This document shows positions 1 through 59,440 of a stretch of 59,440 nucleotides of DNA, piece by piece (the first letter of the stretch is position 1; every line of letters begins with the position of its first letter). The stretch is from an uncultured Candidatus Saccharibacteria bacterium (lineage in GTDB: Bacteria > Patescibacteriota > Minisyncoccia > Phycocordibacterales > Phycocordibacteraceae), in assembly GCA_964499455.1 (NCBI GenBank), contig CAZCLC010000001.1, forward strand, positions 1 through 59,440, written 5' to 3'. The notes beneath the pieces were generated by a model. The model had not been told where the DNA came from. It searched no databases and saw only the letters and a list, made by a program, of their open reading frames with translations. The translations under genes and the position numbers were made by a program.

Positions 1-54
1 TAGAGCAGCTCCCTGTTAAGGAGTTGGTTGTAGGTTCGAGTCCTACCGCCGGAG
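1..54 (+). tRNA. tRNA-Asn (anticodon GTT), 3' part only; the 5' part is off-window
   Basis: Anticodon stem GCTCC/GGAGT (8-12/20-24), loop CTGTTAA with GTT at 15-17, 5-nt variable loop. T-arm GTAGG-TTCGAGT-CCTAC (30-46), acceptor 3' strand CGCCGGA (47-53), discriminator G54, no encoded CCA. Confidence 0.85.
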
Positions 55-60
55 CAGAGT

Positions 61-340
61 ATTGATGTACGAACTTCTGATTTTCGGAAGAAAACGACTT
101 TTCGTCGTTCCGCCTGTCGGCGGACAAGTTTTGGGAGGAACGTTTTGCCCCGCACCGCATTTGCGGGGCGGGGTTTTTGTTTTCGCCAAAATCCGCAGGA
201 TTTTGGCGCGGAGAATTACCACATTATCGGAGCACTAAAGCACTGCTGTTTGTATTCAATCGCTCCGCTCTTGAACAAACAGGGAGCGTAAGATTAAGTT
301 TATGGGTACAGTTCACGTGGCGCGTGAGAGGTTATTTCAA
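61..340. repeat. GC-rich hairpin-dense repeat, copy C (same family as 30842-31020, 55860-56125, 57725-58135, 59020-59440)
   Basis: Much higher GC than surroundings. Hairpins CCGCC/GGCGG 110-123, CCCCGCA/TGCGGGG 148-168 followed by a T-run, and perfect palindrome CGCCAAAATCC-GCA-GGATTTTGGCG 184-208. Block GTCGGCGGACAAGTTTTGGGAGGAACG (116-142) resembles 59094-59120 and the reverse complement of 30961-30986. AGAATTACCACA 212-223 recurs at 59241-59252. Confidence 0.7.
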
Positions 341-402
341 ATTCTTGCGTTTTGACTGGTGGATTAAATTCGGTAGAATAATTGTGAGAGTTTGTTGTGA
401 TT

Positions 403-787
403 TTATATCGTGAGCCAAATTGTATGTTCGGCGTTTGTTGCATAGCAACTTCGTCGCTCGGCTGTTGCGCGAAGCACGCTAAAGGCTGATTTTGAAAGGA
501 TTTGCCACGCTCCGCGTGGCTCAAAAAACAATTCCCGTTCTCGCAAAATTCGGTTCGAGTCAATCTTTTTTAGGAAATCTTTTTTTTCAAAAAGATTTTC
601 CTGCAAAGCGATAATTTCGGCTTGTTTACTGGCTGAAATGAATTTTTTGGCAGGTTCGAGCCAATGATTGCCGTTTTTGTTCAAAATCTAAAATGTCATC
701 TGTACGTATCATCTTGGCTATTGAAATTGGAAATGATTCAATTGGGGTTTCTGAATCATCTACTACTGCATTCAGGTTTTCATACAT
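403..787 (-). pseudogene. Frameshifted C-terminal remnant of a large serine recombinase (decayed integrative element next to tRNA-Asn)
   Basis: The minus-strand ORF 403-684 reads ...GNHWLEPAKKFISASKQAEIIALQENLFEKKDFLKKIDSNRILRERELFFEP..AW... I recall this pattern (WxEP..FI..A...K.FLKKIGSN..L) from the extreme C-terminus of tRNA-targeting large serine recombinases. A short upstream ORF starting at 787 (MYENLNAVVDD...DILDFEQ) is in another frame. No catalytic domain is present. Identification is from memory only. Confidence 0.4.
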
Positions 788-983
788 TGTATATATAGTA
801 TATATTAATTAAATAATTATCCTACTATTATTAAACATCACCTATAATCTTGTTAGTTTATATTTTATATGGAATTATAAAATTGACCAAAACCAATTTT
901 TTGTTATACTGCAATGAAAATCAGCGATGAAGCTCGCTTCTATTGTCATTAATTTGTACTAACAGCTTCTACCAATACCAGTT

Positions 984-1913
984 ATGGTAGAGACGACTTT
1001 AAATAAAAAAAAATTACAACAAATACAACAGTTAGTTGCCGAGCTTGTTTCTCTGCAAAATCCTCAAATTATATCTCGTTTGCTTCCATATGGGAGCACG
1101 GCAATTAAATGTTTACGGGACGCCTTGCTTAATGGTAAGCCGACTTCTGTGTATCAAGCAAGACAACAGTTGGTCTTGGCTCTTTCTGCATTTCATGCAC
1201 GTGATGTGCTTTTGGAATATCTCCGTATGTCACAAAAAATAGAAAATCCAGTGGTAAAATTCGCTGAAGAAGCCGTTCAAAGTATAGCAGCTCGTGAGCT
1301 ATCACAATGGGGAGATAATGAAATATTCAAATTTCTAATTGATTTTTCTATGAATAATACCAGAATAGGTGTGCTTGATGCGCTCGCTAAATTTGGCCGT
1401 ACTGAGGCGATACCAATATTTTTAAAAGCACTTGGGGATGATTATTATCGTTCAGCAGCTGAAAACGGATTACATGAAATAGGAGAAGTTGCCAAAGCGG
1501 ACATTATAAATACAGCGATTACTCCAATTATACATAATGGTATTGAAACTCCACAAAGCATACGTTGTCGTTCATCAGCTCTTTCGCTATTGGTTGACTT
1601 ACATATTAATCGTAATGATTGGAAAGTTCTGCAAAAATTATTTAAAGATTGTAATCCTGAGATTGCTGTTAAAATCGGTTTAATTACCATATCTATTGGA
1701 AATTCGTTAGATAAGACACGTTCTGTAAGGCAGATTATAAAAGTTTATTCATCAGCAACACCATATTCCAGAATGACTATGGAACTTGAAGAATGCCTTA
1801 TACATCTTTCACCTGAAGCAAAGATAATCATTGATCAAACATTAGGAAAACAATTCAATAACAATAAAAGTGTACAAGAACGTTTATCTCGCGTCAGAAA
1901 AAGAATGCCTTAA
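984..1913 (+). CDS. HEAT / PBS-lyase-like repeat protein, function unknown
   Basis: 309-aa ORF with repeated helical A/L-rich units (e.g. RLLPYGSTAIKCLRDALL, VLDALAKFGRTEAIPIFLKALGD). No catalytic motif recognised. Confidence 0.55.
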   Translation: MVETTLNKKKLQQIQQLVAELVSLQNPQIISRLLPYGSTAIKCLRDALLNGKPTSVYQARQQLVLALSAFHARDVLLEYLRMSQKIENPVVKFAEEAVQSIAARELSQWGDNEIFKFLIDFSMNNTRIGVLDALAKFGRTEAIPIFLKALGDDYYRSAAENGLHEIGEVAKADIINTAITPIIHNGIETPQSIRCRSSALSLLVDLHINRNDWKVLQKLFKDCNPEIAVKIGLITISIGNSLDKTRSVRQIIKVYSSATPYSRMTMELEECLIHLSPEAKIIIDQTLGKQFNNNKSVQERLSRVRKRMP

Positions 1914-1924
1914 TAAATAAATAG

Positions 1925-2170
1925 CTACTTTACCAATTTGTTATATATCCATGTGATAACTACTCCAGCGATAAACCCATCCAAAAAAGCCCAAAGACCA
2001 CCGATTACAACACCGATAAAGGATGCACTATATCCTAAATAAAGAGAAGAAAGTGTATTAACGATTGCATTTCCCCAACCGAACATTGCTGTTATACCAA
2101 CGAAAACTACGTATGCCGCCCACAGTATGCCAAGTGCAACACCAAGTGCAACAGGATGATATTTGTTCAT
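1925..2170 (-). CDS. Small hydrophobic membrane protein (81 aa)
   Basis: ORF is almost entirely Gly/Ala/Val/Ile-rich predicted TM segments (GVALGILWAAYVVFVGI, FIGVVIGGLWAFLDGFIAGVVITWIY). It ends convergent with the upstream gene. Confidence 0.55.
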   Translation of the reverse strand: MNKYHPVALGVALGILWAAYVVFVGITAMFGWGNAIVNTLSSLYLGYSASFIGVVIGGLWAFLDGFIAGVVITWIYNKLVK

Positions 2171-2434
2171 AGATATCTATAATAAAATTAAAGCTTATAA
2201 TACGGCATTATTATTATAACGTATTTATATACGAATTAAATCAGTTTTATATATATTTAACGTATAATATAGTATTTTTTATACTCTGGGCATATATATG
2301 AAAGCCTATGATTTTTATCGTTTATGTGGTATTCTAATTATATCAATCAGAGCTGGATCCAAAAGAAGTAGGGATCGAGCTTCTCTCTTCAGCATCCTGA
2401 CTTGATATATTAGACATTTAAATTTCTACCAAAT

Positions 2435-2635
2435 ATGCAAGAAGGAACAGTTGCAAAGAAAACCGATAAAGGTTTCGGCTTCATTAAGCGCGATGGACAG
2501 GAAAAAGATCTTTTTTTCCACTCTAACGAGCTTCAAAATATTTCGTTTGAAGAACTTCAAGAAGGAGATAAAGTCTCATTTGAAGTTGGAGATAGCCCAA
2601 AAGGCCCAAACGCAGTCAGTATTAATAAAATTTAA
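2435..2635 (+). CDS. cspA: Cold-shock protein (CspA family)
   Basis: 66 aa with the RNP1-like KGFGFI and RNP2-like DLFFH motifs. Followed by a strong terminator. Confidence 0.93.
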   Translation: MQEGTVAKKTDKGFGFIKRDGQEKDLFFHSNELQNISFEELQEGDKVSFEVGDSPKGPNAVSINKI

Positions 2636-2643
2636 TGCTGTAA

Positions 2644-2680
2644 TACAAAAAAGCGCCCACAAAGTGGGCGCTTTTTTGTA
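2644..2680. terminator. Bidirectional intrinsic terminator after csp
   Basis: TACAAAAAAGCGCCCAC-AAA-GTGGGCGCTTTTTTGTA: 9-bp GC-rich stem (2652-2660/2664-2672) flanked by an A-run and a T-run. Confidence 0.85.
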
Positions 2681-2867
2681 TTACATCACCTATATGTTAT
2701 TTAAAATTTCAATAATATAAAAACACTTCTTAAATCATTAAAAACATTCATCATTACAAAATTAGTTTTTTGGTATTATAATAGTTATGTATTTATATAA
2801 AACTCTACATCGCAGTTTTTATTTTGTACAATTAAATTTTTAATAAAATTATTACTACAATATTAAT

Positions 2868-4973
2868 ATGTTAAACGGTATTGAGCATCTTATTACAATA
2901 TTCGCTTCATTTGGAGTGTGGGGATATATTATTGTATTTGTTATCGCTCTTATTGAATCGCTTGCTCTTGTTGGTTCATTTATTCCAGGTGCAACTATTG
3001 TTGTTGCTTTCGGTTTCCTTGCAGCACAAGGTTATTTTAATGTGGAAATACTTATTTTTGTTGCAGCTATCGGAGCAATATTTGGTGATAGCATAAGTTA
3101 TTTTATTGGCACAAAAGGTACGCATTTATTCAAGCGTGAGAATCGTATTCTTAATATAAGTCATTTAGAAAAAGGAAAAACATTTTTCGCTACTCATGGA
3201 GGTAAAAGTATTTTATTAGGTAGATTTGTTGGAATATTACGTCCAATTATTCCATTTGTCGCCGGTGCGGCGCGTATGAATATACGCACTTTTCTATTTT
3301 GGAATATCGTAAGTGGAATATTGTGGGCAATTGTACATGTTTTACTTGGGTATTTCTTTGGTGATATATTTTATTCTATTGAAGTATGGACTGGAAGAAT
3401 CGGTGTTTTCCTCGTGCTATTTGCTCTATCAATTTTTGTCGTGTGGTTTGTTATTAAAAGAAGCGCTCCATTCTGGCGTTTAATTACTTCAGTTGTACGC
3501 TCAGTATGGATTACAGTGCGAGATAATCCAGATGTACGAAAATTTGTACATAAACATCCGCTAATTATCAGTTTCGTGCGAGCACGTCTTCATAGAGGTG
3601 TATTTCAAGGATTACCACTTACTGTGATGGTTGCGCTGTTTGTGAGTGTGTTATATATATTTGCTGGACTTGTGCAAGATGTTATCGCCTTAGATCCTAT
3701 CGTAGCAATAGACATACGTCTTGCACATCTTTTATATACATTTCGTGACACTGGACTCGTTCATTTTTTTCTTTGGATAACCGCACTCGGAATGTTTCCG
3801 ATAGTATTGATAGTATTGATAGGAGTTTCTGCCATTTTCTTGTTGTGGCGTAAAAAACAGTACGTTTTTGCGTTGTGGATTACTGTACTTGGGAGTCAAC
3901 TATTTGTTTTTATTGGAAAACTTTTGGTACATAGATTACGTCCTGGAGGACTTATGCCTGTGTATAATGAACCGAGTTTTTCATTTCCAAGTGGTCATGC
4001 TGCAGTTGCTATTGCTCTTTACGGATTTATAACATATATATTATTACGCCATACTCATTCTTTTAAAAGAAAAACAACAATACTATTTGGTAGTACTGTG
4101 ATTATTTTGTTACTTGGATTTAGTCGTCTTTATCTTGGTGTTCATTTTTTGAGTGATGTAATTGGAGGTTATCTTTCAGCGACACTTTGGCTTATTGCTG
4201 GTATTACTTTTGTATTATGGCAAGAGTATGGTACTAATATCGTAACTACAGTTACTGTACGTATAAAAACACTCACAATACTTCTTATTGGAGCTTTATT
4301 ATTATTATATGGAATTTTTGCAGGTTTCTATATTCCACAATTATTACCAACACATACTACAGTACCAACAACTATCGTTAATGTACCAGTTGAAAAAATA
4401 TTTTCTGGTGCAAATGCACTCCCAATCTTTACTACTGGTATTGCGGCTGTAAAACACGTTCCTATCAATTTAATAATTATTGCACCACACCGTAGCGTTC
4501 TTATAAAAGCATTTGAAAAATCAGGATGGTATAAAGCGAGTGAAATGACTGTCAATGTTCTTATGCGTAGTGCAAAAGCAGCACTTTTAAATCAAGAATA
4601 TCTTACCGCGCCAATCAGTCCATTTTTTTGGAATGAACAAGTAAATACTGTAAGTTTTGAAGAACCGACACATACATATACCATTCGACAACGTCACCAT
4701 ATACGTATTTGGAATACGAATTTACGCACACAAAATGGAGAACATATTTATGTGGCGACGGCCAGTCTTGATGTTGGTTTAAAATGGTTTGTTGTACACC
4801 GTATTAGTCCAAATATTGATGCACAACGACAATATGTTGTTGATAGTCTTGAACAAGCTGGTGTTGTAACGCACAAAAAGAATATCGCCATCACAAAACC
4901 GACTATTGGTATAAATATCGCTGGTGATAGATTTTTTACTGATGGGGAAGCGTATGTATTATATTTACGATAG
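2868..4973 (+). CDS. Three-domain membrane fusion: DedA (VTT) family + PAP2 phosphatase + LssY_C-like C-terminal domain
   Basis: The N-terminus has the DedA pattern (FIPGATIVV...GDSISYFIG...GRFVGILRPIIPFVAGAARM). The middle has PAP2 motifs KLLVHRLRP, SFPSGH and SRLYLGVHFLSD. The C-terminus (RHHIRIWNT...VHRISPNID) resembles the LssY C-terminal domain. Confidence 0.85.
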   Translation: MLNGIEHLITIFASFGVWGYIIVFVIALIESLALVGSFIPGATIVVAFGFLAAQGYFNVEILIFVAAIGAIFGDSISYFIGTKGTHLFKRENRILNISHLEKGKTFFATHGGKSILLGRFVGILRPIIPFVAGAARMNIRTFLFWNIVSGILWAIVHVLLGYFFGDIFYSIEVWTGRIGVFLVLFALSIFVVWFVIKRSAPFWRLITSVVRSVWITVRDNPDVRKFVHKHPLIISFVRARLHRGVFQGLPLTVMVALFVSVLYIFAGLVQDVIALDPIVAIDIRLAHLLYTFRDTGLVHFFLWITALGMFPIVLIVLIGVSAIFLLWRKKQYVFALWITVLGSQLFVFIGKLLVHRLRPGGLMPVYNEPSFSFPSGHAAVAIALYGFITYILLRHTHSFKRKTTILFGSTVIILLLGFSRLYLGVHFLSDVIGGYLSATLWLIAGITFVLWQEYGTNIVTTVTVRIKTLTILLIGALLLLYGIFAGFYIPQLLPTHTTVPTTIVNVPVEKIFSGANALPIFTTGIAAVKHVPINLIIIAPHRSVLIKAFEKSGWYKASEMTVNVLMRSAKAALLNQEYLTAPISPFFWNEQVNTVSFEEPTHTYTIRQRHHIRIWNTNLRTQNGEHIYVATASLDVGLKWFVVHRISPNIDAQRQYVVDSLEQAGVVTHKKNIAITKPTIGINIAGDRFFTDGEAYVLYLR

Positions 4974-4977
4974 CTGA

Positions 4978-5469
4978 TTATTTTTTAATTTGTTTTTGTT
5001 GCGCGTGTTTATTACCCAAAGGAATAATATAATACATAAATATATATCCTACTCCAAGACCGAGCAATGAAATTATATATGAACCAATGATATCAATTAT
5101 ATGATGCACGCCGACGAATACTCGTGATATACCGATAATAATTGCAAGAATCCATAATATTGCGCCATAGCGTTTATCAAATACAGTTACTATCGCTGCG
5201 AGTGTACCAGCAAGTAGTGCGTGATCGGAAGGGAAACCATTATCAGCTATATGATGAATAAGAGGCACAATATGTTCGTTTACAAAAGGTCGTGGATTGT
5301 AATAAAAAAAACCAGCAATACGAGAAAATATATAACTAAGTGAAAGTACAAACAAAGAAAAAGAAATAAATTTTCTGTGTTGTATACTTTTTACTCCATA
5401 CCAAATAAAAATCCCAATTGATAGAATATATAAGTATTTCGCAGAAAAAATAACAACTGTATCAAACAT
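4978..5469 (-). CDS. PAP2-family phosphatase (undecaprenyl-diphosphatase-like)
   Basis: 163-aa polytopic protein with NPRPF, PSDH and SRVFVGVHHIID (PAP2 motifs 1-3). Confidence 0.8.
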   Translation of the reverse strand: MFDTVVIFSAKYLYILSIGIFIWYGVKSIQHRKFISFSLFVLSLSYIFSRIAGFFYYNPRPFVNEHIVPLIHHIADNGFPSDHALLAGTLAAIVTVFDKRYGAILWILAIIIGISRVFVGVHHIIDIIGSYIISLLGLGVGYIFMYYIIPLGNKHAQQKQIKK

Positions 5470-5530
5470 AATTAATTTAATTGTATCATGCTACTTATAT
5501 TATTTTTTAAATATATAGTAATCATTTAAT

Positions 5531-6307
5531 ATGATATTATCGCAATATATGTTGCGAAAGGTATTAACATTTATTTTTCTCATAATATGTATTGTACTTA
5601 TTATTATTATTTTTTCTGCGCCACTTGCAGTACTATTTGGTGATAATATTTCGTACGGAAAAGCTTTAAAAACTGTTATTTCGTACCCATTAGTGGTAGA
5701 ACATGAACTTTTTCGTGAGGGAAGTTATTTCATACCATATGATGCTTTACCTCAATGCGCGATAAACAGTATAATGTCCGTTGAAGATAAACGCTTTAAA
5801 TATATTAATGGTGTTGATATTATTGCTATTGCGCGTGTTGCTGTGATGAGTCTTTCAAATGACCATACTGATCATGGTGGAAGTACTATTACTCAACAAT
5901 TGGCACGACGTATTATTCAAGAACCTCGTAATAAAGTAAATATATTTGTATATACACATAGATTTTTACGTATTTTATATTATACGCTTATTGTTAATAA
6001 TGTGTTTACCAAACGAGATATTATAACTCTTTATCTAAACAGTGTGTACTATGGGAAAGGAGCGACAGGCATTGAAAGTGCGGCGCATTCTTATTTTCAT
6101 ACTGATATACATCACCTTACGTTTGGTCAGTGCATATATCTTACAGGTTTACCGCAAGCGCCGAGTATATTTGGCAAACAACCGCAAGGGAAAGTTGCAA
6201 TGGACAGATATCGTCATGTTATATCCACGATGGTACGTAATGGTTATATTTCTGTTGGTGATGGAAATATTCTTATGCACAATAAATTATTTATAAATGC
6301 ACAATGA
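5531..6307 (+). CDS. mtgA: Monofunctional peptidoglycan glycosyltransferase (GT51)
   Basis: N-terminal TM anchor, then GT51 motifs SVEDKRFKYINGVD, GGSTITQQLARR, KRDIITLYLNSVYYG. No transpeptidase domain. Confidence 0.85.
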   Translation: MILSQYMLRKVLTFIFLIICIVLIIIIFSAPLAVLFGDNISYGKALKTVISYPLVVEHELFREGSYFIPYDALPQCAINSIMSVEDKRFKYINGVDIIAIARVAVMSLSNDHTDHGGSTITQQLARRIIQEPRNKVNIFVYTHRFLRILYYTLIVNNVFTKRDIITLYLNSVYYGKGATGIESAAHSYFHTDIHHLTFGQCIYLTGLPQAPSIFGKQPQGKVAMDRYRHVISTMVRNGYISVGDGNILMHNKLFINAQ

Positions 6308-6350
6308 CATATCAAGAAAGTAAAGTTAATAAAATCGTTCATTGACGCTA

Positions 6351-6367
6351 ATACCCTATGAGGGTAT
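6351..6367. promoter_or_regulatory. CsoR/RcnR-type palindromic operator inside a sigma70-like promoter upstream of the DUF302 gene
   Basis: ATACCCTATGAGGGTAT lies 3 nt after TTGACG (6342-6347) and overlaps TATTAT (6365-6370, 17-nt spacer). The same architecture occurs at 8954-8982. Confidence 0.65.
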
Positions 6368-6439
6368 TATAAGTATATTGATGTTATGTTTTACATTTAC
6401 AAAATACATCTATATTAAAAATTAAAACAAGAACATATT

Positions 6440-6829
6440 ATGAAATACAATTACACTAAAAAAGTACATTTTTCATTTTCAGACGCAATTCAAAAAACAA
6501 AAGAAGCACTTACTGCAAACGGATTCGGTATACTAACGAATATAGATGTAGCAGCTACATTAAAAAATAAACTTGATATTATATACGAACCATATTTAAT
6601 TTTAGGTGTATGCAATCCTGCTTTGGCATATAAATCACTACAAGCCGAAAAAGAAATAGGACTATTTTTGCCATGTAATGTAATTATATATGAACAAAAA
6701 GGAATTGTGTTTATTTCAGTTATACGACCGACAGTTGCAATGGGTATGATAGAAAATGAAATACTATCTACAATTGCCGCTAAAGCAGAAAAAAAATTGT
6801 TGTCCGCTATAGAATCAATACATTCTTAA
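6440..6829 (+). CDS. DUF302 domain protein
   Basis: 129 aa. The pattern FGILTNIDVAATLKNKL...YLILGVCNP..A...L......IGLFLPCNV is typical of DUF302. Confidence 0.8.
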   Translation: MKYNYTKKVHFSFSDAIQKTKEALTANGFGILTNIDVAATLKNKLDIIYEPYLILGVCNPALAYKSLQAEKEIGLFLPCNVIIYEQKGIVFISVIRPTVAMGMIENEILSTIAAKAEKKLLSAIESIHS

Positions 6830-6845
6830 AACAATAACTAATTTC

Positions 6846-6883
6846 TTACATAAAATACCGGCATATGCCGGTATTTTATGTAA
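6846..6883. terminator. Bidirectional terminator between convergent genes
   Basis: Perfect palindrome TTACATAAAATACCGGCATATGCCGGTATTTTATGTAA. Confidence 0.8.
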
Positions 6884-6901
6884 ATTACATATAGAACAGT
6901 A

Positions 6902-6943
6902 AGTTTATTCTCCGCTCGGAAAAGTTTATTCTCCGCTCGGAAA
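6902..6943. repeat. Perfect 21-bp tandem duplication covering a stop codon
   Basis: AGTTTATTCTCCGCTCGGAAA occurs at 6902-6922 and again at 6923-6943. The second copy encodes the last codons (FPSGE-stop) of the minus-strand gene ending at 6926. Confidence 0.95.
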
Positions 6944-7540
6944 TATGTATGTTGAAGGTATTGTAGATGTACTTGAGGACATATCAAATACTACTGCAAT
7001 TTCTTGATGCTCTTTTAATATAAGCGTACGTGGATTATTAGTTACTTTTTTACCATTATTGTAGACAGCAAGTGTTGATGATGCTGTATCACAATAACTA
7101 CCAATGCAGTTTTGTGTGAATCGTACACCCCACACATCGAAAAACTCTCCGAGTGTAAAATCACGCATAGTAGGAGATTCAACATGTATAACACCACTAT
7201 TGTCATGGGTGTGTATTGGAGACATAAATCTTTCAATTTGGTTTATACCAATGTTTGCCGGAACACTAACAGAGTGTCCATTAATAATAATATCTATATG
7301 CTCGTGAATATGTAATGCGGATTTTCCTCCAGAAAGTGCTTGTAGTCCAATATCATCTAAACGTGTACGCAAATGTGAAATTTCAGGTTGCCATGGTGCA
7401 ACAGTTTTTTGTATTCCTGGAAGTGTGTTTGAATTAATAGTTAATGGAACTGAAGAAGCATTAGGGAATATATGATTCTATCCTAATAAAATTGCGACAA
7501 CAATAATAGCACCTGCCCATATAAATATTTTTTTATTCAT
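6926..7540 (-). pseudogene. Secreted His-motif protein gene interrupted by an in-frame TAG after the signal anchor
   Basis: ATG at 7540 encodes MNKKIFIWAGAIIVVAILLG, then TAG (7478-7480). The same frame continues NHIFPNASS... into ORF 6926-7372 (LHIHEHIDIIINGHSV...HTHDNSGVIHVE). No ATG/GTG lies between the TAG and the TTG at 7372. Confidence 0.6.
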
Positions 7541-7554
7541 GATTTTAAGAGTTA

Positions 7555-8121
7555 TTAATTATGATTAATAGTGTTTACAGTATCAGAAGTAGTAATACAT
7601 ATAAATGGTGTTTTTATACGTTTGAGTGTTATCGCAATAGCGATTAACATCAATACGATACCGAGAATACTAAACTCTGCACCACCAAGAGGAAGGAACG
7701 CAATGATAATACTGGCGCCAGTTAGTCCAAAAAGTGATGTGAATAGAAACGAACCGCACGCCGCACATCCAATGCCAAAAAGTCCGCCAACAAAACCACC
7801 AGCTCCAGTGATAACTTGATTTCCGGAAATCGTTCGGTGCTGTACTATGAAATAAACGATAATAGCTACATATAAACCGAATAATATTGCGATACTTATC
7901 GTAAGTATGGCCGATAAAATTGTGAAGTTTGTACCAATAGATTCCAACAAGCTTATCATAAGAGAGAATTTTTCTCCGAGCGAAGCGTTTGATATCAGAA
8001 ATGACCATAATAGACCGAGATTAGGAAGCCAAACAGAAAACGCAAAACTAATTGCAGTTGTAACAAACGCTAACAATATATATATCGGTCGAATAAAAAT
8101 ACGACAAAATGTGTTGAACAT
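7555..8121 (-). CDS. Polytopic membrane protein with an intramembrane CxxC (GIGCAACGSF)
   Basis: Start taken at ATG 8121 (MFNTFCRIF...), 4 nt after the DsbA stop. Several hydrophobic segments. The Cys pair sits in a Gly-rich TM helix. Function unknown. Confidence 0.6.
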   Translation of the reverse strand: MFNTFCRIFIRPIYILLAFVTTAISFAFSVWLPNLGLLWSFLISNASLGEKFSLMISLLESIGTNFTILSAILTISIAILFGLYVAIIVYFIVQHRTISGNQVITGAGGFVGGLFGIGCAACGSFLFTSLFGLTGASIIIAFLPLGGAEFSILGIVLMLIAIAITLKRIKTPFICITTSDTVNTINHN

Positions 8122-8125
8122 AGAC

Positions 8126-8833
8126 TTATGAACCACGTAGTGCCGCATCAAATACCTGTTCAAATACCGATAATGGCTGTGCACCGACAATTAACCGTTT
8201 ACCGACAAGCATTGAAGGAGTGCCTGATACTCCTTGCGATCTTCCTTCTGTACGATCAGCATTCATACGTTGTTGATATAGGGATTTATTTTTTATTACG
8301 AGAGCATACACTTGTTTTTGCTCAGAATTTGTAAGTACTTTTGCAGTAATTGAGCGGATGGTCACATCAGTTGCCCATCCTGTGTTTTCTGTACCTTGGT
8401 TATCATATATTGCTTTATGCCAAGTGTAGAATTTTTTTGGTGCTACATCCCACACAGCACGTGCATATACTCCAATTCTATCAGAATCTTGACCAAGAAA
8501 TTGGAAATCCATAAATACAATCCTTATCTTTCCAGTATCAACGTATTTTTTCACTATGGTTGGCATAACATTTTCTTCAAGTCGCCTGCAAAAAGGACAC
8601 TGATAATCAAACCAATATGCAACAGTAACTGGAGCTTTTAAACTTCCAATATACGGGTTTCCATCAGTAGAAACTTTTGTAATATCAGCAGTTATATGTG
8701 GAGTACCAATTTGTTTTACAGGTGCTTGTATAGGTGATTGTCCAGAATAATAGACTGCACCGGCAATAATAATTCCAGCAATAATAACCGAGAGAGGAGT
8801 TAAGTATTGATTAATAATCTGTTTATATGACAT
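8126..8833 (-). CDS. DsbA-family thiol:disulfide oxidoreductase, membrane-anchored
   Basis: N-terminal TM anchor, thioredoxin-fold active site YQCPFCRR and C-terminal GTPS (cis-Pro loop). Confidence 0.85.
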   Translation of the reverse strand: MSYKQIINQYLTPLSVIIAGIIIAGAVYYSGQSPIQAPVKQIGTPHITADITKVSTDGNPYIGSLKAPVTVAYWFDYQCPFCRRLEENVMPTIVKKYVDTGKIRIVFMDFQFLGQDSDRIGVYARAVWDVAPKKFYTWHKAIYDNQGTENTGWATDVTIRSITAKVLTNSEQKQVYALVIKNKSLYQQRMNADRTEGRSQGVSGTPSMLVGKRLIVGAQPLSVFEQVFDAALRGS

Positions 8834-8962
8834 AGAAAGATTGTATTATGTATAAAGTTAATGAATAAATATTATATCATGTGCGATAATTATTATTATA
8901 ATATTATACGCATATATATATATATATTATTGAACTAATAGCATGCAGTTTATTTGACATAG

Positions 8963-8979
8963 ATACCCTACAAGGGTAT
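8963..8979. promoter_or_regulatory. CsoR/RcnR-type palindromic operator in the repressor-ATPase promoter
   Basis: ATACCCTACAAGGGTAT lies 3 nt after TTGACA (8954-8959) and overlaps TATCAT (8977-8982, 17-nt spacer). It resembles the TACCC..GGGTA operators known for CsoR-family repressors. Confidence 0.7.
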
Positions 8980-8990
8980 CATAGCACAGT

Positions 8991-9266
8991 ATGAAAAAAA
9001 AGAATACATTGAAAAGGAAAATTGGACATCGTTTAAAGATTATTGAAGGGCAGATTAGAGGTCTTGAGAAAATGGTTGAAAATGATACATACTGTATTGA
9101 AATTATTACGCAGACTTCTGCTGCGCGTCATGCACTTTCAGCTATTGAAGATGTACTGTTGGAAAATCATCTTTCTACACACGTTGTTGAACAGATGAAA
9201 GGAAATTCTCAGAAAAGAGCCATTAAAGAAATTCTATCAGTATATATAGTATCTAAAAAGAAATAA
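8991..9266 (+). CDS. csoR: CsoR/RcnR-family metal-sensing transcriptional repressor
   Basis: 91 aa with RLKIIEGQIRGLEKMVE...YCIEIITQTSAARHAL...ENHLSTHV. Ligand positions read C-H-H rather than C-H-C (see findings). Confidence 0.85.
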   Translation: MKKKNTLKRKIGHRLKIIEGQIRGLEKMVENDTYCIEIITQTSAARHALSAIEDVLLENHLSTHVVEQMKGNSQKRAIKEILSVYIVSKKK

Positions 9267-9297
9267 ATCAATTAAATAATCACTTTATATAATTACT

Positions 9298-11388
9298 ATG
9301 CAAAATCATCATAATCATTCATCTGATATGAGTAATGACACAATAAGTTGTTGTTCTGATAATGAACATTCCGACAACGAACATAACGAACATAACGAAC
9401 ATAGTGGACATAATATGGGGCACGGAATGGGTCATGGGTCAGCGCAGATGTATCTGCGTCGGTTTTGGATTGTTACATTTTTACTTATTCCACTCGTGCT
9501 TATTAATAAAACAATTTCTGGATTTATAGGACTTCCTATATCTGGGATTGATATATGGATAGGTTTTGGTGTTGCAACAATTATCTTTGGTTTTTCGTTA
9601 GTATTTTTTAAACACGCATGGCATGAAATAAAAGCACGTCAATACGGAATGATGACATTAGTATCATTAGCTGTTGGCTCTGGATATCTTTTTTCAGTTG
9701 TGTCTACATTTGTATCGTCACTGCATGTACAATTTTATCTTGAAATTTCAACTTTAGTATGGGTATTGCTCTTTGGACATTATCTTGAAGCGAAATCTAG
9801 TGCGGCGGCAGGCGATGCACTATCTGAAATGGCAAAACTTTTGCCAAAAAAAGTGCATAAGTTAATTGGAAACAAAGAAGAAGAAGTTGATATAGAAACT
9901 CTTGTTGAAGGAGATATTGTGATAGTAAAATCTGGTGAAAAAATTCCAGCAGATGGCACAGTAAAAAAAGGAAGTTCTCACGTAGATGAAGCACTTATAA
10001 GCGGAGAATCAAAACCTGTTGAAAAAGGGAAAGGTGACACTGTTGTTGCAGGTTCAATAGTAACTGATGGGTCTCTTATTATAAATCTATCGCGAGTTGG
10101 AGAGAATTCAACAATTGGACAAATTCAGAAACTTATCGCAATGGCACAAAGTACTAAGCCAAGAGCACAAAGAATTGCTGATAAAGCGGCGGCAGTGCTT
10201 ACTTTTACTGCTGGCGGAACCGCTATTCTTACATTAATTGTGTGGTCAGTATTCCTTGGACACCCGTTTGTATTTGCAATGACACTTGCTATTACAGTAC
10301 TGGTTATTGCATGTCCGCACGCGCTTGGGCTAGCTATTCCTACTGTAACGACTATCACTACTTCTCTTGCTGTTAAGAATAATATTTTTATAAAAGATCT
10401 TGCAAAGATTGAGACTATCAAAAAAGTAAATTACGTTGTATTTGATAAAACAGGGACTCTTACAAAAGGTATATTTGGTGTTACAACAATAGAAATAATT
10501 AATGATACAAATAAAGACGATGTGCTTAGTATCGCTGCTTCTCTTGAACAGCAGTCCTCACATATTATTGGGCAATCAATTGTTAAGTATGCAAAAGAAC
10601 AAAAAACAAAACTTGAACAAATAGATAACTTCAAAAACTTTGCTGGAAAGGGGATTTCCGCGACTATTTCAGGGAAAGAATATCGTGTAGGAAATATGAT
10701 ATTTATGAAAGACATCGGTGTTCTTACTGATAAAGTAAAAGAAATACATGATGCTGTTTCAAAAAAAGGTATAACAACTGTGTTGATTGCAGATACAACA
10801 CAGGTGCTTGGTATAATTGGTCTCGCTGATGAAATAAAACAAGAATCTTATAATGTTGTGAAAGGGCTTCATACTTTAGGTATAAAAGTTGCAATGCTTA
10901 CAGGAGATAATAATGCAGTTGCAAAAAACGTTGCTGATACTCTTGGTATAGATACTTATTTTGCGGAAACTCTTCCAGAAGATAAATACCGTAATATAAA
11001 AGATCTTCAAGACAATGGAAACATAGTATTAATGGTTGGTGATGGTGTAAATGATGCACCATCACTTGCACAAGCGGACGTTGGTGTGGCAATCGGTGCT
11101 GGAACTGATGTTGCCATAGACGCAGGTGATATTGTATTAACCAAAAGCAATCCTGAGGATATAGTACGACTTATGGTACTTGGAAAAAAAGTGCATAGAA
11201 AGATTATAGAGAATCTTGTATGGGCGCTTGGCTATAACATTATTGCAATACCTGCAGCAGCCGGTATTTTTGCGTTTTGGGGATTCTTCCTACAGCCAGA
11301 AGTTGGTGCTTTACTTATGAGCCTTTCAACCGTAATTGTTGTTGCTAACGCTATGACGTTGAAAAAAACTCGCCTTGAGGTTGCATAA
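9298..11388 (+). CDS. copB: P1B-type heavy-metal ATPase, CopB-like (CPH motif, His-rich N-terminus)
   Basis: His-rich N-terminus (HHNHSS...HNEHNEHSGHNMGHGMGHG). Motifs SGEKIPADG, GESKPV, CPHALGLA, DKTGTLT, GDGVNDAPSL. Confidence 0.9.
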   Translation: MQNHHNHSSDMSNDTISCCSDNEHSDNEHNEHNEHSGHNMGHGMGHGSAQMYLRRFWIVTFLLIPLVLINKTISGFIGLPISGIDIWIGFGVATIIFGFSLVFFKHAWHEIKARQYGMMTLVSLAVGSGYLFSVVSTFVSSLHVQFYLEISTLVWVLLFGHYLEAKSSAAAGDALSEMAKLLPKKVHKLIGNKEEEVDIETLVEGDIVIVKSGEKIPADGTVKKGSSHVDEALISGESKPVEKGKGDTVVAGSIVTDGSLIINLSRVGENSTIGQIQKLIAMAQSTKPRAQRIADKAAAVLTFTAGGTAILTLIVWSVFLGHPFVFAMTLAITVLVIACPHALGLAIPTVTTITTSLAVKNNIFIKDLAKIETIKKVNYVVFDKTGTLTKGIFGVTTIEIINDTNKDDVLSIAASLEQQSSHIIGQSIVKYAKEQKTKLEQIDNFKNFAGKGISATISGKEYRVGNMIFMKDIGVLTDKVKEIHDAVSKKGITTVLIADTTQVLGIIGLADEIKQESYNVVKGLHTLGIKVAMLTGDNNAVAKNVADTLGIDTYFAETLPEDKYRNIKDLQDNGNIVLMVGDGVNDAPSLAQADVGVAIGAGTDVAIDAGDIVLTKSNPEDIVRLMVLGKKVHRKIIENLVWALGYNIIAIPAAAGIFAFWGFFLQPEVGALLMSLSTVIVVANAMTLKKTRLEVA

Positions 11389-11599
11389 GCATTTTAATTA
11401 CATAATACATAATTATAATAGAAGACAAATAATCAAAAAAATAAGAAGTAGGAAGAAGAGATAATACAAAAATTTTTGTATTGATTATTATTAGTGTGAT
11501 CGCGTTACTTCTCATCGGCTTTACCGGTAAGTATAATGAGTTATCAAAGAACACGATACCAAAAAAATATCATAGTGAAATATTTGTATAGTGGTATTG

Positions 11600-12035
11600 G
11601 CGTGCCATATATTACATACCGTGAGTACGGTATAGTAAAAAAATGACAGTGGCGTGCAAGTTGCAAGTCACGCCACAACTTTCGGACCCATTAGAAGCTA
11701 CAGCATTAGGTACTGTAGCTTATTGGATTAATAGCGCCATATGTGTCGGAATAGGTTCGCAGTTTTCCCGAATGCTGTATTGAAACAGAGTACTCTTGGT
11801 ATGTAGGCACCATTGGATTACTAAGCAGCAGTGCTTACTGACTATCAATGTGGTTATTTGCAGATGTTTATGCAATTTCTGTATGTGCGCGCGACTTTGT
11901 AAAACGCACAGGTTTGATAGATATATTTATATATCCAGCATATATTCGTGCGTAACGCGTCGTGCCGCGCAAATAGAGGTCTTAAAGTAATCTGATATGC
12001 ACCGCATGTTTGTCCAAAGGTGGTGCTTTTTTTTT
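11600..12035 (+). ncRNA. Candidate structured RNA or long leader of unknown family upstream of frr
   Basis: Lies in a 680-nt gap with no credible ORF and locally raised GC. Series of stems: 11616-11633, 11649-11676 (8 bp), 11695-11721 (9 bp), 11822-11837, 11884-11910. A terminator-like stem 11999-12026 is followed by T9 (12027-12035). Strand inferred from the T-run. Confidence 0.4.
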
Positions 12036-12070
12036 ATATAATTTTTGATACACTTAAAATATAAATAATT

Positions 12071-12622
12071 ATGATATTTGATTTTAATATTTTGGAAAAG
12101 GATATTGATGAAACAAGAGAACATTTCTCTAAAGAACTTTCTAATATTCGTACAGGTCGTGCTGCACCTATGTTGCTTGATACTGTGCATTTTGAAGTAT
12201 ACGGGACTCGTACTGCACTTCGTGATATTGCATCTGTTTCAGTTGAAGACGCGCGAACACTACGTGTGACTTTATGGGATATATCTCTTATTAAAGTGGT
12301 TGAGAAAGGTATCATTGATGCGGATCTTGGTGTATCAGTTGCCGTAGACGAGCAAGGTTTACGCATTATATTTCCAGATTTAACGACTGAACGTAGAGAA
12401 ATGCTTATTAAACTTATAAAAGAAAAACTTGAACAATCAAAAATTGCAATACGTCATCATCGTACTGAAACAATTAAAAAAATAGATGCACTAGGTAAAA
12501 ATGATGGTATTGGGAAAGATAAAATATTTTCTCTAAAAGAAGATATGAAAAAATATATTGACGTAGGTATTAAATCGCTTGAAACGTTTGCTTCACAAAA
12601 ACAACGCGAAATTTCATTGTGA
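12071..12622 (+). CDS. frr: Ribosome recycling factor
   Basis: 183 aa with ...LSNIRTGRAAPMLLD.V.VEVYG...L..IA.V.V.D.RTL.V..WD... typical of Frr. Confidence 0.95.
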   Translation: MIFDFNILEKDIDETREHFSKELSNIRTGRAAPMLLDTVHFEVYGTRTALRDIASVSVEDARTLRVTLWDISLIKVVEKGIIDADLGVSVAVDEQGLRIIFPDLTTERREMLIKLIKEKLEQSKIAIRHHRTETIKKIDALGKNDGIGKDKIFSLKEDMKKYIDVGIKSLETFASQKQREISL

Positions 12623-13803
12623 TTATTGTTGCTATAGCTTTGGGCATTGGTAAAACCGCATTATTACTAATTGCGGCGCTTGCTATATTAATACTCGTAC
12701 ATGAATTAGGACACTTCATGGCTGCAAAAATGATGAAAATGCGTGTAGATGAATTTGGCTTTGGATACCCACCTCGTATATGGGCAAAAAAGATAGGTAA
12801 GACAGAATATAGTATTAATATATTACCATTTGGTGGTTTTGTACGTATTTATGGAGAAGACGGTGAATCAGATACTACTAAAAATAATAATAATAAAATA
12901 TCTACAATTTCTCATAACGATGATGTACAAAAACAGTCATCCTCAAATACTTTTATAGGTAAACCACGTCTTGCGCAAGCGTTTGTGTTAGTTGCCGGAG
13001 TTACAATGAATGTCGTTTTAGCATGGGTTCTCATCGTTAGTGCTCTTGTAATTGGTGTTCCTCATGCGGTTGTATCAAACGAAGTAGTACCATCACACTC
13101 GTTTTCTTTAGCTGTTGATAATGTGCTTCCAAACTCTCCGGCTGCAATCTCAGGATTAAAGAAAAACGATATTATTGAATCTGCTCATACTAATAACTCA
13201 AAATGGGAAGGTGAGTCACCTGACGCGTTTACTACTCTCGTTACTACACATGTTAATAAACCAATTACAATTACAGTGCTTAGAGGAAACACAATACGTA
13301 CACTTGTTGCAACACCAGCTATAAATGTATCTTCTAAATATCCTAATCGTGCGGTACTCGGATTTACTTTTTCAACACTTGGAACAGTACCAATGTCATT
13401 ACAAGAAGCGTTATCACAAGGCACAACACTTACATGGATTATCTTGCGAGATACAACTATTGGTTTAGGGTTATTTTTTTGGCATATAGTTACATTTTCT
13501 GCAAACTTATCACAGGTTGCCGGTCCTGTTGGTATTGCAGGAGCTATTGGCACTGCTGCTGGACAAGGATTAGGAGATCTCGCATTCCTTATTGCAGTCA
13601 TTTCTATAAATCTTGCAATAATAAACCTAATCCCAATTCCTGCATTAGACGGAGGTCGGCTTTTGTTTGTAGCCATTGAAGCGATTAGGCGACGCTCAAT
13701 AGCACCACGTATAACACATATAGTCAATACTGTCGGTTTTGCACTTCTAATTATTTTAATGGTAGTAGTAACAGTACATGATGTGTTTCGTTTAATTACA
13801 TAA
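12619..13803 (+). CDS. rseP: RIP site-2 metalloprotease RseP (M50) with PDZ domain
   Basis: GTG start overlaps the frr stop (GTGA). Has the HELGHF zinc motif, a central PDZ-like region and the C-terminal NLIPIPALDGG motif. Confidence 0.9.
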   Translation: MIIVAIALGIGKTALLLIAALAILILVHELGHFMAAKMMKMRVDEFGFGYPPRIWAKKIGKTEYSINILPFGGFVRIYGEDGESDTTKNNNNKISTISHNDDVQKQSSSNTFIGKPRLAQAFVLVAGVTMNVVLAWVLIVSALVIGVPHAVVSNEVVPSHSFSLAVDNVLPNSPAAISGLKKNDIIESAHTNNSKWEGESPDAFTTLVTTHVNKPITITVLRGNTIRTLVATPAINVSSKYPNRAVLGFTFSTLGTVPMSLQEALSQGTTLTWIILRDTTIGLGLFFWHIVTFSANLSQVAGPVGIAGAIGTAAGQGLGDLAFLIAVISINLAIINLIPIPALDGGRLLFVAIEAIRRRSIAPRITHIVNTVGFALLIILMVVVTVHDVFRLIT

Positions 13804-13843
13804 TTTTACGACTTGCACAATATCCCGTATACTAAAGAATGTT

Positions 13844-15097
13844 ATGCGTCAATCAATTCTTTTCACTAAAACCCGTCGTGAAGTACCGACAAATGAGCAA
13901 TCAAAAAATGCTATTCTTCTTATTCGTGCAGGATACATACATAAAGAAATTGCAGGAGTATATTCATATTTACCACTTGGGTTACGAGTACTTAACAACA
14001 TCATTGGTATCATTCGTGAAGAAATGAATGCTATTGGTGGACAGGAAGTATTGTTAGCTACATTGCAAGATCCAGATATCTGGAAGGCAAGTGGTAGGTG
14101 GAATGATGAAGTAGTTGATATTTGGTTTAAGACAGTACTTAAAAACGGTGGTGAAGTTGGACTTGCTAATACACACGAAGAGGCACTTACATCAATTATG
14201 ACTGAGCATATTGCTTCATATAAAGACTTACCTCGTTATATATATCAATTTCAAAATAAATTCAGAAATGAGACTCGTGCAAAATCAGGGATTATGCGTA
14301 CACGAGAGTTTATTATGAAGGATTTATACTCTTTTTCTACTGATAAAAAAGAGCATCAACAATTTTATGAGAAAATGGCTAAAGCGTATGAACGTATTTT
14401 TAATAGGGTCGGTATCGGTGAATACACATACCGCACTTTTGCCAGTGGTGGCTCATTCAGTCAATATTCGCATGAATTTCAAACAATATGTGATGCTGGT
14501 GAAGATATTATATTTATTGACGATAATAAAAGAATAGCAATAAATAAAGAAATATATGACGATGAGTATGTATACATTGCAACAGGTGTAGATAAAAAAA
14601 ATCTTCGTAAGGTACGTGCAGCCGAAGTTGGAAATATATTTACTCTTGGTACAAAATTTTCAGATGTACTCGGATTATATTATGAAAATGAAAAAGGGAA
14701 GAAAGTTCCTGTATTTATGGGTAGTTACGGTATTGGGCCAGGAAGACTCATGGGTGTTATTGCTGAACTTTTTTCTGATGAAAAAGGACTTGTATGGACA
14801 AAAGAAACAACTCCGTTTGATGTACACTTACTGTCACTTGATGGTGCTGATGATAGTATCTGTAATTATGCGGAAGCTCTTTATAATGATTTAACCAAAC
14901 GTGGTGTACAAGTACTCTATGATGATCGTAAAATACGTGCTGGTGAAAAATTTGCCGATAGTGATTTATTTGGAATTCCACAACGTATTATTATTGGTAA
15001 AAAAACACTTTCTGAAAATATGTTGGAGTTGGTTGACCGTAGAACAGGTGAAGTAAAATATATATCTCGCGATGCTGTTCTAACGAAATTTATATAA
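13844..15097 (+). CDS. proS: Prolyl-tRNA synthetase, short form without the INS editing domain
   Basis: Bacterial-type N-terminus MRQSILFTKTRREVP..EQSKNAILLIRAGYI...GVYSYLPLG.RVL. Class II motifs present. Only 417 aa. Confidence 0.9.
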   Translation: MRQSILFTKTRREVPTNEQSKNAILLIRAGYIHKEIAGVYSYLPLGLRVLNNIIGIIREEMNAIGGQEVLLATLQDPDIWKASGRWNDEVVDIWFKTVLKNGGEVGLANTHEEALTSIMTEHIASYKDLPRYIYQFQNKFRNETRAKSGIMRTREFIMKDLYSFSTDKKEHQQFYEKMAKAYERIFNRVGIGEYTYRTFASGGSFSQYSHEFQTICDAGEDIIFIDDNKRIAINKEIYDDEYVYIATGVDKKNLRKVRAAEVGNIFTLGTKFSDVLGLYYENEKGKKVPVFMGSYGIGPGRLMGVIAELFSDEKGLVWTKETTPFDVHLLSLDGADDSICNYAEALYNDLTKRGVQVLYDDRKIRAGEKFADSDLFGIPQRIIIGKKTLSENMLELVDRRTGEVKYISRDAVLTKFI

Positions 15098-15104
15098 TTT
15101 ATAT

Positions 15105-16157
15105 ATGGTGAAATTTCACAAAAGTTCTTTTTTTTCAAATGATATAGGTATTGATTTAGGTACTGCAAATACGCTTGTATATGTACGCGGGCGCGGAATT
15201 ATAAGTAATGAACCAACGGTAGTTGCTCTTAATGTAAAAACAAATCAATTGGTTGCAATTGGTCAGTCTGCAAAGAACATGATTGGAAAAACTCCATCAC
15301 ATATACGTGTTGTACGACCTCTTTCTAATGGAATCATTTCTGATTTTGAAATTACTCAAGAACTTCTTGAATATTTTATTCATAAAGCACAAGGAGAACG
15401 TATACGCCTTTTTGGTCCACGTGTTGTTATTGGGGTACCAACTGGTATTACGAATGTAGAGAGCCGCGCAGTACGTGATGCCGCACTTTCTGCAGGTGCG
15501 CGAGAAGTTTTTATTGTTGAAGAGCCGATTGCCGGTGCAATCGGCTCAAAGCTACCAATACAAGAAGCAATTGGTACTATGGTATTAGATATCGGTGGCG
15601 GTACATGTGATATTGCAGTTTTATCACTAAATGGAGCAGTTACAGCAAAAAGTTCTCATATAGCCGGCGATAGATTTAATGAAAATATTATTGAATATAT
15701 TCGTGATGAGTTTCATCTTGCAATAGGTGAGGGTACTGCTGAAGAAATAAAAATAACTGTTGGTTCGGTATTGCCACAATCTGAACCGCTTGCTCGTGCT
15801 GTACGTGGTCGTGATTTAGCAACTGGATTACCACGTGAGATTATTATTACTGATACACATATACGTGAAGCGCTCTCAGCATCACTTGACGGACTTCTTG
15901 ATGCGTTGAAAGAAGTGATTGAACAGACACCACCGGAATTACTATCAGATGTTCTTGAACGTGGTGTTATTATATTTGGAGGCGGAGCACTTTTGCGCGG
16001 TCTTCCAGAATTATTAACTAAAATGCTTGGCGTACCTGTACGAATAGCTCCAGATCCTCTTACTGCAGTTGTACGTGGTACAGGCATAATAACAGAAAAT
16101 ACACATTTATTTAGAGACATTTTCCTACATGAAGAAGAAATTTTATCACAGGCGTAG
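15105..16157 (+). CDS. mreB: Rod-shape protein MreB
   Basis: Actin-fold motifs IGIDLGTANTLVY and DIGGGTCDIAVLS. Followed by mreC. Confidence 0.95.
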   Translation: MVKFHKSSFFSNDIGIDLGTANTLVYVRGRGIISNEPTVVALNVKTNQLVAIGQSAKNMIGKTPSHIRVVRPLSNGIISDFEITQELLEYFIHKAQGERIRLFGPRVVIGVPTGITNVESRAVRDAALSAGAREVFIVEEPIAGAIGSKLPIQEAIGTMVLDIGGGTCDIAVLSLNGAVTAKSSHIAGDRFNENIIEYIRDEFHLAIGEGTAEEIKITVGSVLPQSEPLARAVRGRDLATGLPREIIITDTHIREALSASLDGLLDALKEVIEQTPPELLSDVLERGVIIFGGGALLRGLPELLTKMLGVPVRIAPDPLTAVVRGTGIITENTHLFRDIFLHEEEILSQA

Positions 16158-16923
16158 TGTTTATCTAACACAGCATTCATTTTCAAAAGGCGGTATTATT
16201 CTCGCGATAATAATATTATTGGCGTTATTTCGTATAGTGGCGCCATCTGCATTTTTAACAATTACAACTCCACTATTTTACGTTTCTTCATATGTAAATA
16301 AAAATATGTCATATATTTTCGAGTCTTTAGCACAGAAACAAGAGCTTGTTAAACAAAATAATACGTTTAGACAACATAACCAAGCGCTTCTAAACGAAAA
16401 TAGAGCATTATTAACCAGAATAGATTCTCTTACTGAGCTTTTAGGAACTACAACACCTTCAATACGTGGTGTTGTTGCAAATGTTATTGCTCGTCCTCCA
16501 GAGTCCCCATACGATATGCTCATTATTGACGCAGGTACTAAAGTCGGTAGTACAGTAGGAGATGTGGTTGTTGCTAATGGCGGTATTCCTATCGGTACAA
16601 TTAGTGAAGTTTCTCCATACGTTGCGCGTGTTATATTATTTTCTTCACCAAACGCAACTACAACAGCATGGGTTGGTGCATCTCACTATCCGATTATACT
16701 TAAAGGTACAGGATCTGGAACATTTACAGCTCAAATTATACGGCAAACAAAAGTAATGGTTGATGATATGGTATTTGTTCCCGGTATTCCACAACATGCA
16801 ATTGGAAGAATTGTTCGTATTGATACAGCTCCTGCAGCTGTAATTGAAACACTTCGTATAAAACCGTTTGTAAATATTTTTTCTCTTGCAACAATTCTTG
16901 TAACTCATTATACAATGCCATGA
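16129..16923 (+). CDS. mreC: Rod-shape protein MreC
   Basis: TM anchor, coiled-coil (LVKQNNTFRQHNQALLNENRALLTRIDSL), then a beta-rich domain. Position after mreB. The exact start is uncertain (overlaps the mreB end). Confidence 0.8.
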   Translation: MKKKFYHRRSVYLTQHSFSKGGIILAIIILLALFRIVAPSAFLTITTPLFYVSSYVNKNMSYIFESLAQKQELVKQNNTFRQHNQALLNENRALLTRIDSLTELLGTTTPSIRGVVANVIARPPESPYDMLIIDAGTKVGSTVGDVVVANGGIPIGTISEVSPYVARVILFSSPNATTTAWVGASHYPIILKGTGSGTFTAQIIRQTKVMVDDMVFVPGIPQHAIGRIVRIDTAPAAVIETLRIKPFVNIFSLATILVTHYTMP

Positions 16924-17180
16924 TATATGCTGCTTTTTTTGTTGTAGCTATTTTTTCACCATTTTTGTTTCCATGGCAATACGCAGTTATGATTACAATA
17001 TTCTCATCGTGGAGATATCCTTTTGCGGCACTTGCAGTTGGTATTGAATTTGATGTACTTTATGCTGTTTCAAACGGATCTTTTGTACTGTTTGGAACAC
17101 TCATAGGTGGTGGTATAACAATTACATTATTTTTTATTCAACATATTATGCAAACATATGTGCGTAATAGTAGTGCATAA
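16920..17180 (+). CDS. MreD-like small membrane protein (assigned by position)
   Basis: 86-aa hydrophobic ORF. Its ATG overlaps the mreC stop (ATGA), and it lies between mreC and the PBP2 gene. Confidence 0.45.
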   Translation: MIYAAFFVVAIFSPFLFPWQYAVMITIFSSWRYPFAALAVGIEFDVLYAVSNGSFVLFGTLIGGGITITLFFIQHIMQTYVRNSSA

Positions 17181-17191
17181 TATTTTAGTAA

Positions 17192-18910
17192 ATGAAGCGA
17201 TTTAAGTTTACAAAGAAAACCATACAAGATCACGAAATTACTCCAGATGAGATTTTTCTTGATGCTACAAATGTATCAGATTTTGATTATGGACGATTTC
17301 AAGGTCGTTTGGAAAAACCAATATCTTCTAAAATATTTAACGGTGTTTTGTTTTCATTTGGTATAATCTTTGCCATTATATTTGTACAAACATTTAAATT
17401 ACAAATTATTCAAGGAGCTACGTATGCCAAAGAAAGCGCACAAAATCATATTCGCTCAACTGTATTGTTTGCTCCAAGAGGAATAATTGTTGATGTAAAT
17501 GGAAATGTTCTTGTAGATAATATAGAAAATACTAAAGGTAAAGTTCGTCGCTCATATACAGTACCAGTATTAGGATCAGTAATAGGTTATGTTTCTTATC
17601 CCAAAAAAGATACGTCTGGAAACTATTACGACACTATTGAAAAAGGTATTACAGGAATTGAAGCGCAATATAATTCACAACTATCAGGCTCTAACGGAAC
17701 GATACTTACGGAAGTAAATGCACTTGGACATATATATTCACAAGGAGTTATTATGCCTGTGCATGAAGGTAAACCACTTCGGCTCTCTATTGATGTGCAA
17801 TATGAACAGGCACTTGCTAACGCTCTACAAGATGTTATCAAGCGAAATCAATTTGAAGGTGGCGGTGCAGTAATTATGAATGTACACACAGGTGCAATAC
17901 GCGCGATTGCCTCATATCCGACATATAATCCGAATGTACTTTCAAACGGTTCACCAGCTAAAACTATTGCAAAATATAATAATGACCCAAGACATTTTTA
18001 TCTTGACCGTGTCATTCAAGGTCTATATGCACCAGGGTCTATTGTAAAACCTTTTATTGCTTCTGGTGCACTCACAGACGGAATTATTACTCCGAATACA
18101 AAAATTGATGACAAAGGATTCATTGAAATACAAGACCCATACCATGTCGGAAAAGTATTTTTATATAAAGGATGGAAAGCACTTGGTATACTTACAGTAC
18201 GAAAAGCGATCGCATGGTCTTCAGATATATTCTTTTATACTGTTGGAGGTGGATTTGGCTCACAAAAAGGATTAGGAATTAAACGCCTTGATTACTGGTA
18301 TGGACAATTTGGACTTGGAGAAAAAACAGGTATTGATTTACCAAACGAATCAGTTGGATTAATTCCGACACCTGAATGGAAGAATAAGGTTCTTCATGAA
18401 CCATGGTATCTTGGTGATACATATTTTACAGCTATTGGACAATATGCTACACAAGTAACTCCAATACAAATGGTGCGTGCAACAGCGGCAGTTGCAAATG
18501 GTGGTATGTTATTGACTCCAACATTACTTGCTGGCATGACTCCATCATATAGACGAATACCTGTAACGCAGTCTTCACTTATGGTTGTGCGAGAAGGGAT
18601 GCGTGAAGGAGTTACGAGTGCTCTTGCGTGGGAAGTAGATTTACCTTATTTATCTGTTGCTGCAAAAACTGGTACAGCGCAAGTTGGTATACATAATCAA
18701 TATGATAATTCGTGGGTTGAAGGATTTTTTCCGTATATAAACCCTCAATATGCATTTGCAGTTGTTCTAGGACGAGGTCCTTCAGGAAAAGGAGAGAAAG
18801 CCACAGTGGTTATGAGTGAATTTTTTAATGATATTTATTCTAAAGGACTTATAGATTATGGTACAGCTTCTACAACTGCAATTACCGATACTGCTACAAC
18901 AATACGATGA
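17192..18910 (+). CDS. mrdA: Penicillin-binding protein 2 (elongation transpeptidase)
   Basis: TM anchor, PBP dimerisation region, SxxK (GSIVKPF) and KTGTAQ. Genomic context mreBCD. Confidence 0.88.
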   Translation: MKRFKFTKKTIQDHEITPDEIFLDATNVSDFDYGRFQGRLEKPISSKIFNGVLFSFGIIFAIIFVQTFKLQIIQGATYAKESAQNHIRSTVLFAPRGIIVDVNGNVLVDNIENTKGKVRRSYTVPVLGSVIGYVSYPKKDTSGNYYDTIEKGITGIEAQYNSQLSGSNGTILTEVNALGHIYSQGVIMPVHEGKPLRLSIDVQYEQALANALQDVIKRNQFEGGGAVIMNVHTGAIRAIASYPTYNPNVLSNGSPAKTIAKYNNDPRHFYLDRVIQGLYAPGSIVKPFIASGALTDGIITPNTKIDDKGFIEIQDPYHVGKVFLYKGWKALGILTVRKAIAWSSDIFFYTVGGGFGSQKGLGIKRLDYWYGQFGLGEKTGIDLPNESVGLIPTPEWKNKVLHEPWYLGDTYFTAIGQYATQVTPIQMVRATAAVANGGMLLTPTLLAGMTPSYRRIPVTQSSLMVVREGMREGVTSALAWEVDLPYLSVAAKTGTAQVGIHNQYDNSWVEGFFPYINPQYAFAVVLGRGPSGKGEKATVVMSEFFNDIYSKGLIDYGTASTTAITDTATTIR

Positions 18911-18984
18911 TATAGTTATTTTTTATCGTTATACTTGCACTGTTCTTAATATTTGCATACAATACATAAAAGACTGAAAACTAT

Positions 18985-19458
18985 ATGAATGAAGTATCTG
19001 AAACTATCCTATCGCAAAAGAAATTTGAAGAGATTCATAAAGAACTTGAGCACCTTAAAACAGTACAACGTACAGAAATTGCCAGAAATCTTGAGTATAC
19101 TCGTTCGTTGGGAGACCTTTCTGAAAATGCCGAGTATCAAGAAGCACGTAATTTACAAGCCGCAACTGAAGATCATATTAATCGTCTTGAGAATATATTA
19201 AAAAACTCAAAAATTATGCCTGATGAAAAGGAAAAAGACGTTATCGGTTTTGGTTCAATTGTTTCTATTTGTCGCGAAGGAGAATCAGAGATCCATAAAT
19301 ACACTATTGTTGGTTCTGAAGAAGCAGATATGCGAGAAAGAAAACTTTCACATATTTCACCACTTGGTAGTGCTTTAATGGGAAAAAAGAAAGGGGAAGT
19401 ATTCACGTTTGATACACCTGGAGGTACACAAACTTATAGTGTTAAGAAAGTTGAATAA
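18985..19458 (+). CDS. greA: Transcription elongation factor GreA
   Basis: 157 aa with ...R.LGDLSENAEYQEAR..Q...E..I..LE..L. and a C-terminal FKBP-like domain. Confidence 0.93.
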   Translation: MNEVSETILSQKKFEEIHKELEHLKTVQRTEIARNLEYTRSLGDLSENAEYQEARNLQAATEDHINRLENILKNSKIMPDEKEKDVIGFGSIVSICREGESEIHKYTIVGSEEADMRERKLSHISPLGSALMGKKKGEVFTFDTPGGTQTYSVKKVE

Positions 19459-19492
19459 AAAGGCATCCCAATATATTTATTATACTATCTTT

Positions 19493-20968
19493 ATGGCTTT
19501 CGCCGATATTAGAAACGAACGAATTAAGAAACTTACTAAATTAAGAGAAAGTGGTATTGACCCATATCCATCTCATAGTACGCGTACACATACTATACAA
19601 TTATTTCTAAACACTCATACGATACTTGAAAAAAATAATAATCAGATAACTCTTGCTGGACGTGTAATATCAATACGCACACATGGCGGATCCATTTTTT
19701 TTGATATATACGATGGCACAGCTCGTACACAGGGATATATTAAAAAAGATATTGCAGGCAAAGAAGCATTTTCACTTTTTATTGAGACAATTGATGCAGG
19801 AGATTTTATAGAAATTTCAGGTGTAGCATTTACTACAAAACGAGGTGCACGTTCTATTCTTGTAAACTCATGGCGTATGCTTACTAAATCACTTCGTCCA
19901 ATTCCAGACGCGTGGTTTGGTATTAAAGATGAAGAAGAGCGGTATCGTAAACGTTATCTCGATTTAATTCTCTCGGATAATATGCATGAACGTTTTAATC
20001 GCCGCTCACTTTTTTGGAATACAATACGTAACTATCTTTTGGAAAGAGATTTTATTGAAGTAGAAACTCCTGTTTTAGAAACTACTCCTGGTGGAGGAAA
20101 CGCTGAACCGTTTCGCACGCATCATAATTCGCTTGCGCTTGATGTATATCTGCGTATTTCAGCTGGAGAGCTATGGCAAAAACGTCTTTTAGTTGCAGGA
20201 TTTCCAAAAATCTTTGAAATTGGACGTATATTTCGTAATGAAGGAATGTCTTCAGAACATTTGCAAGATTATACTCAAGTTGAATTTTATGAAGCGTTTA
20301 AAGATTATGAAGAAGGAATGGATATGATTGTTGATTTATATCGTACTATAGCTAAAAAAGTATATGGAACAACAACATTTACAATTAAAGGGAATACCGT
20401 TGAGCTTGGTAAAAAATGGGAGTTGTATTCATATTCAAATCTAATCAACAAACAATTTGATATTGATCCACTTTCAACAACGATATCGCAAGTACATAAA
20501 ACTCTTACACAAAATAAAATTCTTTTTGAAAAAAAATCATGTTCTTTAGAAAAAGGAATTGATTTACTTTGGAAACATATGCGAAAGACAATTAATGGAC
20601 CCGGTTTTCTCATTGATGTACCAACGTATTTAGAGCCACTTGCAAAACATAATAAAAAAGATCCACGTATTGTAGATCGTTTTCAAGTATTAATTTCAGG
20701 TTCTGAAAATGGTAAAGGATTTAGTGAATTAAATGACCCGCTTGATCAAGCAAAGCGTTTTGCACACCAACAAGCGCTTCGTGATAATGGTGATTTTGAG
20801 GCACAAAGAAGTGACGATTCATTTATAGAGGCACTTGAATATGGTATGCCACCGGCATTTGGTTTTGGAGCTTCTGAGCGTTTGTTTAGTTTTTTTGAAG
20901 ATATATCAATACGAGAAGGGCAATTCTTTCCACTACTTAGACCTAAAACAAACAAAAAAAATATCTGA
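19493..20968 (+). CDS. lysS: Lysyl-tRNA synthetase (class II)
   Basis: Start moved to ATG 19493 (MAFADIRNERIKKL..LRE.GIDPYP). Also has EVETPVL, FRNEG and the class II motif 3 region. Confidence 0.93.
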   Translation: MAFADIRNERIKKLTKLRESGIDPYPSHSTRTHTIQLFLNTHTILEKNNNQITLAGRVISIRTHGGSIFFDIYDGTARTQGYIKKDIAGKEAFSLFIETIDAGDFIEISGVAFTTKRGARSILVNSWRMLTKSLRPIPDAWFGIKDEEERYRKRYLDLILSDNMHERFNRRSLFWNTIRNYLLERDFIEVETPVLETTPGGGNAEPFRTHHNSLALDVYLRISAGELWQKRLLVAGFPKIFEIGRIFRNEGMSSEHLQDYTQVEFYEAFKDYEEGMDMIVDLYRTIAKKVYGTTTFTIKGNTVELGKKWELYSYSNLINKQFDIDPLSTTISQVHKTLTQNKILFEKKSCSLEKGIDLLWKHMRKTINGPGFLIDVPTYLEPLAKHNKKDPRIVDRFQVLISGSENGKGFSELNDPLDQAKRFAHQQALRDNGDFEAQRSDDSFIEALEYGMPPAFGFGASERLFSFFEDISIREGQFFPLLRPKTNKKNI

Positions 20969-21009
20969 AAGACGAGAAATGCAAATATATGCAAATAAGA
21001 ATAGATTTA

Positions 21010-22977
21010 TTAAGGAACCGGATTGCAGTTGCTACTAATGCCGAGCTCTTCAATCTTATCCAAATAACTTAATACAGTATTGACATACGATGCGTGACTC
21101 CATGTAAGTGGTGCTACTGACATTTGTTTACCATCAACTGAAGATATTTGTTCAGAAAGAACACCTGATGGAAGAGCATGATCAACTACCCATTCAAAAA
21201 TACCTAATACTTTTTTTAAGTCCTCCTCATTTTTCGCTCGTGCAATTAGAAAATCTGCATACCATAATGTACATATAAACCACGGATTACCGTTCTGACC
21301 TACAGCATAATAGCGGTCATGTTCATAGCGTGATATACCTATACCTGTAGAAAGGCGATTGACTGTTGTTTCAAATGCTTTTATAAGTCGTGGGTCATCA
21401 ATTGGTAGTACATTAAATGAGAATATTCCATAAACACTTGAGATATCAAGTGTATCATTATATGTAATATTATTGTCATTTATTTCCATCATCCTATAAA
21501 AAATACCCGTCTTACTATCAAATAGATAATTTAAGATTCCATCCCGTATCTCTTCAGCGGTTTTTTGATAGAATACAGCACGTTCTTTTTTGCCGAGAAT
21601 ATTCGCTATATTTGCAGCAGCGTTAAGTGCACCAAAAACTGTTGATGCCGTAAAAGTAAATATGCCATGTTTTTCTTCCCATAGTCCATAAGACGGTAAT
21701 GGAAGTCCTGTTGTAGAATCACGATAAGACGCCATAAAATTTGCTGCTTTTTCTATCAACGGATTGTAAAGTTTTTCTATAAATTCAAGATCACGGCTAT
21801 GTTTATAATGTTCTCCAAGTGCCCAGATAACTAATGCAGTTTCGTCTTCTTGTATTGGGAGCTGTGGTATATTGTTTCGTATTTCCGGTTCCCATGAAGA
21901 TCCGATAGAATGATCTGGAAGATACTTATGCATAAAATATCCTCGTTTAGTAATAACTGTATTACAAAAATCAAAAAAACGTTCAGCTACATTTGAATCG
22001 CCAGCTCGATCAAGAGCGAGTGCCGCATATGATGCGTCACGTGGCCATACATAGGCATATGTATCTTGTTCGTATTGTAAAATACTTGCATCAGCAGATG
22101 CAATAATCCCTCCATCATCATCTACATGTGCTCGTACTAACATAAGTGATTTTTTAAATAACGTAACAGTTCTTGTAGACATCCCATAAAAATTCCATTC
22201 ATAACGATTTACCCAAGCTCTCCAATAATCACGAGCAGTTTTTAGTAGATGTATAGAAGTCTTTGATAATACATATTCGTTTAATTCATGAGCTTGCTCT
22301 ATAGATTTTCCAGCAGTTACCCAAAAACGAATTATTTTTTCTTCTTTCGCTTTATATGTATTATAGAAACCAATTACTGAATCAACAGACCCATGCTCAA
22401 TAGGGTTTTTAGAAAGTACACCGTCTTCCGCGTCGCGAAATGTACCTTCTTTATCTTCAAATCTTGAAAGTCCTACAGCATAATCTGAAAAAGTTTTTTC
22501 TTCACATGTTCCGTATATTAAAAACGCTCGTTGACCCTTGTAGTGAATAATCGCATTTGACTCAGGATCAAAATAAGCTGTATCGCCACCTGGTGATCTA
22601 CTTATTTCAAATTCGTGTCCAGCAAAAAATTTTATTTCACGATCGCGAGAAGATAGATTTGAAAGTATTACTTGACGCAGAAATATTGGGCGTTCGTTAT
22701 AGACAATATCTTTGAATATAAGCTGTATTTCAAGTTCAGTATTAATTGCGATAATATGACTTTCTAATGCGTCTTCACTACTTAGAACACTTATATCCCA
22801 CCGTGTATCTTCAGATAGCCATGACATAACTCCATCACAATACACACCAATCCTATGACTAAGTACACCTCCTTCATGATTTTCAAGTCCAACATGTGGA
22901 AAATAAAAATCTCGTACTTCACCAAAATGGTCTAAAGCTACTAATAGTGATCCATTACTAAGAATTAAAGATCGCAT
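21010..22977 (-). CDS. Glycoside hydrolase family 15 (glucoamylase/glucodextranase-like)
   Basis: 655 aa with an N-terminal beta-sandwich, then an (alpha/alpha)6 region containing YAYVWPRDASYAALAL, typical of GH15. Confidence 0.85.
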   Translation of the reverse strand: MRSLILSNGSLLVALDHFGEVRDFYFPHVGLENHEGGVLSHRIGVYCDGVMSWLSEDTRWDISVLSSEDALESHIIAINTELEIQLIFKDIVYNERPIFLRQVILSNLSSRDREIKFFAGHEFEISRSPGGDTAYFDPESNAIIHYKGQRAFLIYGTCEEKTFSDYAVGLSRFEDKEGTFRDAEDGVLSKNPIEHGSVDSVIGFYNTYKAKEEKIIRFWVTAGKSIEQAHELNEYVLSKTSIHLLKTARDYWRAWVNRYEWNFYGMSTRTVTLFKKSLMLVRAHVDDDGGIIASADASILQYEQDTYAYVWPRDASYAALALDRAGDSNVAERFFDFCNTVITKRGYFMHKYLPDHSIGSSWEPEIRNNIPQLPIQEDETALVIWALGEHYKHSRDLEFIEKLYNPLIEKAANFMASYRDSTTGLPLPSYGLWEEKHGIFTFTASTVFGALNAAANIANILGKKERAVFYQKTAEEIRDGILNYLFDSKTGIFYRMMEINDNNITYNDTLDISSVYGIFSFNVLPIDDPRLIKAFETTVNRLSTGIGISRYEHDRYYAVGQNGNPWFICTLWYADFLIARAKNEEDLKKVLGIFEWVVDHALPSGVLSEQISSVDGKQMSVAPLTWSHASYVNTVLSYLDKIEELGISSNCNPVP

Positions 22978-22983
22978 AAATAA

Positions 22984-24174
22984 TTATGTTAATCGCATAC
23001 GCACTTCAACATCCTTAAGCGCATGCATATAATATGTAAAAGCTTCGTAAGGTGTGTTATATGGTGAAAAATATGTATGCACATCACCGTCAGCAAACCA
23101 TTTTGTACACATATAGTAAAAATTATCAGATGTTTGAAGACAACGCCAGTCTTCAATAAGCTGTTGGTTACCGGTAGCAAGAATTGGTTCTTCCAAACGA
23201 TAAACTGAACGGATAGCAGAGCGTTGTAAATCATTACCAATCCATGCAGTTAAATCACGTTCCGTATCTGCCCATGTTAATACGTGAGGAATGTCTATCG
23301 TATCTTTAATATCATACGAAGCAATAACATCAGAAGGTGTTTTAAAGTTAATATCCGGATTTTTTAGAAGTTCACTTGGTAAATGTTCAAGAAATTCAAA
23401 AATGCCTGTTGATTCCCATTGATGTTCACCAAATGTTTCATAATCCATAAAAAGATTAATAGTGTCGCCTTCAATAGCTGATACCCACTGTCCAAATTTA
23501 TCAGTTGTAAGTGGCCATCCTGCCCATTCTCTTGACGAAAATCTAAATGCTATATCGTCCGATAAACGATAATTTTTAAGCAATAATCGTATATGTTTCG
23601 TATTTGGTGGACGGTATACATAATTTGAATTTCTCCATCCAAGTATAGGATCCCATCCTTCAGTAATAACACCATCATATCCATTTTCATCAGCCCATAC
23701 ACCTAGGTCATTTCGATATGAAAGTTCCGTATTTTTAAAAATATGAGGAGTTACACCAAAAAGATGCTTTACAAGTTTACGATGTTTTTCAACTTGCCGT
23801 TCAAACTCTCCACGAGAATAAAAAAACGCAAGTGAGTGGTAATATGTCTCACCAAGTACTTCAACACGTCCAGTCGCAATCATTTTCTTAAAAAGTTCAA
23901 GAACATCTGGAACTTCATTTTCTATTTGTTCTAATGCAATACCTGAGAATGAAATACTTAGTTTAAATTCTGGGTGTCGTTTAAGAAGAGTAAGTAATAG
24001 AACAGCTGTAGGATAATATGATTTGTATGCGACCTTGCGCATAACACGACCATTATTAAAATCATTTTCACTCTCGTCATTAAAATATTTATGTTCATGA
24101 CCGATATCAAAAAAACCGTATTGTTTAACACGATATGGTTGATGTACCTGAAGGTAAAGACAAATAGACTTCAT
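22984..24174 (-). CDS. Glycoside hydrolase family 57 (alpha-amylase / glucanotransferase-like)
   Basis: N-terminus LYLQVHQPYR, then ...GRVEVLGETYYHS... and ...DYETFGEHQW..., characteristic of GH57. Confidence 0.85.
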   Translation of the reverse strand: MKSICLYLQVHQPYRVKQYGFFDIGHEHKYFNDESENDFNNGRVMRKVAYKSYYPTAVLLLTLLKRHPEFKLSISFSGIALEQIENEVPDVLELFKKMIATGRVEVLGETYYHSLAFFYSRGEFERQVEKHRKLVKHLFGVTPHIFKNTELSYRNDLGVWADENGYDGVITEGWDPILGWRNSNYVYRPPNTKHIRLLLKNYRLSDDIAFRFSSREWAGWPLTTDKFGQWVSAIEGDTINLFMDYETFGEHQWESTGIFEFLEHLPSELLKNPDINFKTPSDVIASYDIKDTIDIPHVLTWADTERDLTAWIGNDLQRSAIRSVYRLEEPILATGNQQLIEDWRCLQTSDNFYYMCTKWFADGDVHTYFSPYNTPYEAFTYYMHALKDVEVRMRLT

Positions 24175-24176
24175 AG

Positions 24177-25568
24177 TTAATTAGAATATCTTATCGGGCT
24201 AACCAATTCATCAATAATATTACGTATTTCTTCAGCACTACGGTCCCATGATAAACGAGCAGCATCAAGTAATCCATTTTTAGATAGTTTTTCATGAAGA
24301 GATGGTGACTCAAGCACTGAAAGAATAAGTCTGGCCATTTGTTCTACATCCCAAAAATCTACCTGTAGCGCACTTGGTGCTGCTTCTGCAACACCAGATT
24401 GTTTTGAAACAATAACAGGTGTACCGACGCGCATAGCTTCAAGTGCAGCTAATCCGAATGGTTCTGAAACAGAAGGCATTACAAACACATCTGCTAATGC
24501 GTACACTTCATATTGATCATTGCCTCGTAAGAATCCAGGGAAGAACAGTTTATCGGCAATATCAAGTGAAGCAGCTTGTCGCATAATTTGATATTCCATA
24601 TCACCTGAACCTGCGAGAATAAAGATAACGTTAGGGTTACGATCTAAAACATGTTTTGCTGCGTACACAAAATAATCAGGACCTTTCTGAATAGTTATAC
24701 GGCTCATAAATAAAACCAGTTTATATCCTGCATTTTTAAGAGTGGTTAGGCGCATAGGAAGTGAATAATCTGATATAGGCGCAGTAGTTTCATCAATGCC
24801 ATTCCACACTACATGTGTCTTTTCATACGGTATATCATAATGTTCAATTAATTTTTGTTTAGTTCTGTGCGAGACAGTAATAATTTGATCTGCAGCATGA
24901 AGACCTTCACGTTCAATATCATAAATAGACTGATTAACATTACCACCAGAACGATCAAATTCTGTTGCATGTAAATGTGCGATAAATGGTTTGTTTGAAA
25001 TACGTTTTGCTTCTTTACCAGCACCAAAGGAAAGCCAGTCGTGTGCATAAACTATGTCATGTGGTTCTCGCTTTGCTATCAAAGCACCAAAACGTGCATA
25101 TCTACGTACCTCATTTATCAGGTCGGAACCGTACACAGCAGTACCGTCTTCATAACGCGCGTATGATTCAGTTGTCTCATAAGGTGTTATTGGAGAATCA
25201 AAAAAATGGAAAGAAATATCTAAATTATCTAATTCAGCGGAAACCATTTTTGCGTAAGGTACAGAAAGTGGAAAACGTTTAGGCATTACAAACGTAATAC
25301 CTAAATTTTTCTTTGATAATGCACGCGTAAGACCCATACATGCTACACCAAGACCACCACTATTGAATGGAGGAAACTCCCATCCAAACATAAGAACACG
25401 CTTTCGTGGTTCATGATGTTTATATATTTTTATTGGCTCTTTATTTGCGCTATTAGTTTTTGTAACTTTTTTGTAACTTTTTTTTGAAAATATAGCATTA
25501 AAAATAGCTCCAATGATAAAAAAAGAAAAAAGTAACGCAATAACATTTGCTAAAAGAATTATATTCAT
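24177..25568 (-). CDS. GT4-family glycosyltransferase with N-terminal TM anchor (glycogen-synthase-like)
   Basis: GT-B fold signature ...VMPSVSEPFGLAALEAMRVGTPVIVS... (E-x7-E). First gene of the GT4-GH57-GH15 operon. Confidence 0.8.
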   Translation of the reverse strand: MNIILLANVIALLFSFFIIGAIFNAIFSKKSYKKVTKTNSANKEPIKIYKHHEPRKRVLMFGWEFPPFNSGGLGVACMGLTRALSKKNLGITFVMPKRFPLSVPYAKMVSAELDNLDISFHFFDSPITPYETTESYARYEDGTAVYGSDLINEVRRYARFGALIAKREPHDIVYAHDWLSFGAGKEAKRISNKPFIAHLHATEFDRSGGNVNQSIYDIEREGLHAADQIITVSHRTKQKLIEHYDIPYEKTHVVWNGIDETTAPISDYSLPMRLTTLKNAGYKLVLFMSRITIQKGPDYFVYAAKHVLDRNPNVIFILAGSGDMEYQIMRQAASLDIADKLFFPGFLRGNDQYEVYALADVFVMPSVSEPFGLAALEAMRVGTPVIVSKQSGVAEAAPSALQVDFWDVEQMARLILSVLESPSLHEKLSKNGLLDAARLSWDRSAEEIRNIIDELVSPIRYSN

Positions 25569-25756
25569 AAAGCCACATTATTATAATATCACTTATCAAC
25601 TATTTATTTGTTCACGTAATGCACTTTTTTTAAAAAATAAATTTGTATTATCCTTTTACGATATAATATTTTATATGTGATTAATTTATATTCTTACAGT
25701 CTGTTTATAAATTTTTTATCATATTGTATAAAGTATACGTGATGTCTAATGAGTAA

Positions 25757-25824
25757 GTGTGGATAAACCATATGCAATGTGGGGCAAAGTGTCATATACT
25801 AATAAATCAGTGGGACAGAGTGGA
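25757..25824. promoter_or_regulatory. Helically phased GTGG/GTGT repeats: candidate MraZ operator upstream of mraZ
   Basis: GTGG-type boxes start at 25759, 25779, 25789, 25810 and 25820 (spacings 20, 10, 21, 10 nt). TATAAT lies at 25830-25835 and the mraZ ATG at 25857. Confidence 0.5.
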
Positions 25825-25856
25825 AAATATATAATTTACTCTTCCTACAAAAATAT

Positions 25857-26285
25857 ATGTTTATCGGCGAATATAGACACACATTTGATATAAAAAATCG
25901 AATTTCAATTCCGGCGAAGTTTAGAAAAGAACTCGGTAAATCAGTTATCATTACTCGCGGTCTTGACCACTGTCTTTTTATATACCCTAAAATCACATGG
26001 AAACGTGAAGCAAATGTCATAGCCAAAAACTCTGTAGGTGGTGCAGCAGGAAGAGGACTTGCACGCCTTATGCTTGCCGGAGCAATGGAAGTTGATGTTG
26101 ACTCATCTGGTCGCGTGCTTATCCCTGACTATCTATACACATTCGCTTCTCTTAGTGGAAAAGCGGTAATTGCCGGTGTAAATGATCGAGTAGAAATATG
26201 GGAAGAGCTTGCGTGGAATACTTATACTAAGACAATTGAACGTGATGCTGATAAATTTGCGGAGACACTCGGTACCACTGCGTAA
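25857..26285 (+). CDS. mraZ: Transcriptional regulator MraZ
   Basis: MFIGEYRHTFDIKNRISIPAKFR... plus a second SpoVT/AbrB-like repeat (DSSGRVLIPDYL). Confidence 0.95.
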   Translation: MFIGEYRHTFDIKNRISIPAKFRKELGKSVIITRGLDHCLFIYPKITWKREANVIAKNSVGGAAGRGLARLMLAGAMEVDVDSSGRVLIPDYLYTFASLSGKAVIAGVNDRVEIWEELAWNTYTKTIERDADKFAETLGTTA

Positions 26286-26295
26286 TTATTGTCGT

Positions 26296-27231
26296 ATGCA
26301 ATTATTTCATCACAGCGTACTTTCAGATGAGGTAATTAGTTCACTTTCTATACAACCAAATAATATTGTTGTAGACGCAACTATCGGCGGAGCGGGACAT
26401 TTTGCAACTATAGGGAATATCCTTGATAAAACAGGAACACTTATTGGAATTGATTTAGACGCGCGCGCGCTGGTGCGCGCGCGCGAACTACTTCCTACAC
26501 TTCGTGCGCAAATCATATTGATTAAAGATAACTTTCGTAATCTTTCAACAATACTTGACCAACATAATATTACTTTAATTGATAAATCATTGTTTGATTT
26601 GGGGTGGAGTGGATTTCAACTACATGAACATCGTGGTTTCTCTTTTCAAGAGACAGAACCACTTTATATGACATATGAAGAAGGTGCGCCATATACAACG
26701 GCACATATTATAAATAGTGCTTCTGAAGAAGAATTAAATGACATATTACATATGTATGGTGAAGAACGCTTTGCCAGATCTATTGCACGCTCAATAATTA
26801 AAAAACGTTCTTCCAAAAAAATACTCACCACGACAGATCTTGTTAATGTTGTATTGGAAGGCACACCACGTTGGTATCAACAGCGTAAAATACATCCTGC
26901 AACTAAAACATTTCAAGCATTTCGTATCGCAATTAATGATGAGATAGGTGCATTACGTGATGGTATTAATACTGCAATTAAACGAACACGCCTTGGAGGG
27001 ATAATCGCAGTTATTACATTTCACAGTATTGAAGATAGGGTAGTAAAAAATATATTTCGCGATGCAGCATACGCAGGTCGTGGAATGTTAGTTACGAGAA
27101 AACCAATTACACCGTCTGCTCAAGAATTAAACATAAATCATCGTGCACGTAGCGCAAAACTGCGTGTTTTTTCCGTTAATTCACGTAATGCCGTGTTTTC
27201 CACATCAACACCGCAAAATAATTATGCATAA
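26296..27231 (+). CDS. rsmH: 16S rRNA (cytosine1402-N4)-methyltransferase RsmH
   Basis: Start moved to ATG 26296 (MQLFHHSVLSDEV...). Has DATIGGAGH, the SAM-binding region and ...ITFHSIEDR.VK. Confidence 0.93.
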   Translation: MQLFHHSVLSDEVISSLSIQPNNIVVDATIGGAGHFATIGNILDKTGTLIGIDLDARALVRARELLPTLRAQIILIKDNFRNLSTILDQHNITLIDKSLFDLGWSGFQLHEHRGFSFQETEPLYMTYEEGAPYTTAHIINSASEEELNDILHMYGEERFARSIARSIIKKRSSKKILTTTDLVNVVLEGTPRWYQQRKIHPATKTFQAFRIAINDEIGALRDGINTAIKRTRLGGIIAVITFHSIEDRVVKNIFRDAAYAGRGMLVTRKPITPSAQELNINHRARSAKLRVFSVNSRNAVFSTSTPQNNYA

Positions 27232-27538
27232 AACATTTACACATACAGCAACAATATACAGTTTGTCTATATATTCAATCCTTCTTCGGACAGTTGTTGT
27301 ATTATTTATTATCTATATTGGATTATTAGCGTTTATTATGACGTATGGTGTATTAAGTATGCGTGCAGTACAGGTGGTGCAAGATACACGCGCACGTGTT
27401 GGCACGCTTGAAACTATATATTTGGGAAAAATTAGTAATATAAATGATATGCAGCCGCAAAAAAATGGTTTTCAGAAGCCATTGCACGTTGGATATGTAA
27501 TTAATACTCGACCTGCGGTTTCTATTCGCACACAATAA
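27224..27538 (+). CDS. ftsL: FtsL-like cell-division protein (assigned by position and topology)
   Basis: Start at ATG 27224 overlaps the rsmH end. Single TM segment followed by a short coiled region. Lies between rsmH and ftsI as in dcw clusters. Confidence 0.5.
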   Translation: MHKTFTHTATIYSLSIYSILLRTVVVLFIIYIGLLAFIMTYGVLSMRAVQVVQDTRARVGTLETIYLGKISNINDMQPQKNGFQKPLHVGYVINTRPAVSIRTQ

Positions 27539-27544
27539 GATGGT

Positions 27545-29290
27545 ATGAGGGCAACCCTCCACTCACGTCTTTACATTATTCTTACCATAATTGGAGTAAT
27601 TTCTCTTTTGCTTATAATAAAATTATTCACTGTTCAAATTATTGATGGATCACGGTATCAACAAATAGCAAGAGAACAATATGCATCAAGTATAAACTCT
27701 TTATATACACGTGGAAGTATTTATTTTACACGTAAAGATGGTGTACATATTTCTGCAGCGACATTAAAAACAGGTTATCGTATCGCAATAAATCCAGAAA
27801 CACTTTCTAATCCACAACAAGTGTATAAGACACTTGATTCAATTGTGCCAATTAATAAAACTAATTTTTTTATGGATGTGGCAAAAAAACATGATCCGTA
27901 TGAAGAAATCGCTCATCATGTTTCTTTAATGCAAGGTAGTGAAATTATTACTAAACATTTACATGGAATAATGGTTATCCACGAACGTTGGCGATATTAT
28001 CCTGGCAATACACTTGCAGCACATACAATCGGATTTGTGGCATATAATAATAACAATACAATAAGTGGTCAATATGGTCTTGAACGCTATTATAATGATA
28101 CACTTACTCAAAACGATAACGAATACAATAATTTCTTTACACGTATATTTTCAAACATAGGTTCTTTATTTGTAGATCCGGTAACTGAAAAAGAAGGTGA
28201 TATTGTAACAAGTATTGAACCTGTCGTTGAATCTCGTTTACTCGCTGATCTTAAGATTGTGAGTAAACAGTTTAACGCAAAATCTGCAGGTGGTATCATT
28301 ATGGTGCCCTCAACAGGTGCCATTGTTGCGTTGGGAAGTGTTCCTACATTCAATCCAAACACATTTCAGATTGCAAGTACTTCAGTTTTTATTAATCCGC
28401 TTACACAATATGTGTATGAATATGGTTCAATTATGAAACCACTTACAATGGCTTCAAGTCTTGATGCTGGTGTTGTAACTCCAAATACTACTTATAATGA
28501 TACTGGATGTATACATGTTGACGGCGATAGAATATGCAATTGGGATTTCAAAGCACGTGGTGTGATACCTATCGGACAAATAATTATTCAATCATTAAAT
28601 GTAGGTGCATCGTGGCTTGCCAATCAACTTGGACAAACTCGTTTTCGTACATACTTTACAAAACTATTCGGGCAAAAAACCGGAATTGATTTACCAGGTG
28701 AAGTTAATGGATTATTAAATAATCTTAACAGTACAAGGCAAGTAGACTTTGATACAATGTCATTTGGGCAGGGTATCGCAATTACTCCAATGCAAATGAT
28801 TCGTGCGCTTGGTGCCATTGCTAATGGGGGAGTAATGGTACAACCACATATTGCAACTGAAAAGATTCTTACTAACGGGGTTATAGTACCGATAATAAAG
28901 AATAATAAAATACGTGTTTTTTCAGCTGAATCCGCACGTGAGACAACCAATATGATGGTTAAACTTACAAAAACACAATTATATAATGGGAAATACGTTG
29001 TACCTGGAATACCAGTGGCTGTTAAAACCGGTACAGCACAATTGATAAAACCATATGGAGGATATTATAAAAATCGTTTCTTTCACTCATACATCGGTTT
29101 TTTCCCAGCATATGCACCACGATTTATTATCCTGTTGTATTTGAATGATCCTGATGATATAAAACATCCATATATGGCAGAATATTCTTCAGAAACGCTA
29201 ACCAAGCCTATGTTTGACCTTGTAAACTTTTTAATCAATTATTACAACATACCGCCCAACAGCAGTACAGTTATTACACACACACTATGA
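27545..29290 (+). CDS. ftsI: Division transpeptidase PBP3/FtsI-like
   Basis: TM anchor, PBP dimer domain, SxxK (GSIMKPL) and KTGTAQ. dcw context. Confidence 0.88.
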   Translation: MRATLHSRLYIILTIIGVISLLLIIKLFTVQIIDGSRYQQIAREQYASSINSLYTRGSIYFTRKDGVHISAATLKTGYRIAINPETLSNPQQVYKTLDSIVPINKTNFFMDVAKKHDPYEEIAHHVSLMQGSEIITKHLHGIMVIHERWRYYPGNTLAAHTIGFVAYNNNNTISGQYGLERYYNDTLTQNDNEYNNFFTRIFSNIGSLFVDPVTEKEGDIVTSIEPVVESRLLADLKIVSKQFNAKSAGGIIMVPSTGAIVALGSVPTFNPNTFQIASTSVFINPLTQYVYEYGSIMKPLTMASSLDAGVVTPNTTYNDTGCIHVDGDRICNWDFKARGVIPIGQIIIQSLNVGASWLANQLGQTRFRTYFTKLFGQKTGIDLPGEVNGLLNNLNSTRQVDFDTMSFGQGIAITPMQMIRALGAIANGGVMVQPHIATEKILTNGVIVPIIKNNKIRVFSAESARETTNMMVKLTKTQLYNGKYVVPGIPVAVKTGTAQLIKPYGGYYKNRFFHSYIGFFPAYAPRFIILLYLNDPDDIKHPYMAEYSSETLTKPMFDLVNFLINYYNIPPNSSTVITHTL

Positions 29291-30588
29291 TAAAAAAAAT
29301 CGTACGACTTTTTATTGTTTCATTACTCGCAGCTTTATCGCGTGGTATTATTCGTAAATATCACCCAAAAGTAATTATGATAACAGGCAGTGTTGGTAAG
29401 ACATCAACAAAAGACGCAATTTCCGCAGCACTTACAAATACTTATTTTCTTCGTGCAAGTGAAAAAAGTTATAATAGTGAGTTTGGTGTACCGTTTACTA
29501 TTATTGGTGTAAAAGCTCCATGGCAAAATATATTTGCATGGATACGTGTCTTTCAAGAAGCATTTACGTTGCTTTTATTACCAAATCATTATCCAAAATT
29601 GCTTGTACTTGAAGTTGGGGCAGATAAGCCTGGTGATATCGCTAATATTCTGCATATAGTTACACCTAACATTGTAGTTGTAACACGTTTGCCAGAAGTA
29701 CCTGTGCACGTTGAGGCATATACGACTCCACAAGCAGTTCGCGAAGAAGATTTTTTGCCTGCATACGCACTTCCACCATCAGCACCACTGATTATTTCTG
29801 CTGATGATTCATATGCACGCGATATGGCAACGCGTTTACCTGTATGTATTACTATGTATGGGCTAAAAGAAGATGCATTTGTGAATATAAAACAACCGAC
29901 ATCTTTAATAGAGAACGATCATTTATGTGGTATGCAAGCAGATATGATTATCCATACTTCACCGATTGTAACTGAGAAAATTATTGTACGGGGAGCATTG
30001 GGAAGACAACAGCTATTTGCTCCAGCTGCAGCACTTGCTATCGCAATTGCACTTCATACGCCGATTAACGATGCATTTTCTGGTTTGTCTTCATATATAT
30101 CACCACCTGGACGAGGTAGAATACTTGATGGTATAAACGAATCTACTATTATTGATGAATCATATAATGCCTCTCCATCAGCCATCATTGAAGCATTATT
30201 GACATTTCGTGAACTTAAATATGCGACGCGTCGTATTGCGATACTTGGTGATATGCTTGAATTAGGACGCTATTCGGTTTCTGAACATCAGCGCATTGGT
30301 AAACTTGCAATAGATTGTGTAGATATTTTAGTGAGTGTCGGTGTACGTGCTCGTGGAATTACTCAAACAGCACAAGATATTGGATTTAATACAGAGAATA
30401 TTTATCATTTTGATACAGCAAAAGAAGCTGGAATCATCCTTGCTAAACTTGCGCGTCAAGGTGATATTTTCTTGGTAAAGGGATCACAAAATGTACGTCT
30501 TGAACGAGTGGTAGAAACATTGTTAAAAAACGCTGATGATAGTGTTTATCTCCCGCGTCAAGATCGTGAGTGGAAACGTAGACCGTAG
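29287..30588 (+). CDS. murF: UDP-MurNAc-tripeptide--D-Ala-D-Ala ligase MurF
   Basis: ITGSVGKTSTKD P-loop and the Mur ligase middle/C-terminal pattern (DESYNASP, GDMLELG). Confidence 0.9.
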   Translation: MIKKIVRLFIVSLLAALSRGIIRKYHPKVIMITGSVGKTSTKDAISAALTNTYFLRASEKSYNSEFGVPFTIIGVKAPWQNIFAWIRVFQEAFTLLLLPNHYPKLLVLEVGADKPGDIANILHIVTPNIVVVTRLPEVPVHVEAYTTPQAVREEDFLPAYALPPSAPLIISADDSYARDMATRLPVCITMYGLKEDAFVNIKQPTSLIENDHLCGMQADMIIHTSPIVTEKIIVRGALGRQQLFAPAAALAIAIALHTPINDAFSGLSSYISPPGRGRILDGINESTIIDESYNASPSAIIEALLTFRELKYATRRIAILGDMLELGRYSVSEHQRIGKLAIDCVDILVSVGVRARGITQTAQDIGFNTENIYHFDTAKEAGIILAKLARQGDIFLVKGSQNVRLERVVETLLKNADDSVYLPRQDREWKRRP

Positions 30589-30769
30589 ATACTGCTTTAC
30601 TCGCAATTTTTTATAAATTATCTATACTTATGCTATTGTGTTAGATAAAATTATTAGTTATATCTATTTATGTAATATTAAATATATTAAATTGTAAAAG
30701 TGTATTTTTTTGATATAACCGATATAATTCATATGTACAACATGTTTGTGAATTGTATACGTTTGTAAT

Positions 30770-30841
30770 GGCCCTATCGTCTAATGGCTAGGACATCACC
30801 CTCTCACGGTGGTAATCGGGGTTCGACTCCCCGTAGGGTCA
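30770..30841 (+). tRNA. tRNA-Glu (anticodon CTC)
   Basis: Full cloverleaf by hand: acceptor GGCCCTA/TAGGGTC, D-stem GTCT/GGAC, anticodon stem TCACC/GGTGG with loop CTCTCAC, 4-nt variable loop, T-arm CGGGG-TTCGACT-CCCCG, discriminator A. Confidence 0.92.
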
Positions 30842-31020
30842 CAAATTGAAACTTCTTGCGAAGTTAGCACAAAAGAGTGGCGCGCCGCAGGCGCGCCACA
30901 TCGCACTCGCTCCACTCGTGCGACCGACCGACAAAATAATTTCCTCTCAATTTTTGTCCGGCTCCTCCCCAAACCTCTCCGCCGAAAGGCGAAAAGAAGA
31001 AAGGAAGTTTTTTGTTTGCT
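30842..31020. repeat. GC-rich hairpin-dense repeat, copy A (inverted relative to copies C and B)
   Basis: Starts immediately after tRNA-Glu. Has a 10-bp perfect GC hairpin GTGGCGCGCC-GCA-GGCGCGCCAC at 30877-30899. The reverse complement of 30939-30986 matches 59094-59142 (TTCGG.GGAG.GGT.TGGGGAGGAGCCG.ACAAAAA.TTGA.AGGAAAT). Confidence 0.75.
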
Positions 31021-31108
31021 CACACGAGCTTATATTCCAGTCTAATAAATTAGAAAAATCAGCTACTTCTTAATGGCTATACAAAAATAAATTTGATACA
31101 ATACGGCT

Positions 31109-31555
31109 ATGAAGCAGAAAACGATCCTCGGAATCATCGGAGTAGTAGTGATCGGCGCACTCATTGTTATCGTTTATTTCTTCTCACAAAAGACCTATCT
31201 AATCGATCAGCATGCGGCTGCCATTCTCGCGTGTTATACAGGAGACTCAAGCGGCACCACAGACCAACCGATACCGAATAATTCTGTCCAATATGTGAAA
31301 GAAACGTCGCGCCTCTTCATCAACATGCCAAAGGATTTGTATCCCCGGGATCTCCAATATTCCTGGACTACTGTTGCGGGCAACGCGTCGGCTGGATCGG
31401 TCGGCGGCGGTTTTGGCGAAGCTGAAGGCGCTGCGCCTGGCTGCTGGTCGTCGTATATGGACTTCGAGGGGAGCGGTGAAGTCGATCTGCGAGTGAAGAG
31501 CGTCGTCGAGGGCGCGCCAGATTACTTCGTGCGCTTCATTGTTTCTTCGGTGTGA
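31109..31555 (+). CDS. Membrane-anchored hypothetical protein with strikingly high GC
   Basis: 148 aa with an N-terminal TM anchor (ILGIIGVVVIGALIVIVYFF). The 3' half is visibly around 55-60% GC in a ~33% GC genome. The antisense ORF 31247-31567 was rejected. Confidence 0.6.
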   Translation: MKQKTILGIIGVVVIGALIVIVYFFSQKTYLIDQHAAAILACYTGDSSGTTDQPIPNNSVQYVKETSRLFINMPKDLYPRDLQYSWTTVAGNASAGSVGGGFGEAEGAAPGCWSSYMDFEGSGEVDLRVKSVVEGAPDYFVRFIVSSV

Positions 31556-31786
31556 TGATTTCCGCATATAAACTGAAATATTTGACTTAGGAATAAACTA
31601 AATCGCGCCGAAGGCACGGAAGAACAGCGTGCCTTCTATGCATTATAAGTTAATCAATTGTTTTACAATTAGTAATAAGTTCGGGCAAGGTTTGTGATTT
31701 AATTACAAATCTAAACTTTCTATCATAGTATGAACATACTGTATAATATATGTTTATATAGTATTAATTAATAATTAAAATTAATT

Positions 31787-32371
31787 ATGTCTGCCAAAGT
31801 AATAATATTTGATTTTTTTGGTGTAATTTGTTCCGAAGTAGCTCCTTTTTGGTTTCAAAAATACATCTCTAAAAAAGAAGTGCAGAAATATAAAAAATTC
31901 TATTTTGAGCCAGCTGATTCTGTAGAAATTTCAGATGATAAATTATTAGAAAATCTAAGTAGATTTTCTGATGAGACCGCAAAAAAAGTAAAAGGAGAAT
32001 TATATAATTTAGTAAAAATAAATTATGATGTTGTTAAAATTATAAAAAACCTTAAACAAAATCATAAAATTGGCATATGTTCTAATAGTAATAGTAAATT
32101 TTTATATACAATTCTACAAGCCAATGAATTAATCAATTTATTTGATTCTATTATTATTTCAAGTGAATATGGAGTTACAAAACCAGATGTTAGAATTTAT
32201 AAATTTGCTTTAGAACAACTTTCTGCCAGTCCGCAGGAGACAATATTTATTGATGATAATCCTAAAAATATACAAGGTGCAGAACAAGTTGGTATAAAAA
32301 GTATTCTCTTTACTAATCCGAAAGAATTAGTTATTGAGTTGTTAAAATCTACTGACATAATAACAAATTAG
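31787..32371 (+). CDS. HAD-superfamily hydrolase
   Basis: Motif I region VIIFDFFGVI (second Asp replaced), motif II CSNS and motif IV IFIDDNPKNIQGA. Very low GC. Confidence 0.7.
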   Translation: MSAKVIIFDFFGVICSEVAPFWFQKYISKKEVQKYKKFYFEPADSVEISDDKLLENLSRFSDETAKKVKGELYNLVKINYDVVKIIKNLKQNHKIGICSNSNSKFLYTILQANELINLFDSIIISSEYGVTKPDVRIYKFALEQLSASPQETIFIDDNPKNIQGAEQVGIKSILFTNPKELVIELLKSTDIITN

Positions 32372-32432
32372 ATTGCAGTGTAATGTAAAATTAAATAGTT
32401 ATATACTGTATTATATAAGTATCATATAAAAT

Positions 32433-32788
32433 ATGAATATATTTGAAAAAATTATAAAAGATAGAGAAATTAGAAAAATAAGTCCTAGATTTAAAGCTGA
32501 AATGTATCGTGAAAAAAAGAATTTAAAGATATTCTTGAGAAACTTGGTAAAAAAACTAATGATACTGGATACGATATTTTGTTAAAAATTCCAATGAAAA
32601 TTTTTTCTAATAACTTGAAAACCGTATATGATGAAAAATATGGGAACAAAGCTTATTTGAAGGATTCTTTTAAATTATTTTTTGGCAAAAACGGAGCTTT
32701 ACATAATACAACAAAAATTATAGCTATTGTTACTCATCTTTCTGGGAAAATTGTTAAAATAGGTTTAAGAAAATTATTTGCAATTTAA
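32433..32788 (+). CDS. Small hypothetical protein that needs a -1 frameshift (or a 1-nt correction) at an A7 run to be read as one ~118-aa product
   Basis: Frame A (ATG 32433) runs to TAA 32583-32585. The -1 frame opens just upstream of the A7 run (32512-32518) and continues sensibly (EFKDILEKLGKKTNDTGYDILLKIPMKIF...) to 32788. The zero-frame heptamer A_AAA_AAG is at 32513-32519. Confidence 0.45.
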
Positions 32789-32790
32789 CT

Positions 32791-33066
32791 ATGGTAGTAG
32801 AAAAAGAAATACAAGAAATAATAGATAATTTTATTGAGGAGCTTGAGGGAAAGCAAAATGCTATTATTGATTTTAATAGAAAAGTTCAAGAAATAATTTA
32901 TAAATCAAAACAAGCATTTAATTCAGAAACTGATAAATTGAATGAACATTTTCTTAAGGCAGAAATTTCTGAACAAGAATATCGTCAGAGATTTTTAAAA
33001 TTTAAAGAACAAATTATTAAAGAAACTAAGCAAAAATTAGATATTTTAATACAAAGTTTAAAATAA
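32791..33066 (+). CDS. Coiled-coil hypothetical protein (91 aa)
   Basis: Charged heptad-like sequence. Starts 3 nt after the previous stop. No recognisable domain. Confidence 0.5.
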   Translation: MVVEKEIQEIIDNFIEELEGKQNAIIDFNRKVQEIIYKSKQAFNSETDKLNEHFLKAEISEQEYRQRFLKFKEQIIKETKQKLDILIQSLK

Positions 33067-33361
33067 TAATCTATATAAATTCTGAAAAACAAAGAAAGAT
33101 TAATTTGAGTTATTAAATGTTTTGATAAAGCATATAATTATTTTGTATATTAGTTAATTAAAGTACAAACATTAAATATAATAAATTCTACAAATAATTA
33201 AATTCAGTGAAAACTCCACTGCTTGATATAGTTGACAAAATATATAAAATGTAGTAGCTTATACATCATAAGTTACATCTCATGATTTCCATGTATATGT
33301 TTTGGAATTTAAGAGATCTTAGTCGGCTTATCTCTTAATCTTAAAGGCTAAAACAAAATAT

Positions 33362-34570
33362 ATGTTTAGAAGAAAAACGGGTCAAAACAGACGTTTTGAC
33401 AGTCATCATCGTGTAAGTGTAAATAAATCTCATTCTTATTCCAGTAAACGTTCTAGTTCCAGTAAACGTCAATTCAATGACGTGTCTAAGTTTGTTAATA
33501 GAATTGTTTCTAATGAAAATATAAAGCCTTATAAAACAGTAAATGATTTTGCTGATTTTGAAATTGATAATCGTTTAAAAAAGAATATTTCAGATGCTGG
33601 ATATATTCATCCAACACCTATTCAAGACCAAGCAATTCCACATATTTTAAAAGGTAGTGATATTGTCGGAATTGCTGATACTGGTACAGGTAAGACAGCG
33701 GCTTTTCTTGTGCCGCTTCTAAATAATGTGTTAAAAGATAAAAAACAGAAGGTTTTAATTGTTGTTCCAACACGAGATTTGGCAGTTCAAATTAATCAAG
33801 TTTTTATGAAACTTGCATCTAATATGCATATTTTCTCTGTTTGTACTGTTGGAGGCATTCCTGTGTTCCGTCAAATTAATGAAATGCGACGTGGTTATAA
33901 TTTTATTATAGGAACTCCTGGACGTATTAAAGATCTTATTGAACGTCGTCGTTTGCAATTAGATGATTTTCAAACCATTGTTCTAGATGAATCTGACCGT
34001 ATGCTTGATATGGGTTTTATTAATGATATGCGTTTCTTAATATCAGCTATGCCAGACAAACATCAAACTCTTTTCTTTTCTGCGACATTATCCAGAGATG
34101 TTAAATTAGTTATTAACGATTTCTTAAATAATCCGATTAATATTTTTGTTAAAACCCGTGATACAGCTCGTGGTGTAGATCAAGATGTTATTCATGCAAA
34201 AAAAGGTGCAAAACTTGATATATTAAACAAAATGTTAGTTCAACCTGAATTCAAGAAAGTGTTAATTTTTGGACGGACTAAAATTGGTGTTGAGCATTTA
34301 TATGAATCTCTTTCAAGTCATGGTATCAAAGCAAGATCAATTCATGGAGATAAAAATTATAGTCAGCGACAAAATGCTCTAAAAATGTTTAAAAATAGTT
34401 CAATAAATGTCTTAGTTGCAACTGATGTAGCAGCACGTGGAATTGATATACCAAATGTTAGTCATGTAATTAATTATGAACTTCCAGCTACATATGAGGA
34501 TTATATCCATCGTATTGGCCGTACAGGTCGCGCAGGTAAGACGGGGAAGGCTCTAACTTTCGTTGAATAA
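33362..34570 (+). CDS. DEAD-box ATP-dependent RNA helicase (motif II reads DESD)
   Basis: Q-motif PTPIQ, motif I ADTGTGKTAAF, Ia PTRDLA, II VLDESD (33986-33997), III SAT, VI HRIGRTGRAG. Basic Ser/Arg-rich N-terminal extension. Confidence 0.9.
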   Translation: MFRRKTGQNRRFDSHHRVSVNKSHSYSSKRSSSSKRQFNDVSKFVNRIVSNENIKPYKTVNDFADFEIDNRLKKNISDAGYIHPTPIQDQAIPHILKGSDIVGIADTGTGKTAAFLVPLLNNVLKDKKQKVLIVVPTRDLAVQINQVFMKLASNMHIFSVCTVGGIPVFRQINEMRRGYNFIIGTPGRIKDLIERRRLQLDDFQTIVLDESDRMLDMGFINDMRFLISAMPDKHQTLFFSATLSRDVKLVINDFLNNPINIFVKTRDTARGVDQDVIHAKKGAKLDILNKMLVQPEFKKVLIFGRTKIGVEHLYESLSSHGIKARSIHGDKNYSQRQNALKMFKNSSINVLVATDVAARGIDIPNVSHVINYELPATYEDYIHRIGRTGRAGKTGKALTFVE

Positions 34571-34623
34571 TCACAAAAATTACTTTTCTATCTTTATTTT
34601 AATTTGAAAATTAATTAAATTAT

Positions 34624-35043
34624 TTAATCTTGAGGATCACCGCCACGTTGTTTTTCAGCATTCATCATGCCATATAACATTTCATCTGTTAATTTTATTT
34701 TTATCTCTGCACGGTGTTCTTTTCTAATATTCTTTTTTTTACGCCTGCTTGAAAATAATATACCAATTGCCGATAGAACAGCACTCCAATAATCTCGCCC
34801 ATGCGATCCTATATGTTTTTTTATAGCCATGGTTTTAGCATCGTTGAATGAAACTTTATTTAAAACAAAAACTCCAATATCTCTTATTATTGCTTGTAAT
34901 ATTTCCTGTGATATTTCTATTTCGTATTTTTTATGTACCCGTTTAATTACTCTCTTTAGTTCATCCTCAGTAAAATTATATATCGACGAACTCTCATTAC
35001 CTTTAATTTGTTTTTTGGAAAAATCTTCAAGAGACTCTTTCAT
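34624..35043 (-). CDS. Hypothetical protein translationally coupled to yqeY
   Basis: 139-aa ORF whose ATG (35043) overlaps the yqeY stop. Contains one hydrophobic segment (YWSAVLSAIGILFS) and a basic stretch. No recognised domain. Confidence 0.5.
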   Translation of the reverse strand: MKESLEDFSKKQIKGNESSSIYNFTEDELKRVIKRVHKKYEIEISQEILQAIIRDIGVFVLNKVSFNDAKTMAIKKHIGSHGRDYWSAVLSAIGILFSSRRKKKNIRKEHRAEIKIKLTDEMLYGMMNAEKQRGGDPQD

Positions 35044-35495
35044 ATAAGAAGATTATTAATAATTTCTTTCACTTCTTCACCACTGGCATTTCCTTCTAAT
35101 TCTTTTATGACAGCACCTATCAATTGTCCAGATTTTTTATCATCAGTTATTTTTAATTCTGCTATTTTCATACGTACCACTTTTTCTATTTTATTACGCG
35201 ATAAAGGTTTAGGTAGAAACGTTTCTATAATAGTTAATTCTTTTTCTTCAATATCTACTAAATCATCACGTCCACCTATTTTAAATTGTTTAATAGATTC
35301 TTTCCGTTGATTTGCAGCGCGCTTTAATACAATATTTGTTTCTTCATCAGTTAATAATCCATTGGGTTTTCTTTTTTTCGCTATTAGTTCATTAACTATT
35401 AATGTAAGCAATGAGCGAAGGGTAGTAAGACGTAAAGTGTCTTTGGCACGTAATGCTGAAGCTATTTCTGTTTTAATGGATTCGTGCAGAGTCAT
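35040..35495 (-). CDS. yqeY: GatB/YqeY domain protein
   Basis: 151 aa with ...I...LRAKD..RL.TLR.L...I.N..I...............V.KR...QR.ES...F...GR.DL...E..E..II..FLP..., typical of YqeY. Confidence 0.85.
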   Translation of the reverse strand: MTLHESIKTEIASALRAKDTLRLTTLRSLLTLIVNELIAKKRKPNGLLTDEETNIVLKRAANQRKESIKQFKIGGRDDLVDIEEKELTIIETFLPKPLSRNKIEKVVRMKIAELKITDDKKSGQLIGAVIKELEGNASGEEVKEIINNLLI

Positions 35496-35631
35496 ATTTT
35501 GAAGTGTGTCATAATAAATTAATGATTCATATTAAAGTTAAACGTAAGTCTTATAAATATACTATATATCACCATATATTTAAAATATTGAGCTATAAAC
35601 ATAAATATATATAATCAGGTATAATGTAGAT

Positions 35632-36687
35632 ATGAATATATATATTATAGTTACAATCATCATCACATATGTGGTAGTTTGGTTTTTAACTAAACGTTAT
35701 TTCAGTTTGAAAGAAGTAACAAAAGAAAATAAAAGTGGTGAACTACTGCTTATACAACAACAGTTACAAGAGCTTACAAAAACAATTGATAAACGTGTTG
35801 CTGATTCTTCAAAACAGATGCAAGAAAGTGTGCAGCACCAACTCTCCGAATCTACTCGTATTATCCGCGAAGTAACTAAAGGACTTACAAAACTTGATGA
35901 AACTAATCGTCAAGTAGTTTCATTTGCAGATCAATTAAAAAATCTGCAAGATATCTTAAAAAATCCAAAACAACGTGGTATTTTGGGGGAGTATTATTTA
36001 GAGACTATACTTAAAAATATATTACCGCCCAGTAACTATAAAATGCAATATGCATTTTCTAATAATGAAATTGTTGATGCTGTAGTATTTGTTGGAGACC
36101 GTATTATACCTATAGATTCAAAGTTTTCACTTGAAAATTATAATCGTGTGCTTGACGCACATGATAGTGTTGACCGCGAACATTTTGAAAAAGCATTTAA
36201 ACAAGATCTTAAAACACGTATTGATGAAACATCTAAATATGTGCGCCCAGAAGAAAACACTATGGAGTTTGCATTTATGTTTATTCCTTCCGAAGGTGTA
36301 TATTACGATTTACTTGTAAACCAAGTAGGTTCTACGAAAACAACAACACGTGATTTAATAGAATATGCATTTGAAAAAAAGGTTATAATTGTCTCACCGA
36401 CATCTTTTAATGCTTATTTGCAAACAGTATTACAAGGATTAAAGGCGCTTCAGATAGAGAAACAGGCAGAAGAAATTAAAAAAAGAGTAGGGGAGCTTGG
36501 AAGACATATTGATTCATACGAAACATATTATAAAAAACTCGGTAATACAATTGCCACTACCGTATCACATTATAATGCTGGTTATAAAGAATTAGGAAAG
36601 ATAGATAAAGACGTATATAGAATTACTGATTCAAAAATGAGTATTACACCGAAATCTATTGAAAAACCTAATATTGATGTTGAATAA
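35632..36687 (+). CDS. rmuC: DNA recombination protein RmuC
   Basis: N-terminal TM anchor plus coiled coil, then the RmuC nuclease-like core (QRGILGEYYLE..L......Y..Q.........DAVV......IPIDSKF...Y). Confidence 0.88.
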   Translation: MNIYIIVTIIITYVVVWFLTKRYFSLKEVTKENKSGELLLIQQQLQELTKTIDKRVADSSKQMQESVQHQLSESTRIIREVTKGLTKLDETNRQVVSFADQLKNLQDILKNPKQRGILGEYYLETILKNILPPSNYKMQYAFSNNEIVDAVVFVGDRIIPIDSKFSLENYNRVLDAHDSVDREHFEKAFKQDLKTRIDETSKYVRPEENTMEFAFMFIPSEGVYYDLLVNQVGSTKTTTRDLIEYAFEKKVIIVSPTSFNAYLQTVLQGLKALQIEKQAEEIKKRVGELGRHIDSYETYYKKLGNTIATTVSHYNAGYKELGKIDKDVYRITDSKMSITPKSIEKPNIDVE

Positions 36688-36734
36688 GTACGATCCCTTG
36701 CTTTTTACAGTAAAGGCGGTATCATAAGGATATT

Positions 36735-37052
36735 ATGGAATGTGCAGTTATTAAAACTGGTGGAAAACAATATGTCGTCTCTAAAGGCGACACTATTTCT
36801 ATAGAAAAGCTTTCAGATGATAGTAAAGAAGGCGATAAAGTGGTTTTTGATTATGTTTTATTGGCTGATAACGGGAAAGAGACAACTATTGGTACTCCAA
36901 CAATAAAAGACGTAAAGGTTAAAGGTACTATTGTTAAAATTGGTCGTGCAAAAAAGATTGATGTAGTAAAATATAAAGCAAAAAGCCGATATATTAAACG
37001 TCGTGGACATCGTCAGCCATTTGTATCAGTGTGCATAGATTCTATTTCTTAA
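36735..37052 (+). CDS. rplU: 50S ribosomal protein L21
   Basis: MECAVIKTGGKQYVVSKGDTISIEKL... and KKIDVVKYKAKSRYIKRRGHRQPF. Confidence 0.95.
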   Translation: MECAVIKTGGKQYVVSKGDTISIEKLSDDSKEGDKVVFDYVLLADNGKETTIGTPTIKDVKVKGTIVKIGRAKKIDVVKYKAKSRYIKRRGHRQPFVSVCIDSIS

Positions 37053-37117
37053 TCTCATACGCACAGGAGAATCTGCATAATGTATAAATTTTCTTATTAT
37101 CATCAAAACAGGGAAGT

Positions 37118-38026
37118 TTATTGATTGAAACATTGATTAGCCCAGATTTTTAAATAATTTTCAGCAACTGCAACACTGATTGGAATTTCTTTAACGGATT
37201 TAAATAATTTTAAGTTTAATCCTCTGTCTAATAGAGTTTGTTTGATGGCATCATCTTGGCTTTTACTGTCCTCGTTATTTGACGTACTAATATGAATCTC
37301 AGTTTTTCCTAAAGAATCTGCTAAGAAAAATAATCCTATTTCCAAAGCATATTCTTTGTATTTATCAATCATCTCTTTAGCTTTTTGATGGAAAAATGCA
37401 CCATTAGCAAAATCTACAGTATATCCGTTACTGCTGTCTTTTTCCTGTTTGCGAATTTTTCCTAATATATAATGAAGTTCCGCGCAACGAGCGATATATT
37501 CTATCTGCCCATCACTTAATCCGTACTCTTCTTTTAATTTAGAATTAAATTTAGTGCCTCTAATTATCTCACCAGATGCTTTTTCATGTTTATTAAACAT
37601 AAAACCAGCTGTGGCATCATTAGCTTTCTTAGCTTTTCGACTAATAAATTTTCCTAAGTCATGGAGCATGATAGCTATTTCAAAAAGTTCGTCTTTTGTC
37701 TTACCATCAATTTTTTCCGCCATATGAGAGATGACTTTTTCTTTAACGCCGCATAGTTCCAAATATCGTGGGACTTCTTTTTTGTAAAATTCTATAACTT
37801 TTTCAGTGTGAGTAATAATTCCCCACTGATGCCAATTTGGTTTATGCTCATTTGGATCATCAGGATTATCAAAAAAGTCTTTATTTTGTTTATCTGAAAT
37901 ATCAAGATTATCTGAAATAATATCTTTAGCGATTTCCTGGAAATTAGCTTTTATAGAGCTGATTATCTCTTTAGAATCATGAATTCCTTTGACGCATATA
38001 CTTGTATTTTCTGTAGAATCTTTCAT
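37118..38026 (-). CDS. HD-domain phosphohydrolase-like protein, function unknown
   Basis: 302 aa with H (ITHTEKV), HD (AIMLHDLGKF) and later H/D positions (NKHEKAS, FLADSLGK). Low GC. Sits between rplU and recR. Confidence 0.6.
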   Translation of the reverse strand: MKDSTENTSICVKGIHDSKEIISSIKANFQEIAKDIISDNLDISDKQNKDFFDNPDDPNEHKPNWHQWGIITHTEKVIEFYKKEVPRYLELCGVKEKVISHMAEKIDGKTKDELFEIAIMLHDLGKFISRKAKKANDATAGFMFNKHEKASGEIIRGTKFNSKLKEEYGLSDGQIEYIARCAELHYILGKIRKQEKDSSNGYTVDFANGAFFHQKAKEMIDKYKEYALEIGLFFLADSLGKTEIHISTSNNEDSKSQDDAIKQTLLDRGLNLKLFKSVKEIPISVAVAENYLKIWANQCFNQ

Positions 38027-38103
38027 ATACTTTGTCTAATTATATTGTACTACTCGTAATTTAAAATTAATATCGTCTAAGAATTACAAAATTTTGTTTC
38101 TTA

Positions 38104-38712
38104 TTAAGATTCTTTTCTATTTAAAAACGCACCTGAAAGTGTTTGTGAATCAGCATATTCAAGTTCAGTACCAGTTGCCAATCCACGACCAAGCATACTA
38201 ATTCGTATACGAGGACGTAACGGTGAAAATAATGTTCGTATATAATCAGCCGTGTGTTCTCCTTCAGAAGTTACTGAGAGTGCAAGAATAATTTCAACAA
38301 GTTCGTCTTCAATTCTTTGCTTTATATTTTTCATGAGCATTTTTTCTCTGATTTCGCCACGTCCAGAAAGAGTTAGTACACCACCAAGTACAAAATAATA
38401 CCCATGATATACTTGTGCTTGTTCTATTACAGCTATATCTTGGTCTTTCTCAACAACCATAAGTAATGTTTTATCCCGTGATTTATCATTGCATGTAGAG
38501 CATTGATCACCAACACCACTCCAAAAGCGCTGACATGTTTTGCATTGATGTATCTCATTTCCTACACGTTTTATTAGATCAGCAAGTGTTGTTTTTGTTT
38601 CCGCAGTAGAAGATAGAAGATAGTATACAAATCGCTCAGCTTGCCGTGGACCGATTCCAGGAAACCGTTCAAATAAACGCACTAATTGTTCTGCTGTGTC
38701 AGATATAATCAT
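38104..38712 (-). CDS. recR: Recombination protein RecR
   Basis: HhH motif FPGIGPRQAERF, C4 zinc finger (CKTCQRF...CSTC) and a Toprim region. Confidence 0.93.
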   Translation of the reverse strand: MIISDTAEQLVRLFERFPGIGPRQAERFVYYLLSSTAETKTTLADLIKRVGNEIHQCKTCQRFWSGVGDQCSTCNDKSRDKTLLMVVEKDQDIAVIEQAQVYHGYYFVLGGVLTLSGRGEIREKMLMKNIKQRIEDELVEIILALSVTSEGEHTADYIRTLFSPLRPRIRISMLGRGLATGTELEYADSQTLSGAFLNRKES

Positions 38713-38758
38713 AATCTTATTATAAGTACTGATATAATTAATTATTTATAAAATGATA

Positions 38759-40120
38759 TTAAAATTCACTAGCAAGATCACCATAACCACTTTTATCAAC
38801 TGGCATAAAAGTGGTTCTTTTCTCATCAAAATATAATTCTACCTTTCCTGTTGGACCATTTCTATGTTTTTCAATAAGGATTTCAGCTATATTTGGACGT
38901 TCACTATCTGGGTTATGTTTATCGTCTCTATGTATAAACATAACAACATCAGCGTCTTGTTCTATAGAACCTGAATCACGTAAGTCAGAAAGTCGTGGCT
39001 TACCACCTCGTTGTTCTACTGCACGTGAAAGTTGCGAAAGTGCTAATACAGGTATATTTAATTCTCGAGCAAGTCCTTTCAAAGAACGAGAAATTTCCGT
39101 TACTTGTTGTACGAGAGAGTCCGATGTTTTTGAACCAACAGGTGACATAAGCTGCAAATAATCTACAATAATTAATTTAACATCATGTTCTCTTTTTAGT
39201 CGTCTTGCAACTGCACGCATTGCAAGTATGTTATTTCCTGGTTTATCATCTATGAAAATAGGTGCTTTTGATAGTGACTCAAGTGCATCACGAATTCGGT
39301 CAAAATCAGTTTCGTCATGTATATTGCCCGTGCGTAATTTCCATGAATTTACAGATGATTCTGCAGCAAGCATACGGTCAATAAGTTGCTCACTACTCAT
39401 TTCAAGAGAAAAAATACCAACAGCAGTACCATATCGTACAGCTGTATTACGTGCGATATCAAGTGCAAATGCTGTTTTACCTACAGAAGGTCGTGCGGCG
39501 AGAATTATCAAATCAGATGGATGCAGACCTGAAAGCATCGCGTCAATATTAGCAAATCCTGTTGGAATTCCACGGATTGTATTTTCTTGCTTTGATAGGC
39601 GTTCAATACGGTCCCAAGTATCTGGTAATTTTTCTGCAATTGACACAAAAGAATGAGACGATGCGGTATCACCAACTGCATACACAAGTTTTTCTGCCTC
39701 ATCAAGTAATTCCGCAGTATCCCGAGTATCATCATACGAGTGTTCTGTAATACGATATGCTACATCAATAAGTGAACGCATAATATATTTACGCAAAACA
39801 AGATCAGCGTAATGAGTAATATTGTTTGGAGAGGGTGTTGCGGTAGCGAGTTCAGCAACATAACTACGTCCGCCTGCTTGTTCAAGAAAGTTTTGATCAG
39901 ATAGGCGAGTGGTAATACTTAGTAAATCAATCGGTTCACCACGACTTGCGAGATCTAACATTGTATTAAATATAAGTTTATGTCTTTGTGTATAAAAAGA
40001 ATCTTTCTTAATATTAGCGGAAATATCATGAATTGCGTCTGGTTTTAATAAAAGTGAACCAAGCAATGCGCGTTCAGCATCTAAGTTTTGTGGTGGAATA
40101 CGGTTTGAAGTAGTAGTCAT
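38759..40120 (-). CDS. dnaB: Replicative DNA helicase DnaB
   Basis: N-terminus PPQNLDAERALLGSLLL, Walker A ARPSVGKTAF, and IIVDYLQLM, SQLSR, RDSGSIEQDAD. Confidence 0.96.
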   Translation of the reverse strand: MTTTSNRIPPQNLDAERALLGSLLLKPDAIHDISANIKKDSFYTQRHKLIFNTMLDLASRGEPIDLLSITTRLSDQNFLEQAGGRSYVAELATATPSPNNITHYADLVLRKYIMRSLIDVAYRITEHSYDDTRDTAELLDEAEKLVYAVGDTASSHSFVSIAEKLPDTWDRIERLSKQENTIRGIPTGFANIDAMLSGLHPSDLIILAARPSVGKTAFALDIARNTAVRYGTAVGIFSLEMSSEQLIDRMLAAESSVNSWKLRTGNIHDETDFDRIRDALESLSKAPIFIDDKPGNNILAMRAVARRLKREHDVKLIIVDYLQLMSPVGSKTSDSLVQQVTEISRSLKGLARELNIPVLALSQLSRAVEQRGGKPRLSDLRDSGSIEQDADVVMFIHRDDKHNPDSERPNIAEILIEKHRNGPTGKVELYFDEKRTTFMPVDKSGYGDLASEF

Positions 40121-40134
40121 ATAAAGCGATTATA

Positions 40135-41607
40135 TCATTTTGCATCTTTATATAAGAGTGTAATTTCTGTGCCATCTTCAACACGATAACCAGCCTTTTG
40201 TAGTGTATTACGCAATGCATCAGCACGAACAAAATTTTTCTCTGTACGAGCCAAATCACGCTTGTCACGTATTGTACGAATATCGGAAGGTAAATCGCTG
40301 TCTTGGACTGGCTCATATTCTTTTGGTGGGTTAGCACATTTAATACCAAGTAATGCATCAGCTTCAATCAATACACCACATTTTTCTTCAGGTGTCGCTT
40401 CTTCATCACGGAGTGCTTCCCATAAAATTGCGAGTGCTTGCGAAGTATGCATATCATCATACATTGCTGCAATAAATCTATGACGATATTCAGATGATGC
40501 TACATTCATTTGCGAAGCATTCTTAATTTCATACGAAATACGAAACAAACGAGAAAGTGTTTCAGAAGCGCTTTGAATTGCCTGCCATGAAAATGACAAT
40601 GGGGTTCTATAATGTGTTTGGTAGAAAAGATAACGTAATGAAAGCGGATGTAAATTACGTTTAATAATATCATCAAGGAGTACTTCGTTATGAAGTGACT
40701 TAGAGATTTTATCACCATTCATCGTAATAAAAGCATTGTGAATCCAATATCGTGCAAGTGGCCTATCAAACGCCACTTCTGACTGTGCTATTTCATTATT
40801 ATGATGTATTGGAATTAAATCCATACCACCTGTATGAATATCAATTTCGACTCCAAGTAATGTATGAACCATTGCAGAACATTCAATATGCCATCCAGGA
40901 GCGCCATTACCCCATGGAGAACTCCATTCCTGTAAGCGATGTACACCTTTTGGGGTTGATTTCCATAGAGCAAAATCTGTTGGATGACGTTTTTCTTTAT
41001 TAACCATAATGCGCGCACCTGCGCAAATGTTGGCGTCTTTCATACCTCCAAGTTTTCCATACCCACTATATTTTGTTGTGTCAAAATATAAACCATCTTT
41101 AATACGATACGCGAACCCTTTTTTTTCAAGTATTTGCGCAATCGCTATTTGTTCATGAACATATTCACTTGCGCGTGGAAAAATTATTTGATGTATATCA
41201 ATATTTAGTAAATCAATATCATTTAGAAATAAAGTGGAATATCGTTTTGTTAATTCTGCAATTGATATACCATCACGCTTAGCACGTACTTCAACTTTAT
41301 CTTCACCCTCATCTGCATCACTTGTGAGGTGTCCAACATCAGTTATATTAATGACGCGATGTAAACGATATTTAGAATGTATAAGTATTCGCGCTAATGT
41401 GTCTGCACATATATGTGGACGTAAATTACCAATATGTGCTCGGCTATATACTGTTGGTCCACAAGAGTACATTGTTGCTTGTTTGGATTTAAGAGGAATA
41501 AACGGTTCTTTTTTTCCTGTAACTGTGTTTGTAAGTAATATAGGCATTGAAATTGGTTGCAGTTCTCTTTTCCTCTTTATTTTTTCTATAAAATTAAACC
41601 AATTCAT
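40135..41607 (-). CDS. cysS: Cysteinyl-tRNA synthetase
   Basis: Class I HIGH (AHIGNLR) and KMSKS (KISKSL) motifs with the CysRS-typical YSCGPTVY and WHIECS. Confidence 0.95.
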   Translation of the reverse strand: MNWFNFIEKIKRKRELQPISMPILLTNTVTGKKEPFIPLKSKQATMYSCGPTVYSRAHIGNLRPHICADTLARILIHSKYRLHRVINITDVGHLTSDADEGEDKVEVRAKRDGISIAELTKRYSTLFLNDIDLLNIDIHQIIFPRASEYVHEQIAIAQILEKKGFAYRIKDGLYFDTTKYSGYGKLGGMKDANICAGARIMVNKEKRHPTDFALWKSTPKGVHRLQEWSSPWGNGAPGWHIECSAMVHTLLGVEIDIHTGGMDLIPIHHNNEIAQSEVAFDRPLARYWIHNAFITMNGDKISKSLHNEVLLDDIIKRNLHPLSLRYLFYQTHYRTPLSFSWQAIQSASETLSRLFRISYEIKNASQMNVASSEYRHRFIAAMYDDMHTSQALAILWEALRDEEATPEEKCGVLIEADALLGIKCANPPKEYEPVQDSDLPSDIRTIRDKRDLARTEKNFVRADALRNTLQKAGYRVEDGTEITLLYKDAK

Positions 41608-41725
41608 AATTAGATTTACTTTAGTATAGCATTTTCGAAAATCTTAGTCTTAATTGCATAAATATATGATTAATACACTTTGCGGGTTAGGCCGTGGTGT
41701 TGTAGTATATGTTGTATATAAGTAT

Positions 41726-43024
41726 ATGAGTGATAATTCAATACAAAAAACGAACGGCGAAACTTCAAAAGTTTCGCCGCAAAAAGAAAATGATTCCAAG
41801 AAAATAACACGTAATGTTTGGTATTCAATCATTATATTTCTTGCGTTTGGTGTTGGAATATTAGTCGGTTATACATATCAAAAATCAATACCATCAATTG
41901 TTTCTCATATTACATTCAATAGTCAACATATAGACACGACACCAAGTGCTACTGCAGACTTGAGTAGTTTTTGGGGTGCGTGGAATCTACTAAAATCAAA
42001 CTTTGTTGAAACGCATGCTTCTTCAACTATTCCGACTACAAAACAAGAGGTATACGGAGCAATTAAAGGGATTACCGCCTCTTATGGTGATCCATATACA
42101 GTTTTTATGCCTCCACAGGATGCCAAAATATTTAAACAAAATATTACAGGGAGTTTTGGTGGTATCGGTGTAGAAATCGGAATGAAAAAGAATGTATTAA
42201 CTGTTATTTCACCATTAAAAAATACTCCAGGTGCACGTGCAGGTATTCTTTCTGGTGACAAAATTATTGCAATTAATAATAAATCAACGGATGGTATATC
42301 AATTGATGACGCTGTAAAATTAATTCGCGGAATACGTGGTACGACAGTTGTGCTTACTATTATGCGGGACAATAAACTACATATTATTAAAGTAGTGCGT
42401 AGTACAATCCAAATTCCTGAAATAAAGTATGCCCTTGACAAAAAGGATAATATATTTCATATAGCACTATACACATTCACTGCCAATTCTCCTCAGCTTT
42501 TTGATAACGCACTTAAGTCTTTTAAGTCTTCTGGCTCTGATAAACTTATTCTTGACTTACGTGGCAATCCAGGTGGATATTTAAATGCTGCTGTTGATAT
42601 AACAAGCCATTTTCTTCCAAAAGGTGACGTTATTGTTACCGAAGATTATAAAGGAAAGCAACAAAACGTTATACATAGAAGCCTAGGGTATGATGATGTC
42701 TCATCAAACGTGAAAATTGTAGTGCTTATAAACCAAGGTTCAGCTTCTGCTGCTGAAATCATTTCAGGTGCACTACAGGATCATCATCGTGCGATTTTGA
42801 TAGGTACTCGTTCTTTTGGAAAAGGATCAGTACAAGAAATGTTTCCAATTGATAGTGGCTCATTAAAGATTACTGTTGCACGTTGGTTAACTCCATCAGG
42901 AAAATCAATCTCAGATGGTGGTCTCACTCCAAATATTGTTTCTAACCGTACAGAAAAAGATGTACTTGCAGGAAAAGATCCACAAATGGCGCGTGCAATT
43001 CAATTCTTTAAAACAGGAAAGTAA
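41726..43024 (+). CDS. S41 carboxy-terminal processing peptidase with PDZ domain
   Basis: Start taken at ATG 41726. Has a TM anchor, PDZ (GIGVEIG...PGARAGILSGDKIIAIN), the catalytic Ser region GSASAAEI and DLRGNPGG. Confidence 0.88.
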   Translation: MSDNSIQKTNGETSKVSPQKENDSKKITRNVWYSIIIFLAFGVGILVGYTYQKSIPSIVSHITFNSQHIDTTPSATADLSSFWGAWNLLKSNFVETHASSTIPTTKQEVYGAIKGITASYGDPYTVFMPPQDAKIFKQNITGSFGGIGVEIGMKKNVLTVISPLKNTPGARAGILSGDKIIAINNKSTDGISIDDAVKLIRGIRGTTVVLTIMRDNKLHIIKVVRSTIQIPEIKYALDKKDNIFHIALYTFTANSPQLFDNALKSFKSSGSDKLILDLRGNPGGYLNAAVDITSHFLPKGDVIVTEDYKGKQQNVIHRSLGYDDVSSNVKIVVLINQGSASAAEIISGALQDHHRAILIGTRSFGKGSVQEMFPIDSGSLKITVARWLTPSGKSISDGGLTPNIVSNRTEKDVLAGKDPQMARAIQFFKTGK

Positions 43025-43076
43025 TATATTATATATATAGTTGCATTTCATAGTTTATAAGGGTATTATTAGTCTA

Positions 43077-43520
43077 ATGAAGGTTATTTTAACTAAAAAA
43101 GTTAATGGCGTCGGTAATATCCATGATACAGTGAATGTTTCTGATGGATACGCTCTTAATTTCCTTATTCGTAAAGGTGTCGCTATATCTGCAACACCTG
43201 TTGCACAACGTTTGGCAAAAGCACGAAAAGAGAAACTTATTGCTGAAAAAGGAGTTCAAGAACAGCTTTTTGCACAGAATATTGCTACACTTGCAGAAGC
43301 AAATATTGTAATTACAGCAAAAGCAAATGAAAAGAATCATCTGTATGATGCAGTAGGAATTCCGGAAATTTTGTCAGCATTAGAAAAACAATTGAATATA
43401 ACATTTCCAAAAGATACAATTAAATTAGAACAACCGATTAAAGAGATTGGCAAGTATGATATTTCAATTTCTCATGAAAAATATTTTGGAAAATTCTCAA
43501 TTACTGTAGAACAAGAGTAA
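43077..43520 (+). CDS. rplI: 50S ribosomal protein L9
   Basis: Start at ATG 43077: MKVILTKKVNGVGNIHDTVNVSDGYALNFLIRKG.A..AT. Confidence 0.93.
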   Translation: MKVILTKKVNGVGNIHDTVNVSDGYALNFLIRKGVAISATPVAQRLAKARKEKLIAEKGVQEQLFAQNIATLAEANIVITAKANEKNHLYDAVGIPEILSALEKQLNITFPKDTIKLEQPIKEIGKYDISISHEKYFGKFSITVEQE

Positions 43521-43560
43521 TATTAAAAACATATTGTAATAGTTTATATACTTAAATACA

Positions 43561-43587
43561 AAACACGAAACATAATGTTTCGTGTTT
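43561..43587. terminator. Bidirectional terminator between rplI and rpmA
   Basis: AAACACGAAAC-ATAAT-GTTTCGTGTTT: 11-bp perfect stem with A/T flanks. Confidence 0.8.
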
Positions 43588-43610
43588 AATGTGTTAAAAG
43601 ACACAGATCT

Positions 43611-43883
43611 TTATAATACGTCTACAACTTTCTTTTGTATTATATGACCATTAAATCTGCATTTACGCCTTTCTCTATAAGAGACAACTCCATCAGATAT
43701 AGCAAAAAGTGTGTGGTCTTTACCTACACGTACGTTTTTACCTGCTTCAATTTTAGTGCCTCGTTGACGTACAATAATAACCCCTGGATGTGCTTTTTGA
43801 CCGGCATACAATTTCGTACCTAAATATTTAGGATTTGAATCTCTAAGATTTTTTGTGGATCCACCTGCTTTTGTACTCGACAT
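43611..43883 (-). CDS. rpmA: 50S ribosomal protein L27
   Basis: [23 protein letters not shown]...GQ....[10 protein letters not shown]...[11 protein letters not shown]...G.V. Confidence 0.95.
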
Positions 43884-43918
43884 AAGTAATATACTATATA
43901 GATTATGATTATATATTT

Positions 43919-44383
43919 ATGAGTATACCAATGATATACAAAAAAAGCAAACATTTTATAATTTCTACTTGGTCTTTTATTGTGAAAATACCAACTAATA
44001 TACCACGTGACGGTATTATAGTACTATTACTAATTATGACTGCTTTTGCGAGTTTTGGTCTTGGTTTTCTTGCAGGAGCAAGTAATCCTTCTTCTGTAAA
44101 AAGTATTCAAATTAAATCTGAAACCTTGTCTTCAAAAGATAGAATGAACATTAGAAAAAATAGGGAAGTGATAGTGAAGCCAAATACATCTGTTATAAAA
44201 ACAACAAATGCTCATACTGTCAAAAATGAACGAGTCGTTGGATCAAAGAACGGAAGTAAATATTACTTGTCTTCTTGCAGTGGCGCAAAACGTATTCATA
44301 AAGAAAATGAAATATGGTTTAGTTCTGTCGCACTCGCACAAGCAAAAGGATACACTCCGGCTATACGTTGTTTTGGTATATAG
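43919..44383 (+). CDS. Membrane-anchored protein with a C-terminal small Cys-containing (Ada-like / sunset-type) domain
   Basis: TM anchor (IIVLLLIMTAFASFGLGFLAG). C-terminus KYYLSSCSGAKRIHKENEIWFSSVALAQAKGYTPAIRC fits Y-Y/H-x3-C...N..WF.....A...GY.P...C. Domain name recalled from memory. Confidence 0.5.
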   Translation: MSIPMIYKKSKHFIISTWSFIVKIPTNIPRDGIIVLLLIMTAFASFGLGFLAGASNPSSVKSIQIKSETLSSKDRMNIRKNREVIVKPNTSVIKTTNAHTVKNERVVGSKNGSKYYLSSCSGAKRIHKENEIWFSSVALAQAKGYTPAIRCFGI

Positions 44384-44453
44384 ATTTTTGCATATAGTAA
44401 ATTAAGTACGCAAAATATTTGCACGTGGTGTAAACACGGTTTATTATATTTAT

Positions 44454-45053
44454 ATGATAGTTGTTGATGTTGAGGCAAGTGGTATAGTGCCATCAATACA
44501 TTCTATAGTTTCTTTAGGTGCTGTTGATTTTTCTCATCCAGAAAACCAATTTTATGAAGAATGTCGGATATGGGATAATGCGCATATTGATAAAAGTGCA
44601 TTAAACGTCAATGGATTTTCATCTCAAGAAATACTTGACCCAAAAAAGAAATCAGAAGGGGAGTTAGTGCAGGCATTTATCGCTTGGGCATTTGATCGTC
44701 CTGATGAATATACTATTGCCGGTCAGAATCCATCGTTTGATCGAGATTTCATCTCTGCCGCATGTGCTCGTATCCATATTGAATTTCCATTCCCGTTCCG
44801 TACTATTGACACACATACACTTTGCTGGCTTCATATGACAGAACGGGGGATATCACCTCCAGTATCAAAACATCACTCAGCACTCAATCTTGATACGGTA
44901 TTGAGCTACTGTGGGCTACCTACAGAAGATCGTCCACATAATGCACTTGGTGGAGCTTATGCACATACAGAAGTTATCGCGCGTATGGCGTATAATAAAA
45001 AAATTCTCCCTCAGTATAATAAATATCCAATACCGTGGAAGTCTGGCTCGTAA
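44454..45053 (+). CDS. DEDD-family 3'-5' exonuclease (DnaQ/RNase T-like)
   Basis: Exo I VVDVEASG, Exo II GQNPSFDRDFI, Exo III region HNALGGAYAHTEV. Confidence 0.75.
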   Translation: MIVVDVEASGIVPSIHSIVSLGAVDFSHPENQFYEECRIWDNAHIDKSALNVNGFSSQEILDPKKKSEGELVQAFIAWAFDRPDEYTIAGQNPSFDRDFISAACARIHIEFPFPFRTIDTHTLCWLHMTERGISPPVSKHHSALNLDTVLSYCGLPTEDRPHNALGGAYAHTEVIARMAYNKKILPQYNKYPIPWKSGS

Positions 45054-45090
45054 ATAAATATTTTTACAATAATAAATTAATTATTTTCTT

Positions 45091-45831
45091 ATGAATGATA
45101 ACCAATCTAACGAAACTGCACGTAAATTAGTGAAAACAATACAGGAAGGACATGCACAAATACCAAGTGAGTTTTCTCCGCTTGTTTGCAAACCGCAACG
45201 TGTTGAATCGTGGCGTATATTTAAAATTATGTCTGAGTTCGTGGAAGGATTTGAAACAATTCGCAGATACACTACGGCTGCAACATTTTTTGGCTCTGCA
45301 CGCGAGACTCTTGAGAAATCAGTATATGAACAATCAACTGATCTTGCTGCGCGACTTGCAAAAAAAGGATATGCGATTATTACAGGTGGTAGTAACGGTA
45401 TCATGCAATCTGCGAATAAAGGTGCGTATGAGGCCGGTGGCGCGTCAGTTGGACTCAATGTTCGGCTACCTAATGAACAAAAAGAAAATAAGTATCTAAC
45501 CGACAGTTTTGAGTTTGATCATTTTTTTGTGCGAAAAGTAATGCTTACATTTGCTTCAGAGGTATATATTTTCTTTCCAGGTGGATTTGGTACGTTAGAT
45601 GAATTTTTTGAAATCGTTACTCTTGTACAGACAAAGAAAATCAACAAGGTACCAATTATTATGTATCATGCAGCATACTGGAATCCTCTTATGAAATTTA
45701 TTGAAGAAAGACTTTTAAAAGAATTTAATACAATTGCACAAGACGACCTTAGTTTATTACATATTGTAGATTCCGTTGATGATGCGTTTGCATATATAAC
45801 TGAAAATACGACAATAAAAGACCGTACATAG
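45091..45831 (+). CDS. LOG-family (TIGR00730-type) nucleotide phosphoribohydrolase
   Basis: ITGGSNGIMQSANKGA and PGGFGTLDEFFE motifs. Confidence 0.88.
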   Translation: MNDNQSNETARKLVKTIQEGHAQIPSEFSPLVCKPQRVESWRIFKIMSEFVEGFETIRRYTTAATFFGSARETLEKSVYEQSTDLAARLAKKGYAIITGGSNGIMQSANKGAYEAGGASVGLNVRLPNEQKENKYLTDSFEFDHFFVRKVMLTFASEVYIFFPGGFGTLDEFFEIVTLVQTKKINKVPIIMYHAAYWNPLMKFIEERLLKEFNTIAQDDLSLLHIVDSVDDAFAYITENTTIKDRT

Positions 45832-45909
45832 TAAATGATTTATTTGTTAAATATGTATTTAGCATAAGTAGAGAAGTGCCTTTATATATTACAGGTAATT
45901 TAAATATAA

Positions 45910-45937
45910 GTGTCGCACAATATATCTTTTGCGACAC
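45910..45937. terminator. Hairpin between convergent LOG and M23 genes
   Basis: GTGTCGC-(14 nt)-GCGACAC 7-bp stem. The T-rich tract is weak. Confidence 0.45.
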
Positions 45938-46025
45938 TAACTTATTTATTTTATCAAATACATCAATATAACTGAATAGTTATTCTAAATGATGTTATAT
46001 CTTTGTCAGTCCCCTACTTTATTAT

Positions 46026-47429
46026 TTAATTTTTAGGAAGATATGAAAGAGGATTTAGATATGCGTTAAGAGTTGCAACTGGCATAATAGCATTTGCACA
46101 TCTGGTTTTACTTTCGTTATGAAAAGAACCCAGTGTCATTATTTTAGTACCTTCAGCGGCATATACACCAAAATGCAGATGTGGACCTGTTGCATAACCA
46201 GTCATACCTGAATAACCGATATGTTCTCCAGTAACAACATCTTGTCCTTTATGTACGTCTATTTCTGAAAGATGTGCATACATAGTATTCAATCCATTTG
46301 CATGTGCAATCATAATCCATTTTCCGAATGAATAACACTGTTGCCCACTTGAATTATGTGCAAGATCTGTATTTCCGATAGCGAGAACATTTCCAGAAAG
46401 TGCTGCGTGCACGGAAGTTCCGATGATAACTCCTATATCAATACCATTATGTCCATGTCCGCTGTATACTTGTGGATTTTTTGTTGCAAAAGGAGTATTA
46501 CCAAAATATTGTGTAATACAATCCGGATTTCCAAAATAACTACTATTCGTTGCACATTGTTGCATTATTGTATGTGAAAATGGCCACGCAAGAATACCAG
46601 ATTGTGGTTTTGGGAATGAACCAGGATGTACAATCAGATGTAGTTGTGCTTGTAACCGGATAATTTCTTCTTCCATTGATTTTTCTGCCGCTTTTTTTTG
46701 CACAATAAGATTTTGATATACACTTTCTTTATGTTTTGTTTGAAGTAAAAGATTTGTACGTGCTTTTTTTATCGCTAAAATTGTGTGCTGTTGTGATAGT
46801 TGTTCTTGTTTGAGAATCGCAAGCGATGTTTTTTCTTTCTGTACTTGTATATATGTTTGTTGTAGTTTATTTTTTTTATCTGCAAGATCTTGAACATATA
46901 TGTTAAGTGCCTTTGTAAACTGATCAAGATAATCAACTGTAACCCATGCATCTGAGAAGTTTGATCCGGAAAGAAAATATATAATTGGTGAAACTGAATC
47001 TGTTTGTTGTATTGTCCGTAATGACGATGCAACCGCTGTGTGTTGAGAATCAATTTTCTGTTGTATTTGTGTCGTTGCAAATTCGAGTTTTTGAAGAATC
47101 AAATTTGTTGATGTAATTTTAGTATTTGTTATTACTAAGCGAACTCCAATTTCTTTTTCTTGTAAGTAAAGTGTCTGAATAGCGTTTGCAAGTGTCTTTT
47201 TTTGTATACCCAAAGAACTAATTTTTCGTTGATATTTTTGAATATCTTGTTGCAGTAACACAATAGCTTTATTATGTGTAGTAATTTGTTGCTGGACAGC
47301 AGCCGTTTTCTCTTGAATAGTTGCAGCTTGAGAATAGTTTGTAATAGAATTATTGAGCATTATAAATAATGCAAATACTAATCCCCAACCGATAATATTA
47401 AAAATTACGCGCTGGTTTATACTCATCAT
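46026..47429 (-). CDS. M23 peptidase with long N-terminal coiled coil (EnvC-like)
   Basis: Signal anchor, ~250 aa of Q/K/L-rich coiled coil, then the M23 core HNGIDIG...YAHLSEI...GYSGMTGYATGPHLHFGVY. Confidence 0.88.
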   Translation of the reverse strand: MMSINQRVIFNIIGWGLVFALFIMLNNSITNYSQAATIQEKTAAVQQQITTHNKAIVLLQQDIQKYQRKISSLGIQKKTLANAIQTLYLQEKEIGVRLVITNTKITSTNLILQKLEFATTQIQQKIDSQHTAVASSLRTIQQTDSVSPIIYFLSGSNFSDAWVTVDYLDQFTKALNIYVQDLADKKNKLQQTYIQVQKEKTSLAILKQEQLSQQHTILAIKKARTNLLLQTKHKESVYQNLIVQKKAAEKSMEEEIIRLQAQLHLIVHPGSFPKPQSGILAWPFSHTIMQQCATNSSYFGNPDCITQYFGNTPFATKNPQVYSGHGHNGIDIGVIIGTSVHAALSGNVLAIGNTDLAHNSSGQQCYSFGKWIMIAHANGLNTMYAHLSEIDVHKGQDVVTGEHIGYSGMTGYATGPHLHFGVYAAEGTKIMTLGSFHNESKTRCANAIMPVATLNAYLNPLSYLPKN

Positions 47430-48802
47430 TTAAGTGGTTTCATCTTTTTATTTATTGCCACTTTTACAAGTGCTGACTTAATACGTTTAAGCGCCTCTTG
47501 TTTTCCAATAATAGAAATAATAGTAAATGGATCAGGAGAACGAGATATACCTGAAAGTGCATATCTCAGTGGCCAAAGAACAGCAGCCCTCCCTTCCCTA
47601 TCCGCATATTCCATAAGTACATCGCGTATTGTTTTTGGAGATTGTATTTCCGAAAAAGTTTCAATTTGCTTTAATAATTCAGTAAGATATATACGTGTAC
47701 CATAACCACTAATCTCTTCTTTATTAGTTTCTTTTTCTGTGAGTATTTTTGGATTAGTGGTAATTATATCGTTATTAAATAAAAATGAAAATTCACCTTT
47801 AATCAATTTTGCTGCATCCGAAAATGTATGAGCACGTTCTTGTAATAATGGTACTGCGCGTGTTAAACGATCTATATTTAGATTTGGCGTTATGAGTTTA
47901 CCACGGGAAATATATTCCTTATCGTTTAATTGACGCATCCAGTATTGATTTATTGAGAATAATTTAGTTTCATCAAATTGTGCTCCAGATTTTTGTACAC
48001 GCTCAAGTGAAAATAATTCAATCAATTCACTTTGTGTGAAAATTTCTTTATCGTTTCCAGGATTCCAGCCAAGTAAGGTAATATAATTAAACATTGCTTC
48101 TGGAAGGATTCCAATATCACGATATTCTGTAAGTGCTTTCGCTCCTTTACGCTTAGAAAGTTTACTTCGGTCTGGTGCTAAAATAAGTGGTAAATGTGCA
48201 TATTTGGGTGTTGGAAAATTAAGTGCGCGTTGTATTAGTATTTGTCTTGGAGTGTTTGAAATATGGTCTTCGCCACGGATAATATGAGTAATACCAGCAT
48301 CTGCATCATCTACTACTACTGCAAAATGAAAAAGCGGTTCATCTATACTTTTAGCAATAACGAAATTACCCAAGTCGGTAACATCAACAGAAATTTTTCC
48401 ACGAACAATATCTGTGAAAGAAACAATTCCACCAGGATTACGAAAACGAACAACCTCACTTCTTGTGTCTTTTGCTGTTATTGTCTCTGAAGATATATAC
48501 GCATGACCTGCTTCAATAAGTTTTTTGAGCAAATCGTAATGTCTTTGTTTATTATCGCTTTGTTTAGTATATTTATCCCACGATATACCAAGCCAAGAAA
48601 GTGAATCAAGAATTGCATCCATATATTCTTTTTTTGAACGTATACGATCTGTATCTTCAATACGTAAAATAAATGACCCTTTATTGTGTTTAGCGAACAA
48701 ATATGAAAAAATTGCTGTTCTATAATTTCCACTATGTAACAATCCAGTTGGACTTGGTGCAAACCGTGTACGAACAGTGCAGTTAGATAAGTTATTATTC
48801 AT
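47426..48802 (-). CDS. gltX: Glutamyl-tRNA synthetase
   Basis: Start moved to ATG 48802 (MNNNLSNCTVRTRFAPSPTGLLHSGNYRTA). Also has KLSKRKG (KMSKS). The stop overlaps the M23 start (ATGA). Confidence 0.93.
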   Translation of the reverse strand: MNNNLSNCTVRTRFAPSPTGLLHSGNYRTAIFSYLFAKHNKGSFILRIEDTDRIRSKKEYMDAILDSLSWLGISWDKYTKQSDNKQRHYDLLKKLIEAGHAYISSETITAKDTRSEVVRFRNPGGIVSFTDIVRGKISVDVTDLGNFVIAKSIDEPLFHFAVVVDDADAGITHIIRGEDHISNTPRQILIQRALNFPTPKYAHLPLILAPDRSKLSKRKGAKALTEYRDIGILPEAMFNYITLLGWNPGNDKEIFTQSELIELFSLERVQKSGAQFDETKLFSINQYWMRQLNDKEYISRGKLITPNLNIDRLTRAVPLLQERAHTFSDAAKLIKGEFSFLFNNDIITTNPKILTEKETNKEEISGYGTRIYLTELLKQIETFSEIQSPKTIRDVLMEYADREGRAAVLWPLRYALSGISRSPDPFTIISIIGKQEALKRIKSALVKVAINKKMKPLK

Positions 48803-49931
48803 GAGTAAGAGCAATATTAAGTGCTTCTTGAGCGATTGTTTTTGCCGCGTCTGGTTTGGCAAATGATGCGCCTGCATCTCCCATACGCCGTGCTTTTAAT
48901 GGATCATTTATAATACGTTGTATTTCTGAGATAAGTATGTGTGGTGTTAAATTTTCTTCGTCAATAACTATTGCTGCACCTGTTTGCGAAAACGCGTACG
49001 CGTTTTCGCGCTGGTCGTGACTAATTGTTTCTGGAATAGGTATAAGGATCGCGGGCAACTTCCATGTTGCGATTTCAGCAATACTACCAGCACCAGCACG
49101 AGAAACAATAAGACATGCTATATTAGCAATCTGCCGAAGTTTTGATGCTGATAAATAAGCAAATGATTGATAGCGTGATGAATTTGGACTATCCTCAAGA
49201 GCTAAAGAAGCGATTGATTTTACTCCTTCAAAGTTTCGTTTGCCGGTCTGGTGTATTATATTTGTTATTTTAACAAGATCAGGTAATGCAGCTAATAAAG
49301 TCTCATTAATACGTTTTGAACCTTGTGAACCGCCAATAATAAGTATTACAGGAGCAGTAGTATCAATACCGAGAAACATAGCACTATTTTTTGATGTAGG
49401 TATTCGTAATTCCTTACGTACCGGTATACCTGTTTGTGCAATACGTTTCTGTACTTTTTTAGAAAAATATTTAATTGAACTTTCAAAAGATACAGCAATA
49501 CGTATTGCAAATCGTGACGCAAGTAAATTTGCCAGTCCTGGTTTTGCATCAGATTCATGAATCATAATTGGTATAGCAAGTATTCGTGCAGCAAGTACCG
49601 TCGGGACACTTGCGTATCCTCCTTTTGAAATAACAACATCAGGATACAGTACAATTAATTGAAAAAAAGATTTAATAAAACCAATTATTGTAAAAAACAT
49701 ATCTGTAACATTTCTAAAAGAAAAATACCGACGTATCTTCCCTGCTGGACTTTTCAGAAAAGTGATTTCGTTTTCAAAAAGAGCTTGTGAATCAAATGGA
49801 GTCGGAGCTATATAATATAGTTTTGGTACAACTAAATATTCTTTTCGCGCCAAGTCATGTATTGCTTCTGCAATAGCAATAATAGGGTAAAAATGACCGC
49901 CTGTTATACCTCCAGTAAACACAATTTTCAT
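48795..49931 (-). CDS. murG: Lipid II synthase MurG
   Basis: MKIVFTGGITGGHFYPIIAIAE... and C-terminal GT28 motifs (SRAGAGSIAEI, AILIP). Confidence 0.93.
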   Translation of the reverse strand: MKIVFTGGITGGHFYPIIAIAEAIHDLARKEYLVVPKLYYIAPTPFDSQALFENEITFLKSPAGKIRRYFSFRNVTDMFFTIIGFIKSFFQLIVLYPDVVISKGGYASVPTVLAARILAIPIMIHESDAKPGLANLLASRFAIRIAVSFESSIKYFSKKVQKRIAQTGIPVRKELRIPTSKNSAMFLGIDTTAPVILIIGGSQGSKRINETLLAALPDLVKITNIIHQTGKRNFEGVKSIASLALEDSPNSSRYQSFAYLSASKLRQIANIACLIVSRAGAGSIAEIATWKLPAILIPIPETISHDQRENAYAFSQTGAAIVIDEENLTPHILISEIQRIINDPLKARRMGDAGASFAKPDAAKTIAQEALNIALTHE

Positions 49932-49962
49932 AGTTAGTATTTAGTATACAATAAATATATCA

Positions 49963-51111
49963 TTATCGCTTTACACTGAAACGTAAGGCGATAGGATGTT
50001 TTTGCTTGCCAGACGCGACATTAAGTATAAACCCAGCTTCTGCAAACACAACAAGCAGCGCTGTACCACCATGACTAATAAACGGAAGTGGGAGTCCTGT
50101 GAGAGGAATAACACTAAGCATAGCTCCAATATTGATAAATGCTTGGGAAACAATAAGAACAGAAAAGCCAATTGTGGCATAAGAACCAAATCTATCACGC
50201 GTATGTCCTGCAATAGCGATACCGCGTGCAGCAAGAAAGAAAAATAAAAAAATTAATATAATAGATCCAATAAAACCAAATTCTTCCGCATATACGGAAA
50301 AAATAGAATCACCACTTGGATCTGGTAAATAGCTGAATTTTTGTACACTTTCACCAAAACCACGCCCCCCTACCCTACCGTTTCCAATTGCTATTAATGA
50401 TTGCTGTATTTGATATCCGCTTCCAAGTATATTTGCCGTTGTTGGGTGAATAAATGTTGTAAAACGTTGAAGTACATACGGTCTCATTATCATTACTGCA
50501 CTTAACATAAGTAAAGCCAATAATGCAAGTATACCAATATCACGTTTTGGTGCCCCTGCAGCAAAATACATAGCAACTCCTGTTATACCAATTAGAATAG
50601 TTGTACTTGTGTTTGGTTGTAAAAGTAACAATATTGATGGTATGCCAATAATTATGAGGAATGGTAGTAATCCAAATCGGTATTCGGAAAGTCTTTTTGC
50701 ATATCGCGCAAGAAACCATGCCATACAAAATACAAACCCTATTTTTAAGAACTCTGCCGGTTGTAATGTTATAAAATGCATATTAAGCCATCTTGTAGCA
50801 CCGTTTACATGTGAACCAAATCCAGGAATAAATACTAATGCTGTAAGTATAAGTGAAGATCCAAAAAGCCATGGTGCTGCAGAACGAAACCATACAACAG
50901 AAATTGTTCTAAATAATGCAAAAGCAATTATGCCACCACCAAATCCAAATACTACTTGCGTAATAATCGCTCGTGCAATATTTATATCTGTACGCGCAAG
51001 TAGTCCTAACGTTGCTGAAGAAAAAATAGCAATTCCACCTAATGCCAGTATAAATACAATACTCAAAAATATTGTATCTCCAGAAAATATTTTTGCCAAT
51101 TTAGAATACAT
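49963..51111 (-). CDS. ftsW: SEDS protein FtsW (dcw context)
   Basis: 10-TM FtsW/RodA family (RWLN..F.LQPAEF.K, ...PDP.GDSIFSV..EE.GF.G..., ...LP.TG.PLPF.S.GGT). Lies between mraY and murG. Confidence 0.88.
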   Translation of the reverse strand: MYSKLAKIFSGDTIFLSIVFILALGGIAIFSSATLGLLARTDINIARAIITQVVFGFGGGIIAFALFRTISVVWFRSAAPWLFGSSLILTALVFIPGFGSHVNGATRWLNMHFITLQPAEFLKIGFVFCMAWFLARYAKRLSEYRFGLLPFLIIIGIPSILLLLQPNTSTTILIGITGVAMYFAAGAPKRDIGILALLALLMLSAVMIMRPYVLQRFTTFIHPTTANILGSGYQIQQSLIAIGNGRVGGRGFGESVQKFSYLPDPSGDSIFSVYAEEFGFIGSIILIFLFFFLAARGIAIAGHTRDRFGSYATIGFSVLIVSQAFINIGAMLSVIPLTGLPLPFISHGGTALLVVFAEAGFILNVASGKQKHPIALRFSVKR

Positions 51112-51135
51112 AGTAAATATTAGATAATATTTAAA

Positions 51136-52203
51136 CTATCTTCCGGCACCAACAAGCGCGAGCGAAAGACCCAACACACCCATAATAATGGTAATAATCC
51201 AATATCGCATTGTTACTTTTGCCGGTGGCCAACCAATTGCTTCAAAATGATGATGAATTGGTGCGACAAGAAATATCTTTTTTCCGCGTATCTTTTTTGA
51301 ACATACTTGTAATACGGTTGTTGCAACTGTACCAACTAGAGGAAAAGCAATTATTGGAAGCATAGAAACACCAATGCCACCTCCAAGTGAGTCAGCAGAA
51401 AAAGCTGTAATAGATAAAGCGAGAGTTAGTGCCATACTTCCTGTTTCTGACATATAAAAACGTGCTGGAGGAACATTAAACCAAAGAAAAGCAAAAGTTG
51501 CTCCAGCAATCGTTGCTGTAAATGCAGCAAGTGAAAATTGTCCTTGTATAAAAGCTATAGCTGTATACGTCATGAAAATAATTGAAAATACACCACCAGA
51601 TAAACCGTCAATTCCATCAATAGTACCGCCTGCATATAATAAAAGAGTTACCAATATAAACACTGGAATAAATCCCCATGATAAATGCAATTGCCCACCA
51701 AACGGTATACCTATACTTGAAATATCAAGTTTTGTATAAAACCACCATCCTGCAAATAATCCCATTATACTAACAAGCAAAAGTCTTGTACGTAATTTAA
51801 GTCCACCGTGTCCACGCTGTATCTCTAATAAATCGTCAATTAGACCAATAAATGCACCTACTAATAATGCCGTAAGAGGAAGCCATGTTTGATTGCGATT
51901 AATGAAATCAAGTTGTGAAAATACACCACCAAATAAATGATCAAGTATAAAAAACGCTGCTACAGTTAAAAGTGCTGCCATCCAAATGAGAATACCTCCC
52001 ATACGTGGTGTTGAGATTTCTCTTTCTTTATGTAATTTGTTGAAAATAGGTGTTCCTCCTCCACCAATTCCATTTTCTTTTCCACTTATTTTCTTCCATG
52101 CATGGAATTTATAAAGATAATGTGCAAGTATTGGTGCAAATAGAATTCCCAGTATAAATGCTGTAGTTGAAGGTATAAGTACTCTAGCGGCAGTTCCGAT
52201 CAT
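51136..52203 (-). CDS. mraY: Phospho-MurNAc-pentapeptide translocase MraY
   Basis: Polytopic, with TPRMGG, GLIDD, NGIDGLSGG-like (IDGIDGLSGG), FLWFN..PA..FM.. and APIHHHFE. Confidence 0.95.
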   Translation of the reverse strand: MIGTAARVLIPSTTAFILGILFAPILAHYLYKFHAWKKISGKENGIGGGGTPIFNKLHKEREISTPRMGGILIWMAALLTVAAFFILDHLFGGVFSQLDFINRNQTWLPLTALLVGAFIGLIDDLLEIQRGHGGLKLRTRLLLVSIMGLFAGWWFYTKLDISSIGIPFGGQLHLSWGFIPVFILVTLLLYAGGTIDGIDGLSGGVFSIIFMTYTAIAFIQGQFSLAAFTATIAGATFAFLWFNVPPARFYMSETGSMALTLALSITAFSADSLGGGIGVSMLPIIAFPLVGTVATTVLQVCSKKIRGKKIFLVAPIHHHFEAIGWPPAKVTMRYWIITIIMGVLGLSLALVGAGR

Positions 52204-52212
52204 ACATATTCA

Positions 52213-53166
52213 TTATACACGAAGAGGTATACCTGCAAGATATGCGCGTGTTGCATCAATAAGCTTCTGTACATCTTGGAATCTACCTTTTTCTGTAGAA
52301 CCAAGCACTACTACTGCAATTGGATGTTCAAATGATGCGTCAAATACAACAACAAGATTGCCACCAGCAAGAGTCGTATAACCTGTTTTAGAAAGAAGTA
52401 TCCCAGCTATTTTTGTTACGTCGGGATTTGTATTACGTTTAGTATGTGATATTCCATCTAATGAAACAGCAGTTACAATTGGTTTTGTGGTTGCTGAAAC
52501 AATACTCGGTGCTTCAATTATTAACTTACCCGCAAGTAATGCAACATCATAAGGACTACCATAGCCACCAGAAACAGATGCATTTGAATCAAGCCCACTC
52601 CCATTTAATGTATACATTTGTACAAGACCTGCTGCATCGGCAACTGAACTTAATAGATTTGGTACATTTTTTTTAACATATAATGCTGTCGTACGTGCAA
52701 TTGCCGCAGCACCATCGTTTACTGATGCGGTAAGGGTTAAACGTGCCAATGTTCCGAGTTTAAATATTTCGCCAGGATCAAAACCACTATCACCATATAC
52801 TAATACATCAGCACGAGTAATAGGAATATCAGCACCAATTCCAAGATATTTTACAGCACTATATATAGTTAGGAGTTTAGTAACAGATGCAAGCGGTAGT
52901 TGTGCTTCTGCGTTTTTAGCAAACAATATCTTATGAGTAGCGAGATCATACACTATCGCTGCTTTCCCGCGAATTGAAATACCAGAAAATGCATTTTGTA
53001 TTTTGGTACTGTTTGTTTTTCTTGCAATATTTTTCATTAATATTGAATTCTGATAAGAAAATACCATTATCACAACAGTAATAATAAACAAAGATATTAA
53101 TATACCAATAACGACAAGTCTTAATCGCATATCCTTTGGTAATATAGTAGTTCTGTTTTCATCCAT
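52213..53166 (-). CDS. D-alanyl-D-alanine carboxypeptidase (S11, low-MW PBP)
   Basis: TM anchor, SxxK (ASVTKLLT) and KTG (SKTGYT). Its stop lies 9 nt upstream of the mraY start. Confidence 0.85.
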   Translation of the reverse strand: MDENRTTILPKDMRLRLVVIGILISLFIITVVIMVFSYQNSILMKNIARKTNSTKIQNAFSGISIRGKAAIVYDLATHKILFAKNAEAQLPLASVTKLLTIYSAVKYLGIGADIPITRADVLVYGDSGFDPGEIFKLGTLARLTLTASVNDGAAAIARTTALYVKKNVPNLLSSVADAAGLVQMYTLNGSGLDSNASVSGGYGSPYDVALLAGKLIIEAPSIVSATTKPIVTAVSLDGISHTKRNTNPDVTKIAGILLSKTGYTTLAGGNLVVVFDASFEHPIAVVVLGSTEKGRFQDVQKLIDATRAYLAGIPLRV

Positions 53167-53184
53167 ATACTCGTATATTCTGTA

Positions 53185-53736
53185 TTATTGAGATTGTATA
53201 GTGCTTACTTCTTCTTTCTCAATGTTAGATAAAATTTGTGTTAATTCTGAGTATTGTGGCAATTCTTCTATTCTTGTAATTCCAAGGAATGCAAGCGCAT
53301 CAATTGTTGGACGATAATATATTCTACGTTTATCGTTCGTATCAGTGCTTCTCTTGATAAGACCTCGTATTGTTAAAGATCGTATAGTCGCAGATGAATT
53401 TACACCTCGTATCCAATCAATATCACTACGGTATGCTCCATTACGATATAGAATAATTGCAAGTGTTTCAATGCCTGCTTTTCCAATATCATGTGAAAGC
53501 TCGTCTTTACGCATTGTAGCAATATATGGTGCGGCAGATGGCATAGCTCGCAATGTTACATCTTGCTCTGTTTCAACCAATGTGATACCACGTCCTTTAA
53601 GAGAATCTTGTAATTTTACTAATGCTTTATCAACATCATCGCGCGAAATCTCAAGAATCTTCTTTAAATATTCTTTTTTTAAAGGCTCTCCAGATATAAA
53701 TAAAACAGCTTCAATAAATGAAGAAATATCGTTCAT
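53185..53736 (-). CDS. scpB: Segregation and condensation protein B
   Basis: IEAVLFISGEPL... and two winged-helix repeats (ILYRNGAYRSDIDWIRGVNSS..IR.L..RGLI). Confidence 0.9.
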   Translation of the reverse strand: MNDISSFIEAVLFISGEPLKKEYLKKILEISRDDVDKALVKLQDSLKGRGITLVETEQDVTLRAMPSAAPYIATMRKDELSHDIGKAGIETLAIILYRNGAYRSDIDWIRGVNSSATIRSLTIRGLIKRSTDTNDKRRIYYRPTIDALAFLGITRIEELPQYSELTQILSNIEKEEVSTIQSQ

Positions 53737-53962
53737 ATTAATTGTATATTATACCATATTGATTATTGATAAGTATAATATTTAAGTTTGAATACCTTTT
53801 TATACTATATTGATGTTTTTATCATTAAATTATAAAAAATATAGCATTTATTATATTAAAAAATTTATTCATCAATTAAAAACTGCTTATTTGGATTTTC
53901 TAAAGTTTTATATATTTTCTCATATAATAATATAGAATGGGTATTTATTATTTTGCTATCTA

Positions 53963-54718
53963 TTATAGAACACCGTACTTAGGAATATCTACTTGTGTAC
54001 TGATAATGCGAATATCACCATTTGAGTTATGTTGTATTGCATTTACAGAACCTTGTTTAATAAGTTCAAGCAGTGCCAAAAATGAGATGATAACTGTGAT
54101 TTTTTGTTTATGTTTAAATCCAGAAAATTCATTAAAAGAAATATTTGATGCTTCGTGTACCCGCGTTGCTAATCGATTCACTGTTTCTGCAAGAGAAATA
54201 GTTTTTTGTAAAGTAGTTTTAGGTGTTTGTTCATTTTGTTTTTTTTGGTTTATAAGAAGTACAGAGAGTGTTTTAGAGATTATAGATAGAGTACAATCAT
54301 TTCCAGGTGAAAATATCGGCTCTAGTATAGGAGTTTCTCGCGCTAAAAGTGGTGTACGCATAAAGTTTTTATGAAGTATATATGCTGCCTCTTTAATATA
54401 TTTATACTGTTGTAATCTATATTTTAATTCTTTTACGTCATTTTCTTCCTCTTCTGAGAGTGTAAAATCTGGAATAAGTGATCTCGATTTTATTAAAAGA
54501 AGTGTAGCTGCAATACTAATAAAACTTGTAGTTTCATCTAATGGAAATGCTTTTTGCGCTCGTACATACATAACAAAATCGTCAGTGATTGATGCAAGGA
54601 AAAGTTCATTTACAAGTAATTTGTGTTTTTCAATCAGCTCAAGTACCAATTCAAACGGACCTTCGTACACTGGTGTATGAATAATAAAATTAGTTGATGC
54701 TGAATTTTCTTGGTTCAT
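53963..54718 (-). CDS. scpA: Segregation and condensation protein A
   Basis: ...YEGPFELVLELIEKHKL.V.EL.LA.ITDDF..Y and C-terminal ...II.SFLALLEL.K. Confidence 0.9.
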   Translation of the reverse strand: MNQENSASTNFIIHTPVYEGPFELVLELIEKHKLLVNELFLASITDDFVMYVRAQKAFPLDETTSFISIAATLLLIKSRSLIPDFTLSEEEENDVKELKYRLQQYKYIKEAAYILHKNFMRTPLLARETPILEPIFSPGNDCTLSIISKTLSVLLINQKKQNEQTPKTTLQKTISLAETVNRLATRVHEASNISFNEFSGFKHKQKITVIISFLALLELIKQGSVNAIQHNSNGDIRIISTQVDIPKYGVL

Positions 54719-54757
54719 AAATTAAAAACATAGAGAAAATAACTTCATATTTTTAAT

Positions 54758-55720
54758 TTATGAATACATACCAATTGTACGTTTGACATATTCCATTTTT
54801 TTATCAGTTATAGCAATTGCCTCTCGCTTCCCTTTTGCAAGCACATCATCAACAATATCAGTATCTTTTTTTAAAGTTTCATATCGTGTACGAATGGTGG
54901 CAAAATATGTATTAAGGTCTTCTAAAAGTATTTCTTTGAGTATCTTATATTTTCCTTTATTTTTTTCATAAATTAGAGAAAGTTCGTTCTCATTTCGCAC
55001 TAATTTATGAATCGCATAAACATTTTCTGGCCTATCACCAGCTGAATCTGTAACAATGCTCATAACACGTTTGGTAAGCTCGTTTTGAGAAGCAAACAGA
55101 GGAATTACATTATCATAACTTTTACTCATTTTTTTACCGTCTGTACCTGAGACCACTGCAACGTCTGGAGTAATATATGCTTCAGGTAATACAAATATAT
55201 CATCTTGAAAAATATGATTAAATTTTCGTGCTGTATCACGAGCAATTTCAATATGCTGTTTCTGGTCTTGTCCAACTGGCACGATAGTCGTATCGTAAAG
55301 TAAAATATCTGCTGCCATTAACATCGGATAGTTAAAGACACCAACAGAGATTTCTTTGTTTTTTTCTTGTGCATCTTTAAATGCGTGCGCACGCATTAGG
55401 TACGGTATAGTTGTAATAGTATCGAAAATCCATGCAAGTTCAGTATGTGCTGGTACATCTGATTGTTTAAAAATAACTACTTCTTCTGGATCAAGTCCGA
55501 TTGCAAGATAGCTTATAACAAGTTCACGTGTACGTACACGCATTTCTTCAGCGTCTTGTACAGTATTAAGTGCGTGATAATCTGCAACCATAATAAAGCA
55601 ACGATACTTTCCACTTTTAAAAAGTTCCATTTGTTGACGCATTGCACCAAAATAATTTCCAATGTGTAACTCACCGGTCGGTTTTATACCGGAAAAGAGT
55701 ATTGATTTTGAATCAGTCAT
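54758..55720 (-). CDS. trpS: Tryptophanyl-tRNA synthetase
   Basis: SGIKPTGELHIGNYFGA (HIGH), VPVGQDQKQH and KMSKS. Confidence 0.95.
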   Translation of the reverse strand: MTDSKSILFSGIKPTGELHIGNYFGAMRQQMELFKSGKYRCFIMVADYHALNTVQDAEEMRVRTRELVISYLAIGLDPEEVVIFKQSDVPAHTELAWIFDTITTIPYLMRAHAFKDAQEKNKEISVGVFNYPMLMAADILLYDTTIVPVGQDQKQHIEIARDTARKFNHIFQDDIFVLPEAYITPDVAVVSGTDGKKMSKSYDNVIPLFASQNELTKRVMSIVTDSAGDRPENVYAIHKLVRNENELSLIYEKNKGKYKILKEILLEDLNTYFATIRTRYETLKKDTDIVDDVLAKGKREAIAITDKKMEYVKRTIGMYS

Positions 55721-55859
55721 AAATATTACAATACCATATTATTATGTACTACTCATCAATATAATTCAAAACTTAATATGCACGCATTTAAATAATTTAC
55801 TGTTGATGCCTATATCATATATTATGTTTATTACATGTGTGCGCAAGCGTTGCTTCATA

Positions 55860-56125
55860 ATGTTTAGTATATGCGATGTTTTGCGGAACGGAGTGGAGCA
55901 AAATATGGGAGAGCGAAGTGCAACGAGTGAACCGCATATACTGTGTTAGGCGAGCCGAACGGAGCGATAGCGGAGTGAGAGTGCAACGTGCCTTTAGTGT
56001 ACATTTTTTTATCTTTTTCTTCCATAATTGTTTCCCGCGTAGCTTTTATATTAAATGCAAAACAAAATTTTTCTGTTTTGGGCGAAGGGCAGAGGGGATT
56101 AAGGGGTGAATGCCCGTAGCCCAAA
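55860..56125. repeat. GC-rich repeat, copy D: decayed CTAAA/TTTAG hairpin unit plus the left arm of the cassette-bracketing inverted repeat (56001-56104)
   Basis: GGAGCGATAGCGGAGTGAG at 55961-55979 recurs at 57770-57784 and 58085-58103. 56001-56104 aligns by eye to the reverse complement of 57792-57888. Confidence 0.7.
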
Positions 56126-56130
56126 ACTCA

Positions 56131-56805
56131 TTATTCTTCCCAGTCTCTTTTTGTTATTTGATCTTTTGCGCCGTCAGGCAACTCCTCATAAAATCCTTCA
56201 ATTTCTTTTGGCTCCGAAATCATTTTTTCTGCAATAAAGTTTATTAATTCGAAAAGTTTCAAAACTAATTCCGGTTTTTCCTCAATATTAATTTCACCCG
56301 GATGTACAGCATTATTTCCAGTGATGCGTAGAATATCTAAAGATTTTTGAATTTGAGAATTTAATCCTTGTTTAACAAGGTTTCCAATATCCATATTTAT
56401 ATTTTCTCCTTTTTCTCCGAGCTGCTTACAAAGTTTTTGTAATGCAAGTCTTAGTAGGGCTGCTGATGATCTTACGGAATCGTTAAAAATAATTGCGGCT
56501 TCCAAATAATCTTTTTTAATATCTTCAGATAAATCATCATTTGGCAAATCAACAATCATTTTCTTTGGATAAACAATTTCACCATTTAACCAAATTATTT
56601 TCTGACCACAATGTTCGCACTTAGAAATAGTCCAATCTTTACTTAGTGTTTCGTTGAAATCAGATGTTCCTGTTATTGAATTAGATCCACTCCAGGCATG
56701 TTGCGCAATAATATGTGCCCAAAATTGTTTTGCATAAACGCCACAATGCGGACAATGAAATTGTCCTGTTGCATGTTCTGGTGGATAGTACTTTTCTTTT
56801 TTCAT
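56131..56805 (-). CDS. Zn-ribbon + DUF4145 protein (second gene of the Mrr cassette)
   Basis: The N-terminus has four Cys (CPHC ... CEHC). The C-terminal helical domain carries the DUF4145 pattern (SSAALLRLALQKLCKQLG...LDILRITGNNAVHPG). Confidence 0.8.
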   Translation of the reverse strand: MKKEKYYPPEHATGQFHCPHCGVYAKQFWAHIIAQHAWSGSNSITGTSDFNETLSKDWTISKCEHCGQKIIWLNGEIVYPKKMIVDLPNDDLSEDIKKDYLEAAIIFNDSVRSSAALLRLALQKLCKQLGEKGENINMDIGNLVKQGLNSQIQKSLDILRITGNNAVHPGEINIEEKPELVLKLFELINFIAEKMISEPKEIEGFYEELPDGAKDQITKRDWEE

Positions 56806-56817
56806 AATTGTAATAAA

Positions 56818-57708
56818 TTAGTTTTCTTCAAAAAAATCTTCATCAACTTCTTTTACTTCATATATATTGCGGACTTGCACACCAACACCATATTGATACA
56901 TTAAATCTACAAGTTTGTTACCATCAATAAGAATTATCGTATGATGTGCTTCATATGCCTTTTTAATAGCTGAATCATCAAAGTTTGAAGTAGTAACAAA
57001 AACTCCTTTGTTTGTATCTCCACTCATTGCCCCAATAAAATTACGAATTTCTTTTTCGCGAACTTTATTTTCGTTATAACGTTTTGCTTGAATATAAATT
57101 TTTTCAAGTCCAAGCTGATCTTCATTTATAACTCCATCAATACCACCATCACCTGATTTTGAAGTTTCAATAAAATCACCATATCCCATTTTTTTGAGTA
57201 AGATTAAAATGACTTTTTCAAAATAGTACGGATCAATATTTCTCAATTTTTCTAAAAGGTCACTTTTAACTTGAGAATCAATCGCTGAAAAACCAGAATC
57301 AATCAAATCTTGTGGAGATGCATTTTCAACATTAATTTCATCATTTTTAGATTCCTTTTCTGCCTTTTTAGCTTCACGATGAGCCAAAAAAACAGAATCA
57401 TTCTTTAACTCTTGTAATGTCAATGTTCCTTTTTGCAAAGCAGTCTTGCCTTTTTCTGTAATTTGTACCATTCCTCTTTCTGGGTAATCTAAAAATTTTC
57501 CTTGCTTCAAATAAGATTTACCCCACCCTATACGATCAAGTAATACATTGGCACCGGTGGTTGTTTTTTTATTTAATAGTTCTTCAGGTAAATCTGAATA
57601 GTATTTATTACGTACGCGCTTACGTAATTCATTGTAATGTAGTATTTCTCCATTACTTAATACTTCTAGAATTGGTATAAATGTTTCGTGATATTTAGGT
57701 AATTCCAT
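56818..57708 (-). CDS. mrr: Mrr-type restriction endonuclease (Mrr_N winged helix + Mrr_cat PD-(D/E)xK)
   Basis: N-terminus MELPKYHETFIPILEVLSNGE..HYNELRKRV (Mrr_N). C-terminus FEKVILILLKKMGYG...SGDGGIDGVI...IYIQAKRY...I.NF.GAM......GVFVTTS.F (Mrr catalytic core). Confidence 0.88.
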   Translation of the reverse strand: MELPKYHETFIPILEVLSNGEILHYNELRKRVRNKYYSDLPEELLNKKTTTGANVLLDRIGWGKSYLKQGKFLDYPERGMVQITEKGKTALQKGTLTLQELKNDSVFLAHREAKKAEKESKNDEINVENASPQDLIDSGFSAIDSQVKSDLLEKLRNIDPYYFEKVILILLKKMGYGDFIETSKSGDGGIDGVINEDQLGLEKIYIQAKRYNENKVREKEIRNFIGAMSGDTNKGVFVTTSNFDDSAIKKAYEAHHTIILIDGNKLVDLMYQYGVGVQVRNIYEVKEVDEDFFEEN

Positions 57709-57724
57709 AGTTGTATTAATTATT

Positions 57725-58135
57725 TTGTGAAAATTATATTCCTTTCTCCCTTATAAATAAATCGTTTTCGGAGCGATAGCGGAGAAAACAACCTTATATC
57801 CCCTCTAAAAAGAAAAAAATTGTTTTGCTTCCTTATTCTTAAAAGCGAAGCGGGAAACCTCCTTATTATCAAAAAAGATAAAAAATGTATGCCGCCTAAT
57901 GCGCCGCGGATGATGCGACCGTTTGCGAGTATAATTATTGTAGCATAGCTACAATAATTTATGAGCAAATGTCGCATATCCCGCTGTTGTCCGAAGTCCG
58001 CGAAGCGAAGCGAAGCGAGCGGGATGAGGACGGCAGAGGGATTCATCCGCGGCGCATTGTCCTAAATCCGAGAGTGAGACGAATGGAGCGACAGCGGAGT
58101 GAGCTGAGCGAGCGGATTTAGGACAACTGGTTTTT
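57725..58135. repeat. GC-rich repeat, copy E: right arm of the inverted repeat (57792-57888) plus a multi-stem element (57898-58135)
   Basis: A 16-bp perfect closing stem AATGCGCCGCGGATGA (57898-57913) / TCATCCGCGGCGCATT (58043-58058) encloses a 12-bp hairpin (57933-57959) and an ATCCCGC/GCGGGAT hairpin carrying (CGAAG)x3. Then comes a 14-bp hairpin 58057-58070/58113-58126 and T5 (58131-58135). Confidence 0.75.
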
Positions 58136-58203
58136 ATCCATACTTTGTGATTGAATTATAGCAAGAAGTTTTATGTTATACAAACTTTTATTATTCTTGA
58201 ACT

Positions 58204-59016
58204 ATGGGCAATATTTTAGACAAAACCGAACGAGTATTACGATTACGCAACTACTCTCCCAAAACTCGTAAAGCATACTTGTTCTATATAAGACAGTATA
58301 TCAGTTTTTCTAAAAAAGCTGGAATCAAAAATAAACAAAAAGTAGTTGAGGATTTTTTACTTGATAAACATAACCGCAAACAATCTCCGCAAACAATCAA
58401 TCTTGCACTTAATGCTGTAAAGTTTTTGTATAGAGAAGTTTTGAAAAATTCGCAAAAAATTGATTTAAAATTTGCAAAAAGAAGTAAGAAGTTGCCAGTT
58501 GTACTTTCACATCGTGAGATTGAGAAAATTATCCATGCAACTGATAATGCAAAATATAAACTTATGATTTCACTTGGTTATGCTTGTGGTCTTAGAGTTA
58601 GCGAGGTTATTAGTCTGCATGTAGCTGATTTGGATATTGATGAGCTTGTTGTTCATATCAAAAGAGCAAAAGGTAAGAAAGACAGAATCAGTGTTCTACC
58701 TGGAAAGCTGCAGGATGATTTACGGAATATAATTGCTGATAGAAATGCGAAAGATTATATTTTTGATTCTAATCGTGGCGGAAAACTTACAACAACATCT
58801 TTGCAAAAAATGTTTCGCAAGAGTTTAGCAAAAACAACAATCAAAAAGCCAGTAACTTTCCACTCCCTGCGACATTCTTTTGCAACACACTTGTTAGAAA
58901 ACGGAACGGATGTGCGTTATGTACAGGAATTGCTTGGACACTCTAATATTCGCACTACGCAAATCTATACACAAGTTACAAACCCGAAGTTAAAGAATAT
59001 TAAGAGTCCACTGTAA
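58204..59016 (+). CDS. Tyrosine recombinase (XerC/D-like with SAM-like N-domain; lacks the IntI-specific insertion)
   Basis: N-terminus LRNYSPKTRKAYLFYIRQYISF. Catalytic residues fit R (GLRVSE), K (KGKKDR), H-x-x-R (HSLRHSFATH), H (LLGHS) and Y (TQIYTQV). Only 270 aa. Confidence 0.9.
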   Translation: MGNILDKTERVLRLRNYSPKTRKAYLFYIRQYISFSKKAGIKNKQKVVEDFLLDKHNRKQSPQTINLALNAVKFLYREVLKNSQKIDLKFAKRSKKLPVVLSHREIEKIIHATDNAKYKLMISLGYACGLRVSEVISLHVADLDIDELVVHIKRAKGKKDRISVLPGKLQDDLRNIIADRNAKDYIFDSNRGGKLTTTSLQKMFRKSLAKTTIKKPVTFHSLRHSFATHLLENGTDVRYVQELLGHSNIRTTQIYTQVTNPKLKNIKSPL

Positions 59017-59019
59017 CTA

Positions 59020-59440
59020 TTATAGCGAACCCGACCGAGGGTCTGCCCCAACGAAGTGAGGGTGCAAAATCATTTCCTTACCTCTCTTTCTTTTTCGGTG
59101 GAGGGGTCTGGGGAGGAGCCGAACAAAAAATTGAAAGGAAATGGTTTTGGTCGGGTGGCTCGCCGAGTGAAGCGGGGCGAGAGTGACGCGGTTGTATTGC
59201 GAGAGTTACCACTAAACTCTCCTATCGGAGAGTTTAGTGTAGAATTACCACACAGGATCTCGCCGTGGAGCGTGCGCCCGCAGGCGCACGCATTTAGACA
59301 GCACGCACTCCGTGCGTTCCTATTTGTTTAATGTAGTTGATTTTGAAAATAGGTTCTATTCTGGTGCCTTTATTTTACCAAATCCGAACCTATTTTCAAA
59401 ATAAATACTAACTCACGCGCGGAGCGCGTGGAAACTCCAA
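59020..59440. repeat. GC-rich hairpin-dense repeat, copy B (collinear with copy C); runs to the window edge
   Basis: Stems: CTCGCC/GGCGAG 59159-59181, 13-bp perfect 59210-59222/59227-59239, 9-bp GC 59270-59291, 59303-59317, 17-bp perfect 59340-59356/59386-59402, 59414-59430. Block 59094-59142 is shared with copies A and C. Confidence 0.75.

Follow-up and report, generated by a model that had tools for sequence, protein, structure and literature searches.

GC-rich hairpin blocks in a Saccharibacteria genome are mostly decayed attachment-site arms of two probable mobile systems

Results

Our analysis indicates that the GC-rich hairpin blocks of the window (the whole stretch of 59,440 nt studied here) are real, most of them being decayed arms of attachment sites from two kinds of small gene-shuttling mobile elements of the ultra-small CPR/Patescibacteria. 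One is a CPR-wide serine-recombinase element inserting at tRNA 3' ends, the other an integron-like tyrosine-recombinase cassette platform, and it is probable that these two systems together left the blocks. By sequence similarity the five blocks fall into two families, not one. We are confident in assigning blocks A, B and C, and an additional arm at the window end (arm R), to the large-serine-recombinase (LSR) element, on the basis of homologies, element architecture, junction sequences, presence/absence and concerted evolution that can be observed directly. The assignment of D and E to the platform is only slightly favoured, and was drawn by analogy with homolog loci, not from conserved sites. 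The initial annotation was thus partly right: it had recognized mobile, tRNA-linked att arms, mostly decayed, but it assigned them to the wrong recombinase and lumped too many blocks together. We found no paper describing either the serine-recombinase tRNA element or the integron-like tyrosine-recombinase platform.

The GC content of the five blocks is 0.44-0.53, compared with 0.20-0.34 in seven other intergenic stretches of the window, so they do stand out as originally claimed. Their description as hairpin-dense holds for some of them. Against mononucleotide shuffles, the folding excess is clear in the right part of E (57893-58135, z -9.5), in B (z -7.8) and in A (z -5.1), marginal in C (z -3.1, with controls from -0.9 to -3.8), and unexceptional in D as a whole (z -0.9) and in E 57709-57892 (z -1.0). 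The segment seen by eye in B and in the reverse complement of A corresponds to an inverted match of 63 nt at 78% identity, or of 137 nt at 76% (E 2e-20) in a second comparison, and its shorter version in C to an A/C match of 49 nt (80%, E 2e-8). D and E share an inverted repeat of 84 nt (75%, E 3e-10) and the direct repeat GAACGGAGCGATAGCGGAGTGAG (28 nt, 89%, E 4e-5), and GGAGCGAYAGCGGAG occurs in D and twice in E, as had been noted. A similarity search between D/E and A/B/C returned nothing significant; 30 shuffle trials at the threshold of the block-versus-block comparison gave 0-4 chance matches per trial. Two further resemblances stood only in part. GC hairpins exist at both 30877-30899 (A) and 59270-59291 (B), but homology between them lacks support; CTAAA...TTTAG hairpins were found in B and E but none in C, and a common 5-mer of this kind is no evidence for relatedness.

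In relatives, we observed a recurrent architecture of tRNA, LSR, a-pair and b-pair, in the order tRNA 3' end, a, LSR, a', b, cargo, b', flank, with the LSR transcribed toward the tRNA. Among 80 LSR loci sampled across Patescibacteria, a convergent tRNA lies at the 3' end of the LSR in 55 (the orientation is flipped in 4), while flanking inverted repeats (a-pairs) are present in 50 and b-pairs in 19. The paired arms are GC-rich, about 100-400 nt long with several hairpins each, and 97-100% identical; those of the relatives sharing the core of block B measure 245-272 nt around their cargo, in which R-M genes are frequent. In junction tables for 7 loci plus 13 further loci, 4-6 nt of the a arm coincide with the tRNA end, and a' and b have 3-7 nt in common. 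The internal site is inverted and consists of a pseudo-tRNA ending in ...CACCA joined to the a-start, its core matching the end of the target tRNA (CACCA, CTCCA or CAGC). As the outer end of b/b' resembles a tRNA 3' half (GGTTCGAGC...CACCA), the a'/b junction is a complete inverted copy of the attachment site. Arm pairs stay near-identical through concerted evolution: the orthologous elements of G007 and MGR_bin410 show 78% overall identity; for their b arms, identity is 100% inside each genome and 87.6% from one genome to the other, and the a arms carry about 15 substitutions common to both arms of one genome.

The tRNA-Glu(CUC) gene (30770-30842, forward strand; ARAGORN and Rfam), correctly placed before block A by the initial annotation, is a target of this element, with complete copies in G007, MGR_bin410 and G079. 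The left part of block A (30843-30880, forward) is the start of an a-type arm; the tRNA and the next ~55 nt align with the G079 a arm over 129 nt (73%, E 3e-19), and a deletion scar lies at about 30854-30880. The right part (30881-31026, forward) is the inner half of a b-type arm, matching the b-arm HMM at positions 119-262 (E 8e-15), and core model R1 scores 82.6 bits at its core hairpin, whose C-rich strand is up (30931-31019). Over 253-267 nt, its identity to the b arm and cargo start of G007 and MGR_bin410 is 75-79%. Relative to G007, the locus lacks about 1.9 kb (a, LSR, a' and outer b). A cargo start follows (31027-31555, forward), in which the conserved upstream region is homologous to the cargo start of these two genomes through the start codon; its 148-aa ORF (31109-31555) is GC-rich (0.57 at 31300-31569) and had no match in Pfam, NCBIfam or PADLOC. 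The element is present in only two of 21 same-genus murF-tRNA-Glu loci, complete in G007 and as a relic here, and the blocks are therefore not conserved at orthologous positions.

The window opens with the 3' part of tRNA-Asn(GUU) (1-54, forward; Rfam tRNA model 19-71, anticodon GTT), cut at its 5' side by the contig start, which confirms the tRNA reported before block C. This block (61-345) is a pile of arm relics. The A/C match implies a degenerate core at 91-139, followed by a palindrome (184-208), a junction motif GAATTACCAC/A (213-223) and an inverted homolog of arm R (205-345) interrupted by a 50-nt hairpin (234-283). AGAATTACCACA, reported as common to C and B, is exact at 212-223 and 59241-59252. 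This sharing is meaningful because, in the metagenome contigs L062 and L063, both copies of arm R are lengthened by the same 46 nt, whose reverse complement matches C exactly at 213-233 and 284-299 (21 nt and 16 nt). Block C has its AAAATCCGCAGGATTTT hairpin in common with the b arms of G039, G071 and G103. The adjoining inner part of an a-type arm (346-528) is identified by recurrence in relatives: its conserved hairpin GCCACGCTCCGCGTGGC (495-528) has 90-97% copies there, which in G017 and G024 form inverted pairs ~1.4 kb apart, the a-pair spacing around an LSR. The serine-recombinase remnant suspected nearby is real but small, a C-terminal LSR relic at 523-669 on the reverse strand (tblastn with the G024 LSR, residues 464-512, 33%, E 7e-5). 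At 49 aa it is short and weak, and no intact LSR gene was found in the bin, points that count against the LSR assignment. A Pfam search of the relic gave no match; a second LSR relic lies at C4:34461-34865.

At the other end of the window, the left part of block B (59017-59212, reverse) is the inner half of a b-type arm (b-arm HMM 125-242, E 8.5e-10), with a core at 59066-59151, G-rich strand up (R1, 72.8 bits), and ends in the pseudo-tRNA-end motif ...GTTACCAC. Next comes a near-perfect palindrome of 30 nt (self-inverted, 93%) with a GAATTACCAC junction motif (59210-59252). In G025, a 22-nt palindrome replaces the LSR module; by analogy, the palindrome in block B may be the scar of a collapsed module. 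It is followed by a diverged a'-type arm ending in GGTTCTATTCTGGTG (59253-59366, reverse; HMM positions 31-108, E 0.004), whose outer 21 nt are the reverse complement of the arm start beside tRNA-Tyr. The junction GGTTCTATTCTGGTG/CCTTTATTTTACCAAATCCGAACC (59352-59390) is of the internal-attP type; G133 and 13 further loci have a'/b junctions that agree with it in layout and sequence. Here begins arm R (59367-59440, forward; b-arm HMM positions 3-84, E 8e-10, the match spanning 59356-59432), which measures at least 110 nt. The last 55 nt of the window are the reverse complement of positions 1-55 of contig C19, where arm R is repeated identically beside tRNA-Tyr, and this repetition explains the assembly break at the window end. 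The repeat formed by arm R may be either direct or inverted, and a copy with still-identical arms probably lies between the window end and tRNA-Tyr. The sole candidate intact copy is thus unassembled and adjoins tRNA-Tyr beyond the window, rather than surrounding the tyrosine recombinase as first proposed. It counts against our assignment that block B has no partner arm in the window, block A lying at a distance of 28 kb and matching it at only 76%.

The b arms in this bacterial order carry a conserved ~95-nt hairpin core at their end. Four core matches in the 567-kb assembly make the A/B/C family low-copy here; within the order, the model matches 39 of 151 genomes (38 of 132 genera), with 1-6 copies per genome, and inverted pairs of the core of B, 74-92% conserved, occur in other genera and families. 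The core forms a long hairpin on either strand (z -1.2 to -3.4), with A- and T-runs on its flanks, compensatory changes in 8 of 16 stem pairs and 89% paired cells versus 39-65% in slid controls; the loop has flipped repeatedly between stem arms. These properties, and the terminator-like scores of some hairpins, would suit independent structured RNAs or terminators, alike only as GC-rich hairpins in an AT-rich genome. We regard this explanation as highly improbable: an Rfam search finds only tRNA, the homology to arms is extended and spans dozens of genomes, block positions obey the grammar of the element, and the arms are mirrored pairs and so have no preferred strand. The core also has its own terminal inverted repeat of 16-18 nt and occurs in both orientations within arms, as would a MITE- or REP-like repeat that scattered itself autonomously. 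Yet all 15 of the apparently solitary cores examined lie in a full-length b arm, copies per genome are few and no target duplications were seen, which makes such autonomy extremely improbable. As a part of the b arm, the core may act as an insulator or terminator, or as an accessory site.

Blocks D and E surround a two-gene defence cassette (56131-57708, reverse; PADLOC and Pfam), which comprises a PD-T7-4 homolog (56131-56805, reverse; PADLOC E 3e-86, Zn-ribbon and Pfam DUF4145) and an Mrr-type IV restriction enzyme (56818-57708, reverse; PADLOC mREase_IV E 1e-53, Pfam Mrr_cat and Mrr_N). The left part of D (55860-55999) consists of two hairpins and is a candidate attC-like site; its GAACGGAGCGATAGCGGAGTGAG directly repeats 58076-58103. 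A search of 40 relatives returned no match to it, whereas contig C4 of the same assembly has two partial copies. A decayed inverted repeat brackets the cassette, its left arm at 56000-56104 and its right arm, the left part of E, at 57792-57889 (56000-56078 pairing with 57807-57889). Immediately left of the right arm, the hairpin TTTTCGGAGCGATAGCGGAGAAAA (57765-57788) is 85% conserved in G037. The right part of E (57893-58135) is a multi-stem region and a candidate attI-like docking site.

Beyond it lies a tyrosine recombinase of 270 aa (58204-59016, forward; Pfam SAM_4 and Phage_integrase), IntI/XerA-like. It scores 226.7 bits against TIGR02249, under the cutoff of 265, and its best PDB match is IntI4 (2A3V, E 2e-46), with IntI residues ~211-237 unmatched; judged by these comparisons, it is nearest to integron integrases and has no IntI-specific insertion. 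None of 30 congeners has an ortholog, which marks it as an accessory gene. In the homolog loci L164 and L165 an analogous multi-stem region lies upstream of the recombinase, and their sole difference is a 2.6-kb cassette insert in L165 at the outer edge of this region, flanked by a ~26-nt repeat of that edge. It counts against a platform assignment that canonical arms have no sequence in common with D/E.

Could this recombinase be the integrase of all five blocks, as ends of one family of tRNA-targeting islands? It is located between E and B, and its homologs often lie near tRNA 3' ends (in L164/L165, tRNA-Leu is ~190 nt past the gene). However, D/E are unrelated in sequence to A/B/C, the A/B/C-type arms of relatives go with large serine recombinases, and none of 33 cargo segments contains such a tyrosine recombinase. 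The junction cores are serine-integrase-like, with a short common core and a pseudo-tRNA half-site, and the expected duplication was absent: no direct repeat of the tRNA-Glu, -Asn or -Tyr 3' end occurs in the assembly, allowing up to 4 mismatches in 24-26 nt. We consider this original model very unlikely, while its proposal that the blocks are mostly decayed, att-proximal arms at tRNA 3' ends is supported for the A/B/C type.

Alternatively, every block, including A, B and C, could belong to the tyrosine-recombinase platform as attC/attI-type sites, the LSR arms having borrowed their sequences. A core-type hairpin or full b arm follows the recombinase stop in the window, in L161 (a full b arm at the matching place) and partly in L155; the core is found in the 3' flank of tyrosine recombinases in other lineages too, which counts against its belonging solely to LSR elements, and the family of this recombinase has a very wide distribution (over 7,500 homologs, with more than 100 clusters at 80-88% identity). 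This possibility is nonetheless unlikely, as A, C and arm R adjoin tRNA ends with LSR-type junctions and LSR relics, and there are complete b-pairs accompanied by an LSR but by no tyrosine recombinase.

Discussion

We favour a history involving two mobile systems, in which every recombination reaction is one that we infer. The LSR element would insert at the final bases of a tRNA gene (after ...CACCA), and gene conversion would keep its paired arms identical. The LSR would then have been deleted at tRNA-Glu (A) and mostly deleted at tRNA-Asn (C); what remained, arm stumps and small palindromic scars, could give the blocks their hairpin-dense look. D and E would be folded sites of an integron-like platform. 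Its cassette, Mrr and PD-T7-4, divergent from the small recombinase, would have inserted upstream of this enzyme at the outer limit of the structured region.

The LSR element resembles phiC31, Bxb1, A118/LI, SPbeta SprA, SCCmec CcrA/B and XisF in its Resolvase, Recombinase and Zn_ribbon_recom domains, in its few common crossover bases and in an attP half-site resembling the target. In NCBIfam, the LSRs match CcrB and XisF best, and every score falls far under the family cutoff. In contrast to these systems, the CPR element targets the 3' ends of many different tRNAs, holds a second, inverted attP internally, and brackets its modules with 100-400-nt arms in concerted evolution. No recombination directionality factor was identified in it.

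Flip-flop and concerted evolution are familiar from the yeast 2-micron circle (FLP/FRT) and from plastid inverted repeats, and plastid spacers undergo small hairpin-loop inversions. The CPR elements likewise have two unique segments parted by identical inverted repeats, arm identity upheld over time, and loops that flip between stem arms. They differ in being integrated, in lacking replication genes and in using a serine instead of a tyrosine recombinase, and any function of inversion in them is putative.

R-M units between inverted repeats, linked to tRNA genes or integrases, were described previously (Furuta, Abe and Kobayashi, 2010; PMC2853133). Similar to these units, the CPR elements bracket defence and R-M genes with inverted repeats. 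However, the earlier repeats were imperfect, 26-65 bp long and accompanied by 8-bp target duplications, and that study reported neither a serine recombinase nor pseudo-tRNA ends nor concerted evolution (PMC2853133).

The nearest kin of the window's tyrosine recombinase are integrons (IntI, attI, attC; Vibrio cholerae IntI4/VchIntIA). As in integrons, the recombinase diverges from its cassette, folded sites flank the cassette and, in homologs, the cassette sits at a fixed edge beside the recombinase. Unlike integrons, the D/E sites have no recognisable R''/L''/L'/R' boxes and the cassette is bracketed by ~100-nt inverted repeats. Since this putative platform abuts the inner end of arm B, it may itself be cargo of the serine-recombinase element.

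Five GC-rich blocks in two groups

The odd GC-rich intergenic blocks of this genome are probably arms, fossil or still living, that belong to at least two recombinase systems. The contig (C1) belongs to a 567-kb assembly of 32 contigs with 34% GC, and the related records are Patescibacteria/CPR MAGs. The five blocks of the initial annotation do exist: C (61-340), A (30842-31020), D (55860-56125), E (57725-58135) and B (59020-59440) have a GC content of 0.44-0.53, as compared with 0.20-0.34 in seven other intergenic stretches of the window. Their reported density of hairpins holds for some of them only, excess folding being strong in E 57893-58135 (z -9.5), B (z -7.8) and A (z -5.1), marginal in C (z -3.1) and not seen in D as a whole (z -0.9). 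A tRNA-Glu gene lies at 30770-30842, just before A, and a tRNA-Asn gene cut at its 5' end occupies 1-54, before C.

The blocks had been proposed to form a single family. An all-vs-all comparison does recover similarity, but it splits into two groups. A and B match in inverted orientation over 137 nt (76%, E 2e-20) and A and C over 49 nt (80%, E 2e-8), while D and E share an 84-nt inverted repeat (75%), a 28-nt direct repeat (89%) and the 15-mer GGAGCGAYAGCGGAG. No significant match connects D/E with A/B/C, shuffled blocks yielding 0-4 chance matches at the same threshold. Overall, the initial observation is partly confirmed and its interpretation partly supported. The repeats are low-copy in the genome. 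A high-copy family was considered and dropped, since few links emerged when both the blocks and the full set of GC-rich segments were compared with the assembly by BLAST.

A serine-recombinase element in related genomes

The core hairpin of block B (59065-59151) is 74-92% conserved in other genera and families of the order, where it occurs in inverted pairs 1.9-4.6 kb apart. These pairs correspond to arms of 245-272 nt, 97-100% identical, around cargo genes. A sequence model of the core matches 39 of 151 genomes (38 of 132 genera), often at contig ends. The recurrent layout consists of a tRNA 3' end, a first pair of arms (a and a', ~110-150 nt) enclosing a large serine recombinase (LSR) gene transcribed toward the tRNA, and a second pair (b and b', ~200-255 nt including the core) enclosing 1.7-6.4 kb of cargo. 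We searched an LSR alignment against one genome per prokaryote species, which gave at least 588 matching stretches, and analysed the best 80. Among these best 80 of at least 588 matches, nearly all are in MAGs labelled Patescibacteria; a convergent tRNA stands at the 3' end of the LSR in 55 loci, the orientation being flipped in four, and an a-pair is present in 50 loci, with an adjacent b-pair in 19. The homologous elements in relatives carry intact LSRs.

Junctions were compared in 7 + 13 loci. There is an overlap of 4-6 nt between the a arm and the tRNA end, and one of 3-7 nt between a' and b. The outer end of b' resembles a tRNA 3' half (GGTTCGAGC...CACCA) and is followed by the flank; at the a'|b junction, the same pseudo-tRNA end is fused to the start of a, in inverted orientation. 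Judged from sequence, this junction would be a complete inverted attP. The short junction core agrees with the end of the particular target tRNA (CACCA, CTCCA or CAGC). The crossover core is thus very short, with 3-7 nt common at the junctions of the 20 loci, and the window junction at 59352-59390 fits this pattern.

Overall, the orthologous tRNA-Glu elements of two relatives, G007 and MGR_bin410, share 78% identity. The b arms do not differ within either genome (100% identity) and share 87.6% identity between the two genomes, and ~15 a-arm substitutions are common to both arms of one genome. Arm identity is therefore maintained rather than merely recent, and the arms undergo concerted evolution.

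Such paired arms could recall a Hin/Gin-type inverton, in which inverted sites shorter than 40 bp surround a promoter or gene segment and inversion alters expression. The arms are 100-400 nt long and mirror-symmetric, and the LSR faces the tRNA in a ratio of 55:4, which argues against an inverton. Since the arms are mirror-symmetric, a flip would have no local effect, and we also rejected an ON/OFF inversion switch because of this symmetry. A 'dumbbell' of single-stranded DNA, in which the arms would restore a double-stranded attP, was rejected on logic as an intermediate: a serine recombinase exchanges double strands, and the chromosome ends would be left capped by hairpins.

The cargo is diverse. 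In 33 cassettes, it includes DNA methylases, restriction enzymes, copper ATPase/HMA proteins, M23 peptidases and NUDIX proteins, as well as class I aminoacyl-tRNA synthetases (Trp/Tyr type in three cases, Ile/Leu/Met/Val type in one). A Trp/Tyr-type synthetase gene of the window (54758-55720) adjoins block D, and a second one adjoins tRNA-Tyr on another contig of the genome (C19/L062). In one relative (G025, locus L016), the 131 nt after tRNA-Glu (1627-1757) are repeated directly after the b' arm (6857-6987), and a 23-nt copy of the tRNA 3' end with a 22-nt palindrome stands in the expected position of the LSR module, an arrangement suggestive of a long target duplication whose LSR module has collapsed.

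All 15 'solitary' cores that were examined proved to be part of a b arm. Compensatory changes affect 8 of the 16 outer-stem pairs, and 89% of cells are paired, versus 39-65% in slid controls. In 4 of 10 arms, the G-rich loop has the opposite orientation to the remainder of the arm. The core folds on both strands, with A- and T-runs on its flanks, and may act as an insulator/terminator or as an accessory site. A dispersed repeat of the MITE or REP kind was rejected: there are only four core matches in this genome and one to six per genome in the order, always within b arms. Known RNA families were likewise set aside, Rfam scans at gathering and E-value thresholds returning only tRNAs and noise; Rfam and the ORF content of the segments between inverted pairs exclude rRNA, and with it rRNA-processing stems.

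Probable relics of the element in the window

Blocks A, B and C can be read with this layout. In the tRNA-Glu elements of G007 and MGR_bin410, the b arm and the beginning of the cargo are 75-79% identical to block A and its downstream sequence (30881-31154), and a b-arm HMM matches A at its positions 119-262. The a arm of another relative, G079, aligns to the tRNA-Glu gene together with the ~55 nt that open block A. Compared with a complete element, ~1.9 kb are gone, namely a, the LSR, a' and the outer half of b. Directly after A comes a 148-aa ORF (31109-31555, 57% GC) without a family match, followed by 1.5 kb at 22-24% GC (32000-33500); neither composition is typical of the genome, and both stretches may be left over from cargo.

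Block C contains a degenerate core (91-139), a palindrome also present in b arms of other genomes and an inverted, interrupted homolog of an arm of block B, termed R. Next comes the inner part of an a-type arm with a hairpin (495-528) that two relatives (G017 and G024) have as a-pairs, and then a relic of the LSR C-terminus (523-669).

Block B is composite. A b-type inner half (minus strand, HMM positions 125-242) abuts the recombinase stop. It is accompanied by a 30-nt palindrome that bears junction motifs, by an a'-type arm, now diverged, and by the junction at 59352-59390, which matches canonical a'|b junctions; arm R starts at 59367. Arm R is identical to the sequence after tRNA-Tyr on C19, and both contigs end there. 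Two metagenome contigs lengthen both copies by the same 46 nt and then end, so that arm R measures no less than 110 nt and exists in at least two copies, in inverted or direct arrangement.

Further relics lie elsewhere in the genome, with tRNA-Leu, an a arm, an LSR relic (34461-34865) and a core on contig C4, and tRNA-Ile with an a arm at the end of contig C17. No intact LSR with Resolvase, Recombinase and Zn-ribbon domains was found in the window or the whole bin, which hold only the relics at 523-669 and C4:34461-34865. A module of ~1.5 kb with identical arms on both sides would come out of assembly as a short contig and would tend to escape binning. Two pairs of contig ends (C9/C13 and C18/C20) were dropped as candidate arms, being AT-rich or collagen-like coding repeats instead. 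The end of C18 and the start of C20 share the same 55-mer in a collagen-like (GGx/ACT-rich) coding repeat, an assembly break unrelated to the arms.

The mobility postulated for the blocks finds support at the murF-tRNA-Glu locus: among 21 same-genus loci, the element is present only in G007, and the own genome holds a relic. Several congener contigs stop directly after tRNA-Glu. Downstream of murF (loci L042-L061), tRNA-Glu(CUC) is in + orientation in nine congeners and in - orientation in seven; its distance from murF is 40-3,050 nt, and the 1-8.7 kb of DNA behind it are variable, with several contigs ending there. This region is a recombination hot spot. The idea that the dcw cluster had recently been inverted between A and D was dropped, as none of mraY, ftsW, scpAB and TyrRS was present in the 12 kb after murF-tRNA-Glu in 20 congener loci; the dcw split is therefore old.

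The expected target-site duplication of tRNA 3' ends did not appear: the assembly holds no direct repeats of tRNA 3' ends with up to 4 mismatches allowed in 24-26 nt. This result, and the location of the tyrosine recombinase, which is not beside tRNA-Glu or tRNA-Asn, led us to reject a tRNA island of the tyrosine-integrase type.

A proposed integron-like platform around D and E

The D/E inverted repeat encloses genes for a Mrr-type IV restriction enzyme and a PD-T7-4 homolog. The 270-aa tyrosine recombinase (58204-59016, + strand) is closest to the integron integrase IntI4 (E 2e-46). The integron-specific domain of IntI is missing, the IntI-specific segment (residues ~211-237) having no counterpart in this enzyme in the alignment to 2A3V, and the TIGR02249 score (226.7) stays below the cutoff of 265; the enzyme is under NCBIfam cutoffs. 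It has more than 7,500 homologs, with more than 100 clusters at 80-88% identity in different CPR classes, mostly on short contigs. The gene contexts of the homologs are unrelated. No ortholog was found in 30 congeners, which retain only a Xer-type paralog. One congener (G006:C24:100-345, L144) carries a broken copy whose last 36 aa are 86% identical, and the gene thus also decays in place.

A multi-stem structured region lies upstream of each homolog, resembling the right part of E in shape, not in sequence. Two homolog loci from near-identical genomes, L164 (GCA_003056195.1) and L165 (GCA_003056205.1), have an identical 270-aa recombinase and right flank, and differ solely by a 2.6-kb insert in L165 (DUF218, SDH_protease and a small ORF), which sits precisely where the structured region has its outer edge and is flanked by a ~26-nt repeat of this edge. 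This layout is also that of the window, with the end of the cassette at 57889, the start of the structured region at 57893 and, in the left part of D, a repeat of part of the right part of E. Insertion of a cassette at a fixed site is thus seen in the homologs, the window having only the layout and the 28-nt direct repeat. From the homolog loci, the insert at the edge and this shared layout, D and E are probably sites of an integron-like platform, a reading with moderate support. By eye, the D/E hairpins contain no GTTRRRY boxes.

A small hairpin, TTTTC-GGAGCGATAGCGGA-GAAAA (57765-57788), followed by CCTTAT.TCCCC.TCTA.AAAAGAAAA, lies just upstream of gene starts in the window, in a relative (G037, L010) and on C4 (41331-41383); its conservation in a genome from another family is 85%. 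Block D has a related hairpin (TTTTGC-GGAACG.AGTGGA-GCAAAA), and C4 has two (37950 and 38918). The motif at 57765-57788 may belong to a promoter/5'-UTR or to a cassette site.

In the window, in homolog locus L161 and partly in L155, the recombinase stop is succeeded by a b arm or a hairpin of the core type, and a tRNA gene lies ~190 nt after the recombinase in L164 and L165. The LSR element may therefore carry the platform as its cargo, or the platform and the arm may have a module in common. We dropped the tyrosine recombinase as a recurrent cargo, given its absence from the LSR loci examined.

Two recombinase systems in CPR bacteria

In the window, mostly relics are left of the two systems, which are apparently undescribed variants of known recombinase systems. 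Taking all points jointly, one can imagine a two-tier gene capture in CPR, a scenario that we put forward tentatively and consider rather unlikely as a whole. An outer serine-recombinase element would dock at almost any tRNA 3' end, with a spare inverted attP and arms homogenised by gene conversion. Its inner-tier cargo would be an integron-like platform, in which an IntI-like recombinase devoid of the 'essential' IntI domain collects defence-gene cassettes, and the core at the arm/cargo boundary would be a functional insulator or accessory recombination site, not a mere scar.

The genomes of CPR bacteria are tiny, and few mobile elements have been recognised in them. Our literature searches returned no description of either system in CPR. 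The nearest earlier work concerns restriction-modification units between inverted repeats of 26-65 bp (Furuta et al., 2010; PMC2853133). The two systems move restriction-modification, other defence, metal-resistance and even aminoacyl-tRNA-synthetase genes, and the blocks signpost variable loci and assembly breaks. An internal inverted attP and concertedly evolving arms are unusual among serine integrases and could inform directionality control without a known helper protein. The IntI-like recombinase, in turn, questions which features integron-type cassette capture truly requires. Both enzymes are compact and are thus candidate laboratory recombination tools.

Follow-up and report, generated by a model that had tools for sequence, protein, structure and literature searches.

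Integrons, which are defined by the IntI-specific domain of the integrase and by attC sites, provide the principal example of machinery dedicated to capturing genes. In single-recombinase Xer systems, such as XerS/difSL and XerH/difH, dif is located beside the recombinase gene; IMEX elements and the Acinetobacter pdif modules, the latter flanked by inverted Xer sites, are also relevant here. In invertons (fimS-type switches, Bacteroides invertible promoters, and hsdS shufflons), inverted repeats are found beside a tyrosine recombinase. Integron integrases carry an additional IntI-specific domain around patch III (Messier & Roy 2001, cited in PMC9668308), and this domain is thought to be necessary for attC recombination.

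The window, that is, the whole stretch of 59,440 nt analyzed in this study, contains at 55862-58203 what is, judged from its sequence, probably a short integron-like array beside, and divergent from, a tyrosine recombinase of the CPR/Patescibacteria. As in the Vibrio cholerae IntI4/VchIntIA superintegron and the archaeal integrons (Ghaly et al. 2022, PMC9668308), arrays of this kind diverge from the recombinase gene and consist of small, mostly single-ORF, co-oriented cassettes. They also resemble integrons in their GTTRRRY / RYYYAAC-type boundary boxes, with variable bases that agree between the two ends of one cassette, in the imperfect palindromes between cassettes, and in a conserved candidate site of insertion next to the recombinase gene. 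The candidate functional strand, as suggested by the bias of the motif GCGWAGC, is antisense to the cassette ORFs and resembles the attC bottom strand in this respect. Moreover, PD-T7-4, one of the two genes carried here, is frequent cargo in Vibrio chromosomal-integron cassettes too. Unlike integron cassettes, each CPR cassette seems to be equipped with a leader and promoter of its own, and extra gene-less GC-rich elements adjoin the attI-like site.

The recombinase gene and the structured sites beside it

The gene at 58204-59016 on the plus strand encodes a protein of 270 aa related to IntI and Xer (PF00589 and PF13495), and its identification as a tyrosine recombinase in the initial annotation was confirmed. 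The R..K..HxxR..H..Y catalytic domain was present (PF00589, 1.5e-43), as were the motifs GLRVSE, KGKKDR, HSLRH, LLGH, and IYTQV. The best NCBIfam model was integron integrase TIGR02249, with 226.7 bits, below its cut-off of 265. All Xer equivalog models were below their cut-offs, namely, XerA_Arch (215.2/220), XerD (182.5/329.6), and XerC (179.3/335). The best PDB match was the integron integrase IntI4 (2A3V), which was closer than XerA, XerD, or XerH. Yet the IntI-specific domain around patch III was absent from the CPR recombinase in the alignment to 2A3V, where approximately 40 IntI4 residues (~197-237) were unmatched and the lengths were 270 aa vs 320 aa.

The neighbourhoods of homologues of the 270-aa recombinase were surveyed in approximately 80 CPR genomes, and individual loci are referred to below by L numbers. 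Recombinase identity across CPR lineages was 80-87%, and the same architecture was found in the surveyed loci, with small co-oriented cassettes, varied cargo, and three-way-junction units between them. In the window, the array terminates at a conserved attI-like site, AAC|TGGTTTTTATCC (58125-58139, plus strand), which lies 80 nt before the recombinase gene and is followed by a conserved recombinase upstream region to 58203. Of 68 loci, 52 had the pattern AACnnnT[TAG][TA]TTAT in the 200 nt preceding the recombinase gene, and in 22 its distance to the start codon was exactly 80 nt; a further 36 matches lay elsewhere in 1.43 Mb. Several contigs began exactly at the attI-like motif. Contig starts were located within 450 nt upstream of the recombinase in 24/78 loci, while contig ends were located within 450 nt downstream in 3/78 (p=2.5e-5). 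In the more distant homologues L049, L050, L053, and L059, the site is a 9-6-9 palindrome, TTATCCGAA-GTTTAT-TTCGGATAA; of the window core, only the left arm, TGGTTTTTATCC, was recognisable, and the right arm was not palindromic.

A gene-less GC-rich structured element precedes the attI-like site at 57898-58058 (plus strand). Its 16-bp perfect outer stem, the inverted repeat AATGCGCCGCGGATGA / TCATCCGCGGCGCATT, encloses two inner hairpins and three GCGAAGC repeats, and similarly arranged GC-rich elements occupy the same position in L013/L014, L025, L026, and L048. A metagenome contig break was located at 58044-58067. The short hairpin TTGTCCTAAATCCG...CGGATTTAGGACAA, with the loop GGAGCGACAGCGGAG, occupies 58057-58127 (plus strand) and ends in ...GGACAAC; in the same position, L013, L025, L026, L048, and L059 have hairpins in which the stem varies but the loop, of the GGAGCGAAGCGGA type, is conserved. 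The DNA fold of 57709-58203 gave z=-8.5. The region 3' of the recombinase gene (59017-59440) is also strongly structured (z=-9.6) and contains TTATAGCRAACCC...GGCTCGCCGWAGTGAAGCGG, which is conserved with L013; this region may be part of the system.

An attC-like three-way-junction unit with the stems P1, P2, and P3 is located at 55862-55944 (plus strand). Its order is GTTT, the 5' half of P1 (55865-55875), ATGTT, hairpin P2, ATATGGGAGAG, the P3 region, GAAC, the 3' half of P1 (55933-55943), and T. The same consensus was common to 23 units from 17 sources (16 loci and the window), with AAGTT, AATTTGGGTGA, and GAACC as conserved single-stranded junctions, and the window unit was 82% identical to the L103 unit. 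The 11-bp P1 stem was 92.1% paired compared with 72.1% in shuffles (0/500 reached it) and 20-56% in slid controls, with compensatory changes at 7/11 pairs; in these figures, only the outer 4 pairs provide an unbiased test because the P1 partners were picked by the complementarity of the inner 7 pairs. The distal end of the array (55856-55861) reads CATAAT, a degenerate ...YAAC-type junction to the chromosome upstream of trpS (54758-55720, minus strand). Other loci have ...ATAAC|GTTT at this position, and in L103 another cassette starts after the homologous unit, at AAAC|GTTAGAC.

These sites bear on an Xer/dif explanation, in which a CPR Xer recombinase of the 'Cand' type has its dif beside its gene and IMEX-type cassettes exploit it through double-stranded core sites. 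The CPR loci resemble such systems in their small Xer-like recombinase, in a core-type site directly upstream of its gene, which is a perfect 9-6-9 palindrome in some of the CPR lineages, and in accessory-gene modules bounded by inverted recombinase-site-like sequence, as the pdif modules are by inverted Xer sites. In addition, the XerA_Arch score was barely under its cut-off, the 9-6-9 palindrome of the more distant homologues is classic, the box TATSCGAAGTT lies about equally far from AAC in the attI-like site and in the inter-cassette units, and Smyshlyaev et al. 2021 (PMC8138268) recognise among the Xer-related recombinases a 'Cand' subgroup that stems from candidate phyla. Nevertheless, this explanation is unlikely. 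The CPR sites are long, folded, covarying three-way junctions of 70-185 nt with a strand-specific motif, not 28-bp duplex sites; the many-cassette arrays are one-sided and in one orientation; and the recombinase is nearer to IntI4 than to the Xer structures. Moreover, two recombinase paralogues (L038 and L087) were found in at least one genome, the right arm of the window core lacks the palindrome, and in L013 the distance to parAB, typically found close to the origin and not at the terminus, is 4-5 kb. No evidence was obtained for a position of the locus at a replication terminus; in the window, gene strand dominated the GC skew.

The cassette and its relatives in CPR genomes

The two-gene cassette of the window had been described as bracketed by imperfect inverted repeats of about 100 bp, and formal alignment bore this out. 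The arms 55990-56125 and the reverse complement of 57760-57900 gave a local alignment score of 58, whereas 500 dinucleotide shuffles of the arms gave 18.9 ± 2.6 with a maximum of 32. The repeats are, however, longer than the 56001-56104 and 57792-57888 first proposed, running from 55945 (GTTAGGCG) to 57900 (reverse complement ATTAGGCG). Aligned globally with gaps, 55945-56112 and the reverse complement of 57786-57900 were identical in 93/105 aligned columns, and the left arm had insertions of approximately 44 nt and 11 nt relative to the right arm. The termini are integron-core-like, with GTTAGGC at 55945 and GCCTAAT at 57900. The left (distal, trailer) arm, at 55945-56110 on the plus strand, begins with this GTTAGGC and contains the conserved ~44-nt insertion (55953-55998, with GGAGCGATAGCGGAG), of a type also present in L052, L077, and L103, and the mini-hairpin GCGTAGC at 56037-56043. 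It is overlapped by a hairpin at 56076-56126 after the RAZR stop codon, and trailers in L061 and L032 match its inner part at 86-94% identity. The right (proximal, leader) arm, at 57788-57900 on the plus strand, has the mini-hairpin GCGAAGC at 57845-57851 and terminates in GCCGCCTAAT (reverse complement ATTAGGCGGC); at least 14 further loci have leader-type sequence, in the same orientation, upstream of their recombinase genes. No further copies of the arms were present elsewhere in the 59-kb window. The locus is not an assembly artefact, since its DNA is 99.9% identical, with the same cassette orientation, in the independently assembled metagenome GCA_006240935.1.

The inner leader (57709-57787, minus strand) contains a conserved leader hairpin at 57763-57790 (CGTTTTC GGAGCGATAGCGGA GAAAAC) and is conserved in the leaders of L037, L041, L042, L047, L057, L061, and L103. 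The TATAAT reported on the cassette strand inside the bracketed segment was found there (reverse complement of 57733-57738) as a -10-like element conserved with L103. It is thus plausible that the cassette has its own promoter, as had been suggested, yet the promoter scan of 57709-57787 returned nothing above its threshold.

Across the survey, cassettes start with GTTAnnnG.TGTA and finish with TAYTTCnnnTAAC, and these cassette-specific ends covary. The motif GTTA...G.TGTA occurred 23 times on the plus strand and 0 times on the minus strand in 255 kb upstream of the recombinases, compared with 1 and 0 in 410 kb downstream (binomial p=4e-9). The right-end motif occurred 56 (+) and 3 (-) times upstream vs 4 and 4 downstream (binomial p=3e-19). 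Together, the end motifs delimit 19 cassettes of 330-3668 nt. The variable triplet at the two ends of a cassette matched at 2.58/3 positions vs 1.26 in permutations (0/2000), and positions 14-40 matched at 15.2/27 vs 10.05 (0/2000). Long-range inverted-repeat pairs numbered 20 in 242 kb upstream and 6 in 408 kb downstream (p=4e-5). The mini-hairpin GCG[AT]{1,2}AGC was found upstream on the plus strand 128 times vs 26 on the minus strand (p=1e-17), 51 vs 35 times downstream, and 7 vs 0 times in the window array; the strand rich in GCGWAGC is antisense to the cassette ORFs.

Near-identical strains were found to differ in which cassettes they contain. L013 and L014 have flanks 99.7-99.9% identical and differ by a 2.6-kb and a 521-nt block, both made up of whole cassettes. 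The 521-nt cassette of L014 has a 78%-identical homologue, arms included, in the unrelated array L066. L061 and L068 have both arms in common and carry different cargo, and the frame of the Mrr cassette is common to the window and L103. On the basis of these comparisons, cassettes appear to move as units between arrays. TGATGT marks the borders of the 521-nt indel, at a point 7-12 nt inside the GTT box and not at the G|TT position; at the 2.6-kb indel, a 26-nt direct repeat is ambiguous. The arms were not specific to the cargo of the window, as matched arms flank unrelated cargo beside the same recombinase family in many genomes.

An explanation at the RNA level, or as insulators, would take the arms and hairpin units as UTR structures, terminators, or regulatory RNAs common to accessory genes and involve no recombination. 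A covarying stem with conserved single-stranded junctions does resemble functional RNA, and a hairpin follows the RAZR stop codon, but the explanation is very unlikely. The GCGWAGC strand is antisense to the cassette genes, the leader arm would not be in the cassette mRNA because it lies upstream of the -10-like element, and neither an Rfam match nor a match in the terminator scan was obtained. Moreover, the strain-level cassette differences, the assembly breaks, and the one-sided association with the recombinase would be left unexplained.

Inversion by the neighbouring recombinase, raised in the initial annotation, would make the Mrr-RAZR segment a phase-variation switch flipped between its arms. 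Inverted repeats beside a tyrosine recombinase are the classical layout, the recombinase had weak NCBIfam matches to tyrosine-type DNA invertases (64 bits vs cut-offs of 221-222), and the cargo of L086 is in the opposite orientation. However, cassette ORFs were divergent from the recombinase in 26/27 cases (19 cassettes; p=2e-7), and this 26:1 ratio, together with the single orientation in both assemblies of the locus, makes inversion highly improbable. Flipping would not switch expression because the -10-like element is inside the segment. Unlike those of invertons, the arms are 110-160 nt long with large indels and enclose whole genes and a leader in an essentially fixed orientation; they also have strand-specific asymmetries (GATGTA vs GAAATA, with GCGWAGC on the same strand in both arms), which inversion would randomise. 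The functional link to the recombinase was otherwise supported.

That the segment is a discrete and probably mobile unit still stands. Its movement as a terminal-inverted-repeat transposon, or as a composite derived from a MITE and carrying two captured defence genes, unconnected to the recombinase, is scarcely credible, even with passenger genes between such repeats and the same arms around different cargo. No transposase ORF was present in or near the window element, no target-site duplications were present at the inspected junctions, and the arms were not repeated in the window. Moreover, the insertions always adjoin the same kind of structured unit, share a single orientation, and are confined to one side of the genes of one recombinase family.

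An integron-like model

In the integron-like model, 55945-57900 would be one two-gene Mrr-RAZR cassette, the only gene-bearing cassette of the window array. Its ends, 5'-GTTAGGC...GCCTAAT-3', would be the counterparts of the core boxes R'' and R' of integrons (RYYYAAC / GTTRRRY), and its arms of ~110-160 nt would pair as the outer stem of an attC-like palindrome of great length. Excision as a circle would join the leader arm to the R boxes, the unit 55862-55944, and the trailer arm, and the joined sequence would fold into one giant hairpin; the computed fold of this hypothetical circle junction was -69 kcal/mol with z=-8.1. The recombinase would then exchange strands between the attI-like site 80 nt before its own gene and the folded site, which would probably be formed by the antisense strand of the cassette genes, and cassettes would be inserted and excised through this exchange. 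We infer catalysis by the recombinase, a single-stranded substrate, and the exact crossover point. Several observations count against the model. No circle, empty site, or alternative junction was observed for the Mrr-RAZR cassette, and its proximal terminus is ATTAGGC, not GTTAGGC. Moreover, the matched arms of L077 enclose 5.5 kb including a trpS homologue, and the cargo of L086 is oppositely oriented. The missing IntI-specific domain, the TIGR02249 score below its cut-off, the borders of the two L013/L014 indels, the selection of P1 partners by complementarity, and the presence of a single gene-bearing cassette in the window array count against it as well.

The proposed sites also differ from those of integrons, which are simple bulged hairpins conserved in structure and not in sequence. 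The CPR sites are sequence-conserved three-way junctions, and the palindrome reaches 30-160 nt past the R boxes into the leader and trailer arms. Because the palindrome extends beyond the R boxes, integrated CPR cassettes have terminal inverted repeats. Tentatively, these features may define a distinct integron-like gene-capture platform in the CPR/Patescibacteria, with an IntI-related recombinase that lacks the IntI domain, three-way-junction sites with strand-specific GCG(A/T)AGC DNA mini-hairpins, and cassette-specific extended arms. The platform might be sister or ancestral to integrons, and it is suggested to be horizontally mobile itself because the recombinase is 80-87% identical across CPR classes. 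No description of such a CPR system was found in the searchable literature, and it is apparently widespread and so far undescribed.

If the model is correct, recombination of cassettes at folded sites is possible without the IntI-specific domain, and a parallel capture system operates in the CPR, whose tiny genomes have few known mobile-element types. It would provide a concrete mechanism for the flux of accessory and defence genes in this large uncultured radiation and account for the frequent assembly breaks beside the recombinase. It would also be a natural test of the integrase and site features needed for folded-DNA recombination, and a compact 270-aa recombinase with defined structured sites is a potential tool.

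The Mrr and RAZR cargo genes

The coordinates of the two cargo genes, their minus-strand orientation, and the 12-nt gap between them were as initially annotated, and HMM searches confirmed Mrr_N, Mrr_cat, and DUF4145. The gene at 56818-57708 (minus strand) encodes a 296-aa Mrr-type type IV (modification-dependent) restriction endonuclease, with Pfam matches to Mrr_N (1.2e-18) and Mrr_cat (3.7e-35), a full-length match to PADLOC mREase_IV (1.3e-53), and the motifs GDGGIDG and IQAKRY. It shares the Mrr_N winged-helix and Mrr_cat PD-(D/E)xK domains of Mrr type IV enzymes, and the sole difference noted was its packaging in a cassette.

The gene at 56131-56805 (minus strand) encodes 224 aa with a Cys4 zinc ribbon and a DUF4145/HEPN domain (DUF4145 in Pfam). 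It had been regarded as a DUF4145 partner of unknown role and is instead a full-length orthologue of the characterised RAZR/PD-T7-4, matching PADLOC PD-T7-4 over 2-208 of 211 (E=3.4e-86) and PDB 9Y9C (E=2.6e-55). CPHC is located at 18 and CEHC at 63, and the conserved R and H are R160 and H168 in the DUF4145/HEPN domain. RAZR/PD-T7-4 is a stand-alone abortive-infection zinc-finger/HEPN RNase triggered by phage ring proteins (Nature 2026, PMC13017515; PDB 9Y9C). The window homologue, which comes from a CPR genome, shares the zinc ribbon, the DUF4145/HEPN domain, the Arg and His, and the single-gene organisation, and from this likeness it is expected to work on its own as an abortive-infection RNase, with assembly on phage ring proteins as the activating step.

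The cargo is thus two independent known defence genes, Mrr for modified DNA and RAZR as an abortive-infection RNase, neither of which is novel in itself. They had been proposed as a pair, but a DUF4145 partner was absent from all 79 other Mrr-homologue loci examined (0/79), and the three other DUF4145-homologue contexts examined had different partners or none. The RAZR gene of the window lies directly behind the Mrr gene, whereas its close homologues are alone or behind other restriction genes. The adjacency is incidental or at most loosely modular, with a restriction gene followed by a swappable second gene, and in L103 the homologous Mrr cassette carries an unrelated second gene.

The Mrr/RAZR cassette and its inverted-repeat arms

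The contig, which is bacterial and low in GC (about 35%), equals the complete NCBI record of 59,440 nt. At its right end, trpS (54758-55720, minus strand) is followed by a 410-nt spacer, the DUF4145 gene (56131-56805, minus), the Mrr gene (56818-57708, minus, 12 nt from the DUF4145 gene), a 495-nt spacer, and the tyrosine recombinase gene (58204-59016, plus). In the initial annotation, the two minus-strand genes were placed between imperfect inverted repeats reaching from 56001 to 57888. The repeats proved real, with a local alignment score of 58 against 18.9 ± 2.6 (maximum 32) in 500 dinucleotide shuffles, but their limits had to be moved outward, to a true start at 55945 (GTTAGGCG) and a true end at 57900 (reverse complement ATTAGGCG). 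The two arms, aligned with gaps, were identical in 93 of 105 aligned columns, and the left arm has two insertions relative to the right arm (about 44 nt and 11 nt). No further arm copies were found within the 59-kb window. Two short contigs of the metagenome GCA_006240935.1, which break at window 55917 and 58044-58067, represent an independent assembly of the locus DNA (99.9% identity).

Between the cassette and the attI-like site (58125-58139, 80 nt before the recombinase gene) lie two GC-rich gene-less elements (57898-58058 and 58057-58127), and elements of the same layout occupy the equivalent place in the homologous loci L013/L014, L025, L026, and L048. An Rfam search (gathering thresholds and E ≤ 1) returned only tRNAs and sub-threshold generic hairpin matches, while promoter and terminator consensus scans gave no enrichment over shuffles and zero terminators were called. 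A conserved piece of about 44 nt, CCGAACGGAGCGATAGCGGAGTGAGAGTGCAACGTG (window 55953-55998), was noted at the same insertion place of the distal arm in otherwise different cassettes (L052, L077, and L103). The 15-mer GGAGCGATAGCGGAG is also the loop of the leader hairpin, and the loop of the attI-adjacent hairpin, GGAGCGACAGCGGAG, is one mismatch from it.

The Mrr protein contains the Mrr_N and Mrr_cat domains and matches PADLOC mREase_IV over its full length. The DUF4145 protein had been regarded as a partner of no known role; instead, it was identified as RAZR/PD-T7-4 through a full-length match to PADLOC PD-T7-4 (E = 3.4e-86) and a match to PDB 9Y9C (E = 2.6e-55). RAZR, the new name of PD-T7-4, combines a Cys4 zinc finger with a DUF4145/HEPN RNase and assembles on phage ring proteins, leading to abortive infection, for which the single gene suffices (PMC13017515). 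The window RAZR retains the Arg and His as well as the two CxxC pairs. Operons of DUF4145 genes with restriction-modification systems have been on record since 2013 (PMC3710099). PD-T7-4 is also common as cargo in the cassettes of Vibrio chromosomal integrons, a parallel in function. Both cargo genes are already known, and the novelty is not in the genes.

The three close RAZR homologues (79-86% identity) were all located in different gene contexts: one following a type IIG restriction-modification gene after a 12-nt gap, as in the window (L003), the second behind two methyltransferases and a gene without known function, and the third solitary amid housekeeping genes. Flank similarity to the window was absent in all three loci, and no window-type arms were found beside the RAZR homologues of L003, L005, and L009. 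Moreover, at 79 other loci with Mrr homologues (68-86% identity), neither RAZR (0/79) nor the recombinase (0/79) was nearby. With RAZR missing from all 79 Mrr loci and RAZR homologues having other neighbours, a conserved two-gene Mrr+DUF4145 system was rejected. The DNA of the RAZR gene is 76-79% identical across contexts (L003:3955-6675, L009:1772-3671, and window 56131-56817), and this similarity stops within about 25 nt of the ORF. RAZR seems to travel as a bare ORF that enters the position behind restriction genes. At one Mrr-homologue locus (L141:5001-6360), TGA codons interrupt the ORFs, which fits an alternative genetic code with TGA as a sense codon, as in Gracilibacteria.

Cassette ends, three-way-junction unit, and attI-like site

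The comparison set consisted of 80 recombinase loci from GTDB genomes. In almost every case, the recombinase-distal end of the repeat-bounded segments starts with GTTAnnnG.TGTA, and the proximal end is ...TAYTTCnnnTAAC, the reverse complement of GTTAnnnGAAATA. Both motifs were enriched and highly strand-specific: the left-end motif was counted 23/0 times (plus/minus strand) upstream of the recombinase genes and 1/0 times downstream, and the right-end motif 56/3 times upstream and 4/4 times downstream. Because of the insertion in the left arm and an A replacing G at the right end, these strict patterns miss the termini of the window's own cassette. In integrons, GTTAGGC and GCCTAAC are the canonical core and inverse core, with the consensus GTTRRRY and RYYYAAC. 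The end motifs bound 19 cassettes of 330-3668 nt, most with a single ORF, and their cargo is varied: an SDH-type protease, a P-loop kinase, a membrane spermidine-synthase-like protein, Ham1, DUF218, SfsA, DUF134, an ADP-ribosyltransferase toxin, a Bro-N protein (PADLOC PDC-S13), and several proteins without a Pfam match. Beyond the consensus, the ends of one and the same cassette agreed with each other in 2.58 of the 3 positions of the variable triplet (1.26 when permuted) and in 15.2 of the 27 positions 14-40 (10.05 when permuted), values reached in 0 of 2000 permutations each.

Between cassettes lies a unit with the consensus YAAC | GTTT - P1 (11 nt) - AAGTT - hairpin P2 - AATTTGGGTGAAAG - hairpin P3 - GAACC - P1' - T | GTTA, in which P2 is often merely GCGAAGC or GCGTAGC. 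In the aligned P1 halves of 23 units, pairing was 92.1% against 72.1 ± 1.9% in shuffled halves (0 of 500 reaching it), and both sides had changed in 7 of 11 pairs, with slid controls at 20-56%. Only the inner 7 pairs guided the choice of P1 partners, through their complementarity. Among the 4 outer pairs, which played no part in it, three had 9-10 double changes each. The window contains a single unit (55862-55944), which is 82% identical to a unit in L103.

The conserved block upstream of the recombinase starts with AAC|TGGTTTTTATCC. Of 68 loci, 52 had the corresponding pattern, AACnnnT[TAG][TA]TTAT, in the 200 nt preceding the recombinase, and in 22 loci its distance to the start codon was exactly 80 nt; elsewhere, 1.43 Mb contained 36 matches. 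A perfect 9-6-9 palindrome, TTATCCGAA-GTTTAT-TTCGGATAA, forms this site in more distant homologues. The box TATSCGAAGTT has a similar spacing from AAC in the inter-cassette units and in the attI-like site. The first base of several contigs falls exactly at the attI-like block. Of 78 loci, 24 have a contig start in the 450 nt preceding the recombinase gene, but just 3 have a contig end in the 450 nt that follow it. Since contigs start at or near this site, the sequence left of AAC is hypervariable within populations.

The right arm of the window and its inner leader make up a conserved element that recurs, with unchanged orientation, upstream of the recombinase gene in at least 14 loci; L061 and L032 contain sequences 86-94% identical to the inner portion of the left arm. 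Long-range inverted-repeat pairs numbered 20 in 242 kb upstream versus 6 in 408 kb downstream (p = 4e-5). When an empty site was sought through trpS-recombinase synteny, a trpS homologue was found among the recombinase loci only in L077, where it is located inside the arms. There, next to the recombinase (L077:203-5712), matched inverted arms surround 5.5 kb with five genes including this homologue, which is 46% identical to the window trpS; the latter also adjoins the array. The L077 arrangement may reflect either an old capture or an inversion.

Probable exchange of cassettes and cargo

Two metagenome-assembled genomes with flanks 99.7-99.9% identical (L013 and L014) differ by two blocks present in L014. 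The first, of 2.6 kb, comprises two cassettes and their units, with an SDH-protease-like gene and a 60-aa ORF in one cassette and DUF218 in the other, and has a 26-nt direct repeat, ATAACGYGCGCGGATAATCC..., on both flanks. The second is a 521-nt cassette, which is 78% identical, arms included, to a cassette in the unrelated array L066; the recombinases of L066 and L014 are 62% and 82% identical to that of the window, respectively. The 521-nt indel is delimited by TGATGT, 7-12 nt inside the box, and the boundaries of the 2.6-kb indel would allow a crossover at AAC|G. Candidate crossover points are AAC|G, the TGATGT box, and the TATCCGAAG box. For the window cassette itself, no product of recombination was observed.

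Two further cassettes (L061:4143-5784 and L068:229-1307) have both arms in common, identical over about 62 nt per side, while their encoded proteins are unrelated. In L103, a homologous Mrr cassette lies within an array and shares 79% identity with the window across leader and Mrr gene. The homology breaks off where the second gene begins and returns at its stop codon; the frame has therefore been conserved and the second gene swapped. The second gene of L103 (L103:5914-6612) encodes an unrelated protein of 232 aa that contains the HEPN-like motif RNKNIH (Rx4H) and has zero Pfam or PADLOC matches; it may be an undescribed HEPN-type partner of Mrr. The L061 and L068 pair suggests that cargo can be exchanged inside a constant cassette frame, which bears on the origin of cassettes.

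Recombinase and classification of the packaging

Recombinases 80-87% identical to the 270-aa protein of the window occur in many CPR lineages, mostly on short contigs, and zero relatives were found in IMG/VR viral contigs. The top NCBIfam model was the integron integrase TIGR02249 (226.7 bits, below the cut-off of 265), followed by XerA_Arch (215.2 bits, below the cut-off of 220), and the top match among solved structures was Vibrio cholerae IntI4 (162 bits), with XerA at 135. However, about 40 residues of IntI4, forming the IntI-specific domain, have no counterpart in the recombinase; this domain, present in integrons, is considered necessary for attC recombination. Xer-related recombinases of candidate phyla have been described as the 'Cand' subgroup (PMC8138268), and a reading of the locus as Xer/dif plus IMEX is the main rival. 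Archaeal integrons have been described with the IntI domain and ordinary attC sites (PMC9668308), and full-text literature searches returned no relevant description of integrons, attC, or integron-like elements in CPR/Patescibacteria.

Provisionally, the cassette packaging is best classed as an integron-like variant. In the usual integron orientation, each cassette runs GTTAGnnGAAATA - leader - ORF(s) - trailer - TACATCnnCTAAC; after it come the three-way unit and then GTT, with which the following cassette opens. This order maps one-to-one onto R' ... ORF ... R'' - (L''...L') - R'. Unlike in integron sites, pairing here runs past the R boxes into leader and trailer. In a circular cassette, trailer, R'', unit, R', and leader would together form one giant hairpin, and integration would place its two outer half-stems at opposite cassette ends, as the inverted repeats first noticed. 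The hypothetical circle junction of the window cassette, ...GCCGCCTAAT|GTTTAGTATATGCG..., had a predicted fold of -69 kcal/mol (z = -8.1), largely a consequence of the inverted repeat itself. Cassette ORFs are divergent from the recombinase in 26 of 27 cases, and cargo orientation is reversed in L086; an inverton, as well as a TIR transposon, was considered and rejected as unlikely.

The motif GCG[AT]{1,2}AGC was found 128 times on the antisense strand of cassette genes versus 26 on the sense strand upstream of the recombinases (p = 1e-17), and 51 versus 35 times downstream. The counts were 7 versus 0 in the window array and 4 versus 5 in the remaining 55.7 kb. In the window cassette, the two arms have it on one and the same strand (GCGTAGC, 56037; GCGAAGC, 57845), and the inverted repeat is interrupted exactly where the motif thereby stays on one strand. 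The oligonucleotide d(GCGAAGC) forms an exceptionally stable DNA mini-hairpin. Strand bias, retention on one strand in both arms, and this stability argue that the motif functions when the DNA is single-stranded, on the strand equivalent to the bottom strand of integrons. An RNA-only reading is unlikely; as the leader arm lies upstream of a -10-like element, the arms would hardly act in the cassette mRNA.

Recombinases 59-85% identical were also observed on contigs labelled Altiarchaeales, Actinomycetota, Nitrospirae, Deltaproteobacteria, and Gammaproteobacteria (L095, L025, L039, L040, and L046), which are either mis-binned CPR contigs or a spread of the platform beyond CPR. The region 3' of the recombinase gene (window 59017-59440; L001:974-1443) contains dense nested hairpins (DNA fold z = -9.6) and a conserved piece, TTATAGCRAACCC...GGCTCGCCGWAGTGAAGCGG, common to L013. 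The recombinase gene may therefore have structured elements on either side and may be a mobile module in its own right. Near the window start (205-300), GGAATTACCACATTATCGGAGC...GGAGCGTAAGATTAAGTT has an inverted copy just past the window end (L001:1400-1443), so both contig ends lie inside a multi-copy repeat; the copy at the window start has an extra hairpin of about 60 nt inserted. GC-rich hairpin clusters (window 55-300 and 30843-31010) directly follow both tRNA genes (partial, 1-54; tRNA-Glu, 30770-30842), and window 30939-30987 matches 59093-59142 in reverse complement at 88% identity. GC falls to 23-31% at 32-36 kb of the window, a stretch that may be an island beside tRNA-Glu.

Follow-up and report, generated by a model that had tools for sequence, protein, structure and literature searches.

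In the 59,440-nt stretch of DNA analysed here (hereafter the window; contig CAZCLC010000001.1 of an uncultured Candidatus Saccharibacteria bacterium), a plus-strand gene at 58204..59016 encodes a 270-aa tyrosine recombinase, which Pfam, NCBIfam and PDB matches assign as IntI-like without the IntI-specific domain. Its attI-like leader (58127..58203, plus strand) holds C|TGGTTTTTATCC (58127-58139) and the near-palindrome TTTTATGTTATACAAAC (58169-58185). The leader is preceded by a 227-nt plus-strand unit devoid of ORFs (57900..58126), assigned to a class that we designate D-prime (D'), and by a minus-strand defence cassette (cassette 2, 55861..57899) delimited with a covariance model, PADLOC, Pfam and Q/D profiles. 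Cassette 2 comprises a regular attC-like site (D core 55855-55952 and a tail to 55994; covariance model 69.8 bits, E = 2e-16), an inverted copy of the Q element (55998-56130, Q/D profiles), a PD-T7-4 homologue (56131-56805; PADLOC 3.4e-86), an Mrr type IV restriction enzyme (56818-57708; PADLOC mREase_IV 1.3e-53) and a Q leader (57733-57899, Q/D profiles).

The ORF-less unit ends at the putative crossover points TAA|T (57899|57900) and CAA|C (58126|58127). It is closed by a perfect 16-bp outer stem, in which the 5' arm AATGCGCCGCGGATGA (57898-57913) is the exact complement of the 3' arm TCATCCGCGGCGCATT (58043-58058). Within this stem lie hairpin a' (57914..57977; ATGCGAC...GTCGCAT), with an AT-rich tip of 12 perfect base pairs (57933-57944 with 57948-57959), and hairpin b' (57978..58042; ATCCCGCTGTTGTCC...GGACGGCAGAGGGAT, ATCCCGC...GCGGGAT), with (CGAAG)x3 inside (GCGAAGCGAAGCGAAGCGAG at 58000-58019). 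A terminal hairpin (58057..58126) follows, pairing TTGTCCTAAATCCG (58057-58070) with CGGATTTAGGACAA (58113-58126) in a perfect 14-bp stem around a 42-nt purine-rich loop that carries GGAGCGACAGCGGAG (58085-58099); its 3' arm is the end of the cassette. The 16-bp and 14-bp stems were found independently by BLAST self-comparison, and these two stems, the 12-bp tip and the (CGAAG)x3 hairpin all lie where a preliminary description of this DNA had placed them. All stems of the unit pair without interruption and show none of the bulged bases usual in attC, a feature that speaks against an integron reading.

Comparison with shuffled controls, a check proposed in the preliminary description, places the fold far beyond chance. 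As RNA, the plus strand of the element folds at -124.2 kcal/mol (z = -10.5; 0/200 shuffles as good) and the minus strand at z = -8.2; as DNA, positions 57900-58126 yield -67.7 (z = -10.9) on the plus strand and -61.7 (z = -10.2) on the minus strand. The motif GGAGCGAYAGCGGAG of the terminal loop had also been reported at two further positions, and it is indeed present exactly three times (55961, 57770 and 58085; 0.01 expected). All three copies lie on the plus strand and are thus direct repeats with no mutual complementarity, which disposes of the suggestion that the loop might pair with the other two.

The ends of the unit match recombination boxes to the base. The left box CGCCTAAT (57893..57900, plus strand), which reads ATTAGGCG on the ORF-sense strand, is the cleaved R'-type box with which cassette 2 ends. 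Alignment places it with ...ATTTCnnnTAAC, the box terminating cassettes in all loci, and its reverse complement is found in cassette 2's site as the right box GTTAGGCG (55945-55952), so that the right box of this cassette mirrors its own end. The unit contains two right boxes on the plus strand: an inner one, GTTGTCCG (57986..57993), corresponds in reverse complement to the cassette end GGACAAC, and an R''-type one, ATTGTCCT (58056..58063), corresponds in the same way to AGGACAAC (58120-58127). Both cassettes of the window follow a rule whereby the right box complements a box of the same cassette.

Sequence-based searches recover little of this unit. In Rfam 15 only tRNAs reached the gathering threshold across the whole window, and the region 55700-59440 at E <= 10 returned chance miRNA- or snoRNA-like matches on AT-rich hairpins elsewhere and nothing relevant. 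Both a sequence HMM and a default covariance-model search for regular sites left 57900-58126 undetected; run without filters on 511 nt, the regular-site covariance model finds a weak D core at 57894-57993 (9.2 bits, E = 0.078). The remark in the preliminary description that nothing recognisable matched the element was hence fair; it is by architecture, position and boundaries, not by sequence score, that the unit is placed in the system described below.

The leader is conserved well beyond this locus. In most of 80 related loci TGGTTTTTATCC and the near-palindrome occur in the same order, ~45 nt apart and at a fixed distance from the start codon, and TGGTTTTTATCC is retained whether or not a hairpin precedes it; in the closest relatives it lies at -80 and the near-palindrome, conserved as TTGTATATTATACAAAC, at -35 of the recombinase start codon. 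An nhmmer profile of the leader (profile I) matches positions -92..-4 of the gene. Leader homology breaks sharply at (T)AAC|TGGTT in the relatives, where the conserved leader ends as ...TAAC|TGGTTTTTATCC, and at least six contigs begin exactly at the (T)AAC box. The T-run in CTGG-TTTTT, which had been read as the end of a discrete transcript, is consequently part of the conserved leader. The last hairpin also departs from an intrinsic terminator in its 42-nt loop and in a T-run that begins 6 nt past the stem, and a scan of 57600-58300 found no terminator-like or promoter-like site.

Related loci share a common layout: the recombinase gene, the conserved leader and then co-oriented ORFs, each followed by a structured site of ~100 nt with RYYYAAC/GTTRRRY-type boxes. 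A covariance model (R1) detected 96 regular sites (E < 1e-3) in 81 sequences, all on the plus strand and all upstream of the recombinase gene; with nhmmer, 79/79 sites were upstream and on one strand, despite 358 kb searched downstream vs 220 kb upstream. Upstream sequence reaches 2 kb or more in 43 loci, of which 39 contain at least one site and 27 at least two. The median spacing of sites is 837 nt, and one or two ORFs typically lie between them, co-oriented as in integrons: 99 ORFs of the arrays are on the minus strand and 14 on the plus strand, vs 104 and 90 downstream of the recombinase gene. Cargo is varied (radical SAM, VIT1, methyltransferase, DUF4037 and defence genes), and, whereas integron cassettes mostly hold a single promoterless ORF, the conserved Q leader of cassettes could carry a promoter. 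A BLAST search for cassettes shared between species representatives gave matches in L011/L047 and L014/L064 only, at 70-78%, too few for conclusions on boundaries. As in integrons, the attI-like site is next to the recombinase gene, cassettes are inserted there and the array diverges from the gene.

Covariation analysis on homologous loci, which the preliminary description had called for, revealed strongly covarying stems in the regular sites. Pairing is preserved in 94.4% of cells vs 73.4% in shuffles (31-49% in slid controls), and 514 cells show double changes vs 159 in shuffles. The AAC/GTT pairs are invariant, and nine pairs of the 10-bp L stem have changed on both sides. Most sites span 87-125 nt and display the R''/R' and L''/L' palindrome of attC, with a bulge of 3-4 nt that separates the R and L boxes on the 5' side and has no counterpart on the 3' side (alignment A3); in integrons, the choice of strand is set by extrahelical bases and an unpaired central spacer. 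In 33/76 sites the right box, taken as its reverse complement, matches the start of the cassette to which it belongs (the next boundary on the recombinase side); the adjacent box is matched in 2/66, with 5% expected by chance. Integron cassettes are likewise discrete, circularisable units with a boundary at G|TT and an inverse core site complementary to their own start. Folding of the plus strand gives about 106 G·U vs 9 A·C pairs, and these G·T pairs in DNA point to the strand opposite the ORFs as the probable folded strand.

The recombinase matches Phage_integrase (1.5e-43) and Phage_int_SAM_4 in Pfam. Its top NCBIfam match is the integron integrase TIGR02249 (226.7 bits, with a cutoff of 265), split in two stretches, the first of which aligns protein positions 4-181 with positions 1-181 of the 315-position profile. 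The top PDB match, VchIntIA (2a3v, 1.8e-46), also falls into two stretches, query 9-204 with chain 10-210 and query 191-270 with chain 238-317; because the query stretches overlap, the 270-aa protein has nothing to match chain residues ~211-237, and similarity in the first stretch is already weak across chain ~185-210. The catalytic R..HxxR..H..Y residues are visible against 2a3v (GLRVSE, HSLRHSF, LGHS, IYT), and the IntI-specific additional domain near patch III is absent. By these best matches the enzyme appears closest to integron integrases, VchIntIA in particular, and its scores against XerA are nearly equal to those against IntI (5hxy 3.4e-38; NF040815 215 bits). It has more than 7,500 homologues, the best 120 of which show 79-88% identity to the query and derive from several candidate phyla; the exact protein matched one 1.4-kb contig only, from the same organism. 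The extra domain of VchIntIA reads the extrahelical bases of attC, and IntI activity has been reported to need it (Messier & Roy 2001, as cited in PMC9668308). For a recombinase without this domain, the canonical mode of recognising attC can therefore not hold as it stands.

Taken together, we consider it highly probable that 57900-58126 belongs, as a complete cassette without a gene, to an integron-like platform for gene capture, judging from comparative sequence data. The platform would consist of the 270-aa IntI-like recombinase, the attI-like leader (with a crossover at ...CAA|C-TGGTTTTTATCC) and an upstream cassette array transcribed away from the recombinase gene, of which the window would hold two cassettes, the ORF-less one and the one bearing Mrr and PD-T7-4. 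When the plus strand (the 'bottom' strand, opposite the cassette ORFs) becomes single-stranded in vivo, the unit would fold, and its outer 16-bp stem would join the boxes (TAAT.../...ATT) into a duplex-like recombinase site, as in attC. Strand exchange by the recombinase at TAA|Y would follow, the partner being either the attI-like site or a second folded site, so that the unit may be excised as a small circle or inserted beside the recombinase gene. The element would accordingly constitute an attC-like folded recombination substrate.

A competing reading is that the enzyme is the dimer-resolving Xer of CPR bacteria ('Cand'), acting on double-stranded sites of Xer/dif-type modules, such as IMEX or the pdif modules of Acinetobacter, in which the hairpins are incidental. 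The dif site is a double-stranded sequence of ~28 nt, present once per replicon near the terminus, with two inverted arms around a 6-8-nt spacer. In favour of this reading are the near-palindrome conserved at -35 in the leader, the near parity of XerA and IntI scores and the missing IntI domain. Yet the RYYYAAC/GTTRRRY-type boxes form the foot of a long stem that covaries, a structure for which double-stranded recognition has no need; two hallmarks of integrons are present, the bias of G·T pairs to one strand and the match of right boxes to their own cassette; sites occur in one orientation and on one side of the gene; and pdif modules have inverted pairs of flanking sites, whereas sites here are direct. 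Xer proteins resolve chromosome dimers at a single double-stranded dif, whereas this gene is tied to arrays of folded-site cassettes. We thus regard the Xer/dif reading as very improbable, even though the family has been classed among the Xer-related recombinases of candidate phyla (Smyshlyaev et al. 2021, PMC8138268) and resembles archaeal XerA and the 'Cand' subgroup in size, in its two domains and in having no arm-binding domain. Very probably, this recombinase family is part of 'Cand'.

The distribution of the unit supports the reading as a mobile, gene-less cassette. Most recombinase loci do not carry it, and relative to seven relatives, in which Q runs straight into ...ATTTCnnnTAAC|TGGTTTTTATCC, it constitutes an insertion of ~225 nt (alignment A1). 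We also evaluated the element as a conserved upstream partner of the recombinase and rejected this candidate, given the mostly low GC content upstream in relatives and the insertion just described. A 17-mer metagenome scan returned mostly random GC-rich matches, with real ones in L114, L140, L191 and L193 only. In L193 (VAOY01034031.1) the unit of the window appears twice inside the array, 95-97% identical and in two other contexts, with homology that begins at TAAT|GCGCC and stops at ACAAC| (alignment A7); in the first copy the loop of the terminal hairpin is precisely inverted. The unit is also present once in L140, and both loci have (CGAAG)x2 where the window has (CGAAG)x3. Similarly, L064 holds two copies of another unit that are 98% identical from TAAC| to CACAAC|, one followed by attI and the other by a regular site (alignment A6), and L060 carries internally the same unit that lies next to attI in L011 (alignment A5). 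These cases document mobility between contexts with exact, box-to-box boundaries.

Members of the D' class are united by architecture. The combination of an outer stem, two right boxes and a terminal hairpin also occurs in L006, L011, L029, L055, L060, L064, L067 and L077, and the terminal module [AG]TTnnnn-AAAT-GnAGCGnAGCG-ATTT-nnnnAAC| adjoins the leader in at least 14 loci. Closing stems are continuous, perfect, 12-16 bp long and GC-rich. In nine other units the closing arms differ in sequence (mean identity 55%) and always pair, abutting TAAY| and an [AG]TT box; a MAFFT alignment of three units (A2) was uninformative because the stems share no sequence, and scans for architecture were used instead. 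All D'-type units lie upstream of recombinase genes, on the plus strand and at cassette boundaries. An unbiased scan found seven adjoining attI and three internal, which are small numbers, and the enrichment of D' units in first position came from a search designed around that junction. The plus strand folds 10-27 kcal/mol better than the minus strand in 10/10 units, with 52 vs 11 G·U pairs; such a bias fits a plus-strand RNA equally well.

The preliminary description had left three options: a recombinase-associated RNA, a regulatory leader and an attC-like folded substrate. The first two amount to a structured plus-strand ncRNA or 5' leader that would regulate or guide the recombinase, in the manner of IS110 bridge RNAs, and they draw on the better fold and many G·U pairs of the plus strand, on the location of the element on the same strand ~70 nt upstream of the recombinase start, and on purine-rich loops with a repeated motif. 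An RNA of this kind is nevertheless hard to reconcile with an element that is missing at most recombinase loci, recurs inside the arrays of L193 with no recombinase gene adjacent (other D' units lie 1.2-3.8 kb from the gene), ends at recombination boxes and retains the unit when its loop is inverted. Its motif copies are direct and non-complementary, the T-run belongs to the leader in most related loci, and searches of the locus returned no promoter- or terminator-like site and no Rfam family. The comparative data thus favour the third option, the attC-like folded substrate, and we deem an RNA or leader function very improbable.

Least probable of all is an inactive decayed or chimeric remnant, either two fused attC-like sites without cargo, as the TAAT (not TAAC) left box, the missing ORF, the two right boxes and the weak inner D core might suggest, or a MITE/REP-like palindrome moved by an unrelated enzyme, retained solely for being harmless, given that TAAT co-occurs with ATT and TAAC with GTT in 10/11 units (a compensated change, not decay), that near-identical copies stand in different contexts with exact boundaries, that arms remain perfectly complementary in every member despite sequence turnover, and that alignments A6 and A7 show no target-site duplication and no terminal inverted repeats besides the boxes.

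Returning to the gene-less cassette, we find it most likely, from its composition and placement, that the unit is a minimal non-coding passenger, a selfish 'attC-only' cassette. It holds little beyond a site and very stable hairpins, appears to prefer the insertion point and occurs in several copies per array; a side effect on the expression of the cassettes behind it is possible.

The resemblance to integrons, both class 1 mobile and sedentary chromosomal ones (Vibrio), is extensive. Common to both are a recombinase gene beside the insertion site with a divergent, co-oriented array; cassettes made of an ORF and then an imperfect palindrome of about 90-125 nt with ...TAAC/GTTA... boxes; a cassette boundary within the distal box and an inverse core site complementary to the start of its own cassette; folding of the strand opposite the ORFs; a recombinase most like IntI; and varied cargo that includes defence genes, with ORF-less cassettes also on record. 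The system described here differs in its 270-aa recombinase without the IntI-specific insertion around patch III, in sites with internal modules (hairpin a, TWTGGG, hairpin b, GAAC, a 3' 'tail' and AGCGnAGCGGAG) and a one-sided 3-4-nt bulge instead of canonical extrahelical bases, in the conserved ~150-nt leader (Q) of many cassettes, in its CPR/Patescibacteria hosts and in the D' class, whose units have two right boxes and close with perfect, GC-rich stems of 12-16 bp.

Other known elements share parts of this design. CTX phage attP(+) is folded single-stranded DNA recombined by XerCD, and hence also a case in which a Xer-type enzyme without the IntI domain recombines a hairpin resembling a duplex site; it provides a precedent for recombination of folded ssDNA without the extra domain, but involves a phage genome that integrates at dif, without cassette arrays. 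MITEs and REP/BIME elements are likewise short, non-coding, palindromic, GC-rich relative to the host and multi-copy, with the enzyme encoded elsewhere; they are marked by terminal inverted repeats with a target-site duplication and are scattered across a genome in both orientations. The units studied here, in contrast, end in integron-type boxes shared with gene cassettes, lack target-site duplications and are confined to arrays upstream of the recombinase gene in one orientation; the window itself has a single copy. Archaeal integrons, also uncovered outside the classical bacterial hosts through MAG mining, are reported to have attCs that fold like bacterial ones and integrases that keep the IntI-specific domain, which is missing here (Ghaly et al. 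2022, PMC9668308).

Within the loci surveyed, an integron-like system is apparently widespread in ultra-small CPR/Patescibacteria. A full-text search of one literature library turned up no account of integrons or attC arrays from CPR bacteria, an absence that does not amount to proof. Integrons are operationally defined by an integrase with a unique extra domain, and tools of the IntegronFinder type require it. We give about even weight to the broader proposition that a very large, strongly conserved CPR family of short Xer-like recombinases ('Cand', read as Xer) runs genuine integron-type arrays without the IntI-specific domain, with D' units as non-coding 'attC-only' parasites (hyper-mobile, multi-copy and preferentially at attI) that may throttle the cassettes behind them. 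If this is true, capture of cassettes with folded sites needs no IntI-specific domain, and integrons arose from, or have a sister system in, the Xer-like enzymes of ultra-small bacteria. Should such an enzyme drive arrays in most sampled CPR lineages, integron-like capture would be far commoner than catalogued, reduced CPR genomes would own a dedicated route to defence and accessory genes, and the origin of integrons from Xer-type recombinases would become directly testable.

The recombinase, the attI-like leader and the regular and gene-less sites are short and easily synthesised. With 150-230 nt, gene-less cassettes would offer a natural minimal substrate with everything that recognition needs, as well as a candidate non-coding parasite of an integron. 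The sites also explain the frequent breaks of CPR assemblies beside the recombinase gene.

The GC-rich multi-hairpin stretch at 57900-58126 (+ strand) lies between a pair of defence genes and the recombinase gene (58204-59016, + strand), and every sequence feature listed for it in the preliminary description was found on inspection of the sequence. A perfect 16-bp stem (57898-57913 with 58043-58058) encloses an ATGCGAC...GTCGCAT hairpin with a perfect 12-bp tip (57933-57944 with 57948-57959) and a second hairpin around GCGAAGCGAAGCGAAGCGAG; directly after it comes a perfect 14-bp stem (58057-58070 with 58113-58126) with a purine-rich loop of 42 nt. The stems were also recovered independently by BLAST self-comparison, and the motif said to recur, GGAGCGAYAGCGGAG, is present three times, always on the + strand, against 0.01 occurrences expected. 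The element folds far better than dinucleotide shuffles on both strands, as RNA over the region (+ strand -124.2 kcal/mol, z = -10.5; - strand z = -8.2) and as DNA over the exact unit 57900-58126 (+ strand -67.7, z = -10.9; - strand -61.7, z = -10.2).

The surrounding array is bordered by housekeeping genes, with TrpRS (54758-55720, - strand), ScpA/B, FtsW, a family 4 glycosyl transferase (PF00953) and a D-Ala-D-Ala carboxypeptidase on its left. It comprises a GC-rich patch (55855-55994), a cargo of two - strand defence genes, namely a PD-T7-4 homologue (DUF4145; PADLOC 3.4e-86) and an Mrr-type type IV restriction enzyme (PADLOC 1.3e-53), and a conserved AT-rich element, Q (57733-57899), between these genes and the multi-hairpin element; a 77-nt leader (58127-58203) separates the latter from the recombinase gene.

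A scan of one genome per species yielded 80 related recombinase loci (L-numbers below), nearly all labelled Patescibacteria/CPR or obviously mis-binned. When the non-coding segments of the window were compared with these loci by BLAST, only 58116/58125-58203 was conserved beside the recombinase gene; part of Q (57733-57846) directly precedes the leader in other loci, and relatives of 55856-55994, with up to 92-98% identity, lie 0.2-4.4 kb upstream of other recombinase genes. In the alignment (A1) the relatives read Q...ATTTCnnnTAAC|TGGTTTTTATCC and the window has about 225 bases more at the bar; the element is therefore an insertion at a precise point. Many related contigs start 80-300 nt upstream of the recombinase gene, at least six of them exactly at a (T)AAC box. 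Assembly graphs evidently fork where cassettes are inserted, which would be expected of a population whose cells differ in their first cassette. Starts exactly at (T)AAC|TGGTT were seen in L017, L034, L039, L061, L069 and L072, and two contigs from another assembly of the same organism (VAOZ01099074.1 and VAOZ01221825.1) both break inside the element, with a 24-nt overlap corresponding to window 58044-58067.

Profiles of three elements, an iterated nhmmer search (79 hits) and a covariance model, R1, built from 43 sites concordantly delineate arrays of a regular attC-like site, D, with the consensus nnnTAAC-GTTTC-[10-bp stem]-hairpin a-TWTGGG-hairpin b-GAAC-[stem]-(G/T)T-GTTAnnnG, often trailed by a 'tail' of 40-70 nt. 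D-type sites associate exclusively with this recombinase family and orient towards it: all 96 R1 hits (E < 1e-3) fall on the recombinase strand and upstream of the gene, despite a larger search downstream (358 kb vs 220 kb upstream). Where at least 2 kb of upstream sequence was available, 39 of 43 loci contain a site and 27 contain two to six, at a median spacing of 837 nt. ORFs between sites run on the opposite strand (99 vs 14 inside arrays; 104 vs 90 downstream of the recombinase gene), end a median of 63 nt from a site, and are unrelated between cassettes, encoding radical SAM/SPASM, VIT1, transglutaminase-like, DUF4037 and methyltransferase proteins as well as unknowns.

An integron cassette has passed through a circular form, and the inverse core site of its attC is for that reason complementary to the bases with which the cassette begins. 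The same rule can be traced here: at all five variable positions, the right box equals the reverse-complemented next boundary on the recombinase side in 33 of 76 cases, against 2 of 66 for the immediately adjacent left box and 5% for random pairs. Within the window, GTTAGGCG (55945-55952) matches CGCCTAAT (57893-57900), and GTTGTCCG/ATTGTCCT (57986-57993, 58056-58063) match AGGACAAC (58120-58127).

The structure of these sites is under selection. The AAC/GTT pairs of D are invariant, covariation is heavy in the long stem and hairpin a, and 94.4% of cells are paired (73.4% when shuffled; 31-49% with partners slid by 1-3 columns), with 514 cells changed on both sides against 159 when shuffled. 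The + strand has about 106 G·U pairs for 9 A·C pairs (29 for 9 once the two conserved G·U columns are removed), from which folding appears to be selected on the strand opposite the cassette ORFs, the equivalent of the 'bottom' strand of integron attC sites.

The element itself belongs to a recurrent gene-less class, D', which came to light from the stretches preceding the leader in every locus and from two architecture scans. Each unit opens with TAAY| and a GC-rich arm of 10-16 nt, continues with inner hairpins in which a D core, clear in some units and weak in others, is joined by a right box and a GC-rich tail, followed by the complementary arm, and closes with a second right box [AG]TTnnnn, AAAT, a GnAGCGnAGCG loop, ATTT, the reverse complement of the box and AAC|. 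Complete units occur in the window, L006, L011, L029, L055, L060 (two), L064 (two), L067 and L077, and truncated ones at the contig starts of L007, L016, L062 and L063. R1 is significant on the inner D core, with the same left-box start, in L006 (39.5 bits), L055 (39.9 bits) and L011 (31.3 bits), and weak on the window's unit (57894-57993, 9.2 bits, E = 0.078 in a 511-nt search). The D' structure is likewise a selected one: the arms average 55% identity yet pair in every unit, and all ten complete units folded do so better on the + strand, by 10-27 kcal/mol, with 52 G·U against 11. In 10 of 11 units a TAAT start is accompanied by ATT and a TAAC start by GTT, which places the crossover at TAA|Y, the very position it has in integrons.

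These units have exact, modular boundaries and move between contexts. L064 contains two copies with 98% identity, one next to the leader and the other next to a regular site, whose homology begins at TAAC| and stops at CACAAC| (A6), and the leader-adjacent unit of L011 equals an internal unit of L060 bar indels in the inner hairpins (A5). When a 17-mer of the element was used to scan metagenomes, most matches were noise, but VAOY01034031.1 (L193) was also returned. It is an array lacking a recombinase gene, in which two copies of the window's own unit (95-97% identical) precede two different regular sites. The complete copy is homologous from TAAT|GCGCC onwards, copy 2 is cut by the contig end, and in both the homology stops at ACAAC| (A7). 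The window's unit is therefore a discrete element, and it has been in no fewer than three contexts. The (CGAAG) pentamer of hairpin b' (58000-58019) has three repeats in the window and two in the copies of L193 and a further contig, L140. At L193 2919-2988, the terminal hairpin has a 44-nt loop that exactly reverse-complements its counterparts in L140 and in the L193 copy at 4439-4535 and, bar three substitutions, the one at window 58057-58126; this precise inversion lies between 14-bp inverted arms that hold recombination boxes, and could reflect recombinase-mediated inversion or hairpin template switching.

The recombinase (270 aa) is of the tyrosine type (Phage_integrase, 1.5e-43; Phage_int_SAM_4) and over 7,500 homologues are found for it at E <= 1e-20; leaving aside its own cluster, the top 120 share 79-88% identity with it. 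Names among these 120 include Kerfeldbacteria, Spechtbacterales and Vogelbacteria, many on very short contigs; the named entries represent different CPR candidate phyla. Such conservation seems to exceed what would be expected of housekeeping proteins at this distance, and points to horizontal transfer of the platform or else to very strong constraint. The top NCBIfam match is the integron-integrase model TIGR02249 (226.7 bits in two stretches, under the cutoff of 265), followed by archaeal XerA (215 bits, cutoff 220); among solved structures the best match is that of the Vibrio integron integrase VchIntIA (2a3v, 1.8e-46), with XerA next. Catalytic motifs are discernible in the 2a3v alignment, which breaks in two around chain residues ~211-237, a segment that has no counterpart in the 270-aa protein and in which the IntI-specific additional domain is located. 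The recombinase is thus IntI-like without the IntI-defining domain. In L064 (4960-5020), the 5' end of the recombinase frame carries a tandem repeat (GAACTGAACGA, about five times) absent from the window's gene.

On sequence evidence, the window presents a small integron-like platform, consisting of recombinase, attI-like leader, ORF-less cassette (57900-58126) and defence cassette (55861-57899), in which the element is most plausibly a whole cassette consisting of nothing but an attC-like folded recombination site. The + strand would extrude or fold as single-stranded DNA, the recombinase would exchange strands at TAA|Y, and cassettes would pass through circular intermediates. Among the three options of the preliminary description, the attC-like folded substrate is upheld by covarying stems, boundaries and strand bias; the structured RNA and the leader ending at the T-run are not. 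A + strand RNA would fit the G·U bias and the position, but the element is missing from most loci, and box-to-box boundaries, internal array copies and the inverted loop in L193 do not fit. Rfam matches in the window are tRNAs only, with nothing relevant near the element at E <= 10, and a scan of 57600-58300 found no promoter-like or terminator-like site. The supposed transcript end at CTGG-TTTTT belongs to a hairpin-independent motif, TAACTGGTTTTTATCC, which stands at a fixed distance before the start codon in most of the 80 loci (-80 in the closest relatives), with or without a preceding hairpin.

That the arrays are Xer/dif modules would agree with a protein lacking the IntI domain and with the published 'Cand' class of Xer-related recombinases (PMC8138268), to which the family very probably belongs, but leaves covarying stems, strand bias, one-sided orientation and the own-cassette rule unexplained. 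The compensated TAAT/ATT change and the near-identical copies found elsewhere contradict the idea of a dead remnant.

Under the folded-site reading, the system works like an integron and shares most of its testable defining features; the one that fails is the IntI-specific domain, treated in the literature as defining and necessary for activity (PMC9668308), and for that reason we class the system as an integron-like variant rather than as a canonical integron. In a full-text literature search, no account of integrons or attC arrays from CPR bacteria turned up, which does not prove that there is none. ORF-less attC-type cassettes are a known kind, of which this is a new form, and its context is more surprising than the cassette itself. 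New integron cassettes arrive at the insertion site, and an unbiased scan placed seven gene-less units beside that site and three internally; together with the multi-copy units within arrays (L064, L193, L060), this leads us to prefer a reading of gene-less units as minimal selfish passengers, which possibly affect transcription into the array secondarily.

Several minor observations concern the flanking modules. The defence gene pair is flanked by inverted copies of Q (55998-56130 and 57733-57899; about 135-150 nt, AT-rich). Q contains a small hairpin, CGTTTTC-GGAGCGATAGCGGA-GAAAACA, and is found at recombinase-proximal cassette ends in many loci, in a single orientation; L042 has the same D/inverted Q/Q modules with different cargo. 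Candidate roles for Q are those of a promoter or leader carried by the cassette, a terminator, or a binding site for a protein. A near-palindrome, TTGTATATTATACAAAC (58169-58185), lies 45 nt inside the crossover point and, in most loci, at a fixed distance of -35 from the recombinase start; by analogy with DR1/DR2 of attI1 it could be an accessory recombinase-binding site, or else an operator or dif-like site.

After the recombinase stop codon (59020-59330) there is a GC-rich element, ...AAATTTCCTTTCAATTTTT..GGCTCCTCCCC..CCTCC.CCG...AAGGAAAT..., also present in L005 (2903-3048), L006 (5845-5927) and L010 (~1249-1274) in varying orientation; further perfect palindromes lie beyond the recombinase at 59210-59239, 59270-59291 and 59340-59402. 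An inverted copy (30892-31006, 78-88% identity) is located 28 kb away, just past tRNA-Glu (30770-30842). Downstream of this tRNA gene lies a GC-rich patch, followed by a 148-aa ORF (31109-31555, 52% GC, no Pfam match) and an extremely AT-rich stretch (31.6-33.2 kb, 14-28% GC); the region 30843-33200 is possibly an island integrated at the tRNA-Glu gene. In VAOZ01221825.1, the 46 bases past the window's right end hold inverted copies of two short left-end stretches (window 213-301 vs L001 1396-1430), which on the window side lie downstream of a tRNA 3' half. The platform may typically adjoin a tRNA gene; in L010 and L027 such a gene is convergent with the recombinase gene.
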